Positions 1 to 64,000 of a DNA stretch of 64,000 bases are shown here, one piece after another. The notes beneath the pieces are model-generated. The model saw only the letters and a list, made by a program, of their open reading frames with translations, did no database searches and was not told the origin of the DNA. A program made the position numbers and the translations under genes. The stretch lies in IMG/VR virus record IMGVR_UViG_3300032516_000005. One strand, given 5' to 3'. Position 1 is the stretch's first letter, and each line of letters begins with the position of its first letter. The DNA is from a virus.

Positions 1-113
1 GCCGATCACAGCCAGGTCAGCTTCGAGAGCTTTGAAGCGATCGAAGGCATGGCGTCCGGTGCCGCAATCAGCGGCCGACGACTGCATGTGGAAGTTGTGG
101 GGTCGATCCGACA

Positions 114-281
114 TCACGTGCTCCGTTTCGATGGGTGAATGACCGCGCGTGGCAGGGCCGCTGCACCTGACTGACGGTTCTCGCGGTCCCAGCACGCCTG
201 GCGCTCTTCCAGCTCGCAGGTGCAGTTCTCGTAGCCCCACGAGACGCACCAGTGCTCGCACTCGTACGGTCGTTCGCTCAC
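114..281 (-). CDS. small Cys-rich hypothetical protein (paralog of 36453..36635)
   Basis: GTG at 281 overlaps the upstream stop; CTCELEERQACWDRENR..AAALP matches CTCDLDERRACYEREHR..AAALP. Confidence 0.55.
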   Translation of the reverse strand: MSERPYECEHWCVSWGYENCTCELEERQACWDRENRQSGAAALPRAVIHPSKRST

Positions 282-694
282 GCGCGCTCCAGCAGCATCG
301 CGAGTGCGCACGATCCACAGATTTCGCCCCAGTTGCCCTTGATGCCGAGCCGGTACAAGCGCCAGGTCGGACGGTTCTGGACGTCGTCAGCGCAACGCAA
401 ACACACGACCCAGCCGTAGCGCGCCGCGATCTCGCTACCGAGCTGCCAGTCATCGGCTAGCGCTGCAGCCTGGATCGCCTCACGTGCATCGGCGTCGCTA
501 ACACCGTCTTCGATCTCGACGAGCATGTCAGCCAAGCGGGGCGCCGGCCGCGCGATCACGACGGACGTGCCCGCCTCCAACCGATTGTCGTAGAGGCCGA
601 AGTTCTTGAACCAGTGGACGTGTTTTGTAGCTAGTTCAACGGGACGTGTCGTCGTCGCCGTCGGTTTGTCCGTCTGGAATACCAGCGTCTTCAT
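278..694 (-). CDS. hypothetical phage protein
   Basis: 138-aa ORF in a tightly packed minus-strand operon; C-terminal CxxC..CxxC. Confidence 0.6.
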   Translation of the reverse strand: MKTLVFQTDKPTATTTRPVELATKHVHWFKNFGLYDNRLEAGTSVVIARPAPRLADMLVEIEDGVSDADAREAIQAAALADDWQLGSEIAARYGWVVCLRCADDVQNRPTWRLYRLGIKGNWGEICGSCALAMLLERA

Positions 695-921
695 CAGTTC
701 GTCTCGTCGACCTGCGTCTGCTGCCCGAAGTTGCGTTCCCAGTTGGCAGCGTACGGCCGGCTCCAGCCTACGCGTGACGATGCCAGGACGTCATCAGAGC
801 CAGGTGCGTCGTAGATGATCGCGGTCTCGTCGATGGGTTCGATGCTAATCACGTGCAGACCGCCGCGATCGCATTCGGTCAGCTTGATCTTGAGACCGAT
901 GATCTTGTTGTTCTCGCTCAC
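694..921 (-). CDS. hypothetical phage protein
   Basis: GGAG RBS before GTG at 921; stop abuts the next gene. Confidence 0.5.
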   Translation of the reverse strand: MSENNKIIGLKIKLTECDRGGLHVISIEPIDETAIIYDAPGSDDVLASSRVGWSRPYAANWERNFGQQTQVDETN

Positions 922-982
922 AGCGTTTTTCTCCACGTGTCGATCGCAGCAGCGATCGTCTTGACCAGTGACTCTGCCACGG

Positions 983-1297
983 CTACTCCTCGGCGTCGTC
1001 GGGCATCGGCGTGCCGCGCAAGATCGCACGCGCCTCCGCGGACTTCTTGTACAACCCCTTGGCTGCGTCATCCACGAAGCGCAGCACGTGCTCGACCTCG
1101 GTCATTCGCTGCTTGGTCGTCTGCTTGTCGATGATCATGTGCTCGATGAGCCGCAATAGGTCGACGATCTGTTGCTGTGGAAGCTCGCGGCCGTTCGCGA
1201 CCTGCTTGCTGAGCAAGCTCACAAACTCGACGCGGCCGGTCTCGAACGCAACGGCAAGCTCGGGGGGAAGTTGGTAGGTGTCGTCTGATTTCATCAT
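983..1297 (-). CDS. hypothetical coiled-coil protein
   Basis: AAGGA RBS; helical composition. Confidence 0.65.
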   Translation of the reverse strand: MMKSDDTYQLPPELAVAFETGRVEFVSLLSKQVANGRELPQQQIVDLLRLIEHMIIDKQTTKQRMTEVEHVLRFVDDAAKGLYKKSAEARAILRGTPMPDDAEE

Positions 1298-1352
1298 CTA
1301 GGTGTCCTTTGGTTTGGGTTGTCACACGGGCATGGGTTGTCACGCGTGGGCA

Positions 1353-1955
1353 TTACGCCGTCACGCCTTGGCCGGCGAGCAGTGCACAAGCCCCCCGGAA
1401 GTTCTTGATCGCGACGAGCGCGCTCGCAGCCGTCAACGCATTGTCGCTGACTCGAAGCAACACCGTCGTATCTGGCCGATCAGCGCCCGTGAGCAACGCG
1501 AACTCCGCGAGCAGCAGATCGCGTGGCAACGGCAGGTCACCGAACACCTGCGCGTGCAGGACACGCCCGGCAGCCATTGCGAGTGCGCTAACATCACGAT
1601 CACCGCCACGCGTGCGCCGCACGTCCCACATAGCTGCAAAGGCTTCACAGTCGAGGGCGGCCTTCGCAGCCCAGTAGTCGGTCGTGTCACGTTGTTGCCG
1701 TACGACAGGCTTCGTACCCGAGAATCCGACCGCCTGGCCATACCAAACCGCGACCCGTCCGTCCGGTGCCGCGATCGCCGCCGCAACTTCGACTTTCAAA
1801 TCGCTGACGGTCGCATGCGCGACGGTTACCTGCCAGCGTTGAGTCTTGAATGCATAGCGTCCCCACTCTTCGGCGTCGGTGAGATCGAAGTCGACCTGGC
1901 GTGCTAGGCGCGGTTCGATCGGCGGCACGACGATCTTGACGTCGATGATCATCAC
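1353..1955 (-). CDS. hypothetical protein, tandem paralog of 1952..2518
   Basis: shared blocks PRL..VDFD, A.A.PDGRVAVW, WD.RR, LHA.VF.D, AASAL. Confidence 0.7.
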   Translation of the reverse strand: MMIIDVKIVVPPIEPRLARQVDFDLTDAEEWGRYAFKTQRWQVTVAHATVSDLKVEVAAAIAAPDGRVAVWYGQAVGFSGTKPVVRQQRDTTDYWAAKAALDCEAFAAMWDVRRTRGGDRDVSALAMAAGRVLHAQVFGDLPLPRDLLLAEFALLTGADRPDTTVLLRVSDNALTAASALVAIKNFRGACALLAGQGVTA

Positions 1956-2518
1956 CTGCGTCCCGTCACTGTCTTACCGGCAAACAATCGATTCGCACCA
2001 AGCACGTTACCAAGCGCGTACAACGCCGATGCTGCCGCGAGCACATTGGTTGATGCCTTGTGAATCAACGGCCAATCGGGTCGACGACTCCGCGGCACTG
2101 TTAGCAGCTCACGCAGATACACATCGCGTGTCTCAGGTGCGTCATTGAACACGCCAGCATGCAGAATACGGCAAGCCGCCTGCGCTGCTTCGCGCGCCTT
2201 GCTGCGCCGGTCATCCCACAGCATGGCAGCAGTTTGATCATCGGTAGCTGCCGTTGCAGCGCCGCACAGCGTGACCTTGTTCGCGCGCACTCGATCGCAC
2301 CAGACCGCGACACGCCCATCAGGCGACGCAATCGCGACAACGGCCTCGGTGGCGGCCGGATACTTGTAAGCGTTGGCGACGCTACCCCCGTGCGTGGCGT
2401 AATACAGCCACGTCTGCGCAGCGGTCGCTTCGCGACTGAACGTTTCAGCGTCGAAATCGACGCGTCGTACACGCAGGCGCGGCGTAGTCGGCGGCTTGAC
2501 GATCTCGATGACGTTCAC
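1952..2518 (-). CDS. hypothetical protein, tandem paralog of 1353..1955
   Basis: same shared blocks; 4-nt start/stop overlaps on both sides. Confidence 0.7.
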   Translation of the reverse strand: MNVIEIVKPPTTPRLRVRRVDFDAETFSREATAAQTWLYYATHGGSVANAYKYPAATEAVVAIASPDGRVAVWCDRVRANKVTLCGAATAATDDQTAAMLWDDRRSKAREAAQAACRILHAGVFNDAPETRDVYLRELLTVPRSRRPDWPLIHKASTNVLAAASALYALGNVLGANRLFAGKTVTGRR

Positions 2519-3837
2519 GACGCCGTGCCGCCGCGCAGCGACTTGACGATGTCGCGCCAGAGGTTCTCGATCGCCATCACGTGGTTCTTCTCGCCGTCGC
2601 CGCCCTCGCGGTGCGAGAACTCATGCACCAGCGTCGCCAGCGTCTCGTCGCGGTCGCCGAGCAACCGTGCGGCAACCAGCAAGCGACCGTCCTTGTACTG
2701 GCCCATCATGTTGGCCGACCGGAACTCGACGATGTCGACGAGATCGAGCGTGCAGTTGGACCGGACCGTACCGATCAGCTTGACGCTGTCGAGCAGGTTG
2801 TACTTCTGCGCCTCGCCGAGGTCGCTCCACGACAACGTGCGCACGACCTCCTCGCGCATCGATTTCTGCAGCTCGTCCTTGCTGCCCATCGTCGTCGCGA
2901 GCAGCGCGCCGAGCGGCCGGCTGACGACGATGCCACGCTTGCCGAGATGCTCGACCTCGGCCGACTCCGCGAGCGTCGCGACAGGCACCGCGTCCGCGCC
3001 GAACTTCGCCATGAACTGCTTGGCGATGTCGTTCTTGACCGACTGCGGTGCGTACGACGCGTTGTGCTCCAGGCCCTCAACGTCGCTCTTGCCTTCGAGC
3101 ACCATCGTGAAAATCGTGTTCATCAGGTCGGGGCGCATCGCGGCAGCCGCCGTCCAGATCTGACCGCACTCCCAGCGCAGGTCCCACGACGAGATCATCT
3201 TGCGGTCGCGGTCGACGTCGCAGCACCGGAAGTCGTAGCCCGCATTCAGACGCGGGTCGGTCTGCACGTAGATGCCCTTGACGAACACCTGGCCCTTGGC
3301 CGCCTCGTCGAGCAGCAACGTGCCGCGGTCGGTCACGACGGCCGTGTCAGCCTTGGGCTTGGTGAGGAACAGGAACCGTCCCTTGAGCCCGTCCCAGTCG
3401 TCAGCCGACACGCCCGAGATCTCGACGCGGACGCGCTTCTTGTCCTCGTTGCCACCCTTGCAGTCGAAGCACAGCACGTCCGCGGCGTAGCGCTCGCTCT
3501 TGGCGATGTACGCGCTCCAGACCTCGCCACCCGTACGGATCTTGACCTGGCGACCGCTGCGCACGAGCGCCAGCACGCCGAGCTTGAGCCCCTCGCCGAA
3601 CTTCCCGATCATGTCGCTACGGCCCGTCTTGGACGACGTGCCGAACAGCAGCGACTCGCGCGTCATCTCGGCGCCCTCGTTCTCGATGCGCAGCGTGGTG
3701 CCCAGGTGCGTGACCTTGAGCGGCGCCTCGAACTCGGTTTCGGCATCCTTGCCGTTCTGAATCAGTTCGCGGATGCCTTCCCAGGCGCCCCAGGACGGGA
3801 GGTACTGCACGTTGATCGAGAGTTCAAGCTTGGACAT
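2515..3837 (-). CDS. GHKL (HATPase/MORC-like) ATPase with C-terminal HExxH zincin motif
   Basis: RELIQNGKDA, IENEG, IGKFGEGLKLG motifs; VHEFSH near the C-terminus; start moved to ATG 3837 (GAGG RBS). Confidence 0.8.
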   Translation of the reverse strand: MSKLELSINVQYLPSWGAWEGIRELIQNGKDAETEFEAPLKVTHLGTTLRIENEGAEMTRESLLFGTSSKTGRSDMIGKFGEGLKLGVLALVRSGRQVKIRTGGEVWSAYIAKSERYAADVLCFDCKGGNEDKKRVRVEISGVSADDWDGLKGRFLFLTKPKADTAVVTDRGTLLLDEAAKGQVFVKGIYVQTDPRLNAGYDFRCCDVDRDRKMISSWDLRWECGQIWTAAAAMRPDLMNTIFTMVLEGKSDVEGLEHNASYAPQSVKNDIAKQFMAKFGADAVPVATLAESAEVEHLGKRGIVVSRPLGALLATTMGSKDELQKSMREEVVRTLSWSDLGEAQKYNLLDSVKLIGTVRSNCTLDLVDIVEFRSANMMGQYKDGRLLVAARLLGDRDETLATLVHEFSHREGGDGEKNHVMAIENLWRDIVKSLRGGTAS

Positions 3838-3893
3838 GGACATTGCCTCGGAGTGAGTGGGTCGGGGGCAGTCGTCGCCGGGTTCGCAGGTAC

Positions 3894-3935
3894 AGACGCG
3901 CGAGCGCGTCGGGCTATTCACAAAGCGAGAGTAAA
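3894..3935 (-). promoter_or_regulatory. ECF-type promoter with upstream CTCTYGCTTTG box
   Basis: TTTACTCTCGCTTTGTGAAT-N17-CGTCT upstream of the GHKL ATPase. Confidence 0.6.
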
Positions 3936-4136
3936 CTCGGGCGCAGCCGCGAATACCTGCTGCCAGGCGCCGTCGCGCGTGCGCACAAAAATCTTGGTGA
4001 CCCGCCCGTCCTCGACGGTGACTTCGCAGATGTTGCGCGCCGCGATCTCGGTTGCGATGTGAATCCCGCAACACGTGCTGCTCATGCCAGGTGCCGTTAG
4101 CTCGATGCGTTCTCCGCTGCTGATCTTGATGTTCAT
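3918..4136 (-). CDS. hypothetical protein
   Basis: GGAG RBS; start overlaps the upstream stop. Confidence 0.55.
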   Translation of the reverse strand: MNIKISSGERIELTAPGMSSTCCGIHIATEIAARNICEVTVEDGRVTKIFVRTRDGAWQQVFAAAPEFTLAL

Positions 4137-4420
4137 AGCTTCTCCGTCGGTGGTGGTGGTGCATCCGCCGCGTAGGCGACCGTCGTTCGCTTGCCGAGTG
4201 CTTTATCGATTTGCCGCATCAGTTTGGTGCGGCGCGGGTTGGTGGTGCACGACGCTAGCTCGTCGTACGCACACGCCAACAGATCCACGACCTCCAGCGT
4301 CTTCTTCACGCAACTCTGGCAGAGGTCGCGAGCGCCCACGGTCGCGCCGAACGCGCACGTGCCACACATGAAATCGTAGTCGTCTCCGGTGTCGACTTTG
4401 GGAACGTGGTGCCTCGCCAT
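4133..4420 (-). CDS. hypothetical Zn-finger protein
   Basis: GAGG RBS, ATG 4420; CGTC..CQSC. Confidence 0.55.
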   Translation of the reverse strand: MARHHVPKVDTGDDYDFMCGTCAFGATVGARDLCQSCVKKTLEVVDLLACAYDELASCTTNPRRTKLMRQIDKALGKRTTVAYAADAPPPPTEKL

Positions 4421-4422
4421 GA

Positions 4423-4584
4423 CTAGTGGCTTCCTTCGCGCGGGGGCCGTACTGAAGTCGCAGCAGCTTCCGACCACGAAGTCGTGGCGCCCTTGAGGAG
4501 CTTGCGCATCTGGCCCTCGCGGGCCTTGAGCCAGCGGAACCAGTCGCGGGCGCAGTGGGAGCAGGTTTGATCGCAGGTCTGCAT
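4423..4584 (-). CDS. small hypothetical protein (53 aa, below ORF-track cut-off)
   Basis: MQTCDQTCSHCARDWFRWLKAREAQMRK...; starts 7 nt after an ECF-type -10. Confidence 0.5.
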   Translation of the reverse strand: MQTCDQTCSHCARDWFRWLKAREGQMRKLLKGATTSWSEAAATSVRPPREGSH

Positions 4585-4591
4585 GGCCGTG

Positions 4592-4630
4592 AGACGTACT
4601 TGTACCGAGCCTATTCAAACAAAGCAAGAG
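4592..4630 (-). promoter_or_regulatory. ECF-type promoter with upstream box
   Basis: CTCTTGCTTTGTTTGAAT-N16-CGTCT; also TTGCTT-N17-TACAAG. Confidence 0.6.
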
Positions 4631-4637
4631 CAACTTG

Positions 4638-4916
4638 TTATCCCGGGATCTTGTGCCCAAGTACCTGAAATGCGGCTAGTTCGGCCTCGCTGAAGACGTG
4701 CGGCTTGCGCGGTACGGCGTAGCAACCCGAGCGCGGGGTCCGGCCCAAGCCGTTCGCGCGGGCGACGCGATCAGCGTGCGGCGCGGCTCGGGACCGTCCG
4801 CTGTCGGCGGTGCAACCGTATCGCGGCAGGGCAGCGCAAAACGGGCACTCGGCGCAGTACGCGCGGTCCCGCAGGGTCTCGTCAGGTGGGGCGGATCTCA
4901 GGCGACGCTTCGTCAT
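4638..4916 (-). CDS. small Zn-finger protein (CPxC..C..HxxR)
   Basis: CPFCAALPRYGC...PHADR; GAGG RBS. Confidence 0.55.
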   Translation of the reverse strand: MTKRRLRSAPPDETLRDRAYCAECPFCAALPRYGCTADSGRSRAAPHADRVARANGLGRTPRSGCYAVPRKPHVFSEAELAAFQVLGHKIPG

Positions 4917-4924
4917 AGGTTCCT

Positions 4925-5542
4925 CTACAGCCGCGCGCGGATCGCCGCGATCATCTCGGCAGCAACGGCCAGATTCCACGGTGAGCGTTGCCAGCCGCTG
5001 ATGTGCTCAAACGCCACGTTCTGCTCGGGCTTGTAGATCACGTAGCAACCGCCCGCAATCTCGCCCGAGCACAGCGATCCAGGTGTGCCGAAGTCAGGTG
5101 CTACCTTGGCCGTCAAGACCTGGTCGACGACGATGTTCTTCGCCGGCCGGTTCGCTTGGCCGAATGCCGAGTCAACCAAGACGCCGTTCGCGACGCCGAT
5201 TAGGTGATACGGGAAGTCGTCACCGTCGGAACCTGCGATCGCTCCGAGCGACCACGCACCGTCGGCGAGCCACATTTGCATCTCAGCATCATTCGTCGGG
5301 CAGCTCCCCTTGGCAGACATGCGCTGAATCCAGCGCGCGTTGTAGACCTCGAACGAGACGACCTGCGCCCGCGCCGGCACGCCGAAGTGCTTCATCGTCT
5401 CGACGAACACGCGCGTGCCGTTGATGCAGCAGTTTGGCACGAACTGCTTGAGCAAGATCGGTCCCGCCAGCTCGCCGTAGAGCGTGACGACCCGTTCCCG
5501 GTTTCCCGTGCGCTCGCGCTTGAGTCGTGCTTGCTTGCCCAT
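4925..5542 (-). CDS. putative transglutaminase/papain-fold protein
   Basis: Cys (NCCINGTR), His (YHLIG), Asp (VLVDSAFGQ) in triad order. Confidence 0.45.
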   Translation of the reverse strand: MGKQARLKRERTGNRERVVTLYGELAGPILLKQFVPNCCINGTRVFVETMKHFGVPARAQVVSFEVYNARWIQRMSAKGSCPTNDAEMQMWLADGAWSLGAIAGSDGDDFPYHLIGVANGVLVDSAFGQANRPAKNIVVDQVLTAKVAPDFGTPGSLCSGEIAGGCYVIYKPEQNVAFEHISGWQRSPWNLAVAAEMIAAIRARL

Positions 5543-5708
5543 GTGCTCTCTCGTGGTGACGTCGTGTGGTGCATAGATCTGACGGAAAAAGTGAACCACT
5601 AGCTCTGCGGCAGGTCGCCGTGGTTCTGAACGGTTGCCTCTCTGCCCACCCGCTGTGTCGACCAGCCGCGATGGGATCTGCCTGGCTTAGCGTCCCGCTG
5701 CGAATCGT

Positions 5709-5855
5709 TCAGGTCTTCGGTCCGAACTTCGCCTTGAGGTAGTTGAAGTGCTCGACCCGCTCGACGGTCGCGAGGATCTTGTCGGCTTGCAGCTGCTCTT
5801 GTACAGCCTGCTCACGCTGCGGTGTGTGCGTGCCTCGTCTGCCTCGTCGAGTCAT
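5709..5855 (-). CDS. small basic hypothetical protein
   Basis: GGAGG RBS; TTGACA upstream at 5905-5910. Confidence 0.45.
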   Translation of the reverse strand: MTRRGRRGTHTPQREQAVQEQLQADKILATVERVEHFNYLKAKFGPKT

Positions 5856-5970
5856 GTTGCCTCCGTGCATGGTGGTGCCTCGATATCGCACGATGCTCTT
5901 GCTTTGTCAAGTTCCAGCGAGATCGCGCCTGAGTAGACCTGCACGCCGGTCGGTCTGAGTCGGTTGATGT

Positions 5971-6390
5971 TCACGACATCACGCCGATCGCGCGAAGGAC
6001 AACCGACTGGCCTGAGCGCATGAGCCAGCCAGCGACCGCTTCGCGCGCCTGGCGATCGAGGTCGGTGATCTTGACGTCGATCTCGAACTCGTCGGGGTCG
6101 ACACCGCACGCCTCGCCAACGGCCTTGGCGAAGATCAACTTCCAGCGCTCGCCGTGATGCTCGCTGTTGGGTGCCGCGAGGTGCGCTAGCTCATGTAGCG
6201 CCGTCGCGAGATCGAACGCCAGGTCGCCGGTCACGTAGACGTTCGCGCGGCCTTGGTAGCACCAGGCGACGCCGACGCGTTGCGTACCCTTGTAGGGCTT
6301 GACGGTGACCCGCATCGGGATCGGCGCGCCCCACGCGGCCAGGGACCGCCACGTGTCGGCCCAGTGCGTGACGACATCGTCGAGCTTCAC
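5971..6390 (-). CDS. SprT-like zinc metallopeptidase
   Basis: LHELAH...HGERWK motif. Confidence 0.75.
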   Translation of the reverse strand: MKLDDVVTHWADTWRSLAAWGAPIPMRVTVKPYKGTQRVGVAWCYQGRANVYVTGDLAFDLATALHELAHLAAPNSEHHGERWKLIFAKAVGEACGVDPDEFEIDVKITDLDRQAREAVAGWLMRSGQSVVLRAIGVMS

Positions 6391-6659
6391 TTGAGCGATC
6401 CCAATCGTTTGATCGTCGCGCTGTGGATACGTTTCCGCTCGGTCCACACGCCACCGATCTCATCGCACGCCTTGTGATCCTTGGCCTTGTGCGCGGTCCG
6501 GTAGGTGCCGACAAGCGGAACCAGCATCACTGCCACCCATGCTTCCAGCGCTAAATCATCATTCTCGAATTTCTTGCAGAGATCACATCGTTCGATGGTG
6601 TCTTCCGTGGTTTCGAGCCAGCCGGAACCACCACACCCGTCGTCGCATTCTGCGTTCAC
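6387..6659 (-). CDS. hypothetical protein
   Basis: overlapping starts/stops with neighbours; Cys pairs. Confidence 0.55.
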   Translation of the reverse strand: MNAECDDGCGGSGWLETTEDTIERCDLCKKFENDDLALEAWVAVMLVPLVGTYRTAHKAKDHKACDEIGGVWTERKRIHSATIKRLGSLK

Positions 6660-7429
6660 TTCAGGCTCCCTTGCCCGGCCTTGAGCCCGCCCCTGGCGTT
6701 GCCACCGAGACGCACACGACCGCCGGCAGCCTGGCCTGCGTTGTAGCCGGAGCCCGAGGACACCTGGCCGACCCGCGCGCTACCGCCCCACGAGCGACTG
6801 AAGTTGGCGTACGACTGCTCGACCTCAGCGCGGTCCTTCTCGATGATCGCGATGACACCCGCGCTCGGGGGCGGGGGCGCATCGGCGGCCGGCGCCGCCT
6901 TGTGGTCGGCGTGCGCATGCTCCGTGTTCTTCGGGGCGCGCTTGGCTGCCGTCTGCTCGTCAAGCCGTTCCGCGACACGCGACGCGCAACCGAGCCGGAA
7001 CGCGTTGCGGTATGCCCGTGAGTGCCGGGGCGACGGTGCCTCGGCGTCGGTGATCGTCTCGATCTCCGACATCAGGTACTGCGCGGTGTAGCTTGCGGCC
7101 TGGACCGCCGACAAGCGTCCGAACAGCTGGATGCGTCCGCGGGTCCAGTACGCCCGCGCACCATAAGTGCGGGCCACGCCGTTGATGACGCGCATATGCC
7201 ACGCGACCTTCTTCTTGGTGTCGGTCACCTGGAAGCGCTTGTCGATTGCCTCCGCGATGCGCGGCGCCTGTGCATCGAGCGCGAGCGCGGCCTCATGGAT
7301 CTCATGTTGTGTCATCAACTCCGACGCGCGCTGCGCAGCGAGGGCCGCCTCGTGCTCCGAACCCGCGTTCTTCGCGAGGCGCAGCAGCTTCTGGATCCGG
7401 TCGATGATGCTGTCGATGTTCTTGGTCAC
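6656..7429 (-). CDS. DUF2786 domain protein
   Basis: IDRIQKLLRLA..SEHEAALAAQRASELMTQH N-terminus; NAFRLG; AAGGAG RBS. Confidence 0.8.
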   Translation of the reverse strand: MTKNIDSIIDRIQKLLRLAKNAGSEHEAALAAQRASELMTQHEIHEAALALDAQAPRIAEAIDKRFQVTDTKKKVAWHMRVINGVARTYGARAYWTRGRIQLFGRLSAVQAASYTAQYLMSEIETITDAEAPSPRHSRAYRNAFRLGCASRVAERLDEQTAAKRAPKNTEHAHADHKAAPAADAPPPPSAGVIAIIEKDRAEVEQSYANFSRSWGGSARVGQVSSGSGYNAGQAAGGRVRLGGNARGGLKAGQGSLK

Positions 7430-7457
7430 GTGCGGCTCCTTGTTTCGTTCGCCCTAC

Positions 7458-7496
7458 AGACGTCATACTGAGGCCAGCTATTCAACAAAGCAAGAG
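7458..7496 (-). promoter_or_regulatory. ECF-type promoter with upstream box
   Basis: CTCTTGCTTTGTTGAAT-N17-CGTCT upstream of the DUF2786 operon. Confidence 0.6.
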
Positions 7497-7597
7497 CAAG
7501 TTGCGTAAGTAACACATTTTCGACGAAGATTTAGCTGGGGCAGGCGCCGATCCCCCTAGCCTTCAGAGGCCTGACGCTCCCGAAATTGCGAACCGGC

Positions 7598-7624
7598 TGT
7601 CAGATCCGGATGCCTCGTGTCGTC
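7598..7624 (+). promoter_or_regulatory. ECF41-like promoter
   Basis: TGTCAGA-N16-CGTC; same arrangement at 8330. Confidence 0.5.
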
Positions 7625-7639
7625 TTCGAGACAGCAGCC

Positions 7640-7930
7640 ATGAAGACTCCACGAATCGTACGAGACATGATCCCGCACCTGTCGACGGCTGAACGTGTGC
7701 TCGTTCGCGCCTTCCTGGTCCTTGCCTGGGACGAGATCTTTGCGTTGCCGGATACGCGCGAGACGCGCAGCGCCCTCGACAGGGTCGAAGACCTGATGGC
7801 GGCGCTCGATCCAGAAGTGACCGAGGGCGTGCTTGACATCGACCTGTCTAAGTTGACCATCCTCGTCGAAGAACTCGCCTCCGACGAGGCCGCTCTACAG
7901 TTGTCACTGCAGAAAGGGTTGCCATCGTGA
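7640..7930 (+). CDS. hypothetical protein
   Basis: ATG 7640 downstream of the promoter; acidic helical protein. Confidence 0.6.
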   Translation: MKTPRIVRDMIPHLSTAERVLVRAFLVLAWDEIFALPDTRETRSALDRVEDLMAALDPEVTEGVLDIDLSKLTILVEELASDEAALQLSLQKGLPS

Positions 7931-8328
7931 CCAACTTCGAGCAGCTGCTTCGGGACCTGACCGACCCAGTGCAAAGCGCACTGGACACCGCCGAGGCCCT
8001 CAAGGTCTACGAGTGGTGCATCAACGGCTATCGGGGCGTCGGCACCGTCGACGATCTTGCCGTACTCGTCCATCCGGCAGCCGCGACGTGCTGGATGCGT
8101 GACGTTGGCTGGCGCGATCTACCGGGCGAGTACGATACGGTCGGCACGCTGTTCACGCATCCGAGCTACGACCCAGAGACGTGCGAACGTGGTGAGGCGA
8201 CGATGCACCTGGGTGGGCCGCGCGGCTATCCCGCGTTGACGCTGTTTTTCCTGACGGAGCCCCAACCCCGTTGGGAAGTCCAGCCACGTCCACTCAATTG
8301 GCCGAGTCCTACGGGATCGTGTCGCTAA
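7927..8328 (+). CDS. hypothetical protein
   Basis: GTGA overlap with the previous gene. Confidence 0.6.
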   Translation: MTNFEQLLRDLTDPVQSALDTAEALKVYEWCINGYRGVGTVDDLAVLVHPAAATCWMRDVGWRDLPGEYDTVGTLFTHPSYDPETCERGEATMHLGGPRGYPALTLFFLTEPQPRWEVQPRPLNWPSPTGSCR

Positions 8329-8329
8329 C

Positions 8330-8356
8330 TGTCAGATCGAGGCACGCGGCGACGTC
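8330..8356 (+). promoter_or_regulatory. ECF41-like promoter
   Basis: TGTCAGA-N16-CGTC upstream of ATG 8383. Confidence 0.5.
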
Positions 8357-8382
8357 ACTGAAACAGAAGGGAAACGAGAAAC

Positions 8383-8814
8383 ATGATCAAGCACGCAGAG
8401 AGTCACTTCGACCACGGCCTGACGGCCGCACAAGTCGACCACGTCATGCAGCGTTTCGCAGACCGCGCGGCGTTCTTCATCGAGACGATCGAGTTGCCCG
8501 AGGCACTCGGCACCGTCCCGTGCGGGTTGCATGGGCCACTTGTTGGCAACGCGTCGATCGACGAGACCGACGTCACGTACGCCAAGCGCGGTACGCGCGC
8601 ATGGGACTCGCGTCTGGTCGATCGGCCGGCGCAGCAGGTCCGAACGGTGACCGTCATCGCCGGTCCTCACGAAGAGGAGTCCTGCATCGTCTTTACGATG
8701 TACGGCGGGCCGTGCGCGCCGCAGGAACCGGGCGATCCGGGCTGCAAGGACGTGCCAGTGAGCCGCACGTTCTGGTCCGAGCACGCGCTGTCGTCGCGCG
8801 AACAAGGGAAGTGA
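8383..8814 (+). CDS. conserved-looking hypothetical phage protein
   Basis: good codon bias; TVIAGP..FTMYGGPCAPQEPGD..FWSEHAL. Confidence 0.7.
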   Translation: MIKHAESHFDHGLTAAQVDHVMQRFADRAAFFIETIELPEALGTVPCGLHGPLVGNASIDETDVTYAKRGTRAWDSRLVDRPAQQVRTVTVIAGPHEEESCIVFTMYGGPCAPQEPGDPGCKDVPVSRTFWSEHALSSREQGK

Positions 8815-8855
8815 GGAGCTGTATGCCTGGTAGAAGAGTCTGAACTCGCTGCGCC

Positions 8856-9230
8856 TCAGCGCGCAGCAAACCGTCGCAGAACGTTGAGCTGCGGCGGCAC
8901 GATGTCCCACTGGGACACGACCTCGCGCGGCACCCATGCGTAGTCCGCGCTCTCGCGCGTGTCGAGCTTCAGGCGCCCGCCCCAACGCTTGGCGTAGAAG
9001 ACGTCGACGAAACCGTGCGCCATGCGAACGCGTACAATAGGCGCCAGCGCCTCGACGTGCAGACCCGTTTCTTCGCGCGTCTCACGCACGGCTGCTTGCA
9101 CGGGCGTCTCACCGGACTCGATCAAGCCGCCTGGCAGGTTCCAGCGGCACGGCATCCACGGCGCCGTCGGACCGCGTTGCAGGAGCAGATACTCGCCGTC
9201 ACGCTCGATGATGACTGACGCGCTGTGCAT
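8856..9230 (-). CDS. Nudix hydrolase (MutT-like)
   Basis: Nudix box GGLIESGETPVQAAVRETREETGL. Confidence 0.9.
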   Translation of the reverse strand: MHSASVIIERDGEYLLLQRGPTAPWMPCRWNLPGGLIESGETPVQAAVRETREETGLHVEALAPIVRVRMAHGFVDVFYAKRWGGRLKLDTRESADYAWVPREVVSQWDIVPPQLNVLRRFAAR

Positions 9231-9234
9231 GGAA

Positions 9235-9498
9235 TCAGCGATAGAACCTGCGATCGATCGGGAGCGCGCGCGCGAACTTCGCCGTCGGACACTTCGCCTT
9301 GAGCTTGGCTTTGGCTGCCGCGCGCGACGGCGCGCGTAGGTGACCCCAGCTGTCGCCGTTGTCGTAGGCGTACAGCGGCGCGCCTTGACCAAAGTAGCGG
9401 CCGTCGGCGTAGCCTCCCTGGTCGAGGTAAACGCGCGTGAGCGAGATCTTGGCCGGCGAACAAACGAACCGTTCCATGCCCAGCTGGCGGCGCTTCAT
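9235..9498 (-). CDS. conserved phage protein, N-terminal KRRQLG
   Basis: LDQGGY..G.YFGQGAPLY; TAGGCT 6 nt before ATG. Confidence 0.65.
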   Translation of the reverse strand: MKRRQLGMERFVCSPAKISLTRVYLDQGGYADGRYFGQGAPLYAYDNGDSWGHLRAPSRAAAKAKLKAKCPTAKFARALPIDRRFYR

Positions 9499-9544
9499 AG
9501 TTCGAGCCTATCACAACAGGCTCTGACTTCGATCGCGTCCGCGA

Positions 9545-9805
9545 TCAGCGCTTCTGTTTCCGGCGGCGACGACGTGCCGCGAGGCCCGACTTGCAGGCTG
9601 GCCGCTTCCGTAGCCAGTCGGCTACTGCCGTGGCCGTGCCGTACGCATCGGCTTTGTCAGACGTGAAGCTGCCGCCGTCCTTGCCGCCCTGGACCTTGCC
9701 GTTGACGATCGCTTTGACGACGTACTCGTCGTACTCATGGTTGCGGTAGATGCGCACGGCACACTTCGTACCGATAGGTGTCTCGTGGATTTTCTTGAGC
9801 GCCAT
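9545..9805 (-). CDS. small protein with GLA+Arg tail
   Basis: ends SGLAARRRRRKQKR. Confidence 0.65.
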   Translation of the reverse strand: MALKKIHETPIGTKCAVRIYRNHEYDEYVVKAIVNGKVQGGKDGGSFTSDKADAYGTATAVADWLRKRPACKSGLAARRRRRKQKR

Positions 9806-9808
9806 GGT

Positions 9809-10141
9809 TCAGCCTTTCTTGATGCGATCGCGTACACACGCGACGCGGAAGTGTTTGGCGGCTTCGTCCAGCTCGCGGGCTTCAAGCGAGTCACGGAAGG
9901 CCCCCTGAGCGAGATACGGCATCGACGCGTCGTAGTGAACCGCAGCTTGGCCCTCGAAGTACGTCGCACGACGAAGTTCGGTGTCAGCCCGCGCGCAGTT
10001 CCCCGTGGTAAGCGCGGCGGCTATCCCCTTGGTGGCTGAACGGACTGCATTGCGTGCGACGACCAGTGAACGTGCATGCGTATCCTCGGCACTGCCAAAA
10101 TGGGCGTGACGCCCTCGACGGATGCGGCGGGTACGGGCCAT
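9809..10141 (-). CDS. small protein, paralog of the C-terminal domain of 63288..63782
   Basis: basic N-terminus then FGS..TH..GNC..YDAS..CVRD. Confidence 0.7.
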   Translation of the reverse strand: MARTRRIRRGRHAHFGSAEDTHARSLVVARNAVRSATKGIAAALTTGNCARADTELRRATYFEGQAAVHYDASMPYLAQGAFRDSLEARELDEAAKHFRVACVRDRIKKG

Positions 10142-10157
10142 GTCGCCAGACTATCAC

Positions 10158-10173
10158 GATCGCGCACGCGATC
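10158..10173. promoter_or_regulatory. GATCGCG-NN-CGCGATC palindrome, bidirectional promoter element
   Basis: flanked by TAGTAT-7nt-ATG (+, 10190) and TAGTCT-6nt-ATG (-, 10141). Confidence 0.75.
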
Positions 10174-10189
10174 AGGTAGTATCAGGGCC

Positions 10190-10462
10190 ATGACACAACC
10201 CAGAATGTCGAAGAAGAAGCGCGAGTACCTGGACTACTTGCGCACGCAGATCATCCCCGACACCAGGGCCACGGGTCGAATGGCCACCGCACAGGATCTG
10301 CAGAAGTGCGCGCGGCTGATCAAGGCCGGCAAGACCGACGCGAAGTTCGTGCGGTTTCTTCGCGAGACACTGATCCCCGACTTCCGCGCGAGCGGCAGCG
10401 ACGGCTACGTCGACGACTTTCAGCAGTGCGCGCGGTACATCACGCCCAAGCGTCGACGCTAA
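10190..10462 (+). CDS. small two-repeat protein
   Basis: YLRTQIIPD.RA.G..QKCAR repeated as FLRETLIPD.RA.G..QQCAR; basic ends. Confidence 0.65.
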   Translation: MTQPRMSKKKREYLDYLRTQIIPDTRATGRMATAQDLQKCARLIKAGKTDAKFVRFLRETLIPDFRASGSDGYVDDFQQCARYITPKRRR

Positions 10463-10493
10463 GAAATGACCGCGTCTTCGTCAGGAACACTAG

Positions 10494-10973
10494 ATGATCA
10501 TCGCATTCTACGAAGAGCCGTCGCCGCTCGACTACCCTGATCGTGGACCTGTTCAACGCTTCGGACTGTTCTCGCCCGAGCTGCCGTCGTTCGATCCGAA
10601 GGACACCTACTTTGCCGTCACCGAGCGCGTGCACCGCTACGGCAAGACCGGCAAGCTGCTCAAGAAGCCGCGCATCGAGGTCTTGCCTGGCGCGCGGCCA
10701 GGCACGCTCGCGTGGCTCGACTGGCACATGATCGGGCCACGGGTCCTCTACATCGACTTCATGACCGTGCGCAGCGACTGGCGCGGCATGGGCGCAGGTC
10801 GTCGGCTCGTCGAGGAGTTCTACCGGCTCGTCGAGGAGTTCTACCAGTACGTCGTCGTGCCGCGCGCCGATACGATCGACTGGGGCAAGATCGTGAGCGA
10901 CCGCGCGGAGCATCTCTATCGGTACATGACGAAGCGCTACTCCGGCATCCGGCACTACGGAAAGATCCGATGA
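10494..10973 (+). CDS. GNAT acetyltransferase
   Basis: YIDFMTVRSDWRGMGAGRRLV acetyl-CoA motif A. Confidence 0.75.
   Translation: MIIAFYEEPSPLDYPDRGPVQRFGLFSPELPSFDPKDTYFAVTERVHRYGKTGKLLKKPRIEVLPGARPGTLAWLDWHMIGPRVLYIDFMTVRSDWRGMGAGRRLVEEFYRLVEEFYQYVVVPRADTIDWGKIVSDRAEHLYRYMTKRYSGIRHYGKIR
10803..10844 (+). repeat. 21-bp perfect tandem duplication (in frame)
   Basis: CGGCTCGTCGAGGAGTTCTAC x2 = RLVEEFY x2. Confidence 0.9.
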
Positions 10974-11770
10974 TGGCACAAACCCGTTATCGCCAACAGC
11001 TCTACAGCGGCACGGTCTATCGGGGCACGCAGCACCACGCGATCACGGGCGTACGCAAGGCGTTGTCGTTCGCGTACTCACTGCCCGTGGCGATCATCTG
11101 GTCGTCACGGCCAGGTGACGTTTGGGGACGGACCAAGCCAACGTTCCTGTCGACGTCGACGGTCCACATTGCACAGATCAACGTGCGTAACCCGTTCGTC
11201 TGGGATCAGAACCACATGACACTGGGCGACGTCTTACGCGACCTGGGATACGGCAAACGCAATGGCATCACCGAAGACGAAGTGACGAAGATCTACAACT
11301 ACATGCACAAGCGGATCCTCGGCCAGGCGCAAGGCGGTGATTTCGGGTACAAGCTCGTCGACGAAGAGGGCGACGAACGCGACGAGGATGAAGTCCCGTT
11401 GAGCTTCCGCAACCCCGAGTCGATGATCTCGATGGCGCGTGAAGACTGGGTCTACGCGCCGACGCTCGACACGGCAGATCTCCTGAGCGCTGACACGTTC
11501 ATCTTCGCCGATGCGCCGGCCGTGCAGCGCGCAGTGCTCGCTCGGGGCTTCGACGTGCTGGTCTACGTCGACATTTTCCAGGGCGGCGAAGATGCTGCCA
11601 AGGAACTGCTCGACTGTCCCATCAGAGACCTCGACGGTATCGACGAGGACATGGATCTCAAGGGTGCGTGGCAGACCGTGCACGACACCGTACGGATTCT
11701 GGATCCCGCGGTCATCGTCGAGATGTCGGCCGTGCCGACGGCGAGCTTGCTCGACCGGCGTTACTGCTAG
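10970..11770 (+). CDS. putative ADP-ribosyltransferase-fold protein
   Basis: VYRGT...LSFAYSLPVA..WS...INVRNP...GFDVLVY pattern. Confidence 0.45.
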   Translation: MMAQTRYRQQLYSGTVYRGTQHHAITGVRKALSFAYSLPVAIIWSSRPGDVWGRTKPTFLSTSTVHIAQINVRNPFVWDQNHMTLGDVLRDLGYGKRNGITEDEVTKIYNYMHKRILGQAQGGDFGYKLVDEEGDERDEDEVPLSFRNPESMISMAREDWVYAPTLDTADLLSADTFIFADAPAVQRAVLARGFDVLVYVDIFQGGEDAAKELLDCPIRDLDGIDEDMDLKGAWQTVHDTVRILDPAVIVEMSAVPTASLLDRRYC

Positions 11771-11840
11771 CGGCGGCCGCGGATCGTCTACGGTGCCGTA
11801 GAAGGCCAAGGTGCCTTGACAGCTCAGGATCTGGGCCTTA

Positions 11841-11874
11841 CCTGGAAAACACCATGGCCTGGAAAACACCATGG
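11841..11874 (+). repeat. 17-bp tandem duplication spanning a start codon
   Basis: CCTGGAAAACACCATGG x2; TTGACA at 11816 upstream. Confidence 0.9.
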
Positions 11875-12263
11875 CCGAACCTGCAGCTGCGTCTGACAAA
11901 GGTCCGTACACCTCGACTGAGGTCAAGACCGTCAGGATCGCCGAGCCGATCGAGTTGAGCTTCACGACGAAGCAAGACGCCAGTCATCCACCGTCGTGGC
12001 CGATGTCGCCCAAGGCGCCCATACCGCCGGCCGGCAAAGACTCCTACACGTGCACTGAAGTCAAGACGCTCAAGATCGCCGGTCCGATCGAGCTGACGTT
12101 GACGACGACGTTCAACTCCAGTCATGTGCCGCCACCTCCAGTGGCGCGCGACGATGAAGAGAGCAGCAGCCTCATGGACGTGCTGCAACCAATCGCGCAG
12201 ATGATCATCGCCAGGCTCGACGAAATTCGCCGCGCCCAGCGGGAGCCGCAAGACCCGTCGTGA
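11871..12263 (+). CDS. hypothetical protein with internal repeat
   Basis: YTSTEVKTVRIAEPIELSFTT / YTCTEVKTLKIAGPIELTLTT. Confidence 0.6.
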   Translation: MAEPAAASDKGPYTSTEVKTVRIAEPIELSFTTKQDASHPPSWPMSPKAPIPPAGKDSYTCTEVKTLKIAGPIELTLTTTFNSSHVPPPPVARDDEESSSLMDVLQPIAQMIIARLDEIRRAQREPQDPS

Positions 12264-12276
12264 GCGATTCGAACGT

Positions 12277-12684
12277 CTAACGTCGCCGACGGCGACCGAG
12301 GCCACCGCGCGTCGCTGCGCGCTTGGCTGCACCCTGCGCCTGCGCCGCCGTCCCGTAGCCCTGGAACTTGCCTACGGTCTCGACGCCGCAGCGCTCTGGA
12401 TCGTAGTGCCGCACGGAGTAACCGCGCCGACCGTCAGGACCCTTCTCGCTGGTCGTGAAGTACGCGCCGCCACGACCGTCGTGGTACGCGGTCTCACCGA
12501 CGCGCGAGCTGAAGAACCGCATCGTCTCGGGCTCGAAGAAGTGGCTGTGGCAGATCCTCGCGCACTCTTTCACGTCGTCGATGAACGTGCGTGTGCCAGC
12601 CGTACTCGCGGCCGTCCCAGCGCCGCCTGTAATCTTGCAGCTCTTACCTTTGCCGGTAACTTCAGTGCCTCGAAAGCGTGCCAT
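12277..12684 (-). CDS. conserved phage protein with GGLG+Arg tail
   Basis: HFF..ETMRFFSSR, YFTTSE; ends RGGLGRRRRR. Confidence 0.75.
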   Translation of the reverse strand: MARFRGTEVTGKGKSCKITGGAGTAASTAGTRTFIDDVKECARICHSHFFEPETMRFFSSRVGETAYHDGRGGAYFTTSEKGPDGRRGYSVRHYDPERCGVETVGKFQGYGTAAQAQGAAKRAATRGGLGRRRRR

Positions 12685-12700
12685 GCCCGTAGCCTACCAC

Positions 12701-12716
12701 GATCGCGCGCGCGATC
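12701..12716 (-). promoter_or_regulatory. palindromic promoter element
   Basis: GATCGCGCGCGCGATC-GTGG-TAGGCT-6nt-ATG(12684). Confidence 0.75.
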
Positions 12717-12720
12717 GTGA

Positions 12721-12987
12721 TCAACGCAGCACCCCGCGACGCTCCATAATCTCCTGGCACTCCTCGCACCACTCGGGCCACGACATCGACTGCCGGGCTA
12801 ACTCGCGGCTCGCGTGGCAAACGATCGCGCCATGATCTTCGCAGACCGTGCACCAGGGCGTTTCAGGATCGCTTTCCATCCCAGCTTCGTCCGCACGGTA
12901 GAGTGTGATGATCGCTCCGCTGGCACGGTTGCGGCGGCACTCCACGGCGCCTGCGTTGTTCACTAGAATCTGGCGGCAAGGGTTCAT
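12721..12987 (-). CDS. hypothetical phage protein
   Basis: W.TVCEDHG...P.WCEEC motif. Confidence 0.6.
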   Translation of the reverse strand: MNPCRQILVNNAGAVECRRNRASGAIITLYRADEAGMESDPETPWCTVCEDHGAIVCHASRELARQSMSWPEWCEECQEIMERRGVLR

Positions 12988-13286
12988 CAGCGCCTCGCCC
13001 TCGTGCCCGGAGGCGGCTGTGCCGTCGAGTGACCTGGCCCCGCCCACAGGTACTCGCACGCCCAGTAGCGCGGCGTGAGCTTGTTGCTAGCTCGTCGAGT
13101 GCCACAGAAATGCCGCGCCCGGAACGATCGGCGCGCCTTGGCGCTGTAGTTGTGCCCGTAGCCCTTCGCGCCGAAATGCACGAGCTTCTCGTGCCCTCGC
13201 ACGCACGCACGCACCATGAACTTCTTGCCGGGACGTGTGCTCGGGACGGGACGGTTGCAGACGAGCTTGCGCTTGCGTTTCGCCAC
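12987..13286 (-). CDS. basic protein resembling DUF5754/DUF6321 viral proteins
   Basis: STRPGKKFMV...VHFGAKGY...RRSFRARH...RYWAC. Confidence 0.6.
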   Translation of the reverse strand: MAKRKRKLVCNRPVPSTRPGKKFMVRACVRGHEKLVHFGAKGYGHNYSAKARRSFRARHFCGTRRASNKLTPRYWACEYLWAGPGHSTAQPPPGTRARR

Positions 13287-13333
13287 GCGCTCGATGATAC
13301 GCGATCACGCAAGTCACGGGCGACGGACGAGGT

Positions 13334-13873
13334 TCATGGACAGCGCCAGCGTACAGGCACGGCGTCGTTGCGGGTGTAGCACGTGTGTTTCGGTGTGCCG
13401 TTCTTGTTGACGGCTACGCAGTACGCTTCGACATCGCCAAGCAGCCGCGCGACCACGGCTTGGCGCACGTGCTCGATGTGTCTGCCCCATGCGACGAGAA
13501 CACGGCCGCCTTGCTGGCGCACGAGGTCGACGGCAGCCAGGATCGCAGCGTCATTGTCAGGTCCGACGATGTCGATCCCGTGATCACGCGCTTCAAACAT
13601 TGCAGCCGGCTTCGTCGCGCGGAAGCCGTAGGCGTTGGCCTTGATGAACCGCGCGTAGCCCCAGGCGATCGTGTAGAACGACTCCTTGTGGACGGTCGGG
13701 TCGTCGTCATCCCCGGTCGCCGTGCTGGGATTCAAGCCAATCGACACAAGCACGCCGCCGCCGCGGCGTGGCGTACATGCTGCGGTCAGGTCGCGCGTCA
13801 GTTCATAGCGCCACGTGCCACAGGGTGAGAACCGCGCCGTGCCTGGCCCGAGCGGCTTGAGGCTACGCGCCAT
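13334..13873 (-). CDS. DUF1643 family protein
   Basis: FSPCG.WRY.L.R, IGLNPSTA, DDPT, AWG, NKNGTPKH. Confidence 0.85.
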   Translation of the reverse strand: MARSLKPLGPGTARFSPCGTWRYELTRDLTAACTPRRGGGVLVSIGLNPSTATGDDDDPTVHKESFYTIAWGYARFIKANAYGFRATKPAAMFEARDHGIDIVGPDNDAAILAAVDLVRQQGGRVLVAWGRHIEHVRQAVVARLLGDVEAYCVAVNKNGTPKHTCYTRNDAVPVRWRCP

Positions 13874-14048
13874 TGAGCTGCTTGTGCAGGCAGGTGTTGC
13901 AGAGCGCGACCGGTGACGCTTTCAGTTCTGCAAACTGCGGGTGACGTTCGTCGACCAGGACTTCTCTCGTGCAGGTCTTGCGATGGCACGGGAACGCAAT
14001 CTCCCGTGTCACCGTGCCGTCGCCGTTGGGCCACTGAGTCTCGCGCAC
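13863..14048 (-). CDS. small Zn-ribbon protein
   Basis: CHRKTC..CNTC; fills the operon gap. Confidence 0.45.
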   Translation of the reverse strand: MRETQWPNGDGTVTREIAFPCHRKTCTREVLVDERHPQFAELKASPVALCNTCLHKQLNGA

Positions 14049-14055
14049 GCGCGTG

Positions 14056-14448
14056 TCACTCTTCGTCGTTGTCGTCGGGCGGAAGCAGCCCGAGCGCGCG
14101 CAGCTCTTCGCGTGAAAGCGCATCGAACTCTGACATCGATGGCGGTTTCATCCACGGTGGGCCGAATGGCATGCCCATACCCATGCCTGGCATTGCGTGA
14201 CCGAGCTTGTGCATAACCACAACCGGATCAGGGATCTCCAGTTCGAGCATGTCGACAACACGCTTCGTGCAGCCCTCGCACAGATCGAACGTCGCCGGGA
14301 AATTGCCCGTCGTGACGCTCAAGTTGCCCCAACTATCCGTTCCCCGACGGCGGCCTGCACCGAGGATCGACGGGATGCCGGCCATCTCGCCCTCGTCGAC
14401 GTGCTCGACACCGCAGCCATCGCACTTGCTCGTTAGCCTGCGCGACAT
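14056..14448 (-). CDS. hypothetical protein
   Basis: CDGC..DLCEGC phage-type Zn finger. Confidence 0.65.
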   Translation of the reverse strand: MSRRLTSKCDGCGVEHVDEGEMAGIPSILGAGRRRGTDSWGNLSVTTGNFPATFDLCEGCTKRVVDMLELEIPDPVVVMHKLGHAMPGMGMGMPFGPPWMKPPSMSEFDALSREELRALGLLPPDDNDEE

Positions 14449-14451
14449 CGA

Positions 14452-14994
14452 TCAGCTCGGTTCGTTCGCGCCGTGATGTTCAGCGACCTTCATGCAAAAC
14501 GAAACAACGTCAGTCATGGATAGATCTCGCTTGATGAGGTTCGCTTGCTTCGTTGTCCACTGGATGTTGCCCTTCACGTAGCCGCGACCCGAATCGATCC
14601 GATCGATAGAAGCGTTGCTCACGGCGCGCCAGTTTCTACGATGACTGATCGTAAGCTCAACACCGGTCAACGCACATCGATAATCTTGACCGCGTAAAAC
14701 TTTGAGGGCGTACGCCTGCGTGATCCGAAAGATGTGGCCGCGACGTTTCGCGTTGCTGCGTAGGCTTTGCCATAGCAACGAACCGATCGGTGTTCGTGGC
14801 TTGAAGTTCTTGTTGCAGCAGTTTCGACAGGAAACACTTTTCTTCGCGACAAGAGAAGTTGAAGTTACAACCTTCTCTACACCGCAAGCACATCGGCAGC
14901 GCCACATCGTGTGATTGTGCTTGTTGTTGGCGGTGCGTTTGAGGACCGTCCACTCCGAGAATCGGTGGCCGGTTAGGTCAATCAGTTTCGGCAC
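14452..14994 (-). CDS. HNH-type homing endonuclease
   Basis: DLTG.RF..WTV, WRCRCACG, CALTG, SIDRIDSGRGYVKGNIQW; locally lower GC. Confidence 0.8.
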   Translation of the reverse strand: MPKLIDLTGHRFSEWTVLKRTANNKHNHTMWRCRCACGVEKVVTSTSLVAKKSVSCRNCCNKNFKPRTPIGSLLWQSLRSNAKRRGHIFRITQAYALKVLRGQDYRCALTGVELTISHRRNWRAVSNASIDRIDSGRGYVKGNIQWTTKQANLIKRDLSMTDVVSFCMKVAEHHGANEPS

Positions 14995-14998
14995 GTCA

Positions 14999-15238
14999 TC
15001 ACGACGGTGAACCGAACCAGATCAACCGCAAAGTGTCCGTTGCGCTCTCGAAGCTCACGCCGCCGCGCTTGGCTGCGTCGACAGCGACGATCAGTGCCAT
15101 CGGAACGACAACGGCGCACGGGAAGCCGCGCTCGCTCCAGCGTTCGAACAAACCGGCGAAGTCTTGTTCGATGGCGTCGGCAGCGGCCTCTTCAGTCGGC
15201 GTGAGCATATCGGACGACGCAAAAACTTCGGGTGTCAT
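14999..15238 (-). CDS. hypothetical protein
   Basis: ORF abutting the HNH gene; start uncertain. Confidence 0.45.
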   Translation of the reverse strand: MTPEVFASSDMLTPTEEAAADAIEQDFAGLFERWSERGFPCAVVVPMALIVAVDAAKRGGVSFESATDTLRLIWFGSPS

Positions 15239-15356
15239 GTGGCTCGTCGCTTGTATCGTAGCGTCGTTCGACGGACAAGCGGTTTCGTGGGACCTCGTTC
15301 GACGAACAAACGATTGACGAACAGCCGTTTTCGCCAAGCCGTCAAGCGCCGCATTG

Positions 15357-15372
15357 GATCGCGTGCGCGATC
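15357..15372 (+). promoter_or_regulatory. palindromic promoter element
   Basis: GATCGCGTGCGCGATC-9nt-TACCGT-6nt-GTG(15394). Confidence 0.7.
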
Positions 15373-15393
15373 AACTTCTGGTACCGTTGACGC

Positions 15394-17151
15394 GTGTCAA
15401 CCATCCTCAAGAACATCCTCGCGTTTTCGAGCCTGGCTGTAGGTGTTCCTGTCGTTTTGCCGCATCGCCTCAACGTCAATGGGATCCCAGCGCTGCCCAA
15501 GACGGTAGAGCCTGATGTTGGCGGGTTCGTGATCACGGCCGACGCGACCAACATCACCGTCACACGAACCGTGACCGGCCCAGCGGCTGTCAACGTCCTC
15601 GTCGAGTTCTGGCACACGATCGAGTCCGTTGTTCCGCTCGTGCCTCCACCGGGCAAGCTCATCGGCCAGGTGCCATGGATCCAACAGCCCGGCGCTGGTG
15701 GCGGCAGCTCCGGTGGGGGAGACCCGAATTGCCTGATCTACCGCCCGGGTTCCGGCCTGCTCGGGCCGGTCGTGTTCGATACGTGGGCTGGTCTGATCGC
15801 GGCCCTCGCAACGCTCCGAGCTTCAGCCAACGGATCGGGCTGCTACACGATCGCGTTCGACGACTCGATCGTCTCCCCGTGCGTGATCCCGCCGGGCGCG
15901 TACGACATGACCCAGGTCACCTGGGAGCCAGCGCTGATCACCACGACGGGTACCAACGTCGCCGTGAGCATCCCCGAGGGCGTGACGTTCACGAAGCTGC
16001 GCCTGTTCAATTTTTCGCTGGCGATCACGTTCACTGGCGTGACTCCTCCAGTCTCTGATTTCGGGGCGTTCGATGTCGTCGGGATGTTCGGCGGTGTCAA
16101 GATCGGATGTTCCGGTACCGGGCCGTTCTTCTCCAACACCGTGGTCGGTGGACCGCCCGTGATCTTCGGGATCGATCGCGGCTCGGTGATCGCCGACCTC
16201 GGGTTTGGCCAGGCCGTCATTGACGCCCCCGTGGTCGGCGCGTTCGTCTTCATCGTCGCGCAGTCAGCCTTTTCTGAGCTGCAAGCGAACACGGTATCGG
16301 GCGTCGTGGGATCAACTCTCCTGATCGGGACCGCTGCCTCGGGGATCCAGCTCGCGTCCGAGACGCACCCGGCATTCCTCGGCACGCTGGTGCAGCAAAA
16401 CACCACGCGGGCTCGCCTGACCCCGACGCCTGCGCCGCCGTCAAAGCCGGTGATTGCTGACATGACGATCACCGACGCGAACGCGATGGTGCTCGTCGAT
16501 CCGTCTGGCCTGTTCCCGGTCCCCGGCCAGCTCGTGCTGACGCTTCCACTTGCGGCAAGCGCGAGCGTCAACCGTGGACAGCACGTCATCATCAAGAACG
16601 TGTCGCCGCTCCCCGGCGTCATCACGATCATCCCGCAAGGCGCGGACACGATCGACGGAATCGCGCTGGTCGCGTTCAACGAGCCGATGGGCGCGATCTG
16701 CTTCGTCTCCGACGGCGTTGACACCTGGCGGCAAGCTCCGACGAGCTTGTACGCGCCACCCGAGCAGTGGGCGCAGGAGAACGTCGCGCCGAGCCAGACC
16801 GGCGTTGCGCTGAGCTGCCAGGTCTCGACGAACTTTGATGACCTTCGCATGATCCGTCCTGGATCGATCGTCGGCCTCGGCGTGCGCTTCACCGAGGCGA
16901 TTACCGCAGGCACCGCGACGATCCGCGCCACCATCAACGGCGGCAACGCGGCGATCGAGGTGGTCTGCACGTCGCTGTCGAATGCCGACGGCGGGCAGAT
17001 GACCACGCAGAGCGGCGTCGACGTCTACGCTGGCGGGAGCGTCATCGGCGTCGAGATCGACACCGATGCCGGGATCACGTTCGCGAATCGATCGAACGTC
17101 GAGGTCTGGCTCGAAGTGACCGAATTCGGCGACCCACTCCTTCGTCGGTGA
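15394..17151 (+). CDS. large beta-rich structural protein (fibre/spike-like)
   Basis: V/T/G/P-rich, Gly linker, LTLP.A....GQ.VIIKN..ITI.PQG.DTIDG fibre-type module; last codons altered by the adjacent inversion. Confidence 0.65.
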   Translation: MSTILKNILAFSSLAVGVPVVLPHRLNVNGIPALPKTVEPDVGGFVITADATNITVTRTVTGPAAVNVLVEFWHTIESVVPLVPPPGKLIGQVPWIQQPGAGGGSSGGGDPNCLIYRPGSGLLGPVVFDTWAGLIAALATLRASANGSGCYTIAFDDSIVSPCVIPPGAYDMTQVTWEPALITTTGTNVAVSIPEGVTFTKLRLFNFSLAITFTGVTPPVSDFGAFDVVGMFGGVKIGCSGTGPFFSNTVVGGPPVIFGIDRGSVIADLGFGQAVIDAPVVGAFVFIVAQSAFSELQANTVSGVVGSTLLIGTAASGIQLASETHPAFLGTLVQQNTTRARLTPTPAPPSKPVIADMTITDANAMVLVDPSGLFPVPGQLVLTLPLAASASVNRGQHVIIKNVSPLPGVITIIPQGADTIDGIALVAFNEPMGAICFVSDGVDTWRQAPTSLYAPPEQWAQENVAPSQTGVALSCQVSTNFDDLRMIRPGSIVGLGVRFTEAITAGTATIRATINGGNAAIEVVCTSLSNADGGQMTTQSGVDVYAGGSVIGVEIDTDAGITFANRSNVEVWLEVTEFGDPLLRR

Positions 17152-17483
17152 TCCCGAACAGCTCGGGCTTGCCGCCTGAGATGTCCGAGTAGAGCTGCAT
17201 TGCTCCCGCGACAGGGGTTGGCGTTGCGCCACCTTCGGCGAGGATCTTGACAATTTCCGCACCTGCGCGGCGATCAAAAGAAGGCATGGTCTTGGTCCTT
17301 ACGCGCGGGACGATCTATCAGATCACTCCGCCGGCAGCAGCCTCGCCGAGCGTCGACGTTCAGGACGAGGGCGTCGCCATCGCTGGGAATCCACACTCGA
17401 CGTTGAATTTTGCCGGTGCTGGCGTGCTCGCCGTAGATGCTGGAGGTGGCGTCGCAACGGTTACGATCTCAATGGAAACTTGA
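17141..17483 (+). pseudogene. fibre-like gene split by a 166-bp inversion (17141..17306)
   Basis: minus-strand MPSFD...ELFGITDE (17287..17141) joins in frame to plus-strand GTIYQIT...VQDEG...LNFAGAGV once the segment is flipped. Confidence 0.75.
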
Positions 17484-17567
17484 TGCACAGGACTGACCCA
17501 CAGGCTGGAGCCGTCCCAAGGGTGACGATCGCGTTCAACGTGGGTTGAGGTTCACGCGGACTGAGGT

Positions 17568-19292
17568 TCACTCGACCCGAAACCTGTCGATCTCGCTGCC
17601 GTCAGCGACGATTGCGATAACCGCACCACCCGTTGACGTCGGACCCAGTACGTAGGCTTCCAGCTCGTCACGTTCATCTTCACCAAGCGCGATCGCCAGC
17701 AGCATCCGATCGCTGTCGTCGGCGTCAGGTTCGGCAGCGTTGTTCACGAAGCCCCAACCGTTGCGGCCGAGCTGCTGCACGCGCATGCGGCCATCCGAGT
17801 CGCCCAGACCTTGCGCCTTCGCGGCCTTTGCAGCGGCTTTGGCCTCGCGTGCAGCGGCTTTGGCTTCTTTCACGGCCGCACGTTCGGCTTTCGCGGCGGC
17901 TTTCTCTGCCTTGGCCTCGGCGGCAATTCGCGCCTGTTCTCGACCCTCCTCGGTCCAGACCGTCACGCGCGTGATCACCGTTTGCTTCACGCCCTTGTAG
18001 TCGTCGTGCTTCTTGATCGTCCCCGTGATCTGGTACTCCTCGCCGATCTTCACCTCCGGGTTCGACGACGCAAACCACGTCAGCAGCGCACCATCAGGCG
18101 TCACGAACTTGTGCAGGTACGACATCCCGAACTGCGTCTCGATCGGCTTGACCATCAGCGGCTTGACGATGAGGTCCAGACGTTCGCCGACTTCACCGAT
18201 CCAGTGCGACTCGCCCGCGCTCTCACGCTCGACCTTGCGCTGAACGCTGCGCAGGTAGTATGGGATCACCGATGCGGTGATGCCGGCCAAGCGCCGCCCG
18301 ATCACGGGCTGCGTGAGCGCGACGTAGAGGTTGTGCTCGTAGTCGTCGCGGTCAGGGTTGTCCGACAGCGTCTCACGGGCGTACTCCAGCGCAGCCTCTG
18401 CCATCTGCTTGTCGTCGTCGTTGGGTGCGAATTTCGCAACCAGCGCTTCCCACTGCCGTCGCGCTTGCGGACCCACGCTGCCTGGTGGTTCGAGCACTTC
18501 GAGCGTGATGTCAGCGGTCGCCTGATCACCTGAATCGCGTGCCTTGCCGCGTGAGATCCAACCGTGGACGCGGACGACCGCGGCGACCTGCGTCAGGAAC
18601 GCCGACATCGGGAAGCGCTGTTCGCCGTGCCCGCCACCGCCGAAGCCCTCTTCGTCGCTCAGCTCGCCTGCCGTACGTAACGCCGCGAGCAGCGATTCGA
18701 GGTACTGCGCAACGGCGTGTGGATCTTTGCCGCCCAGGAAGTCCTGGGTGCAGTTCCGACCGACCTGCATGTACTGGCCGGTCTCGTCGTTGCGAAGGAT
18801 GTACGTGTCCTTGCGCGACCGGATCGTTCGACAACAGTGATCGCAGTTCGAGGCGTCTGCGTGACGGTACTGTTCAGGCAGGCGCTCGACGAAGCCGGGC
18901 ACGACGCGCAGCAGGTTGACGGTCTTGCCAGTGTCGTCGGTGAGGTGCTGCAACGTTGCCACGAACGACCAACCTGCGATGCGCGGCGTCGTGCCCGTGA
19001 CGCTGACGGGGAAGAACTTGAAGTAGACGATGCGTGGCGGGTGCCGCGGTGGCGGCGTGCCAGGCAACGGCGGCTTGTACGGCGCGTAGCGCGTCTCGGT
19101 CGAATACGGATCGTCGGACTCGTACTGCACGTACGGACGATCTTCGGGCGTGCCGACAGCGTAGGCGATCGCGCCGACACCCAGGCGCTGGGCCTTCTTG
19201 ACGAGCTTGTCGAGCTTGACGTGCAGCTCACGCAGGTTCCCCTCGGGAACCCAGTACGTCACAGGCGTTGGGGCGTCATCACCGAACCACAT
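17568..19292 (-). CDS. conserved phage protein with Cys cluster and C-terminal OB-fold-like domain
   Basis: CDHC..R.RK..YIL..QVGRNC..DFLG; IGEVGER...GTIKKHDDYKGVKQT; AKA-rich linker then GLG. Confidence 0.75.
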   Translation of the reverse strand: MWFGDDAPTPVTYWVPEGNLRELHVKLDKLVKKAQRLGVGAIAYAVGTPEDRPYVQYESDDPYSTETRYAPYKPPLPGTPPPRHPPRIVYFKFFPVSVTGTTPRIAGWSFVATLQHLTDDTGKTVNLLRVVPGFVERLPEQYRHADASNCDHCCRTIRSRKDTYILRNDETGQYMQVGRNCTQDFLGGKDPHAVAQYLESLLAALRTAGELSDEEGFGGGGHGEQRFPMSAFLTQVAAVVRVHGWISRGKARDSGDQATADITLEVLEPPGSVGPQARRQWEALVAKFAPNDDDKQMAEAALEYARETLSDNPDRDDYEHNLYVALTQPVIGRRLAGITASVIPYYLRSVQRKVERESAGESHWIGEVGERLDLIVKPLMVKPIETQFGMSYLHKFVTPDGALLTWFASSNPEVKIGEEYQITGTIKKHDDYKGVKQTVITRVTVWTEEGREQARIAAEAKAEKAAAKAERAAVKEAKAAAREAKAAAKAAKAQGLGDSDGRMRVQQLGRNGWGFVNNAAEPDADDSDRMLLAIALGEDERDELEAYVLGPTSTGGAVIAIVADGSEIDRFRVE

Positions 19293-19307
19293 GATGGCAT
19301 CCTACCT

Positions 19308-19323
19308 GATCGCGCACGCGATC
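19308..19323 (-). promoter_or_regulatory. palindromic promoter element
   Basis: palindrome-AGG-TAGGAT-6nt-ATG(19292). Confidence 0.75.
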
Positions 19324-19381
19324 AGCGCCCTACCGTGCCATGCGCCGCACCACCTTGGGCCGCTTGGCTTGATCGTGAGCT

Positions 19382-19705
19382 TCATACCTGCCGCGTCCCA
19401 ACGATCCGAATCCGAGCTGGATCGAAGATCACCCAATTGTCGTCGAGCTGAATGCTGTCGTAGCCCATTTCGAGCAGTTGATCGATTAAGTAGCGATCAT
19501 ACTCGTCCCAGCCTGCGGTCTTGTTCACGCGCAGTAGCACTTTCATCAGGTACGCCGTGCTCACGGCACCACTTTCGCCGTGCAGGATCTTGTCCTTGTC
19601 CTCACTGAACCAAAAGCCGCCCTCTGGCGCCCAAAACTTGGGATCGAAGCGCCGGATCGGCACGTTGCTGCCGTGGTATGCGGTGACGATACGTGACTTC
19701 ACCAT
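19382..19705 (-). CDS. ART-PolyVal-like ADP-ribosyltransferase-fold protein
   Basis: AYHGS...FD...GFWFS...LMKVLL...GYDSI...WVIFDP. Confidence 0.6.
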   Translation of the reverse strand: MVKSRIVTAYHGSNVPIRRFDPKFWAPEGGFWFSEDKDKILHGESGAVSTAYLMKVLLRVNKTAGWDEYDRYLIDQLLEMGYDSIQLDDNWVIFDPARIRIVGTRQV

Positions 19706-20271
19706 TCGCACTCCGATAGCAACGTCCGCGGGATCGATTTTCCGATCCATGCGATTGCGTAACCTTCTGCAACGAACGACTCGTCACTGAACGTGTGCGG
19801 TGAGTCCGCGTGTTTCGCAAGCCAGGTGCCCACAGCGTGCAGATCAAACTGCACGCACCTGGCGCCGTGGCTTGCGGTCGAGCCGCTGCTCTCGTAGTCG
19901 CGGTAGAACCACGCGACGCGTAGATCCTTGACAGCAGCTAACTCACGCTCAACCGCATGCTGTACGACATGCTGCTCGCGCGAAATGTCACCGTAGTGAC
20001 CGGGATGGGTGTGCCATTCCATGTAAAGGCACGCAGCCGTCTCCGGGTCGAGGAATGGCATTGCGAGCCAGTACTCGACTTCGTGTGTCTCGATAATGCC
20101 CGGCACCTTACCGAGACCGTGGCGCTTGATCTCTGTGAAGCCCTGCACCGACGTGAAGTGGTACGCATACGCGTTGCGGCGTCCAAGGTCGCTGCCGCCT
20201 TGCACCAACGAGAAGTTCGTCTGCTGGATCAATTCGTCGAGCAGTTCTAGATCTGGTGTACACGGCCTCAT
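19699..20271 (-). CDS. hypothetical protein, possible ART fold
   Basis: ATGA overlap; after DLG comes AYHFT...IKRHGL. Confidence 0.5.
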   Translation of the reverse strand: MRPCTPDLELLDELIQQTNFSLVQGGSDLGRRNAYAYHFTSVQGFTEIKRHGLGKVPGIIETHEVEYWLAMPFLDPETAACLYMEWHTHPGHYGDISREQHVVQHAVERELAAVKDLRVAWFYRDYESSGSTASHGARCVQFDLHAVGTWLAKHADSPHTFSDESFVAEGYAIAWIGKSIPRTLLSECEW

Positions 20272-20648
20272 CGCCGCGCACCGCGCTTGGGCCGCTTGCG
20301 TTCCTGACGCTCGCGTGAACTGTCGGTCTTGTCGATGCGATTCTCGGCGGCGCGGTACTCCCACTGCAGCTGCGTGATGCCGCACTTGTCGAGCCGGTGC
20401 AGGTGCGCGTTCATCTCGGCGTTCGGTAGGTGCCCGACCAGCTCGAACAGCTCTTTCCGTTCGGGTGACCAGTGCCGGTACTCCAGCTTGGTCGGGAGAA
20501 TCTCGCGCAGGGCTTCGCGAGCGCGCTGCTCTTGCTTCTGCCCGAGGCGCAGGTTGTTGGCCGCTTCGCCGCACGTCTTCGCCCGCATCGCACGCGCGTA
20601 GGCGCGTTGCGCGGTGAGGATGGCTTTCTTGGTGTCGGCGACGTTCAT
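20268..20648 (-). CDS. basic hypothetical protein
   Basis: GAGG RBS; Arg/Lys tail. Confidence 0.6.
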   Translation of the reverse strand: MNVADTKKAILTAQRAYARAMRAKTCGEAANNLRLGQKQEQRAREALREILPTKLEYRHWSPERKELFELVGHLPNAEMNAHLHRLDKCGITQLQWEYRAAENRIDKTDSSRERQERKRPKRGARR

Positions 20649-20659
20649 GGCTTCCTCTT

Positions 20660-20890
20660 TCACGCAATGAAATCCCAGGTGCACATCGATCGGGGATGCG
20701 TCGCGCGTTTCGCGATCGCTTTCTCCGCACCTGTGCGGAGATGAACTTCAAGCTCTAGCGTTTCGCTGGCGCTGTCAACGATGCGCAGCACGCGCGCCGT
20801 GACCGCACCCTGCGGCGCGCCGTCCACGTAGAAGATCACCGTCGAGCCGATCCCGAATCGCGGCGGCCAACCGAACGGCCGCTTCGTCAT
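20660..20890 (-). CDS. hypothetical protein
   Basis: ATGA overlap with the recombinase. Confidence 0.5.
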   Translation of the reverse strand: MTKRPFGWPPRFGIGSTVIFYVDGAPQGAVTARVLRIVDSASETLELEVHLRTGAEKAIAKRATHPRSMCTWDFIA

Positions 20891-21849
20891 CGTTCAGCCT
20901 TCGGCCCTTTGGCCTTCGGCATCAGCGACGGCAGCGCGTCGCCGACGGCGCCGCGTGTTCTGACGTGCGTGTAGATGTTCTCGATCGTCCGTTCGGTCTG
21001 GCCGGTGAGTTTAGAAACCTCGGCCGCGCTTTTGCCCTCTTCACGCAGCCACGTGACGGTGCTGTGCCGTGCGAGGTGCGGGAACACGTGACGGATCTTC
21101 GCGCGCTTCGCGCGACTACGAAACACGCTCCACAACTGATACGGCGTCAACTGTTCACCGACCTGCGTCGTGCCGTCGGTCGCGGCCCACACGTCGCGGA
21201 ACACGGGCCCGGTCTTGAAGCCTGCAACCGCAAGCAGTTGTAGCCACTCGTTGAGCGCGCCGAACGTCTCGACGTCCGCTTCGAACGTGATCAGCTCACC
21301 GCCCTTGTTGACCGTCGTGATCTTCGGTGGCCGGATGGCTTCGATCATCAACGCATGCAGACCGCCACGACGTAGCCCCGAGCGCAGCGCGAGCACGAGG
21401 AGCGCACGATCACGAATGTTCGCAGGTTTAGCGCCGCTGCATGTGTCGAGCAGCTTGCCGGCTTCTTCGTAGGTCAACGGCTCGCGGGTCACACCTGCCT
21501 TAGCTTTGATCTTGGGTACGTCCTGTGCGAAGTCGATTGCACCAGCGGTGCGATTGCGCCTCGCGTACTGCAAACTCGCGCACCGGATCGCCTTGCGGTA
21601 CACACGAACTGTCTGCGGCGAGCACTTCCCGCGATCACGTGCGGCGACTGTACGACCGTGCGAGAGCAGTCGACCGAGCCAATCCTCGACGGTGCCGTAG
21701 GTCCACCCGGTCAGGTTCGCGCCCGCAAACGCGATGAAATCTGCGACGCACTCACGGTAGAGATCCCGCGTGCGATCACTCAGATCGAGGTTACGTGCGA
21801 TCGCTTCGTCGAGCAGATTTGCTGGCTGTGTAGCAATCGGCGATTTCAC
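20887..21849 (-). CDS. tyrosine recombinase (XerC/D-like)
   Basis: RDRALL..SGLR, KGG, HLARH, C-terminal IYTH; AAGGAG RBS before GTG 21849. Confidence 0.85.
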   Translation of the reverse strand: MKSPIATQPANLLDEAIARNLDLSDRTRDLYRECVADFIAFAGANLTGWTYGTVEDWLGRLLSHGRTVAARDRGKCSPQTVRVYRKAIRCASLQYARRNRTAGAIDFAQDVPKIKAKAGVTREPLTYEEAGKLLDTCSGAKPANIRDRALLVLALRSGLRRGGLHALMIEAIRPPKITTVNKGGELITFEADVETFGALNEWLQLLAVAGFKTGPVFRDVWAATDGTTQVGEQLTPYQLWSVFRSRAKRAKIRHVFPHLARHSTVTWLREEGKSAAEVSKLTGQTERTIENIYTHVRTRGAVGDALPSLMPKAKGPKAER

Positions 21850-22070
21850 GGTGTCTCCTTCGGGGTTACGGTCTGAGTCACACGTACCGTGAGCGGGCTG
21901 CCTTGATCGAGCGTGAGACGGATCCACGTCGAAGGCGGCAACGGCGGGTCGGACCGCTCCGCGTTCGTAGCCCACTGCGCGAGCTGTTTCGGCGTACCGG
22001 ATCGAGATCGTTGTGGACGGCTGTCGCTGACCGTTCTTCGAGCGAGCGCGCACGGGGGCGCGGCGTGGCT

Positions 22071-22520
22071 TCACGAGGCACCGTTCCAGCGGGACAGGCA
22101 CCGCCACAGCCGTTCGACGTGGGTTTCGTCGTCGCGGTCGATCCCAGTGCAGCGCACGCCCGGCTGTGCCCCACAGGCTGGGCAGTCCGACAGCCGTAGC
22201 GGCGTGCAGATGAAGGGCACGGGCGGCAGGCTCACGTCGATCCGCGTGGGCCGGAAAGCCTGCCGCTGCGCGAGCGGCTGGGGCACGCCCATGGTGAACC
22301 GTTCGCCTGTGGCGAGGGCGAGCGCAGCCGGCAGGGCTGGGCTCCAGCAGTCGAGGTCTGCGGCTTTCGCCCGTTGAACCGCATCGGTGAGGACGGCGCG
22401 GACCCGCGCCGCTTCGATCTTCACGTCGACGCCCCCGGCAGCCGCCTCGTCGAGGATCTCCTGGTCGGTCGCGTTCTCGTCGCACGCGCCGAGCACGTCC
22501 AGATCGTCGTCGTCGGGCAT
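22071..22520 (-). CDS. hypothetical protein with C-terminal Zn finger
   Basis: CPACGAQPGVRC..HVER; TAGGGT 7 nt before ATG. Confidence 0.55.
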   Translation of the reverse strand: MPDDDDLDVLGACDENATDQEILDEAAAGGVDVKIEAARVRAVLTDAVQRAKAADLDCWSPALPAALALATGERFTMGVPQPLAQRQAFRPTRIDVSLPPVPFICTPLRLSDCPACGAQPGVRCTGIDRDDETHVERLWRCLSRWNGAS

Positions 22521-22553
22521 GGCCGTAACCCTACGACACCAGGGGCCGGAAAC

Positions 22554-22619
22554 GCAACACTCCACTGGGAGTGTTGCAGGTGGCTAAATGCCTGAAAACT
22601 CAATGATTTCAAGTACTTA
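22554..22619. repeat. 10-bp perfect hairpin plus AT-rich imperfect inverted repeat
   Basis: GCAACACTCC-actg-GGAGTGTTGC; TAAATGCCTGAAA-N9-TTTCAAGTACTTA. Confidence 0.6.
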
Positions 22620-22649
22620 CGTAATATTTCGCACGTGCGTGCGAACTAA

Positions 22650-23525
22650 GTGTATGTCTTCGTTGTGGATCCTTTCGAGAAGCAAAAACGCGATGCGCGG
22701 CGTGCTCTTGCTGAAGCCATCTTCGACGGCTACCTGAAGCCGCCCACGCGCTGTCCACGCTGCAGCGAGTACACGGTCGTCACGGGACACCACTTCGACT
22801 ACGCACGCCCGCTCGACGTGCACTGGCTTTGTTACTGGTGCCACTTCTGCGAGCACCAAAAGCAGCTCGGGCTGCCGGTACCCTCGCAGCGGCGCTCGCC
22901 TGTGCCGGCTTATCGAGCGCCGCGCACGCGCCAGCCGTCCAAACGGCCAGTCGGGCGACCGCGCGACGTGGATCGATACACACGGCCGCGACCGGATCCC
23001 ACGCCACGAACCTACGGTGAGTACGTTGGACACCCTGTCGTGCGCCGCAATGGCCGTCCCGCGCTGCGCGATCCACAACATCCGCTCGCGCGGAGCGGTT
23101 TCGTGTACGTCGAGGACTTGCTTGTACTCGAACAGCTCGGGCGCCCACGGCAACTTGGCGACTCGGTAACGTATCGGGACGGCAATCGTTGGAACTGGAA
23201 TCCCGTCAATGCCGAAGTTCACGCGCGTTTGCTTGATCCGCACATCTACGTCGGTGGAAACGTCTCTGGGACGATCTTCAACCTAACGTGCGATCGCGTG
23301 ACTTTCTCGATGCACGATTTAGACGCTTCAGCTCACGCAACCGTCAACGCGATGCTTGGACTTGATTCACGCGTCGGCTACATCGGGTACAACGGAAATC
23401 AGCACCACACCCTCGACGACGGCTACCACTTGAGTCAGCAGTTGCGGGCGCAAGGGTTCGACGTCCGTATAGATCCCATCGTTCAGCAGTACTGGCAGCC
23501 AGCTGCGCCGCCGAAGGCGCGATAG
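22650..23525 (+). CDS. protein with two HNH-like modules (second degenerate)
   Basis: CPRC..HHFDY.RPLDV.WLC..CH; HPLA..GFVYVEDL..LGR..DSVTYRDGN. Confidence 0.6.
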   Translation: MYVFVVDPFEKQKRDARRALAEAIFDGYLKPPTRCPRCSEYTVVTGHHFDYARPLDVHWLCYWCHFCEHQKQLGLPVPSQRRSPVPAYRAPRTRQPSKRPVGRPRDVDRYTRPRPDPTPRTYGEYVGHPVVRRNGRPALRDPQHPLARSGFVYVEDLLVLEQLGRPRQLGDSVTYRDGNRWNWNPVNAEVHARLLDPHIYVGGNVSGTIFNLTCDRVTFSMHDLDASAHATVNAMLGLDSRVGYIGYNGNQHHTLDDGYHLSQQLRAQGFDVRIDPIVQQYWQPAAPPKAR

Positions 23526-23526
23526 G

Positions 23527-23979
23527 ATGACTTCGATGCCGCTCAAGGTCACCCACGATCCAAATCGTCGATCGCTGCTCGTCACAGGACTGCTTCACCG
23601 CGCGTGGATGCTGTTCGAGTACGGTCCCGAGAACAGCCCGGACCTGCGTTGCACGGAGCTGGCCGCGAACATCGAGTACCACTCGATCGTCACGGGCGCG
23701 TCGAACCCGTCATGGTCGAACGTCAACGAAGCGTGGGACGCCGCGCGTGCGGCGCTCGCACAGCTCTGCGTCGATCCGAGTTGCGTACCGACGGCAACGC
23801 ATGCACCGAAGAAACGCATCAACGGCGCCGTTGCGCTGGTGCTCGCGACCGAAGATCGCGTCGCGCAGTGGGGCGGTTTCACGGGCGAGCGCGAGTATTT
23901 ACCGGTGTTGATCAACCGGCTCAACACTGACGACCGCAAGGCCTACGACCGCCGCAAGCGCGGTTTGGTGGTGCTGTGA
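23527..23979 (+). CDS. hypothetical protein
   Basis: in operon, good codon bias. Confidence 0.6.
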   Translation: MTSMPLKVTHDPNRRSLLVTGLLHRAWMLFEYGPENSPDLRCTELAANIEYHSIVTGASNPSWSNVNEAWDAARAALAQLCVDPSCVPTATHAPKKRINGAVALVLATEDRVAQWGGFTGEREYLPVLINRLNTDDRKAYDRRKRGLVVL

Positions 23980-24422
23980 AAGACAACTTCGTACGCAAAC
24001 GCATCGTCAGCGGTACCGAGGTCGTTGAATCCATCTGCCGCATCGGACGCGACGGTAGGTCGGCGTCGAAGGCTGACAAGGCACGCTGCCACGAGTTCTG
24101 GAACAGCAACCTCAAGGATCGGCGCTTCACGTTGACGGCTGTCGCCGTCGCGAAGCTCAAGACAAGTCATGAAAGCAAGCGCTGCGACATCGGCGATGTC
24201 GGGCGCTACGTTGACATGCGTCGCGATGGATCACCGTTCCCGCCCGTGCTCCTACTGAACTGGGTACCGCGCTGGAAGGCGTGGCGCGTTTGGGACGGCA
24301 ACCACCGTGTACGTGCAGCCCAGTGCGTCGGTGACCAGCGCATCGCGGCGTTCGTGCCGGTCAAGGAACGCACGATCAAGGTGTTGTCACGGCGTTCACG
24401 ATCGCGCACGCGATCAAGGTAG
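23976..24422 (+). CDS. ParB/Srx-like domain protein
   Basis: FPPVLL..VWDGNHRVRAA. Confidence 0.75.
   Translation: MKDNFVRKRIVSGTEVVESICRIGRDGRSASKADKARCHEFWNSNLKDRRFTLTAVAVAKLKTSHESKRCDIGDVGRYVDMRRDGSPFPPVLLLNWVPRWKAWRVWDGNHRVRAAQCVGDQRIAAFVPVKERTIKVLSRRSRSRTRSR
24400..24415 (+). promoter_or_regulatory. palindromic promoter element
   Basis: palindrome-AAGG-TAGACT-6nt-ATG(24432). Confidence 0.75.
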
Positions 24423-24431
24423 ACTCGGTCG

Positions 24432-24665
24432 ATGAAGCGGAAACGAAAGGCACTCGGCGGCTCACGGACGACGCTCACGATCTGGACGGAGATCAAAGAA
24501 AGTCGCGGTGTGTCTACGCCACGCGCTTTGCGCGGTCTTTCAAGACTCGCCAACGCATGTGATCTGCGCAAACGGATCAACCGAGAACAAGGCCGTGAAA
24601 CAGTTGTTCGCGGACCTAGCCAAGAACATCCAGTAACGCCTGTGATCGACGTTTGGGAGGGCTAG
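24432..24665 (+). CDS. small basic protein, N-terminal KRKRKALGG
   Basis: leaderless-type start. Confidence 0.6.
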   Translation: MKRKRKALGGSRTTLTIWTEIKESRGVSTPRALRGLSRLANACDLRKRINREQGRETVVRGPSQEHPVTPVIDVWEG

Positions 24666-24667
24666 AC

Positions 24668-25309
24668 ATGTCGAAGTACATCGGCCAGTGCGACCTCTTG
24701 CGCCGAAAGGGCGCGAGCAACGAACAGAAGTGGCACGCGATGATGAGCTGCGCAGAGCCTGTCTCGTTCAAGACGTTTCTGGCTCACGTAGACATGACGC
24801 CGATGCTCGATGAGGACGACACGTCGAGCAACTGGATCACAGAACATCGACGCTCTGATCCAAGCACCCAAGCGTATCGATCTTGGTGGGGGACTGAGCG
24901 GTGCTGGTTCATCCAGACAGCCGGTTACGAGTTCATCTTCCTTGACGCCACAGGTGAAATGCTCGGTAGCGTCGACGACGACGATGATCCCTATGCCGAC
25001 GACGACGATGAAGCGCCGACGCCAGCAGAGCTTCAGGCGACGCTGAACAAGATCATCGGGGTCGTTCACTTCCTACGCAACAACGCGAACGGCTGGGAGC
25101 AGGAAGGCGACCGCGTCGAAGCACGCAGGTATCGCAAGCACGCCGACAAGATCGATGCTGCGTTTGCGGCGCACGATGCCACGAGCCTTGCCAAGCTCGT
25201 GAGCTTCGCGGGCATGACCAAGGCGCTCGAATTTAAGCCAGACGACCCTAACTCCTATCTGACGGCCAACGAGATCGATCGACTGAGTTGGGGTTGGGCG
25301 AAGCGATGA
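24668..25309 (+). CDS. two-domain hypothetical protein
   Basis: GGAGG RBS; domains joined by MLGS plus acidic linker. Confidence 0.65.
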   Translation: MSKYIGQCDLLRRKGASNEQKWHAMMSCAEPVSFKTFLAHVDMTPMLDEDDTSSNWITEHRRSDPSTQAYRSWWGTERCWFIQTAGYEFIFLDATGEMLGSVDDDDDPYADDDDEAPTPAELQATLNKIIGVVHFLRNNANGWEQEGDRVEARRYRKHADKIDAAFAAHDATSLAKLVSFAGMTKALEFKPDDPNSYLTANEIDRLSWGWAKR

Positions 25310-25734
25310 CGACCACCGCCCTCGTGATCGTGCACCTGAGCAGTATCGATTCGTACGCCGCGAACATCGGCCGCGCAGCTGGAGTGCGACTCGCGCAGGC
25401 AATTATCGGTGCCGTGCACGCACATCAAGGTCCGGTCTACGTGATCGACCAGGGTTGGGACGGCCCGCTGGTAGAACGTGTTGCGGCTGCGATCGACGCC
25501 GTGCCCGTGACGTGGATTTCTTTCGACGAAGACGTCGACGACTGGAACAAGTTCCTGCCCAAGCTCAAGCGGCAGCTCACGCGAGATCATATCGAACGTG
25601 TCGTCGTCGGCGGCGTTTGGTACGACCCGACGTTAGCCGAGGGCTGCGCCACGCGGGTGTACATGTACCTGCGCCGGGCGCTGCCGACAAAAGTCGACGA
25701 GTCGATCGTCGGTTGTTTCACGGATGAGCGCTGA
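25306..25734 (+). CDS. isochorismatase/cysteine-hydrolase-like protein
   Basis: ALVIVH, VVVGGVW....GC pattern. Confidence 0.5.
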   Translation: MTTTALVIVHLSSIDSYAANIGRAAGVRLAQAIIGAVHAHQGPVYVIDQGWDGPLVERVAAAIDAVPVTWISFDEDVDDWNKFLPKLKRQLTRDHIERVVVGGVWYDPTLAEGCATRVYMYLRRALPTKVDESIVGCFTDER

Positions 25735-26156
25735 TGGATCCGTACCGTAACAGTAGCCAGGACGTTGCTGATGCGTTGGAACACGTGCTCGAAAGCGTCG
25801 TGGGCCTTGACGAATGGCCCAAGGACGCGTGCTTCACCGAGCAACGCGGGGTCATGTCGATGCGCAAGATCCTCAACTATGACGACTACGGCGCCTGGGG
25901 TGAGTGGCGCTATGGCGAGCTGCGCGGGCTGGATCGCAATGCGCTACTCGACGAGTTCACTAGCTTTCGTGGTCGTGTATGGGCTGAAACTGCCGCGAGC
26001 TGGTTAACCGGGGACAAATTCCACGAGAACATTCCGGCGATCGCTATCTTCGACAGTCGCTACGGGACGGCGATCGGCGACGGACGCGGACGCGTGAGTC
26101 TCGCAGTGGGTCTGGGGCTGTCGCGCCTCTACGTAACCCGGATCGTGGACTGCTAA
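25734..26156 (+). CDS. ParB/Srx-like domain protein
   Basis: IPAIAI..IGDGRGRVSLA. Confidence 0.5.
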   Translation: MDPYRNSSQDVADALEHVLESVVGLDEWPKDACFTEQRGVMSMRKILNYDDYGAWGEWRYGELRGLDRNALLDEFTSFRGRVWAETAASWLTGDKFHENIPAIAIFDSRYGTAIGDGRGRVSLAVGLGLSRLYVTRIVDC

Positions 26157-26593
26157 TGCGCCCCGCCAAGTTCGCAGGCGCGGCGCCGTCGGCCAAATGC
26201 CCTGCACTGACGTTCCACACCGGGGCGTTTCAGGGCCGCATCAAGGTCACGGCAGTTGTTACTGACGGTCAGCGTCAGATCGGGACACTGACCGCGGCAC
26301 CGCAGCGCAAGCGTTTGGTGATCAACCACGTCTTCGTGAACCCGGAACATCAACGTTGTGGCATTGCGACACGCATGTATGAAATCGCTGGGCAGTATGC
26401 GTGCGCCAACGGTATGAAGCTCGCGAGCGATGTCACGCGATCGGACGAAGCCGATCTGTTCTGGCAGAAGCAAGTTACGAAAGGCCGTGCGCGGCGTGGG
26501 GTCAAAGCCGAGAGCGGCGACTCATATTACGTGCTGAGCTGCCCCGTCGAGACGCTGTCACGGCGTTCACGATTGCCCGCGAGATCACGGTAA
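26156..26593 (+). CDS. GNAT acetyltransferase
   Basis: VFVNPEHQRCGIATRMYE; SDEADLFW. Confidence 0.8.
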   Translation: MRPAKFAGAAPSAKCPALTFHTGAFQGRIKVTAVVTDGQRQIGTLTAAPQRKRLVINHVFVNPEHQRCGIATRMYEIAGQYACANGMKLASDVTRSDEADLFWQKQVTKGRARRGVKAESGDSYYVLSCPVETLSRRSRLPARSR

Positions 26594-26623
26594 CTAACGA
26601 ATCTCGTTGCGAAGGTCTATAGC

Positions 26624-26639
26624 GATCGCGCGCGCGATC
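26624..26639 (+). promoter_or_regulatory. palindromic promoter element
   Basis: palindrome-GCGA-TAGACT-6nt-ATG(26656). Confidence 0.75.
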
Positions 26640-26655
26640 GCGATAGACTCGGCGC

Positions 26656-28515
26656 ATGCGTGCAGCCATCCTTGAAACCTACGACGACGTCACAGGTGCA
26701 GCTCCTGGGCTGTATATCGTTCGGTCGGACGCAGACGCGTACTTTCCCGCGCTGGCTCAGATCGAAGCAGGAGAAGCGAAGTTCCGTGGTGAGTCGTATG
26801 ACGACGCCGGTCGCAAGATGGTCGTGTTTTCTATCGTCCCACATCCCGCACATGGCGGATTTGGTGCGCTGGGTGTCGACCCCGGCCTTCGTCAGATGGA
26901 TCTCGATCCCGCGTACTTCCTGACAGTGTTGAAGGAGTACAAGGATTGGCAGATCAAGTGGTGGCGTGAAGGTGCGCAGAACAGCGTCGATGCGGGTGCG
27001 CAGAGTGTCGCTTTCACAGCCGAGCAAAACAGCGACGGTACCTGGACGTGCGTCGTCGAAGATAACGGCTCCGGTATGACCGAGGAGATCCTCGTCACCA
27101 AATTTCTTCGCCTGGGGGCAACAACAAAAGTCGGTGCAGAAGGCGTCGCAGGCGGCTTCGGTAAGGCCAAGGAGCTACTGCTCCTGCCGTGGATTGGCTG
27201 GCGCGTCCATACGCGCAACATCATCGCGGAAGGCGCGGGCAATCAGTACAGCTTGCAGGAAGCGCCGTACTTTCAAGGTACGCGGCTCGAAGTCATCATG
27301 CCCGCGGATCAGCACACCGACACTGCTTCGGCGATTGCCTTCATCGAGCGTAGTTACCTGCCGCAGGTTCATTTCACCGTGAACGGCGAAACTTGCGACG
27401 CGGCGCTGATCGGCGACAATCCCGTTGGCAGCCTTCCAGGGAAGGTCGACTTCTTCTTCACTCCTCGGATGGGCGTGTCGAACTACTGCATGTTTGTACG
27501 GACACGTGGTTTGTATATGTTCGATCTCTACGTCGGGAAGATCCCCGGCTACTTGCTCGTTGAGCTGACGGCACCGTCGATCGAGATCTTGACGGCCAAC
27601 CGCGATGGGTTCCGCGACTCCGACGTCAAACGGGCGGTGGAACGTCTGGCTGAGAAGATCGCAAAGGACAACATCTCGGCGCTCAAGAGCCAGCGCGGCC
27701 TCATCCGCCAGAAGTTCTCGGGGACGGGTAAGTTTCGTGCGAAGCAACTCGCTGCCGAAATGCTCGAACAGATCGGTCCGACGAGCGAAACCATTTCATC
27801 GAGCACCGTAGAAACCCTCATGGCGGTGCTCCATGACCGTGAAGTGCTTACGCGGCGAGGGGCGTCGTCGGCGTCGTCGTCGTTACCGTCGACCGCAACT
27901 GCACAGGTGCTTCTCGATCAGGTATTCACCGGACCGAATCATATCGAAGCTGCGATCAAGCAGCTCGTGTGGGAACCCGACTTCTACATCATCAACGACA
28001 TCGAAAACTTCAAAGTCCCTGCGAGGTTCTTCCCCGCGACACTGTCCCCGCGCGTGCTAAAGCTCGCCAAAACGTGGGTTGAGCTAGTTCGTTACGTGAT
28101 GATGCAACTCGGCACCACGCGTGAGTTCGGTGTCGGCTGGGTGTTCTCGACAGATATGGCGGCCGCCGCCGCGACCACAGGCACCTATGAAGCGGCTGAT
28201 TGGGGCATCTCACCAGGAGAAAGCTGGATCCTCTTGAACCCGTTCCGCAACATGCACAGCGGCGAGATCTGGCGACCCACGAACAACGCGGACCTCAAGT
28301 GGCTTTACGCGGCTGCCGTCCATGAGTGTACGCACATCGCCGACGGAATTTCGTATCACGACGAGAGCTTCGCGCGAGCGCTGACGTACAACGTCGCCAA
28401 AACCGCTGACGGCTACCGTAAGATTCGCAAAATCGTCGCGGGGATCAAGATGGCGGGCGGTGCCGATCTCGGCGGGTACGACGACGATGACTACGACTAC
28501 GACTACGCCGACTGA
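26656..28515 (+). CDS. GHKL ATPase with C-terminal HExxH zincin motif
   Basis: REGAQNSVDA, EDNGSGM, GGFGKAK, GT; VHECTH..HDESF. Confidence 0.8.
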   Translation: MRAAILETYDDVTGAAPGLYIVRSDADAYFPALAQIEAGEAKFRGESYDDAGRKMVVFSIVPHPAHGGFGALGVDPGLRQMDLDPAYFLTVLKEYKDWQIKWWREGAQNSVDAGAQSVAFTAEQNSDGTWTCVVEDNGSGMTEEILVTKFLRLGATTKVGAEGVAGGFGKAKELLLLPWIGWRVHTRNIIAEGAGNQYSLQEAPYFQGTRLEVIMPADQHTDTASAIAFIERSYLPQVHFTVNGETCDAALIGDNPVGSLPGKVDFFFTPRMGVSNYCMFVRTRGLYMFDLYVGKIPGYLLVELTAPSIEILTANRDGFRDSDVKRAVERLAEKIAKDNISALKSQRGLIRQKFSGTGKFRAKQLAAEMLEQIGPTSETISSSTVETLMAVLHDREVLTRRGASSASSSLPSTATAQVLLDQVFTGPNHIEAAIKQLVWEPDFYIINDIENFKVPARFFPATLSPRVLKLAKTWVELVRYVMMQLGTTREFGVGWVFSTDMAAAAATTGTYEAADWGISPGESWILLNPFRNMHSGEIWRPTNNADLKWLYAAAVHECTHIADGISYHDESFARALTYNVAKTADGYRKIRKIVAGIKMAGGADLGGYDDDDYDYDYAD

Positions 28516-28517
28516 CG

Positions 28518-28895
28518 CTACCGGCGCTTGCGGCGCCCGGCGCCTGCCAACGGGCTCGCTGGCTTGGTGTCGGTCGTGAACACCGTGACCAGCTCACCTC
28601 CACCGGGTGTCGACCGCCGGCTGATCGCGCTGTCATGACCGCGCTTCTTGAGCTTTGCTGCGATCGTTGCAGGCGTCTGGATGTTGCCCATCACCGAGAA
28701 GTCTTCTAGCCATTCAGCCGGCGTGACTTCGAGCGGCTTCTTGAGACAGAGGCTGAACTTTGACGTGGGACCGTACGTCTTGGCGAACATCTCGTTGCTG
28801 ATGAAGTAGCTCGGGCCGCTGGGCGGGCCGGGAACTCGCGCGCCGCGGTACATCGGTTCGAGTACCAATGCGCAGGCCTTCGTCTTCGGTGGCAT
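28518..28895 (-). CDS. putative ART-fold protein with LAG+basic tail
   Basis: MYRGA..SYF.SN..FAKTYG..L.LKKPL..RGHDS; ends LAGAGRRKRR. Confidence 0.55.
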   Translation of the reverse strand: MPPKTKACALVLEPMYRGARVPGPPSGPSYFISNEMFAKTYGPTSKFSLCLKKPLEVTPAEWLEDFSVMGNIQTPATIAAKLKKRGHDSAISRRSTPGGGELVTVFTTDTKPASPLAGAGRRKRR

Positions 28896-28953
28896 GCCCA
28901 ACGCTATCACGCTGCCAATCGAGCCGCATCGGTGACGTGAAAGCGCGACTGCA

Positions 28954-29901
28954 TCAAGCAACCCGCCGCTTGCGAAAGTGCCGCACACCCAGCGCGGTAC
29001 CGCCAATGGCGACGGCGCCAATCACGAGCCAGCCGATGAACGGAAACGCGCGCTTTGGCGGTTCGCGCTTCGTCTCGCGCTGACCGGCACGACACTGCTC
29101 CATGAGCTTGATACGGTTTTCGACCGTGTCCTGGTTCGCAGGAAGATCGCGCAGTGCTTTATTGATGCACCCATTGAGCGCTTCCTGTGCTTTCGCCTCC
29201 TGTTCGCCGATGACGATCTGCATTTCGCGCAGGAGGCCATCTCTGTCTGCCCCCGTGAACACTCTCAGGATGTCCTTGGTGTCGGACAACAACAGGTGCG
29301 TGCCACCGATCACGATGATCGCACCAATGGTGCAACCGAGAAATGCCCACGGTCCGGCAAGGCAGAGCGCTGCAACGCCGTTCAATCCCGCGCGCTGACG
29401 TTCGATGTCCGTTGGGCATACGCGTCCACCGGGCCCGGAGATCTTCAGGCCCTTCATGTCGATACGGCCGGAGCCGTCAGGTAGACATTTCAGGTCAGCC
29501 TTGATGAACTCGGTACCTGTCTGCGGATCGAACCGCACGCCTGCGTCATGCGCGAACAGCGGCGGGAACGGTGGATCTGCAGGGAGGTTCGGCGCGCCCG
29601 CTTTGCGCAGTGCTTCAGAGACACCGCCCACACGAAGTTTTTCGAGGAAGAGGCTCTGCAACTCGAACAGCTTGATCGATTGGCTGTTGAAGTTTTGAAC
29701 TTCAGCGCAGTTCGCGACCCCGAGGACGATCTGGTGCAAGATCGCGTTGTGCCACCGGAGGACCGACGCTTCGGACTCGACCATCCACGCCAGGAATTGG
29801 TCGACGAAGGTCTTGACCTCTTCCGGCGAACTGAAGGCAGAGACTTGACCGAGTGTCCGCTGGCCAAAGGTGGCGTGGCCGGTCCAGGTAGTCGTGAGCA
29901 T
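28954..29901 (-). CDS. membrane protein with C-terminal TM and basic tail
   Basis: two hydrophobic segments; ATG 29901 follows the palindrome at 29919-29934. Confidence 0.65.
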   Translation of the reverse strand: MLTTTWTGHATFGQRTLGQVSAFSSPEEVKTFVDQFLAWMVESEASVLRWHNAILHQIVLGVANCAEVQNFNSQSIKLFELQSLFLEKLRVGGVSEALRKAGAPNLPADPPFPPLFAHDAGVRFDPQTGTEFIKADLKCLPDGSGRIDMKGLKISGPGGRVCPTDIERQRAGLNGVAALCLAGPWAFLGCTIGAIIVIGGTHLLLSDTKDILRVFTGADRDGLLREMQIVIGEQEAKAQEALNGCINKALRDLPANQDTVENRIKLMEQCRAGQRETKREPPKRAFPFIGWLVIGAVAIGGTALGVRHFRKRRVA

Positions 29902-29986
29902 GCTGCCATCTAAGCATTGATCGCGTGCGCGATCCAGCTTGCGTAGCGCTACGTCAGCGACACTGTCGCCTGATAGACTGCGCGGC

Positions 29987-30700
29987 ATGTCCAAGTGCAT
30001 CAGCGTTATCTGTACCGTTCTGCTTCTCGGTTGTCGGCCGTGTCCAACACCTGCACCGACGCCAACGCCAACGCCCGTGCTGCCTGCGGACGCAGCCGTG
30101 CCGGTGCAAGGCACCCAGGTGACGCTGACGATGGCGCAAGTCGCGCTCGCGAATCCCGCGACCACATCGGTCTACTTCAGCTTCGGCGCAGATTCGAAGA
30201 TCCAAGCAGCCGATTGGGCGAGCTTCTGTACCATGACGAGCCCGCTGACCTGCAACTTCACGATGACAGGATCGCAAGCGCTACCCAACCCGCAGGGCAA
30301 GTACCTCAACGTGACGTTGGCGTTCGGTGCGGCTGTTGGTTGCGGTGGGACCAAGGCTGAGATCAACGTCAACAACCCGACCTGGTTCGACATCCTCGAC
30401 GTCAGCCTGGTCGACGGCTACTCGAACAAGATCGAGATCGACTACACGCCGCCAGGCGGCACGACCGCGACGAAGCTCGGACCGCCGCTTGGCAAAGACG
30501 GCAACGAGAAGGTCTTGGGCGTCTTCCCCTACGGCTGCGACATCTGCACCGCGCGCCAAAAGCCACCGTGCGGGATCGCGGCCGGTGGCACCGGTTGCAA
30601 AGCCGGTACGCAGTACAAGCCCGACGTCCCGTGTCAGTTCCAAGGCGCTGTCAAAGGCGGCGGTGGGACCGTCGTCGTGACGCTGTTGTCGACGCGCTAG
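29987..30700 (+). CDS. thaumatin-like lipoprotein
   Basis: lipobox-like LLLGC, PT linker, DVSLVDGY thaumatin motif, Cys-rich C-terminus. Confidence 0.65.
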   Translation: MSKCISVICTVLLLGCRPCPTPAPTPTPTPVLPADAAVPVQGTQVTLTMAQVALANPATTSVYFSFGADSKIQAADWASFCTMTSPLTCNFTMTGSQALPNPQGKYLNVTLAFGAAVGCGGTKAEINVNNPTWFDILDVSLVDGYSNKIEIDYTPPGGTTATKLGPPLGKDGNEKVLGVFPYGCDICTARQKPPCGIAAGGTGCKAGTQYKPDVPCQFQGAVKGGGGTVVVTLLSTR

Positions 30701-30982
30701 ATGATCACGGTCAATTGCCTGTGCGGTGAACGGCTCAAGATCGACGCCGCGTACGCGAAAACGCAGCTACGTTGGAAGGGCTTGTTCGGCTTCGGGCAGC
30801 ACGTGAGTGATCCCAAGGCGTTCGTCATGCGCTGGCTCGTGACCGTTCATGGCTGGAGCTACACGGGCGGCCGCATCGCCAAGACGACGTTGACGATGAC
30901 GTGTCCGCGGTGCTGCGCGAAGTCACCGAAGTTGCCTGACGACGACCTAGACGTCGATCCAGTCGCTCATTTTGGGCCGTAG
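30701..30982 (+). CDS. small Cys-containing protein
   Basis: CLCG..CPRC; abuts the previous gene. Confidence 0.5.
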   Translation: MITVNCLCGERLKIDAAYAKTQLRWKGLFGFGQHVSDPKAFVMRWLVTVHGWSYTGGRIAKTTLTMTCPRCCAKSPKLPDDDLDVDPVAHFGP

Positions 30983-31708
30983 TCGTTCGTACGTGTTGAG
31001 CGCCGCGTCGGCGGTTGCCTTGCGAACACTGGGCAGCTTGATCTTCATGTCTTCGATCAGGTCGCCAGGAACGTCGCCGACCACGTCGTACCCGCCGCCG
31101 GCACGTCGCTTGATCAAGTCGATCCGCGCGATGTGATCGTAGAGCGACCGCGCAGCCGAGAGTGAGAAACAGACCTCGGTGGCGTCGCGCTGCATCGAGT
31201 CGCGATCGCTGTACATGACCCCGCCAGGCATGTCGTGCAGCACGAGGATGTAGCTGGTGACGCGCAGCTTGGCCGCACTCGTGTTGGCCTGCTTCGCGAG
31301 CCCGTAGATCGCCTTGCGATACGCGTCCCCGAGCTTCGTCTTCAACTCGCGCGTGACCGTGTAAGCCCGGTGGGTCTCGCGATCGTGCGGCCAGACGTGA
31401 TTCTGTTGATCGGCTTGCAGCTTGTCGTACGCCGCATCATGAATTTTGTAGAGCTGATCGAGTGCAGCGTGGATCGGCTTCCACGTCGGTAGGCCCTGCA
31501 TGTAGCGCAGATAATCTTCGCCGCTGTGGATGATCGGGGCGATCGAGTCGCCGAACCACACGTGACAATCCTCGCCGCGGCGACGGTCGCCCGCGAACTC
31601 GCCGCCACGGCCACGCACTTCGCGCGTCTCCAGGATGTCCACCATCTCCCACGGTGAGACGGACCGGAACAGGACACGCAGGCGATTGGGGCCCTTGTCA
31701 GCTAACAC
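30947..31708 (-). CDS. hypothetical protein, possible ART fold
   Basis: GTG 31708 is 7 nt after TAGCPT-type box TAGCCT; LFRSVS.WE..DI. Confidence 0.55.
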   Translation of the reverse strand: MLADKGPNRLRVLFRSVSPWEMVDILETREVRGRGGEFAGDRRRGEDCHVWFGDSIAPIIHSGEDYLRYMQGLPTWKPIHAALDQLYKIHDAAYDKLQADQQNHVWPHDRETHRAYTVTRELKTKLGDAYRKAIYGLAKQANTSAAKLRVTSYILVLHDMPGGVMYSDRDSMQRDATEVCFSLSAARSLYDHIARIDLIKRRAGGGYDVVGDVPGDLIEDMKIKLPSVRKATADAALNTYERLRPKMSDWIDV

Positions 31709-31724
31709 GGTTTCGAGGCTACCA

Positions 31725-31740
31725 GATCGTGTCCGCGATC
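31725..31740. promoter_or_regulatory. bidirectional palindromic promoter element
   Basis: GATCGTGTCCGCGATC with TAGGAT-6nt-GTG(31757,+) and TAGCCT-7nt-GTG(31708,-). Confidence 0.7.
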
Positions 31741-31756
31741 GGTGTAGGATGCCCCC

Positions 31757-32014
31757 GTGACCGCGCCAAGCCCATCTGACCACGTCGTGCTCGCCGTACT
31801 CTGCGATCGCTGTGAGGGGCAGCTGGTTGTCGAGGGTGCGACCCGCGAAGATGCCCGCGGGAAGCTGCGTAGCGCGATTGTTGCCGCTCGGTGGCGCGTA
31901 GTCGATCGGCTCGAAGGCGAACTCGAAGCGGCGGTACAGCTCACTGGCCAGGCGTCGTCGACGATGATTGACGCGCTGGACTTGTGCAGCGCCTGCGCAA
32001 AGACGTTGCTCTAG
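31757..32014 (+). CDS. small Zn-finger protein
   Basis: CDRC..DLCSAC. Confidence 0.6.
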   Translation: MTAPSPSDHVVLAVLCDRCEGQLVVEGATREDARGKLRSAIVAARWRVVDRLEGELEAAVQLTGQASSTMIDALDLCSACAKTLL

Positions 32015-32859
32015 CGCTTCGTCCGCACGCACGCGGCGACTTCTTGCGCGAGCTGATCAAAGAACCTCTCGCCGTCAGGCGTGACCTCGCACAGAATTTC
32101 TGGACGCTCGAACTGGTGGGTGTGTTTCTTGAAACGGGCCAAGGGCAACACCAAAGCCAACACGGGCAGCCCAAGCACCTGGCTCGGGTTTGTCTCGACG
32201 CCGATACCCAGCTCGGGGATCTCAACCCAGATGTGCGCGACACGGCGCTTGGTGTCCCACTCACGGGCGCGGCCCTGCATGACGACTGCTTCGTAGCCGA
32301 GATACTCGACAACGCGTGCGGTGAGCATCGTGACGTTGCGGCAGCCTGTGAAGATGATCAGGTTCGGCCGTATAGCGCTGCCGAGGCAGAAGTCCAGCCA
32401 ACGTTCGACCCGGCGTGGTGTTGCTTTTCGAGGCGTTCCCGCGAGCCCCGCGTCGCGTTGTGTTGTTCCCATCACGAGCGCATCGACGTATCGCTGTCTA
32501 CGCTGAATCGCCAGCATGACACGATGGTGCCCGTCGTGGACGAACCACACGTCTTCACCGATTTGTGGATCGTGCCCGTCGAGGAACGGATACTTCTCCT
32601 GTGGATAATCGACTTCCTCGACTTCAAAAGGACCGTTTACGATGACCGGCGGCAGCTCGTAGCCCTCGCTTTCAAGTTCCGCTAGCTCGTCGACACGTTC
32701 TTGGCTGATCGGATTCATGAACGGTGATGCGATCTGCTGCACTGGTACACGCTCGCGTCGATAGTTGCGCGCGTAGTATGGGGGCTGTCCGTATTCGGGA
32801 TCCCAGGCAGCACGGAACGTGTCCTTGAGCGAGGTCAGTTGATCGCGGCGGCGCGTCAT
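32011..32859 (-). CDS. ParB-like domain fused via GLAG to a transglutaminase/papain-like domain
   Basis: LPPVIV..HDGHHR; then GC..LG..HIWVE. Confidence 0.6.
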   Translation of the reverse strand: MTRRRDQLTSLKDTFRAAWDPEYGQPPYYARNYRRERVPVQQIASPFMNPISQERVDELAELESEGYELPPVIVNGPFEVEEVDYPQEKYPFLDGHDPQIGEDVWFVHDGHHRVMLAIQRRQRYVDALVMGTTQRDAGLAGTPRKATPRRVERWLDFCLGSAIRPNLIIFTGCRNVTMLTARVVEYLGYEAVVMQGRAREWDTKRRVAHIWVEIPELGIGVETNPSQVLGLPVLALVLPLARFKKHTHQFERPEILCEVTPDGERFFDQLAQEVAACVRTKR

Positions 32860-33092
32860 GCAGGCGCGCCGGTCGCGTCGACCCACTGCGTGCCGTCCCA
32901 CCAGATGGGCCGACCTGTTAGACCCAAACTCTGATCGAACACCATCGTGCCGATCTTGAGCCCCGGTGGACCGAGGGTTTCACGGTGCTCGCGCGCCTGT
33001 GCGTCGTACCAATCCATCTGGCGCAGCGAGACGTAACAAGGCCCGATACGGGCAAGCCAAGTGTTGTCGGATTCGTTCCAGGCGACGCGCAT
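32856..33092 (-). CDS. small structural-type protein
   Basis: GTMVFD..L.GRPIWWDGTQWVDATG, a motif typical of fibre C-termini. Confidence 0.6.
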   Translation of the reverse strand: MRVAWNESDNTWLARIGPCYVSLRQMDWYDAQAREHRETLGPPGLKIGTMVFDQSLGLTGRPIWWDGTQWVDATGAPA

Positions 33093-33195
33093 GGTTCTAG
33101 TTGACGCGCTTCAGGTCGTGGAGTCTGGCATCAGGCCACGCGGAGCGGTTCGATTCGGGAGAATCCATGACGTTGACGGTATCATTTGCAAGTAC

Positions 33196-33211
33196 GATCG
33201 CGCGCGCGATC
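33196..33211 (+). promoter_or_regulatory. palindromic promoter element
   Basis: perfect palindrome, then TATGAT; gene 33252 has an AAGGAG RBS. Confidence 0.65.
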
Positions 33212-33251
33212 AGCCTTATGATAAGCTTGGCCGTAGAAAAGGAGACATCTC

Positions 33252-33620
33252 ATGGGACGCAAAGCAGGAACACTTCTCTGGAATCGCCTACGGCTTCCGA
33301 CCATTCCCGGTGCAGTCAACGGCGGCCCACCTGGCACGCTCGACGTCGACACGGGGCTTACCCAAGTGAACCAGTCCTTCCCGGACATGTCACTTGGCGA
33401 GCCGAGTTTCGGCAATCCGTCGCGTGTGCAGGTGATCCCGATGGCACCGACAACCAAATGGGCCAACATCTCGCACGGTGAACCGTTCCTCAATCTCACG
33501 ACCAACACGATCCACATCGTGTTCAGCAACACGGGTGGTGCAATCACGGACCTCAACGTCCTGTGCTGGGATCCACACTCGATGGTCGGGCCGGGCGCCG
33601 CTGCGACCTACAACCCGTAG
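33252..33620 (+). CDS. putative virion protein, paralog of 58956..59363
   Basis: MG.KAG.LLWNR, DTGLTQVN.SF, HGEPF, WDPHS.VGPG.A.TYNP. Confidence 0.75.
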   Translation: MGRKAGTLLWNRLRLPTIPGAVNGGPPGTLDVDTGLTQVNQSFPDMSLGEPSFGNPSRVQVIPMAPTTKWANISHGEPFLNLTTNTIHIVFSNTGGAITDLNVLCWDPHSMVGPGAAATYNP

Positions 33621-33621
33621 G

Positions 33622-34344
33622 TCAGCGTTCGCAAGGTAGGGGCGCAGCCAGGAGCTGCACGATCTGGTCAACGGTGACGCCCTCGGTGTTTGTTGACCAG
33701 AATTGCAGGTCCGTATGATCGGACATGTGATTCGTCGTGTGCCGAACGATGACGTAGTCCCGCGCACCGAAGACCGCAACGATGACGTCGTGCGGCTCAC
33801 CGAACCAGCGCCAGCATCCATTGGGGTCGACCGTTTCGTCCCACGGCAAGCGCTCCCAAAATCGGCGCCGGAACGCGATCGCGGCGTCAGTGAACACGCG
33901 CAAGCGTAACCCGTGCAGGTTGACGTGCTGCGTGCGTGTCAGCGTTTGCGTCGGTTGGTCAAACCAAAGCAGTGGGCAGAAAATGCACGCATCGGCGGTA
34001 GGCTGTGCGAGCAGCGGCTCGACCTGTCGTTGTAACTGCCCCGGGCCGTGATAGTCGTCGTCGTCCCAGGTGAAGTAGATCGCGTCAGGATCTTGCGCGA
34101 TCGCTGCGCGCATCATGCGGTTGCGTTTGACCGGCAACTTCACAGGTTCGTGGCAGACGAACACGACGTCGTCACGTGCAGCAAGCTGCGCGCACAACGG
34201 CAGCTGGCGTGCCTTGTCGCTGTCGTCATAAATGTAGAGCGTCTTGGGGCCGGCGTAGACCTGCGCAAAGAACATGTGCGCGGCACGATGCGCCCACGCG
34301 GGACGGTTGCGAGTCGCGAGCAGACCGATTACATGAGGCCACAT
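33622..34344 (-). CDS. glycosyltransferase family 2
   Basis: TRNR, IYDDS, KRN, WDDDD (DxD). Confidence 0.8.
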   Translation of the reverse strand: MWPHVIGLLATRNRPAWAHRAAHMFFAQVYAGPKTLYIYDDSDKARQLPLCAQLAARDDVVFVCHEPVKLPVKRNRMMRAAIAQDPDAIYFTWDDDDYHGPGQLQRQVEPLLAQPTADACIFCPLLWFDQPTQTLTRTQHVNLHGLRLRVFTDAAIAFRRRFWERLPWDETVDPNGCWRWFGEPHDVIVAVFGARDYVIVRHTTNHMSDHTDLQFWSTNTEGVTVDQIVQLLAAPLPCER

Positions 34345-34382
34345 CGTGCTGTACTAACACGCGCTGTCGCGCCACGTAATTA

Positions 34383-34478
34383 AAGGATCAGGCCGGAAAC
34401 TTTAAGGTCCGACCAACGAAGTAAAATTTCTTTGTGAGTTCGCCGGGGATCGAACCCGGGTGCGCAGGTCAGATCATT
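34383..34478 (-). ncRNA. candidate tRNA-like ncRNA (T-arm in non-canonical context)
   Basis: CCGGG-TTCGATC-CCCGG T-arm; partly complementary ends; TTGACA at 34514-34509 upstream; intergenic. Confidence 0.35.
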
Positions 34479-34510
34479 GTGAGAGCACATGTGACCCGCT
34501 GGGGACGCTG

Positions 34511-34804
34511 TCAAGCGGGGACCTTCACGGACGCTGGAAACGCGACGAGAAAGACCGGCGTCTGCGCGCCCATCCATGCACCTTCGACGTTGAACGCGAA
34601 GAACTCTTCGGCGTCGTCTTCGGTCATGCCGTCGCGTGTCATCAGTACGGCGATGCAGCGTGCGCGGTCGTAACAAGCAACGGGCTCGCGCTGCATACCC
34701 GCCACGACGCCAATGAACGCGTCCTCGAAGCCATCAGCGAGCAAGAATCCCTCGTCGGGACAGGTCTCAATGAGCCATTCGTTGATCTCGTCACGGGTCA
34801 TCAA
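34511..34804 (-). CDS. conserved phage protein
   Basis: ADGFEDAFIG..YD..C..LM.RDGM..DA.EFF.FN..GAW.G..TP. Confidence 0.75.
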   Translation of the reverse strand: MMTRDEINEWLIETCPDEGFLLADGFEDAFIGVVAGMQREPVACYDRARCIAVLMTRDGMTEDDAEEFFAFNVEGAWMGAQTPVFLVAFPASVKVPA

Positions 34805-35433
34805 TTCTTCTCCCGTGGTGCGTCGGTCACGATGTCATGGGCAAGCCTGAAGTGCCCAACGGACATTGCAGCCAGTGCAGCGTCGCGCCGGTTCACGTCG
34901 ATCTCGGTGTCACTGTTGGCGGCGACCGCGGATTCCATCAGGTCGTTCATCGTCAAGCCGATGTTGAGTGCCGCGCTTTCGATCTCGTGCACGATGCCCT
35001 TGGCGCGCTGGTAGGCGTGCCAGGCAGCTTTGCCGTCGGAGTTGTCGTGGAACTTCACACCCGACGCAAACCCTGGCTGCGGGTCATGACCTGCCCAGCA
35101 ACCGATGACCTCACAGATCGCATTTGCCGCGAGGCGCGAGAGGTGCGCACGCGACTCGGGGCGCGTGCCCATGCGTGCCGGATGGTTGCCACCGGGCGGT
35201 GTCGTGATGAGCTTGTTGAGCAGCGCGCCCGTGTTTGCGTCGAGAATCATCGCTGCAGCGTCGAGAACCTCCTCGGTGCAGCGATGCGGTTGCGGTGTCA
35301 AGCGCACGATGATCGCACGCAGGTACCGCACGAAATGCGGATAGCCCCAGACGCCAAGTTCACGTTCGTTCGCCACGTACGCCTCCAGGTCTCGCACGAG
35401 ATTGCCCGTCGAAGGTGGGCGCATCAGTGTCAT
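34801..35433 (-). CDS. hypothetical protein
   Basis: TATAAC/TAACGC-type -10 just upstream; operon fit. Confidence 0.6.
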   Translation of the reverse strand: MTLMRPPSTGNLVRDLEAYVANERELGVWGYPHFVRYLRAIIVRLTPQPHRCTEEVLDAAAMILDANTGALLNKLITTPPGGNHPARMGTRPESRAHLSRLAANAICEVIGCWAGHDPQPGFASGVKFHDNSDGKAAWHAYQRAKGIVHEIESAALNIGLTMNDLMESAVAANSDTEIDVNRRDAALAAMSVGHFRLAHDIVTDAPREKN

Positions 35434-35443
35434 AGCAAGAGCG

Positions 35444-36079
35444 TTATACCATCAGCCCGAACGAACGCAGCAACGGACCGACAGCAGCCACACGGTCACG
35501 GGTGTATTCCGGGATCTCGGATGCTTCGCCAGTCTTCTCGGCGTTCGCGAACACGTTCGGCGTCAGCAACCGCAACGTTCGAGCGCCGGGCGCGAGATCG
35601 CGTCCTGCGGCAGCTTCTGCCAGCGCGAACGCCTGCAGCTCGCGCCAGTTGGTCGGTCCGCGGCCATTCACGCGTTGAAACGCATTGACGGCAACCGACG
35701 GCATCGAGAACGCGCCGTGGAAGAGCTTGGTGAGCTTCCAGAAGTCGCGGCCGTGCCAGTCCTCGCCGACGGCCTTCAGGACCTTCTTGGCTTGGAATGC
35801 GTAGAGCTTGACCATCCTGACGCCGATACGCAGCGCCAGATCGGTGTCGGTCGTCAGGCGCTGGAACTCGTCGTCGGTGAGCCCCAGAAACGACACCTCA
35901 TCGGGATGGACCTGGAACAGGCCGCGTTCGCCAAGGCTGGTCGTGATCTGCGGCTGCCCGCCGGATTCGGTGTCGATCCACGCGAGCAACGCGTCGACAG
36001 GAACCCACTCGGCAACCTTCGAGACACGCTTACGCCATCGTTCGGTGGTTGCGCCACCCTTGGGCCAGTTCTTCGCCAT
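35444..36079 (-). CDS. lytic transglycosylase (SLT-like)
   Basis: IDTESGG...ERGLFQV. Confidence 0.75.
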   Translation of the reverse strand: MAKNWPKGGATTERWRKRVSKVAEWVPVDALLAWIDTESGGQPQITTSLGERGLFQVHPDEVSFLGLTDDEFQRLTTDTDLALRIGVRMVKLYAFQAKKVLKAVGEDWHGRDFWKLTKLFHGAFSMPSVAVNAFQRVNGRGPTNWRELQAFALAEAAAGRDLAPGARTLRLLTPNVFANAEKTGEASEIPEYTRDRVAAVGPLLRSFGLMV

Positions 36080-36094
36080 GGCCCGATTCTACAC

Positions 36095-36110
36095 GATCGC
36101 TCACGCGATC
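36095..36110 (-). promoter_or_regulatory. palindromic promoter element
   Basis: palindrome-GTG-TAGAAT-6nt-ATG(36079). Confidence 0.75.
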
Positions 36111-36120
36111 GGCACTACCG

Positions 36121-36468
36121 TCACGGCCGTACGTTCCGTGCGAAGTGATCGGCGTGGCGGTAGGCAGCATTGACGACGTGGCGCCACTCGTCAGGCAGCG
36201 CCAGCAAGGTGACCACGATCGCCGCCTTCTTGAGAACGACCGTAGAAGCGATCGCTTCAAGCGCTTCGCGACCTTCAGGGCGGTCGAGGTCACTTGGCGA
36301 GAGGCCTTGCTTCGCAAGTTGGAACGCGAGCTGAAACATCCCCGACTGCAAGCTGGCGCTAGGCACCGCGCGCCCCGCCTTGTCGAGCTGCAACGAGGCG
36401 GATTGCAGGTAACCTGTCGTCGCGCGGAACAGTTGCATCGCGATACGATCTGTCAGGTTTGGCGGCAT
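36121..36468 (-). CDS. hypothetical protein
   Basis: operon fit. Confidence 0.55.
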   Translation of the reverse strand: MPPNLTDRIAMQLFRATTGYLQSASLQLDKAGRAVPSASLQSGMFQLAFQLAKQGLSPSDLDRPEGREALEAIASTVVLKKAAIVVTLLALPDEWRHVVNAAYRHADHFARNVRP

Positions 36469-36635
36469 CGCGCAGCCTTCGAGGTCTTCAAGACGGCGCA
36501 GGGCAACGCGGCCGCGTTCGGTTCACGATGTTCACGTTCGTAGCACGCGCGTCGCTCGTCGAGGTCGCACGTGCACGGTTCACACTCGACGTACTCATAC
36601 GGGCACCACGACTCGTGGGTATCGGGCTTCGTCAC
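36453..36635 (-). CDS. small Cys-rich protein (paralog of 114..281)
   Basis: GTGA overlap at 36635; shared motif. Confidence 0.55.
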   Translation of the reverse strand: MTKPDTHESWCPYEYVECEPCTCDLDERRACYEREHREPNAAALPCAVLKTSKAARCRQT

Positions 36636-36887
36636 AGCGACGCGACCCACTGTTCGTATTCGAGATCGTTGGCGAGCACGTGCTCGTGCACCATACGCGC
36701 GGCCGCAACGGCGTCCTGAACGCTGAGCGGGCTTGTGCCCCATCGCCAGGATGGCCAGAATCGCATCAGCCAGCGTGTCGTCGCCTGCACGCAGGCGTGC
36801 GAGGAAACTAGTAGCCGGCAGCCGTGACACGCGCGCGGCAAGCTCCAGCCACGTGATGGCCTCGTCGATGTCGCGTCCACGGTTCAT
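36632..36887 (-). pseudogene. hypothetical gene with apparent 1-nt frameshift
   Basis: removing one base from CCCC 36738-36741 joins MNRG..AILAMG to TSPLSVQD..WVASL*. Confidence 0.45.
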
Positions 36888-37123
36888 TCTTCGTCGATCC
36901 TGTTGGCGATCAGCTTCCCGAGGCGCGCGAACAATCGCCGCGACGGGTCATCGATAGGCAGCGCCACGTAGGCCTTGCAGCTGTTGCAGTGAAACTGATC
37001 CCAGCTCGCGTCAGCTGCGACGTCGAGACACTTCGCATAGATGCGACAGTCGTAACGCTTGTACTCGTCGACGGCATCGATCGTCAGCATCAGGTCGAGT
37101 TCCTGTGGGTTCGGTTGCGCCAC
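36884..37123 (-). CDS. small Cys-rich protein
   Basis: R.DC..Y..CLD.A....W..F.C..C. Confidence 0.6.
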   Translation of the reverse strand: MAQPNPQELDLMLTIDAVDEYKRYDCRIYAKCLDVAADASWDQFHCNSCKAYVALPIDDPSRRLFARLGKLIANRIDEE

Positions 37124-37129
37124 GCGCGC

Positions 37130-37354
37130 TCACCAGCCTTGCTCGGGCAATCGCCGTCCCAGCTGGAGCTTCTTGTCGACAACACGTGCTTCGAAGAACG
37201 CGCGACGTAGCGGGCCGGTATCGGCCATGACGTCTTCGAGTTCGGGGCACGTCGAGAGCCCGAGGATCTCGAAGAACGCGCGCTCTTCGTCCATGATCAA
37301 GACCTGGGGCTCGACCTCGGTCGTGGACAAGCTGATCTGAACCTTGACGATCAT
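37130..37354 (-). CDS. hypothetical phage protein
   Basis: MIVKVQISL..LI.DE.R..AFFEA..Q.W. Confidence 0.6.
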   Translation of the reverse strand: MIVKVQISLSTTEVEPQVLIMDEERAFFEILGLSTCPELEDVMADTGPLRRAFFEARVVDKKLQLGRRLPEQGW

Positions 37355-38217
37355 GGTTGCAGCGCCTTGTGCAGCTTCCACAGGACCGGCGCCATGTTCC
37401 CGAACGCCGCCGTCATTGCCGCGTCGCCGCGACCGTCACTGGCATCGCCGAACGGATTTTTGTAGCGCATAAACCCGAGGTCGCGCCACCCGCCTTCGCT
37501 GTCGAGCTGCAGCACCGTGGCCTCGTTGCGTAACCACGCCTCGCGGTGTTCGAGGATCAGCTTGGCCGCAAGGACTTCCTCCTCGGGCGGAACACTGACG
37601 TCATGGAAGTGCAGCACGAACCGATCATCGGCGTCGTAGCAGATCTTCCCGAGCCGCGCGGCGGTCGGTGAGTGACGGTGCGCGAGCAGGTACTGATGCC
37701 CCGACATGCCGCCGGTCACCATGATGGCGCGATGCTTGGCCCAGGTTTCGTGCTCCTCAGGCGACAGGAACGCTTGCAGGACTTCACTCGCAGGCGCGAT
37801 CGCGCCGACCTCGCAGCGCGGACAGCACGGCGTCGGACGTGCGACTGAGACCGCCGCAGTCGCGTCCTCTTTCTTGGCCTTCGCGACGAGCGTCGCAAGC
37901 CCGCCGGTCTCGGCGACCTCGAACTTGCCGTCCTTGAAGGCGACGGCCGTCAACGTCCGGTCCTTGGGCTTGACGATCTTGACGAGCGCGGGACCGGCCT
38001 CTTCGATCGAAGCGGCCAGGCGAATCGTCCGCGTCGTGATGCCCTCGTCCTCGGCGATCTTCTCGGTCGTCCACTTCTTGCGCCGCGCGATCTTGAGGAA
38101 CGTGTCGAGCATCTTCAGCTCGACGGGCGTTGGTTGCATGATCAGGAGCGACGACTCGCCTTCAGCGCCCTCGACGAGCCGAAAGTCACCGTTCCACGAT
38201 GGGATGTACCACTTCAC
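37351..38217 (-). CDS. hypothetical protein
   Basis: GGAG RBS before GTG 38217. Confidence 0.65.
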   Translation of the reverse strand: MKWYIPSWNGDFRLVEGAEGESSLLIMQPTPVELKMLDTFLKIARRKKWTTEKIAEDEGITTRTIRLAASIEEAGPALVKIVKPKDRTLTAVAFKDGKFEVAETGGLATLVAKAKKEDATAAVSVARPTPCCPRCEVGAIAPASEVLQAFLSPEEHETWAKHRAIMVTGGMSGHQYLLAHRHSPTAARLGKICYDADDRFVLHFHDVSVPPEEEVLAAKLILEHREAWLRNEATVLQLDSEGGWRDLGFMRYKNPFGDASDGRGDAAMTAAFGNMAPVLWKLHKALQP

Positions 38218-38296
38218 GGGTGCGCTCCGTTGGTCGTCTTGGGTGCACCGAGGCAGTTGCGATCGACTCCGAGAATGAGGGCACTCATGATCGCAT

Positions 38297-38944
38297 TCAC
38301 GATCTTCGCCGTAGACGCGCGCCAGGCAGTTCTTGACGTGGCGCGCCGAACAGGGTCGCGCCGAAGTGCGCGCCCATGGACGACACGCTCGGGCCGCCGA
38401 GGTCTTCGCACTGGCCTTTCTCTTCGCACCGCGGCTCGTCGATGCGTGCAACGTTCTTGACGATCTTCGGCTTCGCATCGTCGAGGAACTTCTGCGTGAG
38501 CCGCTCCAGTTCTTCTTCTGTCGGCTTGTCGCGCGTCAGCTCGTAACCGAACAGCTTGATCTCCAACTCGCGTACGACATCGTCCATGCCGGCCTGACGC
38601 GCTTCTGCGAGCGCGTGCACGAGCTGCTTCGGGTCGTCAGGCTTCTTGAGGAGCATGGGCAACGTTGCCAAAATCTCGCGCATCATGCGCGCACCGAACG
38701 TCTCGCTAGCCTGCTCGGCTGGGACGGGATCGTCCGGTGACGTCAGCGACTCGACTGGCCCGTTGAGGTCCGCGATCGTCTTGATCGTCGCGTCGACACC
38801 TTTGGCCGACGCCATGAGCAGGTCCTTCGCTGCGATCGCGAAGTCGTAAACCTGCCGCGCGACGCGTTCATCGAACGGCTTGCCGCCTGCATCGAGGATT
38901 TCACGCAGCTCGGTACGTAGTGCTTCTGTCAGACGTTCGGACAT
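38297..38944 (-). CDS. hypothetical protein
   Basis: AAGG RBS before ATG 38944. Confidence 0.6.
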   Translation of the reverse strand: MSERLTEALRTELREILDAGGKPFDERVARQVYDFAIAAKDLLMASAKGVDATIKTIADLNGPVESLTSPDDPVPAEQASETFGARMMREILATLPMLLKKPDDPKQLVHALAEARQAGMDDVVRELEIKLFGYELTRDKPTEEELERLTQKFLDDAKPKIVKNVARIDEPRCEEKGQCEDLGGPSVSSMGAHFGATLFGAPRQELPGARLRRRS

Positions 38945-39021
38945 GGTGTTGCCTTCCTTGGCACGCATTTCAAGCTCGCGGCGCCAGCGCGCCTTGTCGA
39001 GCAACTGGTTGACGTACGGAG

Positions 39022-39495
39022 TCATCGTGCAAGTCCATCGAGTGCGCTGATGAACGTCCGTGCGCTCTGGTAGACCTCTTGCCATGCGGCATCGAGCGCC
39101 CTGCCGTCGGGCGTGTACACGATGCCCCCTGTCAGCTTGAGCTGCTTCTCGCGCGCTTTCTTGGCCGTGCCGGCGATGACAGCGACGGCTTCGAGTGCGG
39201 CAAGGCCGTTCTCGGTGGCGACGTCTTCGAGAACGTAGCCCTGTTCGAGCATGTAGCCGAACATCCAGTGCAGCACCCAGCGTGCGCGCTCGCGGACGTC
39301 GACGACTTCAGGCGAGCTGTGCGAAAGCGCCAGGAGTCCGAGATGGATCCCAAGCACGTGATGCGCTGGCAGTCGGCTCTCGTCGAACGTCTTGCCGACA
39401 AGGCGCATCTGCGCCATCTGCACCAGCCTCACTTGCTTGCGTGCACGCTTCTCCAACGCGAGGCGCCACGGCGTCTTGGCGAGTCGACCCTTCAT
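39022..39495 (-). CDS. hypothetical protein
   Basis: ATGA overlap. Confidence 0.6.
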   Translation of the reverse strand: MKGRLAKTPWRLALEKRARKQVRLVQMAQMRLVGKTFDESRLPAHHVLGIHLGLLALSHSSPEVVDVRERARWVLHWMFGYMLEQGYVLEDVATENGLAALEAVAVIAGTAKKAREKQLKLTGGIVYTPDGRALDAAWQEVYQSARTFISALDGLAR

Positions 39496-40175
39496 GCAAA
39501 TTCCTGGCTGATCAGCTCCAACGCGAACTTGTACTGGCCCACGAGCCAAGCAGCTTCGAACGCGGCTTTGATGTTCTTGCCGCGGTGACTGCGATCGGTC
39601 AGGTCACGCCAGCGCCACTCGACGTCGAGATCCGAGATCGCGCTACGGTCAACGCCAAGCTCTGTGGCGCTAGCGACATGACTTTCCCATTCGCGCGGCC
39701 ACGCGGGATCGACGGTTCGAGCGCTGCCGTAGCTATGGCTACGTGCGGACAAGCTCATCCCAAAATTCCCGTCGCTCTCCGTCCACGGCTTGGTGAACTT
39801 CTCCCAGCTGTCGAGATCCTCCATGACGGCCATGATGATCTTGAGTCCGCGTTCGCTGAGTGAACGCAGGGTCGAGTGCAGCTCGCGTTTCCGCTTGTCC
39901 CATCCCCACAGATCCTCGGGCAACTTCTCGCGGGCAGTCTTGACGCGTTGATAGAAGTCCGACGAGCCCTTGCGTTTGTAGCCGTTGAGTACGGTCCGGG
40001 GCGCCTTCGCAAACTCACGGCCCAGGTCGCGCGCGCGCGCGGTCGGGTTCACGGCGTCGGCGTCGGCCGACGCTTTGGCGAGCACCGGGCCTGCAAGTGC
40101 AAGGTCAAGCACGTCGGTGAGAAGGCCAACGACGTTCCGTGGATCACGGAAGGGTATGAGCGCTGGCTTCGTCAC
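39492..40175 (-). CDS. hypothetical protein
   Basis: operon fit. Confidence 0.6.
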   Translation of the reverse strand: MTKPALIPFRDPRNVVGLLTDVLDLALAGPVLAKASADADAVNPTARARDLGREFAKAPRTVLNGYKRKGSSDFYQRVKTAREKLPEDLWGWDKRKRELHSTLRSLSERGLKIIMAVMEDLDSWEKFTKPWTESDGNFGMSLSARSHSYGSARTVDPAWPREWESHVASATELGVDRSAISDLDVEWRWRDLTDRSHRGKNIKAAFEAAWLVGQYKFALELISQEFA

Positions 40176-40178
40176 GAC

Positions 40179-40556
40179 TCAAGCCTTCGCAGCCTCTTCA
40201 AACGCGCGCAACTTTTCTTCCAATTGCTTAGTACGCGCCTGCCAGTCGTACATTTCGGCGCGGGCTTCCGCGGTCTCGCGACGAAGCTGCTGGATCTGTG
40301 CTTCGGGGCCGACGGCGTGATCAGGATCGATGCGCGTCGCAGCCTTGATTAAGTTGTCGAACGGCATGGCGCCGTAGGTCATGCCGTTGAGCGTGAAACG
40401 TAGTTCGACGGCGCCGGGTCCGTTGCAGATGAGACGGATCTCGTACGCGATCTTCCCGAGCACGCTCGGGTCGTACGCACCCTCGACGATCACGGCGTGA
40501 GTCGGCTGGTGCGGTGCACGCGTGTGGTGGTTGATCGGTTCGTTGTCGTTGCTCAT
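40179..40556 (-). CDS. hypothetical protein with coiled coil
   Basis: ATGA overlap. Confidence 0.6.
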   Translation of the reverse strand: MSNDNEPINHHTRAPHQPTHAVIVEGAYDPSVLGKIAYEIRLICNGPGAVELRFTLNGMTYGAMPFDNLIKAATRIDPDHAVGPEAQIQQLRRETAEARAEMYDWQARTKQLEEKLRAFEEAAKA

Positions 40557-40819
40557 GGTACCCACGTGGAATCGACGGGTGCGTGATCCTCGCCGGTTAC
40601 ATGGACGAGGCAGACCTTGTGCTTGTCCACGACGTCCAATTCCTGCACGGCGTCCACGTGCGGATCTCCGAGGCCGCGCCACTTTGCTTTGGCAGCTTTA
40701 CGTGCAGCGGGTACGTCGCCGGCAACGACGATGACCACTTCATGGTCCTCACCCATCCGACCTTCGGCGACCTTGCCTCCGAGGTACACGACAAACAGTT
40801 TCACTTGATCGTCGCTCAT
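40553..40819 (-). CDS. DUF1543-like protein
   Basis: KLFVVYLGG..E.HE...VVA..KAKW..HVDA..VD. Confidence 0.65.
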   Translation of the reverse strand: MSDDQVKLFVVYLGGKVAEGRMGEDHEVVIVVAGDVPAARKAAKAKWRGLGDPHVDAVQELDVVDKHKVCLVHVTGEDHAPVDSTWVP

Positions 40820-41697
40820 GTAGCCCTCTTCGTCTTGTGCTCACGCAGGACCGCGCGGACGCGCTTCTGCCGCGCTACTGTTGATGCGTCCGTACCCACG
40901 ACCGTGACCAACGCGTCGAAGAGTGTCGTGTCGTGCTCGATGCGCTGGCAGGTCCGTAGGCCAAGTAACGCGTGGTCGCTGTGGGTCGCGTCGACGATTG
41001 CTGCGACGACACGGTCTTTGGGTGTCGCCTGTAGTTCAACGAGCCTACGGATGTTGCCGTGCTGGATTTCTTCAGACTCGCCGGTCAAGAGCAGCGCCTC
41101 GATCGCGTCGCAGAGTGCTTCGTCCTTCATCGCGCGCTGACAGAGACGCGCGCCCAGCTGCGCATCGTGCTTCATGACGTCTTCGATCGCGCTCCTTACG
41201 TCATAGCGGCCATCGCTGTAGTGCCGCGTGTATTCGAGCAGGCGCTCGCGCGCGTAGAAGTTGCCGATCTCCTTCGAGGCGTGCTTGTGCAGGTACGTAA
41301 GGCCCTCGTCGTCTTGCACGAAGCGTAGCCAGAACAGGTTGTGGACTGCGCTCGCCGCAGAGTCACCGACGAGGTGACCTTGCGCCAGGGCACCGACAAC
41401 CGTGAACTCCAGTGAGTGCTTTAGCTCGACGGTGTACTGCGAGTTCGGCACCTCGATGTTGTCGAGGACGTAGGTCGGGTGACCCTTGGGTTTCTGACCG
41501 ATCTTGTCGACGATCCAGTGGTACCGCGGCCGCTGTTCTTCGATCCAAGCGCGAATGAACGAACGTGACGGCACCGCATACGGTTCCAAGATCAACCGTC
41601 GCGAGCGCCTGGAGTTCTGTTCCTCGCGCGTGCTGAGGTCCAACCGCCAGAGGGCGCCGCCACGGTGTCCGACACGATTTTCACGCTCGAACGTCAT
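40816..41697 (-). CDS. hypothetical protein
   Basis: ATGA overlaps at both ends. Confidence 0.6.
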   Translation of the reverse strand: MTFERENRVGHRGGALWRLDLSTREEQNSRRSRRLILEPYAVPSRSFIRAWIEEQRPRYHWIVDKIGQKPKGHPTYVLDNIEVPNSQYTVELKHSLEFTVVGALAQGHLVGDSAASAVHNLFWLRFVQDDEGLTYLHKHASKEIGNFYARERLLEYTRHYSDGRYDVRSAIEDVMKHDAQLGARLCQRAMKDEALCDAIEALLLTGESEEIQHGNIRRLVELQATPKDRVVAAIVDATHSDHALLGLRTCQRIEHDTTLFDALVTVVGTDASTVARQKRVRAVLREHKTKRAT

Positions 41698-42005
41698 GAC
41701 AGCGCAAGTGCTCCACGTTCCATGACCATTGGTGCCGCCAGCTCGATGACCGTCTTCCACTCGGCGCACAACGGTGTTGCAGGCCCGACCCAACGCGTTC
41801 CAAGGATCGCGCGCGCGATCACTACAAACGCGTCGCGTCCGTTGTCGGTCAAGACGTCTTCGGGTTGGAGTCCCATCTGCTGTGCTTGGTTGGCGAGATG
41901 TCGAAGGCCGCCGTACAGCCGGCGTTGTAGCCAGGCATCGGTCAGCTCTGCCTTGACGATCTTCTTGAGCATCGAGGCGACCTTCTTGCGTTTGTACAGG
42001 GTCAC
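41694..42005 (-). CDS. hypothetical protein
   Basis: operon fit. Confidence 0.5.
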   Translation of the reverse strand: MTLYKRKKVASMLKKIVKAELTDAWLQRRLYGGLRHLANQAQQMGLQPEDVLTDNGRDAFVVIARAILGTRWVGPATPLCAEWKTVIELAAPMVMERGALALS

Positions 42006-42250
42006 TAGAGACGTTCCCCGAGCGCGGTGAACGTCAGCGCCTCGTCTGCACTGGGCAGACACTCGCGCAGCACGCCCGTGCGCCAGAATCGGGAGCCGGC
42101 GACCCTGTTCGCGTCGGTGTGACTCAAGAGCCAGAACCGGAACAGATCGGGGCCGTGCTCGGTCTTGTCGACAAGCGCCTCAGCGACGCCGAACGGCGGC
42201 ATGGGCGTGTCCGTGATGATCTCGGGGCCTGTATGACGCGAGAACGGCAT
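42005..42250 (-). CDS. hypothetical protein
   Basis: GGAGG RBS. Confidence 0.55.
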   Translation of the reverse strand: MPFSRHTGPEIITDTPMPPFGVAEALVDKTEHGPDLFRFWLLSHTDANRVAGSRFWRTGVLRECLPSADEALTFTALGERL

Positions 42251-42286
42251 GTGTCCCTCCCTCGATAGCGTTACACGCGTTGCAAG

Positions 42287-42511
42287 TCAAGAGTGATGTA
42301 GCAAGGTCAGATCTCGAAGCGTAGTGCGTCCAAGCGCCGTGATCACGAGGTCGTCACCTTCCCACGCGACGAGTTCGCGGCGCACCAGCGATCGCCACGT
42401 GCCGTCGGCGCCGCCGTACTCGGACATGCCCCTGCAGTGCGCAGTGGGTGACAGACCGTCGCGAATGTTTTCGAGCATCCGGATCTGCGTGTGTGACAGT
42501 TTCCGCGTCAC
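42287..42511 (-). CDS. small winged-helix-like protein
   Basis: T.RSLVRR.LV...ITALGR. Confidence 0.5.
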   Translation of the reverse strand: MTRKLSHTQIRMLENIRDGLSPTAHCRGMSEYGGADGTWRSLVRRELVAWEGDDLVITALGRTTLRDLTLLHHS

Positions 42512-42513
42512 AG

Positions 42514-42855
42514 TCAGCGTCCCCAGCTGTTGAAGATGTGATTCTTGGGATCCGGCGACAACCGTTCCAACGTGGCCAGGATTGCATCGGCAACGCTTTC
42601 CCACTTCGTGCCGATCGTTTCGGCGTAGGGCTCGGACACGGACCGCAGCGCGTTGCGGAGCTTCTCTTCGGTGATGTCGCCCGTCAGCGATAACAGCGAC
42701 AGCTCGATAGCGTCGACCATCGACGCAGCCGACTCGGCCGGCTCTTCGTCGCCGTCGACGAACGACAGCACGAGCTGTGGCAGCTCGCTCTGTTTGGCGC
42801 GGTTGATCACCTCGACAAGCCAGGCGTTGTCGGGCTTGTCGTTTATGTCGCTCAC
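42514..42855 (-). CDS. acidic hypothetical protein
   Basis: operon fit. Confidence 0.55.
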   Translation of the reverse strand: MSDINDKPDNAWLVEVINRAKQSELPQLVLSFVDGDEEPAESAASMVDAIELSLLSLTGDITEEKLRNALRSVSEPYAETIGTKWESVADAILATLERLSPDPKNHIFNSWGR

Positions 42856-42858
42856 GGG

Positions 42859-43680
42859 TTACGCCGCCGCGTCGTCGGTGACCGTCGACGTGAGTGGCGA
42901 GTCCATGAAGTGCGCGATCGCCGCTTCGATCGACTCGATGTCGACCGTAGCGCCGGCTTGCTTGGCGGCAGCCGTGGCCGCTTCCTCGATCGCGACCGCG
43001 TCCTCACCGTTGTTCTTCTTGGCAGCACGCGTGGCATCCTTGACCGCCTCACGGATCTCGGTTGCCGCCTCGGGCACGCGCTCCAACGCGAACCGAATTG
43101 CGTCGCTCTGGAAGCCGATCGCAAGCCGTTCGAGGTTCTTCGACCGGATGCGGAGCTTGTGTAGGGACGCGAGGTCGCCACCACGTAGCGCATCACGCAA
43201 CTCGATCAGGATGCCGCGGATCGTGTGCGCAATCTCCTGAACGGCTTCGGGGTGCGCGGGATCGAGCTTGAGCGGTGCCACGCTGATCTTTGCGCGACGC
43301 TCCGACTTGGCCTTTTTGGCCGCGTTCGTGTTCAGATCGTCTGCTTCGCGGACGATCGCAGCAATCTCGACCTTGACCTTACGGAGCGCTGCATTGTCAG
43401 CGAACCAGCCCATCGCCGTACGTGCGCAGTGCTTGCGCAGTACGTAGTCGACTTTCTTGACGATTGCGTCGACCGCCGCGCAGTACTCGACGTGATCGAC
43501 CGTCTTGCGCGTCTTGTGGTCGGCCTGAACGCCGTTACCCTTGTTGATCGACTTCTCCTTCACCAGCTCGCGGTCGTACCGGATGCCGCCGCTCGCACTG
43601 GAGCAATCGACGATCAACCAGCCCGGTCGAAAGTGAAAGACGCCGTCGCTCTTGTTCTTGTTGCTCTTGCTCTTGCTCAT
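42859..43680 (-). CDS. helical protein downstream of the AAA/VWA pair
   Basis: GGAG RBS, strong codon bias. Confidence 0.7.
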   Translation of the reverse strand: MSKSKSNKNKSDGVFHFRPGWLIVDCSSASGGIRYDRELVKEKSINKGNGVQADHKTRKTVDHVEYCAAVDAIVKKVDYVLRKHCARTAMGWFADNAALRKVKVEIAAIVREADDLNTNAAKKAKSERRAKISVAPLKLDPAHPEAVQEIAHTIRGILIELRDALRGGDLASLHKLRIRSKNLERLAIGFQSDAIRFALERVPEAATEIREAVKDATRAAKKNNGEDAVAIEEAATAAAKQAGATVDIESIEAAIAHFMDSPLTSTVTDDAAA

Positions 43681-43725
43681 GACGTTAGCTCCCTAGGTAG
43701 TCACCGACGCAGCTCTGCACCAGGG

Positions 43726-45015
43726 TTACAACTCGACTTCGATCACGCGTGCGTCGGCAGGTACATGGTCCTTGCACGACGAACCGACGAGCGCGACGAC
43801 CAAGCGTCGCACTGACGCCGGCCTGTCAGGCCAATCATAGACCTCTCCGTCGGTCAGGTGCACCATCGCGTTGAACTTGCCGGGCTCTTTCTCGACCCGC
43901 GCATAGGCCTCGTCGAAGCTCGTACCGCCTCGGCCTTTCATGCGCTTCTTGATGTTGGCGTGGACAATCGACTTGGCCCCAGGCCGGATCCAGCAGGCTT
44001 CCTGCACGGCGTGATCGTGGACCACGAGAAACACTGGAACCCGGCAGTTGTTGACGATCGACGTCGTCTCGGCGACGCAGCGGCTTAGATCCTCGTCAGA
44101 CATCGAGCCCGATGAGTCGATAACAACCGAAGCTTTGCAACGGTACGTGATGCCGCCAGGTAGGATGATCTCGGTGGTGCTCCGACGCGACCGACGTGAC
44201 CAGGCGACGTCATCTCGGCCCGCTTCGGCGATTGCCCGGTACAGCGCGCCACGGAGGACCTCCGACCAGCGGACCTTGGGCGGTGGAACGTCGAGTAGTT
44301 CAGCAAGGAGGTTGCCCTCAGCTGTGCCGGCTTGGCGGCCGGTCATTTGCGCCTGGGCGGCACACTCGCGCCACTCCCGCTTGAGCTGGTCATCGGTCTT
44401 GCCTGCGCCCTCGCTCTCGCCGTCGCCCTCGCCGTCGCCCGGCTCGATCCCACAACCAGCTGCCACTGGCACCATGCCGGCCGCGTATGCATCCTTGAGC
44501 CACTGGGGCGGCTCGGGCTGCTCGCTGTAGAGTTGCTCGGCCGTCATCTCGGCCTGGTCTTCGTTGGCCATGATGCCGATCGGCTTGCCCTTGTCGTCCA
44601 TCGGCATCGAGAACGATCCCGCGCCGGCTTGGTCCGCGACGTTTTGAAGCGTCCGGTTGATGATCAAGTCGGTCGAGATGTTCCAGCGTAGCGGGTCACG
44701 ATGACCGCGCCGGTCGTGGTGCAGCATGAGTGGGTGCATCAGCTCGTGCGCGATCACGAACTGCAGCTCGGCGTCCTTCAGCTTGGCTGCGAACGCAGGA
44801 TTCACGCGAATGATGCCCAGCAGGTCAACGCACGCCGTGCCGGTTCGGTTGTCGGCGCGGAACTCGACGCGCGCAATCGACGGCAGGAAGAACGGAAACT
44901 TCCAGCCAAGGGCCATCGACTGCGCCTTGCAGCGCTTGACGAGCGCGGCAGCGACCTCGGGATCGATCGTCGCACGCTTGCCGTTCGAGGTCGGGATGGG
45001 GTTCGATGCCGTCAT
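43726..45015 (-). CDS. DUF2201-like metallopeptidase plus VWA domain protein
   Basis: AHELMH, WN..D..IN; IDSSGSM MIDAS, GRGGT.F, LTDG. Confidence 0.85.
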   Translation of the reverse strand: MTASNPIPTSNGKRATIDPEVAAALVKRCKAQSMALGWKFPFFLPSIARVEFRADNRTGTACVDLLGIIRVNPAFAAKLKDAELQFVIAHELMHPLMLHHDRRGHRDPLRWNISTDLIINRTLQNVADQAGAGSFSMPMDDKGKPIGIMANEDQAEMTAEQLYSEQPEPPQWLKDAYAAGMVPVAAGCGIEPGDGEGDGESEGAGKTDDQLKREWRECAAQAQMTGRQAGTAEGNLLAELLDVPPPKVRWSEVLRGALYRAIAEAGRDDVAWSRRSRRSTTEIILPGGITYRCKASVVIDSSGSMSDEDLSRCVAETTSIVNNCRVPVFLVVHDHAVQEACWIRPGAKSIVHANIKKRMKGRGGTSFDEAYARVEKEPGKFNAMVHLTDGEVYDWPDRPASVRRLVVALVGSSCKDHVPADARVIEVEL

Positions 45016-45176
45016 GACGTGCTCCTGGACAAACGAGTCAGCTTGACGTGCTCGGCGGCTTCGTCGAGTGCCTTGCCGCTGCACTCCATCACGTGAGACA
45101 GAAACGCGCCCCACATGCCGTAGGCGTTCGCGATGCGCGTACGAAACTCCTCGTCGGTTTCCATCACCGGCTCCAT
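45012..45176 (-). CDS. small hypothetical protein
   Basis: ETDEEFR.RI; fills the operon gap. Confidence 0.5.
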   Translation of the reverse strand: MEPVMETDEEFRTRIANAYGMWGAFLSHVMECSGKALDEAAEHVKLTRLSRSTS

Positions 45177-45177
45177 G

Positions 45178-47199
45178 TTACTGCATCGCCCGACGAACTT
45201 TGGCGAGCCCGTCGATCTGTGCCTTCTTGCCCAACTGGAACCACTTGGAGGCACCCTGCGGAACACGTGTCATGAGGACGCGCGCACACGCCGCGCTGAT
45301 CTCAGGCAGGAGCCGCTCGGTGTAGATCCACGACGCCCACAGGTCCTTGTCGGCGACGCGTGCGAGCAGACCGACCGCGGCGATCTGGCGATCTTTTTGT
45401 TCCGGCACTTTCGCCTTGACGGGATCGCGCAGGATGTCGTCGATCGACGGCAGATGCTTGCGCATCTTGCGAATGGCCAGGAACGCGATGGCCTTGGCCT
45501 CACCGACCGCACCGGACAGGATCGCGTAGCCGATGTCATCCTCGTCCTTGCCAACGTTGAAGCCGACGCCGGCCTTCGCGCAGTAGCTCGCGTACGCACG
45601 CAGGCCACGCTCCCAGGCGCGGGGGCTCGCAAACGGGGCACCTGCGTCGATGGCCGCGCGGGGCGGCGTCATGTCGAGCAGGTCGCTGTTGACGCTGAGG
45701 GTCGCGGAAAAGTCGAGGAACTCCTCGTGGAGGCGCGTCTCGGGGTTGCCGACGCTGTCGAAGAACGCGCGAATCTCGTCGAGCGTCGGCATGAAGTCGA
45801 CGATCTTGATGACGCGGTTGATGCTGGCAGCCGACATCTCGATGCCACCGGGGCACTCCTCGGGTCGGTTCGCGGCACCGACGACGCAGCTCTCGGGGTG
45901 GAGAGGTGTACTGCCCGCATAGTGCTCCAGCAGGAGGCGCATGAGCGGTGCCTGGACGCTCGGCGGGACGCTGGTCAACTCGTCGAGGAACAACAGGCCC
46001 GGTGCTTCGACGCAGGCTTGGATCTGCGAGATCAGGGCGCGGCGCAGTACGCCGTCGACGATGTACGGCAGGCCGGCGATGTCGACGGCGTCGCAGTTTC
46101 CGGTGACGACACCGAACGGCAACAGGAAACTGCGATCGTGCTCGACTTCGAGGCACCACACGGCATCCACCTGCTGTAAATCTTCGATCGCGCGCACACG
46201 CCAGACCGCATTGTGATGTGCCTGCACCGTATCGAGGTTTTCACTGAGCGAAAACCGTACCGTAGCTGCGGTACGGGCACCGTAGTTGGTTGCCGTACCC
46301 GTCATGTCTACCTCGCCCGTAATGTAGAGACCAACGGCAGGGAACACCGTGCGGACGAACTTGATCGAGGCATCACCCGTGACCTGTAGCCGGTGCCAAC
46401 GAGTGGTGTTGACGTGTCGGTCCTTCCTTGCTTTGGAGGCGTCGGCGTCGACGAACCCGCGTACGAACGCACGGAGGATCGGGAGCGGTGTCGAATCGGG
46501 ATCCGGAAGGCGCTTGAAGTGCTCCAACGAAGTGACGATGATGTCGCCCTCCAAGCCCTTCACGTTAGCTACACGGAAGTCGCCGTCCCGCGTGAAGCGA
46601 TTCAGGTATGTGACCTTCTTGCCGCACAAGCGCAGGCGCACGCCACTTTCCTTGCCGTGATTGACGTAGGTTGCGCCATCACCCCACACGAATCCTGCAC
46701 GCCATGCGTGGCGCTCTTCAAGAGACGCGCGCTCGAAGTCAAACGTCGAGAACATGGTCGGTGCAGACGCCAACCTGTCGCCAACCTGGAGGTCCGTCGT
46801 CTGCGTGCCGTCGGCGAGATGCCAGCGATGATTACGTGTCGTACGTACCGCCGTTGGCGCGCCCGTGGTACCGCGTTGCAATGTCACGGCGAACACGGAC
46901 TGTTGCCCGAAGTGTCGAACGATCGCTGCTTGTACCGCACCGGTATGGGAGATGACGTTGATGCGATCACCGTCGTGGAAGTCAGCGAACCGTCGAACGC
47001 CGCGATCCGTGACGAATGCGGTTTCTGCACCGAAGCAGTTGCTGGCGAGCAGCTCATGGCAGGGCAGGTTGACTTCGAGCGCGACGGACCGAAAAAGTGC
47101 GGTCTTACCGACGCCTGGCGGGCCAACGACGAGCGGGGTGATCTTGGCGTCGACGCAGGCGATCAGGGCCTGCTTGGCTTGGGCAAATGACAATGACAT
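45178..47199 (-). CDS. MoxR-like AAA+ ATPase, intein-containing
   Basis: GPPGVGKT, LFLDEL, GAANR, SPRAWE. Confidence 0.9.
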   Translation of the reverse strand: MSLSFAQAKQALIACVDAKITPLVVGPPGVGKTALFRSVALEVNLPCHELLASNCFGAETAFVTDRGVRRFADFHDGDRINVISHTGAVQAAIVRHFGQQSVFAVTLQRGTTGAPTAVRTTRNHRWHLADGTQTTDLQVGDRLASAPTMFSTFDFERASLEERHAWRAGFVWGDGATYVNHGKESGVRLRLCGKKVTYLNRFTRDGDFRVANVKGLEGDIIVTSLEHFKRLPDPDSTPLPILRAFVRGFVDADASKARKDRHVNTTRWHRLQVTGDASIKFVRTVFPAVGLYITGEVDMTGTATNYGARTAATVRFSLSENLDTVQAHHNAVWRVRAIEDLQQVDAVWCLEVEHDRSFLLPFGVVTGNCDAVDIAGLPYIVDGVLRRALISQIQACVEAPGLLFLDELTSVPPSVQAPLMRLLLEHYAGSTPLHPESCVVGAANRPEECPGGIEMSAASINRVIKIVDFMPTLDEIRAFFDSVGNPETRLHEEFLDFSATLSVNSDLLDMTPPRAAIDAGAPFASPRAWERGLRAYASYCAKAGVGFNVGKDEDDIGYAILSGAVGEAKAIAFLAIRKMRKHLPSIDDILRDPVKAKVPEQKDRQIAAVGLLARVADKDLWASWIYTERLLPEISAACARVLMTRVPQGASKWFQLGKKAQIDGLAKVRRAMQ
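46096..47037 (-). mobile_element. intein (314 aa) with LAGLIDADG-like endonuclease
   Basis: N|CFGAET...TTRNHRW...GFVWGDG...GFVDADA...VWCLEV...VTGN|C. Confidence 0.85.
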
Positions 47200-47307
47200 G
47201 GTTCTGATAGCTCCCTAGGGTTTCTCGTGCTCGATCGTGGCGGCGACCAGTTGAGATTAGGATCGCTGCTGGGACTTGTCAAGAGTGTTATCGCAAGAGC
47301 GATCGGC

Positions 47308-47571
47308 CTATTCCGGCTTGACCCAGAACGTACCATCAGGCAGCCGAACCGCGGGCTCGAAGCTCGACAGCGCGAGCAGAACGTCGTATGCGTCGGCCCC
47401 AAGATAGCGGATGTACTGAGCAGCGATCTCACGGCTGAACTCGTGCGCGCCAGCTGTGTTCGCGGCGAGGATCGCTGCGCGAACGTTCTCGATGCGTGCG
47501 CCGCCAGGCAGGACTTCAGGCACCGACCAGAACTTGTGATCAGGCTTCGAACACTTCGGTCGGCGTCCCAT
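47308..47571 (-). CDS. hypothetical protein
   Basis: GGAG RBS. Confidence 0.5.
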   Translation of the reverse strand: MGRRPKCSKPDHKFWSVPEVLPGGARIENVRAAILAANTAGAHEFSREIAAQYIRYLGADAYDVLLALSSFEPAVRLPDGTFWVKPE

Positions 47572-47573
47572 AG

Positions 47574-47789
47574 CTACCACTCCGGTTTGACGTTGAGGAT
47601 GGCCCCGACCGTCGCAGGTTCGGGCGGGGAGTTTGTGTTCTGCTCGTCCACGAGCCGCTTGAGGATGGCCTCGGCGTGGCTCTGATTCTTCGCCGTGATC
47701 GTCATCCGCCACGTGCGCGTGAACTCCAGCTCGCATGTGAGCGGTACGTTGTTGATCTCGTCGATGAAGTCCTGCGCGTCATTCGCCAC
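47574..47789 (-). CDS. small hypothetical protein
   Basis: GAGG RBS; ITAKN..AE motif like the neighbour. Confidence 0.55.
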   Translation of the reverse strand: MANDAQDFIDEINNVPLTCELEFTRTWRMTITAKNQSHAEAILKRLVDEQNTNSPPEPATVGAILNVKPEW

Positions 47790-47988
47790 GGATCACCCTC
47801 ACCTTCGCGCTCTGGCTGATGACGTCGCCTTCACGCCAGTAGTTCGAGCCTGCGTTGTCGACTTCGTTCTCGGCCATCTGCTGCGCTTCCTCAGCGGTGC
47901 GCGCTTCGATCTCGACAGTCGCGACGTGCTCGATCTGCCGCTTGATGATGACCGTGTACTTCGACAGCTTCGCTTTGCGGTTAGCCAT
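47779..47988 (-). CDS. DpnD/PcfM-like small phage protein
   Basis: YTV.I......VEIEA.TAEEA..A; AAGGA RBS. Confidence 0.6.
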   Translation of the reverse strand: MANRKAKLSKYTVIIKRQIEHVATVEIEARTAEEAQQMAENEVDNAGSNYWREGDVISQSAKVRVIRGE

Positions 47989-48051
47989 GGCTACTTGATT
48001 TCCTTTGCGCGCCTGTGCCACGCGTGCGCGGGGGACGATGCTCGACATGAC

Positions 48052-48433
48052 CTACCCCTTCTCGTGATCGGTTGAACGCTTCGAGCCACCGACGTCGCCG
48101 AACCCGCCGACGACGTGCTCGTGGCCCCAAGCGTCCTTGACGGTCACGCTGCGGGCCTCGACGACCATCAGGCCGAGATTGTCGGCGGCCCAGACGTAGA
48201 CCCACTTGCGCGCGACGTGGGGCTCGCCGTCGTGCTTCGTGGGGCTCGCCGTCGTGCTTCTTGAGGAACTCGGCGACGCACCAGTCGATGCGCGCGCCAC
48301 GGATCGAGCCGTGCTTGGCGATCGCTTCGGCCGTCTGACCGGCGAACGCCGTACGCGACAGATACCACAGCTCGATCAGCTCGGTCTGGTCCTTGTCGTC
48401 GGGCTCGTAGCCGCCTACTTCACGTGCGCGCAT
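48052..48433 (-). pseudogene. gene frameshifted by a 22-bp tandem duplication
   Basis: GTGGGGCTCGCCGTCGTGCTTC x2 (48217-48260); removing one copy gives a 119-aa ORF. Confidence 0.75.
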
Positions 48434-48454
48434 GGTGGTTTGTCCTTGTAGGTT

Positions 48455-48490
48455 CAACGTTGTACGCGGTTGCACTATTCAAAGCAAGAG
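48455..48490 (-). promoter_or_regulatory. ECF-type promoter with upstream box
   Basis: CTCTTGCTTTGAAT-N17-CGTTG; also TTGCTT-N17-TACAAC. Confidence 0.55.
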
Positions 48491-48497
48491 CGACTTG

Positions 48498-48902
48498 CTA
48501 CGCGACGTACACCGCCGCGTACCAGCCCGTGCACTCCTCGACGTGAAACCCCGCCGCGCGGAGCTTGGCCTGCATACCTTCGTACAGCGTGTACGGCGTC
48601 GCGCTGGGCTTGCCGGTCTCCTGGTAGATCTCGCAATCGAGGTTGTATGCCGCGTCCATCGAGAACGCCGGCCGCAGATCACCGCCGTCGTACACGACGA
48701 TCAGCTCGGACTTCTTGCCGTACTCCTCGCCACGCGTGCGCCATGCCGTCGGCGAGTAGAATGCCGTGCAGCCGCCCGTGTGGGTCAGCTCGTGTGCCTT
48801 GAGGAACTCAACGATGATCGCGTGGGCCTTCTTACCCTTCGCGCTGAGGCCTTCGGGCATGTCGAGAGCGGTGTTCGTAGCGGTGACGGTGTTCGTGTTC
48901 AT
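48498..48902 (-). CDS. hypothetical phage protein
   Basis: AAGGAG RBS; GGC.AFYSP.AW..RGE.YG. Confidence 0.75.
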   Translation of the reverse strand: MNTNTVTATNTALDMPEGLSAKGKKAHAIIVEFLKAHELTHTGGCTAFYSPTAWRTRGEEYGKKSELIVVYDGGDLRPAFSMDAAYNLDCEIYQETGKPSATPYTLYEGMQAKLRAAGFHVEECTGWYAAVYVA

Positions 48903-48926
48903 GACAGCTCCTTGATCGTGATCGGG

Positions 48927-49157
48927 TCAGGGGTTCTTGAGGCGCCGCATCACGGCGCGGTAGACGGTGGGGCAGGTCTTCGCCAGGTGGTCGAGCGTCG
49001 CGCGCGCCTGGTCGCGCTTGGACTGTTCCTCGGGCCGATGGGTCTTGCCGAAGCAGAAGAACTCGATCAGGTCAGACTGCGCGCGGATGATCTTCTGCGC
49101 GAGTGGGCGCGACAGCAGCGCGTCGTCGAAGCCGTCGTTGTAGCGCGACGTCGACAT
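48927..49157 (-). CDS. hypothetical protein
   Basis: TGATG overlap with the helicase. Confidence 0.55.
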   Translation of the reverse strand: MSTSRYNDGFDDALLSRPLAQKIIRAQSDLIEFFCFGKTHRPEEQSKRDQARATLDHLAKTCPTVYRAVMRRLKNP

Positions 49158-51151
49158 CAGAACGGGCACTCCTCGGTGATTGCGATCTCGACGTCGTTCG
49201 TGGGGTCGGCCTTGTCGTTGTCAATCAGCATCGCCGCGAGCGCCGCGGTCGCCGCTGCGAGTTCCGCCTGCGCTGCCACGATCTTCGCGGTGTCTGCCGC
49301 GAGCGCCGCGGTATCGACCGTCGCGACCGTCGACGTCACGACCTCGGTCGCGCCAGCGCGCGCCGCGTCGATCGACGCCTCGATGATCTCGGTCTTCTCG
49401 GCGAGCAGCTCCGCGACGCGCCGGTCGAGCGCGTGAGCCGCCACGAGGCGGGTGATGACCACGCCGCGCGACTGGCCGATGCGATGGATGCGGTCCTGCG
49501 CCTGGCGGTTCAGGCTCGGGGTCCACTCCTCGTCGATGAACAGCGAGTTGGACGCGCGGGTCAGGGTGATCGCAACGCCGCCTGCCTTGATGCTGCACGC
49601 GACGCCCTTGAGCTTGCCGGCCTGGAACGCATTCTCGATCTCGGTCTTCTTCTCCGAAGACGTTGCGCCCGTGATCTTCGCCCAGCCGTCGCGCGCCCCG
49701 AGGACATCGAGCGGCGCAAGGTGCGCCGAGAACACGACGACGGGCTCGCCCGCCGACTCGAACGACTCGACCAGCTCGATCGCCGCGTCGAGCTTCGCGG
49801 TCGCGAGGGCCGCACGCGCCGCCGAGATCTGCTCGAAGCCGGGCGTCGCGTTCGCCGTCGCCGCGACCTTCGCCATCGCCTTCGCGAAGTCGACGCCGTT
49901 CGCTTCGAGGAGCGCGAGCGCCTGGTCGCACAGCTTCTTGGTCGACGCCGACAGGCCGTTGACCTCGATCGTGCGGACGGTCTTCTCGGGCAGCTGCGTG
50001 AGGACTTCGGACTTCACGCGGCGCAGCATGATGTTCTTGAGGCACTCGGCGACCTGCGCCGTCGGCTTGCCCCACTCGACGCCGTAGCGGCCGTCGTTCG
50101 CGTTCCACATGCGCTTGAACGCGTCGTAGCCGCCGAACACTTCGCGCCCCGCGCCCATCGCCTGGAGCAGCGCCCACAGCTCGGGCGCGTCGTTCAGGAT
50201 CGGCGTCGCCGTCAGCAGCCACACGCGGCCACCGTTCGCGCGTGCCGCCTGGGACAGCGCGCGGAACCGCGAGGTGCGCTGCGCGCTCGACGACTTGAGC
50301 GCGTGCGCCTCGTCGGCGATGATGACCGTGCCCGCGGGCGCGGTCGCCAGCTCGACGGGCAGGATCGCGGGGTAGCCCTTCTGCTTCGCCGCCTCGCCGG
50401 GGAGGATGTCGTAGTTGATGACGACCATCTCACCCGCGACCGGCCACCGGAACGACCCGCGGCCCGACAGCGCGACCGGCGTCAGGTCGGGACGGAACCG
50501 CGCCGCCTCGCGGACCCACACGCCCTTCGCGACGGCGGGGCAGATCACGAGGATGCCGGCACCGACGGGCGCCGCGCACAGCGCCTGCACCGTCTTGCCG
50601 AGGCCCATGTCGTCGGCGAGCACCGCGGTGGTACGGGGCGCGATCCACTCGATGCCGACGCCCTGGAAGCCGAACAGCGAGAGGCCGCGCGCACGGAGGG
50701 CAGCGTCGATCTGCGCCGCGCGACCCTGCGCCGCGGTGACCTCGGAAACGGCCTGAGCTGCCCGCGCCTGCATCGAGGCAACCAGCTCGGGCGAGACATC
50801 GCAGGTGAAGCCCGCCGCCTGGAGAGCCGCGATCAGCGCGGGAGCCTTGGACACGTCGCAGATCTGGCCGTTGTCAGCCTTGGAGTAGGACGCGCCCGCG
50901 GAGCGGGTGACCGCCAGGTACGTCTCGAACGAGCCGTTCAGGCGGCTGACGGGCGCGCAGAGCACCCGGCCGCCCGCGAGCACCAGGCGGATGACCAGCG
51001 CCAGGACAGCCTTGGCCGCGGTCTGGGCCGGGGACGTGCCGTGGGCCGCGCAGAGGACGATCCAGCGGCCGTTCAGCTTGGTCGCCTCGCCCGCCTGGGC
51101 AGCGACGCGGGTTCCGCAGGTTCCGCAGCTTCCGGGGTAGTTGTTGCGCAT
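49157..51151 (-). CDS. SNF2-family helicase (SMARCAL1/HARP-like)
   Basis: LADDMGLGKT, DEAH, TATP, RRVK, QAQDRIHRIGQ; N-terminal Zn finger; AAGGA RBS. Confidence 0.9.
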   Translation of the reverse strand: MRNNYPGSCGTCGTRVAAQAGEATKLNGRWIVLCAAHGTSPAQTAAKAVLALVIRLVLAGGRVLCAPVSRLNGSFETYLAVTRSAGASYSKADNGQICDVSKAPALIAALQAAGFTCDVSPELVASMQARAAQAVSEVTAAQGRAAQIDAALRARGLSLFGFQGVGIEWIAPRTTAVLADDMGLGKTVQALCAAPVGAGILVICPAVAKGVWVREAARFRPDLTPVALSGRGSFRWPVAGEMVVINYDILPGEAAKQKGYPAILPVELATAPAGTVIIADEAHALKSSSAQRTSRFRALSQAARANGGRVWLLTATPILNDAPELWALLQAMGAGREVFGGYDAFKRMWNANDGRYGVEWGKPTAQVAECLKNIMLRRVKSEVLTQLPEKTVRTIEVNGLSASTKKLCDQALALLEANGVDFAKAMAKVAATANATPGFEQISAARAALATAKLDAAIELVESFESAGEPVVVFSAHLAPLDVLGARDGWAKITGATSSEKKTEIENAFQAGKLKGVACSIKAGGVAITLTRASNSLFIDEEWTPSLNRQAQDRIHRIGQSRGVVITRLVAAHALDRRVAELLAEKTEIIEASIDAARAGATEVVTSTVATVDTAALAADTAKIVAAQAELAAATAALAAMLIDNDKADPTNDVEIAITEECPF

Positions 51152-51158
51152 GTCCTTG

Positions 51159-51200
51159 AGACGGGACCCCCGGTCCGACATTCAACAAAGCGAGAGTAAA
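51159..51200 (-). promoter_or_regulatory. ECF-type promoter with upstream box
   Basis: TTTACTCTCGCTTTGTTGAAT-N16-CGTCT. Confidence 0.6.
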
Positions 51201-51330
51201 TTGCTAACTAGGCATGAAAACAGGGGTTTTTAGGGTGAAATTCGGGGTCGTGGGAGGCAGATCCCGGCTGGGATCGACCCACTCCCGGGGTGTTTCTGGG
51301 CCGGGCTCCCTCGAACGTATCCTTTGATCC

Positions 51331-51360
51331 GGTCGATCCCATCCGGGATCGACCTTTTTT
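51331..51360 (+). terminator. intrinsic terminator-like hairpin
   Basis: GGTCGATCCC-atcc-GGGATCGACC-TTTTTT. Confidence 0.6.
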
Positions 51361-51396
51361 ACTCTCGCTTTGAATGGCGCGCCGCGCGCGCCGTCT
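51358..51396 (+). promoter_or_regulatory. ECF-type promoter with upstream box
   Basis: TTTACTCTCGCTTTGAAT-N16-CGTCT. Confidence 0.6.
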
Positions 51397-51404
51397 GGCC
51401 TTTC

Positions 51405-52184
51405 ATGATGACTGCTTTGATGACCGCCCCGCTCGCTTCGATCGATGCGCGCCTCGTGCGGCGCCTGGAGCGCGAGTACAACCGCGCTATCTGCGTCGAG
51501 GAGGATGCCCCGACCGAGCGCCAGGCGTATCGCTTGGCGGCGGTCTCGGAGCGTTGCCTGCGTCGCCTGCAGGCCGCACGCGCGGGGCTGCCGCTCCCCG
51601 AGGTCAAGCTGCCGCGCACGGCGCGCAACATGGCCAAGCAGGGCCTCGCGGCCCTCGCGACGATCGGCCGTGTCATCGCCCGCGCGCTGACCCGCGAGGC
51701 GTCCCTGCGTAAGGCGCAGGCCGCTGCTGCGCTCGCTCGCGTTGCCCGCAAGGCTGCCCGCCTCGTGCGCCAGGCGCTGCGCGCGGCGGTCCGCGCCGTT
51801 GCGCGCCGTGCGCTGCTGATCGCTTCTATCTTCGTCGTCACCGTCACCCCCACCAAGGAGTCTTCGATGAACGTTCCCAAGCTCGCTTCGCGCATCCACG
51901 CCGGTCAGGGTCACAACTACTGCCAGATCTCGGTCGACGGCTTCGACGGCAACGCCACCGACTCGCCGGACGGCGGGCACGGTCTTTTGATGTACACCGA
52001 TCGCTCGGTCGGCCTCGCGATGCGCGCGGAGCTGCGCGGCGATCGCTTCGTGTTCACGGGCGGCCTGTTCGGCGAGCACAGTCTCGCAGCGCAGGGTGAG
52101 ATCACGGACGCGGCGCGTCTGCTCGCGCACTGGAACGGCTACGTCGCCACCAACGTCGAGCGCGCGACTGGCGGTGCGTCGTGA
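51405..52184 (+). CDS. Ala/Arg-rich protein with in-frame internal start at 51867
   Basis: ATG 8 nt after -10; AAGGAG before internal ATG 51867. Confidence 0.55.
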   Translation: MMTALMTAPLASIDARLVRRLEREYNRAICVEEDAPTERQAYRLAAVSERCLRRLQAARAGLPLPEVKLPRTARNMAKQGLAALATIGRVIARALTREASLRKAQAAAALARVARKAARLVRQALRAAVRAVARRALLIASIFVVTVTPTKESSMNVPKLASRIHAGQGHNYCQISVDGFDGNATDSPDGGHGLLMYTDRSVGLAMRAELRGDRFVFTGGLFGEHSLAAQGEITDAARLLAHWNGYVATNVERATGGAS

Positions 52185-52462
52185 AGGTCGCTGTTCCGAC
52201 GGTCCACCTGAACGGCACAGGCGGCAAGCAACTGCAAACGCAGTTGCACGCTCAAGCCACGGCGATTCAGGCTGCAATCGACGTGATCGCCAACAACGCA
52301 CCGCACGGGCGCGACTACTACGTGCAGGACGGTGACGCGTACAGCGTCGCGCGGGCACAGCACGACGCGCGTCTCGCAGCACTGCGCAAGATCCTCGAAG
52401 AGCTGGCGACGATCCACGACCACGTTACCGATCAACTCAACCACACGCAGAGGAGCAAGTAG
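52181..52462 (+). CDS. conserved phage protein
   Basis: PTVHLNGT...APHGRDYYVQ..A...H..R. Confidence 0.75.
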   Translation: MKVAVPTVHLNGTGGKQLQTQLHAQATAIQAAIDVIANNAPHGRDYYVQDGDAYSVARAQHDARLAALRKILEELATIHDHVTDQLNHTQRSK

Positions 52463-52464
52463 CC

Positions 52465-52659
52465 ATGACCACCAAGGCGTTCACGATCGTTCGCAAGCCG
52501 GTCGGCGTCGGCTGCCCGGCATGCCACAAGGCCAAGCGCCTGCACGGCGTGATGTTCCGGCTCACGCTCTCGCGGCTCGAAGAGGGCCTCGGCCACGAGG
52601 GCTTCCAGTGCGACAAGTGTGGCGAGCGCGTCAAGTACGTGCCGCAGAAGGAAGGCTAG
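52465..52659 (+). CDS. small Zn-ribbon protein
   Basis: CPAC..CDKC; GGAG RBS. Confidence 0.6.
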   Translation: MTTKAFTIVRKPVGVGCPACHKAKRLHGVMFRLTLSRLEEGLGHEGFQCDKCGERVKYVPQKEG

Positions 52660-52661
52660 CC

Positions 52662-53012
52662 ATGATGATCAAGCGCAAGACCAAAGAGGAGTTCAAGCCG
52701 TTCAAGGCGCGTCTACTCGTCTATCCCGATCCCGGTGCGATGACTGGTCACAACGGCACGCCGAACCCCGCGGCGGCGATGCACCGCTTCGGGATCGGCG
52801 AGGGTGAGCTGCACGCGAACACAGCCGACAACGCGAAGCACGGCGACCAGATCCTGCCCGCGCTGGAGATCACCGTGCCCGGCTTCGGTACGCTCCACGT
52901 TTCGCCTGGCGAGCTGCACCAGCTGCTCGTGATGATTGAGGAGGTCCAGGCGAAGGCTCGCCACGCGGCGACGTTCGTCGGCCGCGAGTGCGCAGTGTCG
53001 GGGACGGTGTAG
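52662..53012 (+). CDS. hypothetical protein
   Basis: AAGG RBS. Confidence 0.6.
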   Translation: MMIKRKTKEEFKPFKARLLVYPDPGAMTGHNGTPNPAAAMHRFGIGEGELHANTADNAKHGDQILPALEITVPGFGTLHVSPGELHQLLVMIEEVQAKARHAATFVGRECAVSGTV

Positions 53013-53166
53013 CCATGAAGGGCCGCATGAACTGGCAGCTCGACTGCGCGTACAACGAAGCTCAGAAGCGGACGTTCCACGCGACGGTGCAGTCGCGCCT
53101 TCGCATCCTCGCGATCATCGAATTGCGCCTGGAGCCGAACACGTTCGATGTCCCATGCCTATCCGG

Positions 53167-53195
53167 TTGACACCCATCGCATCCGTGGCTAGTGT
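53167..53195 (+). promoter_or_regulatory. sigma70-type promoter starting in the left TIR
   Basis: TTGACA-N17-TAGTGT. Confidence 0.6.
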
Positions 53196-53202
53196 ATAGA
53201 GC

Positions 53203-53508
53203 ATGGAGACCTCTCAAATGTCGAATCAAGCACTTACGGACTCCGAAAAGATGGCATCGCATCGCGAGCGTGCCGCGCGTGCCAAGCATGTGGTCTTCAA
53301 GAAGATCTGCCGCGGGCTCTACATCAGCCACAAGTACGGTATGGGCCTCAGCCACGAGAGCGTCTGGAGCAAGTACGACGGACGCAAATGGGTCCTCTCG
53401 TGGAGCGAGACGTCCGGTCTCGGACTGTTGACGCCGAACAAGCGCACCAAGAAGTTCGATACCGCCGCCGAGGCGCGGGCTTACGCGAACGCGTTGGTGG
53501 GGGGCTAG
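53203..53508 (+). CDS. IS passenger gene 1, hypothetical
   Basis: first ORF inside the element; alternative start 53218 with GGAG. Confidence 0.6.
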   Translation: METSQMSNQALTDSEKMASHRERAARAKHVVFKKICRGLYISHKYGMGLSHESVWSKYDGRKWVLSWSETSGLGLLTPNKRTKKFDTAAEARAYANALVGG

Positions 53509-53511
53509 CCC

Positions 53512-53865
53512 GTGCCCGTGCGATGGAAACGTTCGGTCGATGGCTTCGTGGAGTCCCACGACGGTCGCTGGCGGATCACGCCGAACTACTCTAGTTGCGT
53601 CACCGCGCAGTCCTTCCGGCTCGTGCGCGACGGAAAGACCGTGAGCTACAACGCGTCGACTCAGCGCGACGCCAAGGCAGAGGCCGATCGACTCGTCAGG
53701 CCCTGCTACTGCAACGGAAGGGGGTGCGACCGTCGCCATCCCGGGCAGTTGCAGTGCACGAAGTGCCGCGGAACGGCATGGGTGTCTGGCGAGGATCGCA
53801 AGGGCGCACCGATCCACTTGTGCGCCGTCTGCAAGGTCCCAATGCCTCCACCCGAGGCGGATTAA
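53512..53865 (+). CDS. IS passenger gene 2, Cys-rich hypothetical
   Basis: ES.DGRW.I; CYCNGRGC, CTKCRG, CAVC. Confidence 0.6.
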   Translation: MPVRWKRSVDGFVESHDGRWRITPNYSSCVTAQSFRLVRDGKTVSYNASTQRDAKAEADRLVRPCYCNGRGCDRRHPGQLQCTKCRGTAWVSGEDRKGAPIHLCAVCKVPMPPPEAD

Positions 53866-54249
53866 ATGACGAAGCGCTTCTATCGATTCGTCAACGATCA
53901 CGGTGGCCTGTTTCGGATGACCGAGACCAACTACCGTCGCTACCTGCTTGCCGGCACTCGGACTGACAAATCCGCCGATCCTGAGGAGTACGGCGTCTGC
54001 ATCGGGGACGTGCTCACGGTCACCAAGTTCACGACGACCGAGTTTTCCGACGAGTACAACCACGAGGCTCGGCGGGTCGACAAGGCGCTCGCGATCGTCT
54101 GCCCCAAATGTGGGGCTGATGCCGGGAAAGCGTGCCTCTCGCTCGACAAGCGCTGGCAAGCTGAGAAGTGCCGGACGCTCGGCATCCTCGACAACGGCTG
54201 GCGCAAGACTCCGCACCGAGAGCGCGTACAGATCGCGAAGGGTCGGTAG
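53866..54249 (+). CDS. IS passenger gene 3, Zn-finger protein
   Basis: CPKCGADAGKAC..PHRER. Confidence 0.6.
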   Translation: MTKRFYRFVNDHGGLFRMTETNYRRYLLAGTRTDKSADPEEYGVCIGDVLTVTKFTTTEFSDEYNHEARRVDKALAIVCPKCGADAGKACLSLDKRWQAEKCRTLGILDNGWRKTPHRERVQIAKGR

Positions 54250-54252
54250 CCT

Positions 54253-55287
54253 ATGTGCATGGCCGACAAGTTTCCCGAGTCGCTCCCCGGCTTTATGAAG
54301 ATGTTCCCAGACGACGCAGCGTGCGCGAAGTACCTCGAAGCGATCCGCTGGCGCGACGGCTTCCAGTGCCCGAAGTGCGGCGTCACCGCCGAGCCGTTCC
54401 GGTTCTCCGCGCGCCCCGGCGTGCTGCGCTGCAAGGGCTGCAAGAAGGACACGGCTCTCACCGCCGGCACGATCATGGAGCGGACCCACACGCCGCTCTC
54501 GACGTGGTTCTGGGCGGCCTTCCTGATCTCCAGCCAGACGCCCGGCATGTCCGCTGTGCAGTTGCAGCGCCAGCTCGGCCTGTCGCGCTATGAGACGGCT
54601 TTCCAGATCCTCCACAAGCTCCGTGCCGGTATGGCGACCACGAGCGGGCCGATCGGCGCTCGGGCACACGTCGAGGTCGACGAGACCTACGTCGGCGGTC
54701 GCACGCGCGGCAAGGGACGCGGCGTCACTGATCAGATCCGTGTGATCGGCGCGGTCGAGGTAAAGCAGCGCAAGATCGAGAAGATCGACACCGAAGACGA
54801 CTACCGGCACACCAAGGCGAAGCCCCGGCGCGGCGGTCGCTACGCGGGCCGGCTGCGCCTTGCGGTCATCCCCGACAAGACCGCGAAGACGTGCGGCGGG
54901 TTCATCGCCGCGAACGTCGACACCCTCACGGAGATGGTCGTCACCGACGGCTCGCAGAGCTACGCGGGGTTGGCACGGCACGGCTACCAGCACCTCGCGT
55001 GTCCCGAGCGCGGCGAGCCGGGCGTCACCGAGGACTACCTGCCCGTGATCCATCTCGTGTTCAGCAACCTCAAGACGTGGATCAACGGCACGCATCACGG
55101 CGTGTCGCCCGATCACCTCCAGGCGTACCTGAACGAGTTCGTGTTCCGCTTCAACCGGCGCTTCTACCCGTTCAACTCGTTTCGGAGTTTGCTCGGGCTG
55201 AGCGTCACGAAGGAGGCTCCCACATATGACGAGCTGTACGATGGCGATTGGACTCATCCGAGCACTACCGGTGGGAGCGTTGGGTGA
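54253..55287 (+). CDS. IS1595-family (ISXO2-like) DDE transposase
   Basis: RW.DGF.CPKC Zn ribbon, VEVDETY, TDG, GTHHGVS..HLQAYLNEF.FRFNRR. Confidence 0.95.
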   Translation: MCMADKFPESLPGFMKMFPDDAACAKYLEAIRWRDGFQCPKCGVTAEPFRFSARPGVLRCKGCKKDTALTAGTIMERTHTPLSTWFWAAFLISSQTPGMSAVQLQRQLGLSRYETAFQILHKLRAGMATTSGPIGARAHVEVDETYVGGRTRGKGRGVTDQIRVIGAVEVKQRKIEKIDTEDDYRHTKAKPRRGGRYAGRLRLAVIPDKTAKTCGGFIAANVDTLTEMVVTDGSQSYAGLARHGYQHLACPERGEPGVTEDYLPVIHLVFSNLKTWINGTHHGVSPDHLQAYLNEFVFRFNRRFYPFNSFRSLLGLSVTKEAPTYDELYDGDWTHPSTTGGSVG

Positions 55288-55545
55288 CAACCGGACAGGC
55301 ATGGATGTCCGCTCCAACAAGGGCGGAATTGCAGTGTCCGGCGAAATCACGCTGCACCACGATGAGGTCTACGTGCAGGTCTCGCAGCCGTTCAGCGGCG
55401 CCGACACGGGCATCCTGATCCGTACGTGCAAGGGTCGGCGCGACTACACGGGCGGCGTCAACAACTTCGCGGCGCTCACACTCCTCGACGACGTTCCGAC
55501 GCTCGCCGCGCGTGTACGTGCCGTGATGGGTGCAGAAGGTCGCCG

Positions 55546-55851
55546 ATGAAGATCCCAATCTCGCGTGCTGCGCTCGCGGCGATGACGCTCGACGAGTACC
55601 GCACGCACTATCCCGAGGTCGCGTCCGGGGAAGTCCTCGAAGCGATGTACGACGACCGCCTCGTCGCGTTCGACGAGCAGGTTGCGATCTCTGTGCAACT
55701 GGTCGATGAACTCGCCGACGAGGAAGTCATCGCCGACATGGACGAACAGTGCCCGCTGTGCGGTGGCCCGCAGCAAATCCTCGGCAAGCTCGGGCAGCGC
55801 GTGCACCTGCGTTGCCGTAACTGCGGCGCCGATACCAACAGCGCGAGCTAG
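55546..55851 (+). CDS. hypothetical protein with Zn ribbon
   Basis: CPLCGG..LG.LG..H.RCRNCG. Confidence 0.65.
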   Translation: MKIPISRAALAAMTLDEYRTHYPEVASGEVLEAMYDDRLVAFDEQVAISVQLVDELADEEVIADMDEQCPLCGGPQQILGKLGQRVHLRCRNCGADTNSAS

Positions 55852-56447
55852 CGCTTGCGACGGCGGTAGATCACGATGCCGGTGCCTGCAGCGGCCAGCA
55901 GCACGACGACGCCCGTGATCGCGTACGCGATGGTCCGCTTGCGCGTCACTACAGGCGCCACCTCGCCGAACTGCTGACGCTTCTGCGGTGTCATGACGAT
56001 GACACCGACGCGATCGCGGAACTTCCAGCGCTTGTCCAGCTCGTGACGCGTCAACGTCCGACGGTTACCCTTGACGTTCGGGTCCATGATCTCGACGAGG
56101 CTGGGCTTGACGTCGGTGGCGATGACGAAGTGCCCCTGGCCAGGCCGGGTGAAGCTCTGGATCGCGAGGATCACGGGCACGTCGCGCGACGTGTACTGCT
56201 CCAGCTCGTCGATCGAGTCGAATTGGCGCGTCTGCGCCCAGTACCCTCGCGCGCGGGCCGCTGCTTCGACCTGATAGCAAGTCGAGCCCGTCTTGGGGTC
56301 GACGCCAACCTCGCGGATCAGATCCCGTTCGTCGGCAGGTTCGTCCCAGTGACCCATCACGGCCTTGAGGGCAGCGGCGCCGCACGAGTACGGCTGGATT
56401 TGCTGGTACGGCTCGACGTCGCCGAGGTGGATCGCTGCTGCGAGCAT
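55848..56447 (-). CDS. C39-family cysteine peptidase with C-terminal TM anchor
   Basis: Q...YSCGAAAL, GHFVI, IMDP; TM helix then RRRKR. Confidence 0.8.
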   Translation of the reverse strand: MLAAAIHLGDVEPYQQIQPYSCGAAALKAVMGHWDEPADERDLIREVGVDPKTGSTCYQVEAAARARGYWAQTRQFDSIDELEQYTSRDVPVILAIQSFTRPGQGHFVIATDVKPSLVEIMDPNVKGNRRTLTRHELDKRWKFRDRVGVIVMTPQKRQQFGEVAPVVTRKRTIAYAITGVVVLLAAAGTGIVIYRRRKR

Positions 56448-56498
56448 CGGTTTAGCGTACCGTAATTCGGGCTGCCCTTTGAGTGGTATCCTGCGAGA

Positions 56499-57080
56499 AT
56501 GCCGCGCCACGTGTTCACAGCGCCGCAAGCTGACCTCGACGTCTTCGCTCAGATCGACGGGCCGCTTGTGTACTTGGCGGGTCCGATTCAGGGCTCGGTC
56601 AACTGGCAGGCCGAGGCGATCGATATCCTAGGCGAGCTGGCGCCGGACGTTCATGTCGCGTCTGCGCGTGGGCCTGACTTCCGTGGCGGTGTCGAACGGC
56701 ACCTGTCGTGGGAGCAGCTGTTCCTCGAACGTGCTGCGCGTGACGGCGTCATCTTGTTCTGGTGCGCGCGCGAGTCGACACACCGTTGCAACCGTACGCA
56801 CGCTGCACAGATGCGGTTCGAGCTGGGTGAATGGGTGGTGAAGGCCAGCGTCGGCCTCGCCAAGGTCACGGTCGGAATCGAGCGCGGCTTCACGGGTGGG
56901 CCGTACCTGCAACGCCGGTTCACGCTCTCGTACCCGAACATCCCGATCTGCCGAACGTTGCGCCAGACCTGTGCCGTCGCTATCGAGACAGCGCGTCGCG
57001 AGACGCCGTTGGTTATCTATCCGCGGACGCTCGAAGAGTTGTTCATGCCGCGGTCGTTTGTCGCGAAGAACAACGGCTAG
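56499..57080 (+). CDS. nucleoside 2-deoxyribosyltransferase-like protein
   Basis: VYLAGPI...WQ...WE...ILFW...RFELGEW. Confidence 0.75.
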   Translation: MPRHVFTAPQADLDVFAQIDGPLVYLAGPIQGSVNWQAEAIDILGELAPDVHVASARGPDFRGGVERHLSWEQLFLERAARDGVILFWCARESTHRCNRTHAAQMRFELGEWVVKASVGLAKVTVGIERGFTGGPYLQRRFTLSYPNIPICRTLRQTCAVAIETARRETPLVIYPRTLEELFMPRSFVAKNNG

Positions 57081-57755
57081 CTGTTAGCCTGACCGTGCCA
57101 CGTCTTCAGCGTCACTGATCGCCGCACGAACCTCGCGGCCGAGCGCTGCCTGCTCACCGGGCGACAACCGCTTCCACGGCCAGGGTGCTCATGCATGGCT
57201 CGATGGTAACGCAAAACGCGTAGTAACGCGAGCGGCGATCGCTTGATCGCGTACGCGATCGACCCCTGTGGTTCTACCTCCACGCTGAAATCATCGGTCT
57301 CTAAGCGGGCAGTCTCGGCGGTACAGGTGCTTGATCGTACATACGATCATAGGTACCGTAGTTGCTTCCTCGTCTACCTTTACGGACCGGCTAGGGGGCA
57401 ACATGACACTGAAAGTCCAGCGCGAATCTGCGACTCCGAACCTGCTCAAGTACAGCGTCACCCTGACGGTGGTGAGTTTACCCTGAGCCGCGAAGACCTG
57501 ATCCGCGACAGCACGCGTGGACCGCTTCGCACGTACGTCGAGCGAGCTGTTCAACTGAAGGATGCGGATGCAGCCTGTCGCTACCTGTTGTGCAGCGCCT
57601 CGATGCGAACGCTGGTGACGCCGCGTTCGTTCGCGCGTGTCGCTGTCGACGCGAGCGCTGAAGGTGCTGCATCGAGCATCGCGTTCAAGATCATGGCCGA
57701 ACCCAACGCAACGGCTATCGTCGCACTCGAATTCCGCCACTCGGTCTCGGCGTAA

Positions 57756-58307
57756 CTAACGCCGTTGATAATGCCGGCCAACGCTGGCAGATGACGCGCG
57801 ACAGCGTTTGGTCAAGCGACCGATGCCGAAGCCGATGCCGGTGAGCACCACGAAGGCACCTGCGCCGACCAGTACAGGATGATCGAGTACGAACTGCGCT
57901 GCGGGATGCTTGTCGAGGAAGATCGCGGTATCGAGAACAGGCACCAGTTTGCTGATGCCTGAGTCTGTCGACGGCGGCGGCTTGGGTGCACCGGGTACGG
58001 GTGGTGGCGCCTTGGCCGCTGCAAGCGCCTTCAACGTCTTGAGGCGGTTGACGACTTGCGGCAACGCTGGATCCTTGGCGATCCCCATGACCGTGTCCAA
58101 GTGCGGGCCAGCCTGGTTGAGGATCCCGACAGCCTTGGTGAGCAACTCCGGACCCTTCGCGAGGATCGTTTGAATGTCTTCAGCGACACCGCCGAAGCCG
58201 GCAGGTGCGTAGAACGGCAACCTGCTCAGCCGGTCTTGCAGATCAGTTTCGGCTTCAGTCGACCAGACACGAGGCAGGGGTGCAGGTTGATGAGAGGCGA
58301 ACAACAC
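57756..58307 (-). CDS. membrane protein with C-terminal TM and basic tail
   Basis: AGFGG near the N-terminus; TM near the C-terminus. Confidence 0.65.
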   Translation of the reverse strand: MLFASHQPAPLPRVWSTEAETDLQDRLSRLPFYAPAGFGGVAEDIQTILAKGPELLTKAVGILNQAGPHLDTVMGIAKDPALPQVVNRLKTLKALAAAKAPPPVPGAPKPPPSTDSGISKLVPVLDTAIFLDKHPAAQFVLDHPVLVGAGAFVVLTGIGFGIGRLTKRCRASSASVGRHYQRR

Positions 58308-58324
58308 GTGGTTAGCCTATCACC

Positions 58325-58340
58325 GATCGTGTGCGCGATC
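58325..58340 (-). promoter_or_regulatory. palindromic promoter element
   Basis: palindrome-GGTGA-TAGGCT-6nt-GTG(58307). Confidence 0.7.
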
Positions 58341-58380
58341 ACCGCTTTCGGTCCATGCAGCACGTAGTAGGGTCGCGGCC

Positions 58381-58959
58381 ATGACGCTCGAAGCCCTGAT
58401 CGCCGCCATCATCGCGATGTCATTCAACCTGTCGCCAGAACAGGCACGCATTCACGTCGAGGCCGCTACAGCTGCAGCCGCTGAATACGCGCTTCCCGTC
58501 GAGCTTTTGCTTGGTGTCGCCTACGTCGAGTCACGCTTCGATGAGCGTGCCTTGAGTCGCGTGGAGTGCGCGTCCAAGGATCCGACTAGCTGCGCACGCA
58601 AGACAGGCGTCTGGCCATACGCTACGAAACCGCCGAAGGCGCGTCCCAGTTGGTATTGCGGGCCGTTGCAAAGCGGAGGCTACGTGCCGTGGGCTGAATG
58701 CCAGAAGATGCGCACCGACGTCGCATACGGCTACCGTGCGGGTGCACAAGAGCTGGTGACGTGGATGAACGACAAGCACTGCCAAAGTCTTGGCGTCGAT
58801 GACCGACTGCGCTGTGCGCTCGCAGGGCACAGCGCTGGCAACGCAGGCGTTGCAGCGTACCGGACAGTCAAGTACGCCGACTGGGCGCTCCTTGGGCGTG
58901 ACCGCGTCGTCAAGTTCGCGAACTACGCTGCACGTAAGGCTCAGCAGCCTGGCAGCTAG
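58381..58959 (+). CDS. lytic transglycosylase-like protein
   Basis: LL.VAYVESRF...GPLQ; hydrophobic N-terminus. Confidence 0.65.
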   Translation: MTLEALIAAIIAMSFNLSPEQARIHVEAATAAAAEYALPVELLLGVAYVESRFDERALSRVECASKDPTSCARKTGVWPYATKPPKARPSWYCGPLQSGGYVPWAECQKMRTDVAYGYRAGAQELVTWMNDKHCQSLGVDDRLRCALAGHSAGNAGVAAYRTVKYADWALLGRDRVVKFANYAARKAQQPGS

Positions 58960-59363
58960 TTCTTGGCGATGGCGCAAGACGGATTGTAGGTCGAGGCTTG
59001 ACCCGGTCCGACGATCGAGTGCGGGTCCCAGAACAGCACGTTGATCGTGACGGGCGTGTGCCCGGTGACAACGAACACGACCTTGACAGTCCCGTCCGCT
59101 GGGTCGACGAACGGCTCACCGTGCGTGACGACCGACCACGCTGCGAGCGGCGCCTGCGGGATGACCTGCACGCGCGAAGCAGGAAGGGATCCGTCGGGCG
59201 GTCCCGGCGGCGCGATCGTGATGCCGAGGGGCGGCTCGTTCGGAGACATGCCCGCGAAGCTCTTGTTGACCTGGGTGAGTCCCGTGTCGATCGTCGTGTT
59301 GACGCAGTTGGTCAACGTGATGCGTCGCCGATTCCAAAGAAGTGCGCCTGCCTTCGTACCCAT
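58956..59363 (-). CDS. putative virion protein, paralog of 33252..33620
   Basis: shared motifs; GGAGG RBS; palindrome at 59427-59442 upstream. Confidence 0.75.
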   Translation of the reverse strand: MGTKAGALLWNRRRITLTNCVNTTIDTGLTQVNKSFAGMSPNEPPLGITIAPPGPPDGSLPASRVQVIPQAPLAAWSVVTHGEPFVDPADGTVKVVFVVTGHTPVTINVLFWDPHSIVGPGQASTYNPSCAIAKN

Positions 59364-59459
59364 GATGTCCTCCTAGACCGTGACCGGAGTCGCGAAAATG
59401 CGACGAGGTGACATCAAACTACACCCGATCGCGCACACGATCAACGGGTCGTAGTGGCG

Positions 59460-59906
59460 TTACCAGTCCGAGTCCATCGGGTCGGTTGCGCGCTTTGGAT
59501 CACCTGAACGGCGATACAACCAAACACCGCCGGCTGCGAGTACGATGCCCGTTGCGAGTGCGCCGCCGAGGATCATCAAGCCCGCCACGAGTGGCGTCTG
59601 CTTGGCAAAGAAGTCGGGCGCGTCACCGGGCGCGTCACCGAACTGTTGACGTTGGTACGGGATCACTTGCTGCCCGCCATCGGCGACGGTGTAGTAGTTC
59701 GGGTCGCAGTAGTTACAGATGGGCCCCCGCGCGGGATAGCGCCGTCGGTACATGATGGGCGTGCCGCCGGGACCGAACACCGTGGTGGCCACGCGGGTCG
59801 GACCGATGATCGACTGACTTGGCGCGAGCGGCGAGCCGGCTGGCGGGTACGAGAACGTCGGCATCGCGCTGAGGTCCGGACCTTCGAGTGTGAAGACATG
59901 GGGCAT
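59460..59906 (-). CDS. membrane protein with C-terminal TM
   Basis: QQFGD then TM then YRR; palindrome at 59941-59956 upstream. Confidence 0.65.
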   Translation of the reverse strand: MPHVFTLEGPDLSAMPTFSYPPAGSPLAPSQSIIGPTRVATTVFGPGGTPIMYRRRYPARGPICNYCDPNYYTVADGGQQVIPYQRQQFGDAPGDAPDFFAKQTPLVAGLMILGGALATGIVLAAGGVWLYRRSGDPKRATDPMDSDW

Positions 59907-59957
59907 TGGGGTCGGCTCCTCGGGTGCTCTAACGTACCATGATCGCGGACGCGATCG

Positions 59958-60536
59958 TTACTTGCTACGGCTGCCACCGCGCAGCGGCGTATCGAGTGGA
60001 AAGTGCTTCGCGAAGCTGCCCACCCAGCGGTCGGGCTGCGGCTTGCCCTTCTTTGGTGGCACGGGGACGGCGTGACCGTCACGGCGCCAAACCGCACACG
60101 CCGCATTGGCCTGCTTGACTGCTTCGGCCGGGGTAGTCACGTCGACGCGAAAGCCTGCCTGTTTCTCGGTGGTACAGAACCGTAAGAACGGCTGACCCTG
60201 ATCGAACGCGAGCTGTACGGGGCAGCCCTTGCGCTTGAGCGCGCCTGCGCACGGCTTGGGGCACTTCTTGATCTTCTTCTTGCCCTTGTCCTTGCCCGAC
60301 TTGACGATAGTCTCGCCGCAGTTTTTGCCGTCGACAGCGTCGACGGTCTTGCTCGTCGAACGGTACTCCCGCGCGAGATCCCAACCGCCTTCCCCGCCAC
60401 GGCGTTCGCCGACGATCGCACAGGCCTTGGCGTCGGTCTGACCTGTCTTGCCGGGCTTGCCACCAACGACGACGCGCAGACACGGCACGCTGGACGTATC
60501 GAGCTTTGCCTTGGGGGTTTTCTTTTCTTTCGCCAC
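59958..60536 (-). CDS. Lys/Cys-rich basic protein
   Basis: AAGGAG RBS; ends PLRGGSRSK. Confidence 0.7.
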   Translation of the reverse strand: MAKEKKTPKAKLDTSSVPCLRVVVGGKPGKTGQTDAKACAIVGERRGGEGGWDLAREYRSTSKTVDAVDGKNCGETIVKSGKDKGKKKIKKCPKPCAGALKRKGCPVQLAFDQGQPFLRFCTTEKQAGFRVDVTTPAEAVKQANAACAVWRRDGHAVPVPPKKGKPQPDRWVGSFAKHFPLDTPLRGGSRSK

Positions 60537-60547
60537 GGTGGACTCCT

Positions 60548-63022
60548 TCAGTGCAACGAGTAGTTGACGATCTCGTTCGGGGCGATCCAGCACGCGCGAC
60601 AGCCTTTGCCGTCAGGTCCACCGAGACCCGGCGGGGCAACAGCTTTGCGGCACGTGTGGCCCTTGTCGTCCGTCGCGTACGCCTGGCAGTTGTGTACGAG
60701 GAGCCCGCCTGCAACGAATTCAGGGTTCTCTCCAGCGACTTCCAGATCCCATGTGGGAACGTTGAGCCCGTCATTCACGATTCGCCGAACCGCGACAGTC
60801 CGCGTACGTGTGCGTTCCGGAACCTGTAACGCAGCGGCGACTGCGCGCTTTTCATCGTTCAGAATTTGGGCTTCCTGTGCGATGCGAAGCGCGGCAGCAC
60901 TACGACCGAGAATCGTGATGAGTGTCTTGTGTGGTTCGCGGTGCACTTCCGAGAACGAGCATCGCGCGCCCAGAGAAGACCACAACAACCCCAGCTCCGT
61001 CGCAAGTGCCGGAGAGGTCGTGTACATGCAGACGTCACCACCCCCCTCGCGACGCACCTTCACGGACCCGTCTGCGCTGAGGAATCCTGCAAGGAACCCG
61101 AGCTGTGCACTGCGTGGTGCTTGTAGAAGTCCCGTGGGAAGGCGCCGTGCCGATGAACCAACGCCGTGACCGTAACCAAACGCGTGCAGGTACCGTGTGA
61201 GTTGTGCACTTGACCAGATGGCACGATGCGCGACCCGTTCATGATCAACAAGATCGTTCGCAGCCATCACGCGCTCATCGAAGCGCGCACCGTAGCCGAT
61301 CCACGATTTGATGACGTGGTCGAGCTTTTGGAGATCCATCAACTTTGCGGCACCAACACCGACTTCAACAGAACCGTCAGCGCGAAAATGTGCATCACCT
61401 GCGAAGTAGCCGAGGACGGCCCCGAGATCGCGCGTCCAGTGTTCAGGGAACGTTGCGACGGTCGATGTGCTACCTGCCCCACGACGATCAAAGGTGCGAT
61501 CCCATTCCGATACCGCAACAGGTGTTTCGTGTGAAGCACCTGCATCTTCGGGCATAGCGATCAACTTTGTACCCTCGACGAGTTCGCCTGCTTCAATCCA
61601 GTCTTCAGCGCCCGCGAGGCGGTGATCTGGTGTGACACGCAAACGATGCCCGCCAGTTGTTTCGACGACGAGGGTGGCTTTGACACCGCGAGGTTCAGCA
61701 CGGACGACGTCGCGCCAACCGTCACGTGTCATAACACTGTCGCCGATCTTGACGTTCTCGATGTTGACGAGCCCTTGCTGTTGCACGTGAATTCGCGTGC
61801 CTTCGGCAACGCAGTTCCACGTGTAGCGCAGGTCGGGGCCGGTCATCTTCGGCGGGAACCGCTTCGCGCGATCGTAGACGTACTGCTCCAGCTCGGGTTC
61901 CATGCCGAGGTTCTGTTCGACTTGCAGAACCGTCGTCGCACCTGCCCAACCGGGACCGAGATTCTCCGGACCAGCTGCGTTCACTTCGTACGCACTTGGA
62001 CGGATGATCAGGTTGTTGGCGCTGCGCGCGTGCGGCGCATTGATCTCGTTGACAAGATCAATGCCCCAGCTCGTGGCCCAGATCCGCGACGGCGCCCAGA
62101 ACGTGATGTCCGGTAGCCGATCTGCGATCTGCTTCCACTGCTTCAGGTACTTTGGGCTGAAGAAATCTCCTGAGTCATGGATGCGGAAGAACCGTCGACC
62201 TGTTGGCTCAGGTGGCAGTGGTTGCACCTGTTCGACGATCGTGATCTCACCCGTCTCGGGGTTGGTGATGGCCTGCTCCTCTTTGACGGTGCCGCCATTG
62301 AGCAGGTAGTCGACGTTGTTGATCGCGTAGACCATCGTCTCGATGAACGCGGTTGACCGACTACCGTCAGGTGCAGGTACTTCGAAGTCGATCGCCTGAC
62401 GCGCCCACAGGAAGCGCAGTGTCTGAGCGAACTGGACCTGACCTGTCGAGTACTGCCCGCCGGTCGCGTAGCACTGCTCGCAGATCGCCAGCGCGAGATT
62501 GACGGGCGTGCTCTGCGGACGCTTGAGGCCGATGTTGACCAACCGCGCATTCGCGCTGCGATCTCCGGGCGGTGCGATCGACTGTCCCGCGATGGCACCG
62601 GGGCATGCACCGCCGATCTGGGGCGCGCCTGCGGGGATGCTCCAGCTCGGGGCGTTCATCTTCGATGTCCACGACAGGAGTTTGTACTGTTGGACGTTGG
62701 GATCCGTCGCTGGATTCCATGCGGGACCGGGACCGATTGGCCGATCGAGAACGAGGTAGACGTTCCTGGTGTCCTTGTCCTTGATGTTGCCAGGGTGCAC
62801 GGTGAACTGCAGATCCTGCAAGCTCTCGAACACAGCCTCGCGCACGAAGACCAGCCCAAGCAGGCCGGCATGCGCGTCGGAGAGAACAGCCTGTGGTGCA
62901 GGACACGCAGGATGATCTTCACCGAACTCGTCGCCGCTCAACGAGCCGACGCACATGTCGTAAGCGCGCTCGATCGGCGTGACGTCTTCGGGAACTTCGA
63001 GATGTGGAATGATCGCGGCCAT
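60548..63022 (-). CDS. Gp88-like (radical-SAM-related) protein, intein-containing
   Basis: TSKM..SWSIPA..CPG..C..CYA..G.Y, FRIHDSGDF, FW.PSR, NL.IR.S, CRACW. Confidence 0.75.
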   Translation of the reverse strand: MAAIIPHLEVPEDVTPIERAYDMCVGSLSGDEFGEDHPACPAPQAVLSDAHAGLLGLVFVREAVFESLQDLQFTVHPGNIKDKDTRNVYLVLDRPIGPGPAWNPATDPNVQQYKLLSWTSKMNAPSWSIPAGAPQIGGACPGAIAGQSIAPPGDRSANARLVNIGLKRPQSTPVNLALAICEQCYATGGQYSTGQVQFAQTLRFLWARQAIDFEVPAPDGSRSTAFIETMVYAINNVDYLLNGGTVKEEQAITNPETGEITIVEQVQPLPPEPTGRRFFRIHDSGDFFSPKYLKQWKQIADRLPDITFWAPSRIWATSWGIDLVNEINAPHARSANNLIIRPSAYEVNAAGPENLGPGWAGATTVLQVEQNLGMEPELEQYVYDRAKRFPPKMTGPDLRYTWNCVAEGTRIHVQQQGLVNIENVKIGDSVMTRDGWRDVVRAEPRGVKATLVVETTGGHRLRVTPDHRLAGAEDWIEAGELVEGTKLIAMPEDAGASHETPVAVSEWDRTFDRRGAGSTSTVATFPEHWTRDLGAVLGYFAGDAHFRADGSVEVGVGAAKLMDLQKLDHVIKSWIGYGARFDERVMAANDLVDHERVAHRAIWSSAQLTRYLHAFGYGHGVGSSARRLPTGLLQAPRSAQLGFLAGFLSADGSVKVRREGGGDVCMYTTSPALATELGLLWSSLGARCSFSEVHREPHKTLITILGRSAAALRIAQEAQILNDEKRAVAAALQVPERTRTRTVAVRRIVNDGLNVPTWDLEVAGENPEFVAGGLLVHNCQAYATDDKGHTCRKAVAPPGLGGPDGKGCRACWIAPNEIVNYSLH
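60689..61813 (-). mobile_element. intein (375 aa) with LAGLIDADG endonuclease
   Basis: N|CVAEGT...VTPDHR...LGYFAGDA...FLAGFLSADG...TWDLEV...LVHN|C. Confidence 0.9.
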
Positions 63023-63024
63023 GA

Positions 63025-63285
63025 CTAGCGTCTTCCCTTCGAGCTAGCGCACGCCTTTTCGATCATGCGCCAACCTTTGGCTGTCGGTTGGTAACGTTCC
63101 GGTCCCGGTCCACCTGTTGCCGTCCAACCGATGAGTTTGTTGCGCTTGAGCCACGACAGCATCGTCTTCCGATCCTTGATCTGCACGTATTCACGCAGCT
63201 CACTGGCCGTGAACGAACGGTTGTGTGCCACCGTGCCGATCTTGCAGATCGACGTGACGGAAGGCTTGTAGCGACCTTTCGCCAT
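63025..63285 (-). CDS. small basic protein
   Basis: GGAG RBS. Confidence 0.6.
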   Translation of the reverse strand: MAKGRYKPSVTSICKIGTVAHNRSFTASELREYVQIKDRKTMLSWLKRNKLIGWTATGGPGPERYQPTAKGWRMIEKACASSKGRR

Positions 63286-63287
63286 GA

Positions 63288-63782
63288 CTAGCGACTCCTC
63301 TTGCGGCGGCGGCGCCCGATCGCAGCTCCGGCGTCATCGCGCACGCAGTGCATCGTGAACTCGTACGCTGCATCCTTGATCGCCGTTGCGGGCTTGTAAG
63401 CCTTGCCGCCAGCGTGCGTGCTCGCGTCGTACCGCCCGATCGCTTGCTGCATCTCGGCGTAGGACATCTGCGCAGCCGTACAGCGACCGTTGCGCGCCTT
63501 GTTGACAGTGTTCGCCGCGGCGTACTCGATGTCGCGCGATGCCCGTGAAGCCTCGGTGGTGTGTGTAGCTGCAGAGCTGCCGAGGCCGCTCCGCTTGGCG
63601 CTGACCTTGACGATGTTGCGCTCGTCAGCGATGCCCGGTGTCCCGTGCTTGCCACCCATGTTGAGCACCCAGCCACCGTGGCTGGAGCGCATCACGGCGC
63701 GCCCGGTGCGCTCCTTGCCGAACCGATCGACGATGGTGACACGGTCCCCAGGACGAACGTCGTTGATTGACTTGCGCGCCAT
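63288..63782 (-). CDS. two-domain protein: SH3-like domain, GLG, helical domain, IG+Arg tail
   Basis: RPGDRVTI; GLGS..TH..GRC..YDAS..CVRD; AIGRRRRKRSR. Confidence 0.7.
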   Translation of the reverse strand: MARKSINDVRPGDRVTIVDRFGKERTGRAVMRSSHGGWVLNMGGKHGTPGIADERNIVKVSAKRSGLGSSAATHTTEASRASRDIEYAAANTVNKARNGRCTAAQMSYAEMQQAIGRYDASTHAGGKAYKPATAIKDAAYEFTMHCVRDDAGAAIGRRRRKRSR

Positions 63783-63784
63783 GA

Positions 63785-64000
63785 CTAGCGCTTTCCCTTC
63801 CGACGGCAGCGCTTGCCACGACAGCGCTTGCCAAGGCCGCCAGTGCTCCAACACTCGTTGCGATTGCACTCGGCGACGACCTTCTGCATGCCCGGCAGCC
63901 CGTGCGTGACCTTGCAGATCGCGTTCGGGAACTGCTTCGAGCACTTGTGGCCTGCAGCGAGCGCGGCACTTTCTGAGTTATGGAAGCTGCGCTTCCAGTG
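63785..64000 (-). CDS. partial gene (C-terminus) with GGLG+basic tail
   Basis: open to the window edge; ends WSTGGLGKRCRGKRCRRKGKR*. Confidence 0.65.
   Translation of the reverse strand, partial: HWKRSFHNSESAALAAGHKCSKQFPNAICKVTHGLPGMQKVVAECNRNECWSTGGLGKRCRGKRCRRKGKR

Follow-up and report, generated by a model that had tools for sequence, protein, structure and literature searches.

In the late promoters of phage P1, the inverted repeat recognized by Lpa is centred near -22, in place of the -35 box. Dimers of the MerR family sit near -24, and extended -10 promoters need no -35 contacts. Dam-sensitive operators are represented by Mu mom/OxyR, pap/Lrp and agn43/OxyR, in which the host Dam is involved at one or a few loci. 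Eleven late promoters, each with a 9-bp inverted repeat bound by Lpa, are described in P1, and the late genes of well-studied phages are under positive control (PMC10695390). The immunity repressor of L5 and other Cluster A phages has dozens of near-identical stoperators all over the genome, at promoters, in short gaps and in transcribed regions. Each of these sites is asymmetric and 13 bp long, is recognized by a monomer and works in an orientation-dependent way (PMC9283540). In Cluster O mycobacteriophages, a 17-bp palindrome (TGTTCGG-N3-CCGAACA) is present in more than 30 copies per genome, mostly in short gaps. It was taken as the site of a dimeric protein; it lies mostly away from promoters and its authors thought a role in transcription unlikely (PMC4351075). 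What is new in the virus studied here is that the same core palindrome is found at orthologous promoters of four relatives, restricted to one gene class.

Copies of the palindrome and their conservation

The palindrome GATCGCG-NN-CGCGATC was predicted to recur genome-wide, and it does so far beyond chance. In the window (the whole 64-kb stretch of DNA that was analysed), exact copies of GATCGCGNNCGCGATC start at 9531, 10158, 12701, 15357, 19308, 24400, 26624, 29919, 33196, 41805, 57245 and 59941. A comparison with shuffled sequence gave 0.00 expected (100 shuffles) for these 12 copies. Six one-mismatch copies raise the number to 18 sites, and 25 sites are found with at most two mismatches versus 2.35 expected. 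The core form GATCGC-N4-GCGATC occurs 14 times, and its density is about 2 sites per 10 kb. Gaps or gene edges hold 15 of the 18 sites, in a window that is 89% coding. All copies listed in the original prediction are real, but those at 31725, 36095, 58325 and 59427 carry one mismatch each and are not exact. Absent from that list were two intragenic one-mismatch copies (40437 and 55917) and a core-only copy at 942.

Several copies are not followed by a promoter box. The core-only palindrome GATCGCAGCAGCGATC (942..957 (.)) lies in the gap before gene 694-921 (-), with a Shine-Dalgarno (SD) sequence and start codon 20 nt on and no adjacent -10; its word is the first box of a double box that adjoins the Dam and candidate regulator genes in the relative G008. 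At 57237..57260 (.), an intergenic exact palindrome (57245-57260) is preceded by an extra half-site, GATCGC (57237-57242), again with no adjacent -10. Exact or near-exact copies also lie deep in genes without any -10. The one at 41805..41820 (.), rightly listed as intragenic, is exact, sits in gene 41694-42005 (-) and has no -10 on either side. Those at 40437..40452 (.), in gene 40179-40556 (-) of a replication-type operon with no -10 nearby, and at 55917..55932 (.), in the C39 peptidase gene 55848-56447 (-), have one mismatch. The copy at 26571..26586 (.), recognized from the outset as degenerate, has three mismatches and a spoiled -10 (TAACTA); judging by its upstream flank, which is that of 24400, it is a decayed duplicate of the latter.

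Four distinct related IMG/VR virus genomes (G006, G007, G008 and G009; 45-80% protein identity) contain 36, 20, 44 and 11 core sites, respectively. The palindrome occurs at the same orthologous promoters, often with identical spacing, which at three of them is kept to the base pair in four or five genomes. Over the 125 sites pooled from the five genome sequences (window and relatives), the arms are kept letter for letter with no compensating changes. Such invariant arms suggest that a protein is bound, not that an RNA stem forms. GATC occurs twice in every site, and variation is lowest at A2, T3 and C4. Among bacterial genomes (185,579 species), no stretch had two or more copies of the composite motif, an argument for a factor encoded by the virus. 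A site for nuclease or restriction, partition or packaging, an RNA hairpin or terminator, or a mobile repeat is very improbable: the palindrome RNA with its flanks can fold (-9 to -23 kcal/mol), the palindrome often directly follows the stop codon of the upstream gene and an HNH-like protein is conserved nearby, but no U-run follows the hairpin as in an intrinsic terminator, copies also stand in divergent gaps with nothing to terminate, the arms never co-vary, only the 16 bp and not the flanks are conserved, the sites are spread over whole genomes and not clustered, and their position is tied to -10 boxes (P about 1e-21).

Placement at -10 boxes and gene starts

A TAnnnT box followed by a gene start was expected 3-5 nt from most copies (9 nt at 15357). 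At this distance, 14 of the 36 sides, belonging to 11 of the 18 sites, have such a box versus 0.7% of random positions (P about 3e-21), and 10 sides show the full geometry (TAnnnT, 5-7 nt, ATG or GTG) versus a 0.1% background. Since the start codon mostly lies 5-7 nt past TAnnnT, the genes right behind the palindrome are predicted to be leaderless. In the most frequent arrangement, 3-5 nt lie between the palindrome and TAGnnT. The palindrome is then centred at about -24.5 and takes up about -32 to -17, right next to the (extended) -10 box; these positions, like those at +5 to +20 given below, rest on transcription start points deduced from the -10 boxes.

The tight units that serve one gene have 6 nt between box and start codon. 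At 12684..12716 (-), the palindrome (12701-12716) is separated by 4 nt (gtgg) from TAGGCT (12691-12696), and ATG 12684 opens the gene of a DUF7447 protein, whose G008 orthologue keeps the palindrome with a spacing of 4. The unit 19292..19323 (-) (palindrome 19308-19323, 3 nt, TAGGAT 19299-19304, ATG 19292) precedes a RecT-like 574-aa protein. The unit 24400..24434 (+) (palindrome 24400-24415, 4 nt, TAGACT 24420-24425, ATG 24432), which overlaps the last 22 nt of gene 23976-24422, precedes a 77-aa basic protein. At 26624..26658 (+), upstream of a 619-aa GHKL-type ATPase (palindrome 26624-26639, 4 nt, TAGACT 26644-26649, ATG 26656), the flanks lengthen the dyad to about 36 bp. The unit 36079..36110 (-) carries a one-mismatch palindrome (36095-36110, 3 nt, TAGAAT 36086-36091, ATG 36079) before a gene with a weak SLT transglycosylase match; the palindrome of this SLT gene is present in G009 with a spacing of 1 instead of 3, and absent from G006.

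Two 48-bp gaps serve predicted leaderless genes on both strands, as had been proposed. In the first (10141..10192 (.)), the palindrome 10158-10173 is flanked on the left by TAGTCT (10148-10153) and ATG 10141 of gene 9809-10141 (-), and on the right by TAGTAT (10177-10182) and ATG 10190 of gene 10190-10462 (+), the G008 orthologue of which likewise has the palindrome upstream. In the second (31708..31759 (.)), the palindrome 31725-31740 (one mismatch) has TAGCCT (31716-31721) and GTG 31708 on its left, TAGGAT (31745-31750) and GTG 31757 on its right. The gaps 29901..29989 (.) and 58307..58383 (.) are also divergent, each with one loose side. The palindrome 29919-29934 lies 6 nt from TAGATG (29907-29912) and ATG 29901 of a membrane protein gene on the left, and 39 nt from TAGACT (29974-29979) and ATG 29987 on the right. 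The palindrome 58325-58340 (one mismatch) has a tight left side (5 nt, TAGGCT 58314-58319, GTG 58307; membrane protein), whose spacing of 5 is kept in G006, G008 and G009, and a loose right side (27 nt, TAGGGT 58368-58373, ATG 58381; weak SLT match), whose distance varies.

Longer spacings or leaders characterize the other units. At 9498..9546 (-), 20 nt separate the palindrome (9531-9546) from TAGGCT (9505-9510), itself 6 nt from ATG 9498 of gene 9235-9498 for a small basic protein. At 15357..15396 (+), the palindrome (15357-15372) stands 9 nt from TACCGT (15382-15387), with GTG 15394 of a 585-aa protein with an N-terminal hydrophobic stretch 6 nt on. The unit 33196..33254 (+) (palindrome 33196-33211, 5 nt, TATGAT 33217-33222) has a leader with AAGGAG before ATG 33252, where a 122-aa protein starts that is paralogous to the conserved small beta-sandwich protein. 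At 59363..59442 (-), a one-mismatch palindrome (59427-59442), 5 nt and TAGTTT (59416-59421) come before a leader of roughly 50 nt, which contains a conserved hairpin and an SD and leads to ATG 59363 of a conserved 135-aa beta-sandwich protein; G006, G007, G008 and G009 all retain both the palindrome and the spacing of 5. The unit 59906..59956 (-) (palindrome 59941-59956, 4 nt (atgg), TACGTT 59931-59936, short leader with GAGGAG, ATG 59906) precedes a membrane protein, and its palindrome and spacing of 4 are kept in all four relatives (G006-G009).

As anticipated for the palindrome promoters, no TTGACA was found upstream of the tight sites of the window, and no conserved -35-like hexamer beside or overlapping the palindrome. 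Many tight promoters have a TGn extended -10. The commonest layout (50 of 125 sites) is a -10 box whose -35 is replaced by an inverted repeat. Spacings between palindrome and -10 peak sharply at 4 nt but spread from 1 to 14 nt; of 69 leaderless cases, 32 have 3-5 nt. Boxes of the TAGnnT type, often TGn-extended, also occur without palindrome, in the window (22520, 23536, 28895, 56447 and 56499) and at orthologous promoters of the relatives, so the palindrome appears dispensable for making a promoter. In G006, G007 and G008, full TTGACA-N18-TAGCTT promoters also occur with the palindrome behind them, at about +5 to +20. There, two orthologous genes in each genome show TTGACA (TTGAAC in one)-N17/18-TAGCTT/TAGTTT, 10-11 nt, the palindrome, an SD and ATG. 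This class, seen in the relatives and not in the window, comprises 9 of 250 sides versus a 0.125% background.

The genes behind the palindrome form the set of virion-type, membrane and lytic-enzyme genes that had been predicted. None of the replication-module genes checked has the palindrome in the genomes compared; an ECF-sigma-like promoter class is found there instead. In the protease gap, only G008 carries the palindrome.

Modes of action and candidate regulators

The palindrome is somewhat favoured as the operator of a dimeric repressor at host-type promoters, given its placement in the five genomes. A dimeric repressor would fit the combined placements better than an activator or, with still lower probability, a MerR-like dual switch, because sites lie downstream of full promoters and inside genes and are missing from some orthologous -10 promoters. 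Past the start point of a complete promoter or within a gene an activator could not act; a repressor could. The differing spacing (1 versus 3) at one orthologous promoter was also counted for a repressor. The regulator is most likely a single dimeric DNA-binding protein encoded by the virus.

The copies themselves, where they lie, that they are conserved and that a single gene class has them are observed; that a protein binds there, that it represses and how repression is lifted are what we infer. The regulon, which this virus shares with a small clade of related viruses, would consist of virion, membrane and lysis genes under host RNA polymerase promoters (primary-sigma type, TAGnnT -10, many leaderless). 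The repressor would occupy the polymerase footprint, at about -32 to -17 in the commonest layout; in the relatives, its position at the strongest promoters would be about +5 to +20, and intragenic copies could be roadblocks. These promoters would remain silent early in infection, or while the virus is carried or lysogenic, and open once the repressor is gone. Methylation of both GATC words by Dam, titration on replicated DNA or an anti-repressor could each bring this about. A tyrosine integrase is carried by the element, which makes a silent carried state plausible.

The original prediction read the palindrome as the site of a dimeric phage activator or as a phage-specific late promoter. Its symmetric, dimeric regulator site is supported. 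The activating part, in which a virus-encoded dimer near -24 would replace the -35 contact and recruit host polymerase as in P1, is unlikely. The -10 boxes with an inverted repeat instead of -35, the exact spacing at orthologous promoters, the virion, membrane and lysis appearance of the targets and the precedent of Lpa and of positive late control in studied phages (PMC10695390) all speak for it. The copies beyond complete TTGACA/TAGCTT promoters in three relatives and inside genes, which would have to be decoys or side effects, the -10 promoters lacking the palindrome and the 1 to 14 nt tail speak against it, and Pfam/PHROG scans of about 70 window proteins found no named activator or regulator family, Lpa-like or other. 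The same scans found no HTH repressor.

Some observations were counted against a repressor. The sharp 3-5 nt mode, base-pair-exact at three orthologous promoters, is as for a factor with a fixed polymerase contact. The tight promoters are without any -35, unlike the window promoter at 53203 and the RecT-like gene promoters of unrelated phages, which carry one. The controlled genes look late.

A MerR-type dual switch, in which a dimer in the spacer represses and then, upon a signal or GATC methylation, activates by reshaping the DNA, is doubtful; the downstream sites would only repress. The operator centre near -24 matches the position of MerR-family dimers, and a gene for a 237-255 aa protein, conserved in all four relatives beside Dam and the double box, encodes a protein whose C-terminal 50 residues resemble winged helix domains of the MerR/Xis type (Z 5.1 for Pukovnik Xis, with 44 residues at 2.3 A; Z 4-4.8 for MerR-family regulators). 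However, these structural similarities are weak (Z about 5, with Foldseek E values above 1), there is no Pfam MerR match, the middle part is HNH-like instead of a MerR-type dimerising coiled coil, and the recognisable -35 of MerR promoters, set 19-20 bp ahead of the -10, has no conserved counterpart next to or overlapping the palindrome. This HNH/winged-helix gene is a lead as regulator. It is not tied to the palindrome, since G010 and G012, with 0 and 1 palindrome sites, conserve the candidate and Dam just as well. The D12-class Dam methyltransferase itself is present in G006-G009 (Pfam E 3.5e-41), yet kept where sites are virtually lacking; gating by GATC methylation of the palindrome is possible.

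Comparison with known systems

The repressor reading brings the regulon close to the L5 stoperators, with dozens of dispersed near-identical sites in promoters and in transcribed regions where binding would block polymerase. In L5, an actinobacterial-type phage, the repressor silences lytic genes, and leaderless -10-driven promoters are common to both systems; no homologous repressor was found. Contrary to the asymmetric stoperators, the site is here a 16-bp perfect inverted repeat serving divergent genes, with a modal position fixed against the -10, two GATC words and a virion gene set, whereas L5 sites concern the whole genome. The P1 Lpa promoters share a normal -10 without -35 and an inverted repeat instead, before many transcription units scattered over a large genome. 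The P1 repeat is nevertheless 9 bp long and only upstream of the -10; the present one is also found downstream of promoters and in genes, its spacing is non-uniform and -10 promoters of the same kind can lack it. MerR promoters differ by a -35/-10 pair 19-20 bp apart around the dyad. The Cluster O palindrome is alike in its invariant 7-bp inverted repeat, its many copies and its mostly short gaps, in contrast with the strong tie to -10 and gene starts and the conservation between diverged genomes observed here. As in Dam-sensitive operators, GATC lies inside the putative binding site and a Dam-type enzyme is encoded by the relatives, so that methylation could block or allow binding; unlike Mu mom, pap and agn43, the system would comprise a virus Dam and about 40 predicted operators, each containing GATC exactly twice.

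Palindrome copies and promoter classes in the window

The exact palindrome GATCGCG-NN-CGCGATC occurs 12 times in the window and never in shuffled sequence. Six further copies with one mismatch bring the total to 18 sites, and 25 sites are found at up to two mismatches for 2.35 expected. Every coordinate of the original prediction holds; the copies at 31725, 36095, 58325 and 59427 exist in an inexact form, each with one mismatch. The copy at 26571, proposed as degenerate, has three mismatches and an upstream flank in common with the copy at 24400, and is thus a decayed duplicate. Copies beyond those of the original prediction are two intragenic ones with one mismatch, at 40437 and 55917, and one of the core alone (GATCGC-N4-GCGATC), at 942. 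The window has a G+C content of 62-64% and is 89% coding according to codon-bias gene calls, despite which 15 of the 18 sites are located in intergenic gaps or at the edges of genes. The 522-bp gap 57081-57602 contains a variant palindrome, GATCGTA-CA-TACGATC (57333-57348), which is perfect, with symmetric changes in both arms, and is followed after 1 nt by TAGGTA.

Oriented alignments revealed a recurrent unit composed of the palindrome, 3-5 nt, a TAGnnT box, 6-7 nt and an ATG or GTG. The proposed tie between the palindrome and a TAnnnT box was confirmed, such a box being present at 3-5 nt on 14 of 36 sides versus 0.7% of random positions (P ~3e-21). Since the position of the -10 box puts the transcript start, in all cases a predicted one, at the start codon, the genes of these tight units would be leaderless; they start at 10141, 10190, 12684, 19292, 24432, 26656, 31708, 31757, 36079 and 58307. 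Leaderless mRNAs are common in Streptomyces, with 264 leaders shorter than 10 nt versus five in E. coli (PMC4681348). Taking the start codon as +1, the palindrome spans about -32 to -17, and no conserved -35-like hexamer was found beside it in the aligned sites of the window. Sites 33196, 59427 and 59941 have the same box spacing and a leader with a Shine-Dalgarno sequence. The palindrome-to-box spacing is looser before the genes starting at 29901 (6 nt), 15394 (9 nt) and 9498 (20 nt), and loosest before those starting at 58381 (27 nt) and 29987 (39 nt).

Palindrome-free TAGnnT leaderless promoters are also present, at 22520, 23536, 28895, 56447 and 56499. The sole full TTGACA-N17-TAGTGT promoter of the window, at 53203, heads a short operon (53166-55851, plus strand) whose genes have no match in the relatives and include a Phage_zn_bind_8 zinc-finger protein (53866-54249, plus strand) and an IS1595-family transposase (54253-55287, plus strand).

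Among the products of the palindrome-guarded genes are small basic proteins, membrane proteins, a RecT-like protein, a DUF7447 protein, a GHKL ATPase, two proteins with weak matches to SLT-type transglycosylases (35444-36079 and 58381-58959) and a pair of paralogous beta-sandwich proteins, which are small and highly conserved. One of them, the 135-aa hallmark protein, was considered as a capsid protein, an assignment that is not established, the fold search giving generic beta-sandwich matches (Z up to 5). The RecT-like gene (17568-19292, minus strand) has 42-68% identity with genes of many otherwise unrelated large phages. There it has ordinary TTGACA-N17-TAnnnT leaderless promoters, whereas its promoter here is palindrome-guarded, which points to lateral movement of the gene and its re-wiring into the regulon.

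No promoter copy of the palindrome was found in the long minus-strand replication-type array of the window, which encodes a SNF2 helicase, an intein-bearing AAA ATPase and a DUF2201/VWA protein. The replication-type operons have another motif at their head, CTCTYGCTTTG with TGAAT-N16/17-CGTC joined to it, which looks like an ECF-sigma promoter (3895-3931, 4593-4637, 5896-5905, 7459-7503, 48481-48490, 51160-51203 and 51362-51395). Its AAAGCRAGAG core occurs seven times for 0.25 expected, and the window revealed no gene for a sigma factor. Two palindromes of a different GATC pair, GATCCC-N4-GGGATC (51260-51275 and 51335-51350), each followed by GACC, lie between two of these ECF-like promoters, in a divergent control region of 238 bp; they may represent another type of operator or repeats of an origin.

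Conservation of the palindrome in related viruses

No near-identical DNA was found in phage and plasmid collections, and most of the window proteins are orphans whose domains are of phage type (GP88, inteins, a tyrosine integrase). The hallmark protein was seen on a 167-kb contig, and it gave access to five IMG/VR records of relatives, G005-G009, that have the virion-side and replication modules in common with the window at 45-80% protein identity. G005 is probably a piece of the virus of G006, as their identity values are equal. The tyrosine integrase (20887-21849, minus strand) is 80% identical in G008, and the virus may consequently integrate or be carried. The AAA ATPase (45178-47199, minus strand) and the GP88-like protein (60548-63022, minus strand) have Hint/intein-splicing and LAGLIDADG matches and appear to be interrupted by inteins; the relatives match only about half of each. 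Loci fetched with the RecT-like gene were discarded as relatives, the palindrome being absent and this gene alone being in common with the window, so they are uninformative on regulon loss. Only one of them, L118 (68% identity), has a copy, with two mismatches, at the equivalent place before the RecT-like gene.

Palindromes with at most one mismatch number 11, 30, 21, 44 and 13 in G005-G009, respectively, and the reversed control gave 0. The exact core is found at 125 sites in the window and the four palindrome-bearing genomes G006-G009, about 2 per 10 kb. At one-mismatch sites outside genes, A2, T3 and C4 are the least variable positions (5/36), G5 and C6 the most variable. Offsets of 3-5 nt predominate in the relatives too. 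Of the 250 sides, 69 have a promoter of the leaderless type no farther than 45 nt away, versus 0.87% of random sides; the mode is at 4 nt (16 cases, with 8 each at 3 and 5 nt), with a tail of 13 cases at 6-14 nt and some farther cases. Site and spacing are kept at orthologous promoters: 4 nt before the 59460-type gene and 5 nt before the small beta-sandwich gene in five of five sequences, and 5 nt before the 58307-type gene in four. The leader of the beta-sandwich gene, about 50 nt long (59364-59415), contains, like its orthologues in G006-G009, a short hairpin (GTCGC...GCGAC) with compensating stem changes between genomes (TCCCGC/GCGGGA, ATCGC/GCGAT), and this hairpin may be a conserved 5'-UTR element.

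The replication genes checked had no upstream palindrome in any genome compared. Three other genomes with the hallmark protein, G010, G011 and G012, have 0, 0 and 1 sites, so the regulon is confined to a subclade. A search of IMG/VR with the bare palindrome gave scattered single matches only, among the matches listed. A GATC-pair palindrome of G012, apparently a different one, turned out to belong to the repeat of a CRISPR-like array. This array, at the end of the related virus contig (IMGVR_UViG_3300036768_000843, 93.5-95 kb; L326:13562-14993), has about 20 repeats of 36 nt that include CCCGATC-N7-GATCGGG, and spacers of about 24-40 nt.

Direction of control and candidate binding proteins

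From sequence comparison, the palindrome is regarded, with modest confidence, as an operator for repression, and five observations speak for this. The first is the existence of downstream-type sites: in G006, G007 and G008, the palindrome of two orthologous genes, whose products have a C-terminal membrane anchor, is preceded by a complete promoter. The layout is TTGACA (in one case TTGAAC), N17/18, TAGCTT or TAGTTT, 10-11 nt, then palindrome, Shine-Dalgarno sequence and ATG. With the palindrome 10-11 nt after a complete promoter, these sites would occupy about +5 to +20 relative to the predicted starts. Complete promoters precede the palindrome on 9 of 250 sides versus 0.125% of random sides; such sites, as well as the double box described below, were seen in the relatives and not in the 64-kb window. 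Secondly, orthologous promoters can be palindrome-free. The divergent promoter pair of the C39 peptidase has equal -10 boxes in the window, G008 and G009, and only G008 has a palindrome, loosely placed; the palindrome of the SLT gene lies 3 nt from the box in the window and 1 nt from it in G009, and is missing from G006. Thirdly, TGn precedes many boxes, with and without the palindrome, and such extended -10 promoters do not need -35 contacts. Fourthly, promoter-free copies lie deep in genes, at 41805 in the window and 4, 3, 7 and 2 times in the relatives. Finally, the presence of an integrase makes a silent carried state possible.

The sharp spacing mode, kept to the base pair at orthologous promoters, and the complete absence of a -35 from the tight promoters would suit a P1-like activator bound at the palindrome, as would targets that look late, the late genes of well-studied phages being positively controlled (PMC10695390). 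Beside the five observations in favor of repression, such an activator is judged unlikely. A MerR-like dual switch at the palindrome is given somewhat less credit, and non-transcriptional readings are very improbable.

Pfam and PHROG scans of the about 70 window proteins did not find a clear regulator for the putative repression. In a syntenic region of G006-G009, genes for a D12-class adenine methylase (Dam; Pfam E 3.5e-41), a small zinc-type protein and a conserved protein of 237-255 aa adjoin a double box of two palindromes 30 nt apart. The model of the latter protein (pLDDT 81) is weakly HNH-like in its middle part (Pfam HNH_3 E 0.0025; I-HmuI Z 3.5), and its C-terminal 50 residues weakly match MerR/Xis-type winged helices (Pukovnik Xis Z 5.1, rmsd 2.3 A over 44 residues; MerR-family Z 4-4.8). 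As operator partner it fails the co-occurrence test: G010 and G012, devoid of the regulon, keep both this HNH/winged-helix protein (69-74% identity) and Dam, so that the pair is not operator-specific. Also adjoining the double box, a stretch of G008 (L253:3120-3901) and its syntenic counterpart in G009 encode a run of small, very basic proteins with RRRRK/RKARR tails, which may be DNA-condensing virion proteins.

Presence/absence profiling over genomes gave 82 candidate regulators, none decisive, among them two of G008, an XRE-like protein of 69 aa and an RHH/AP2-like protein whose AP2 match (E 3e-4) stays below the cut-off. A small candidate, winged-helix-like by its sequence, is encoded by an unannotated gene at about 42290-42470 (minus strand; about 58 aa, MLENIRDG...WRSLVRRELVAW...) in a gap of the gene calls; its product has 72% identity with a protein of G008 that occurs in every palindrome-bearing genome. 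In the bacterial genomes of 185,579 species, the composite motif never occurred more than once per stretch, as single chance-level matches only, which favors a virus-encoded factor. A host search with the hallmark protein in the same species genomes found no match.

GATC methylation and comparison with known systems

GATC is present in the window at 3.2 times the mononucleotide expectation and only 1.09 times the trinucleotide expectation. Its over-representation was therefore rejected as a signal, being accounted for by trinucleotide content, and TCGA behaves alike. The methylation gating of the original prediction is kept alive as a possibility by the presence of two GATCs in each operator and by the conservation of both A-T-C and Dam. 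A virus-run methylation clock, with a repressor on about 40-50 late promoters evicted through GATC methylation, is a speculative extension that we hold to be improbable. The repressor would grip the two unmethylated GATC words of each operator and shut the late promoters; the virus's own Dam, made earlier, would then methylate them, or replication would leave them hemimethylated; the repressor would come off all operators at once and the virion genes would fire. The core of such a switch would be the conserved Dam and HNH/winged-helix gene pair beside the double operator. Should methylation be the way in which the GATC pairs are read, the virus would encode an epigenetic timer acting genome-wide, versus the single-locus cases known so far.

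The promoters of the plain host type, of the host type guarded by the palindrome and of the ECF-sigma-like type form three classes that sort genes into replication and virion sets and provide a testable regulatory map for large uncultured bacterial viruses, a group about which almost nothing is known. As the putative operator is kept across genomes whose proteins are only about 60% identical, it can serve to recognize members of the clade and to predict which of their unknown genes are virion or late genes.

In its working, the palindrome system seems most like the multi-operator phage repressor systems, which include the phiC31 CIR sites and the P1 C1 operators. The L5 stoperators are another such system (PMC9283540). 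In modal geometry, it resembles the P1 Lpa promoters. The repeat of the P1 late promoters lies near -22, in place of a -35. P1 has 11 late promoters, and Lpa binds the 9-bp inverted repeat that each of them carries (PMC10695390). As to copy number and symmetry, the likeness is with the unexplained Cluster O palindrome (PMC4351075). Overall, the palindrome system combines traits of several families, has the defining features of no single one in full, and belongs to an undescribed virus clade.
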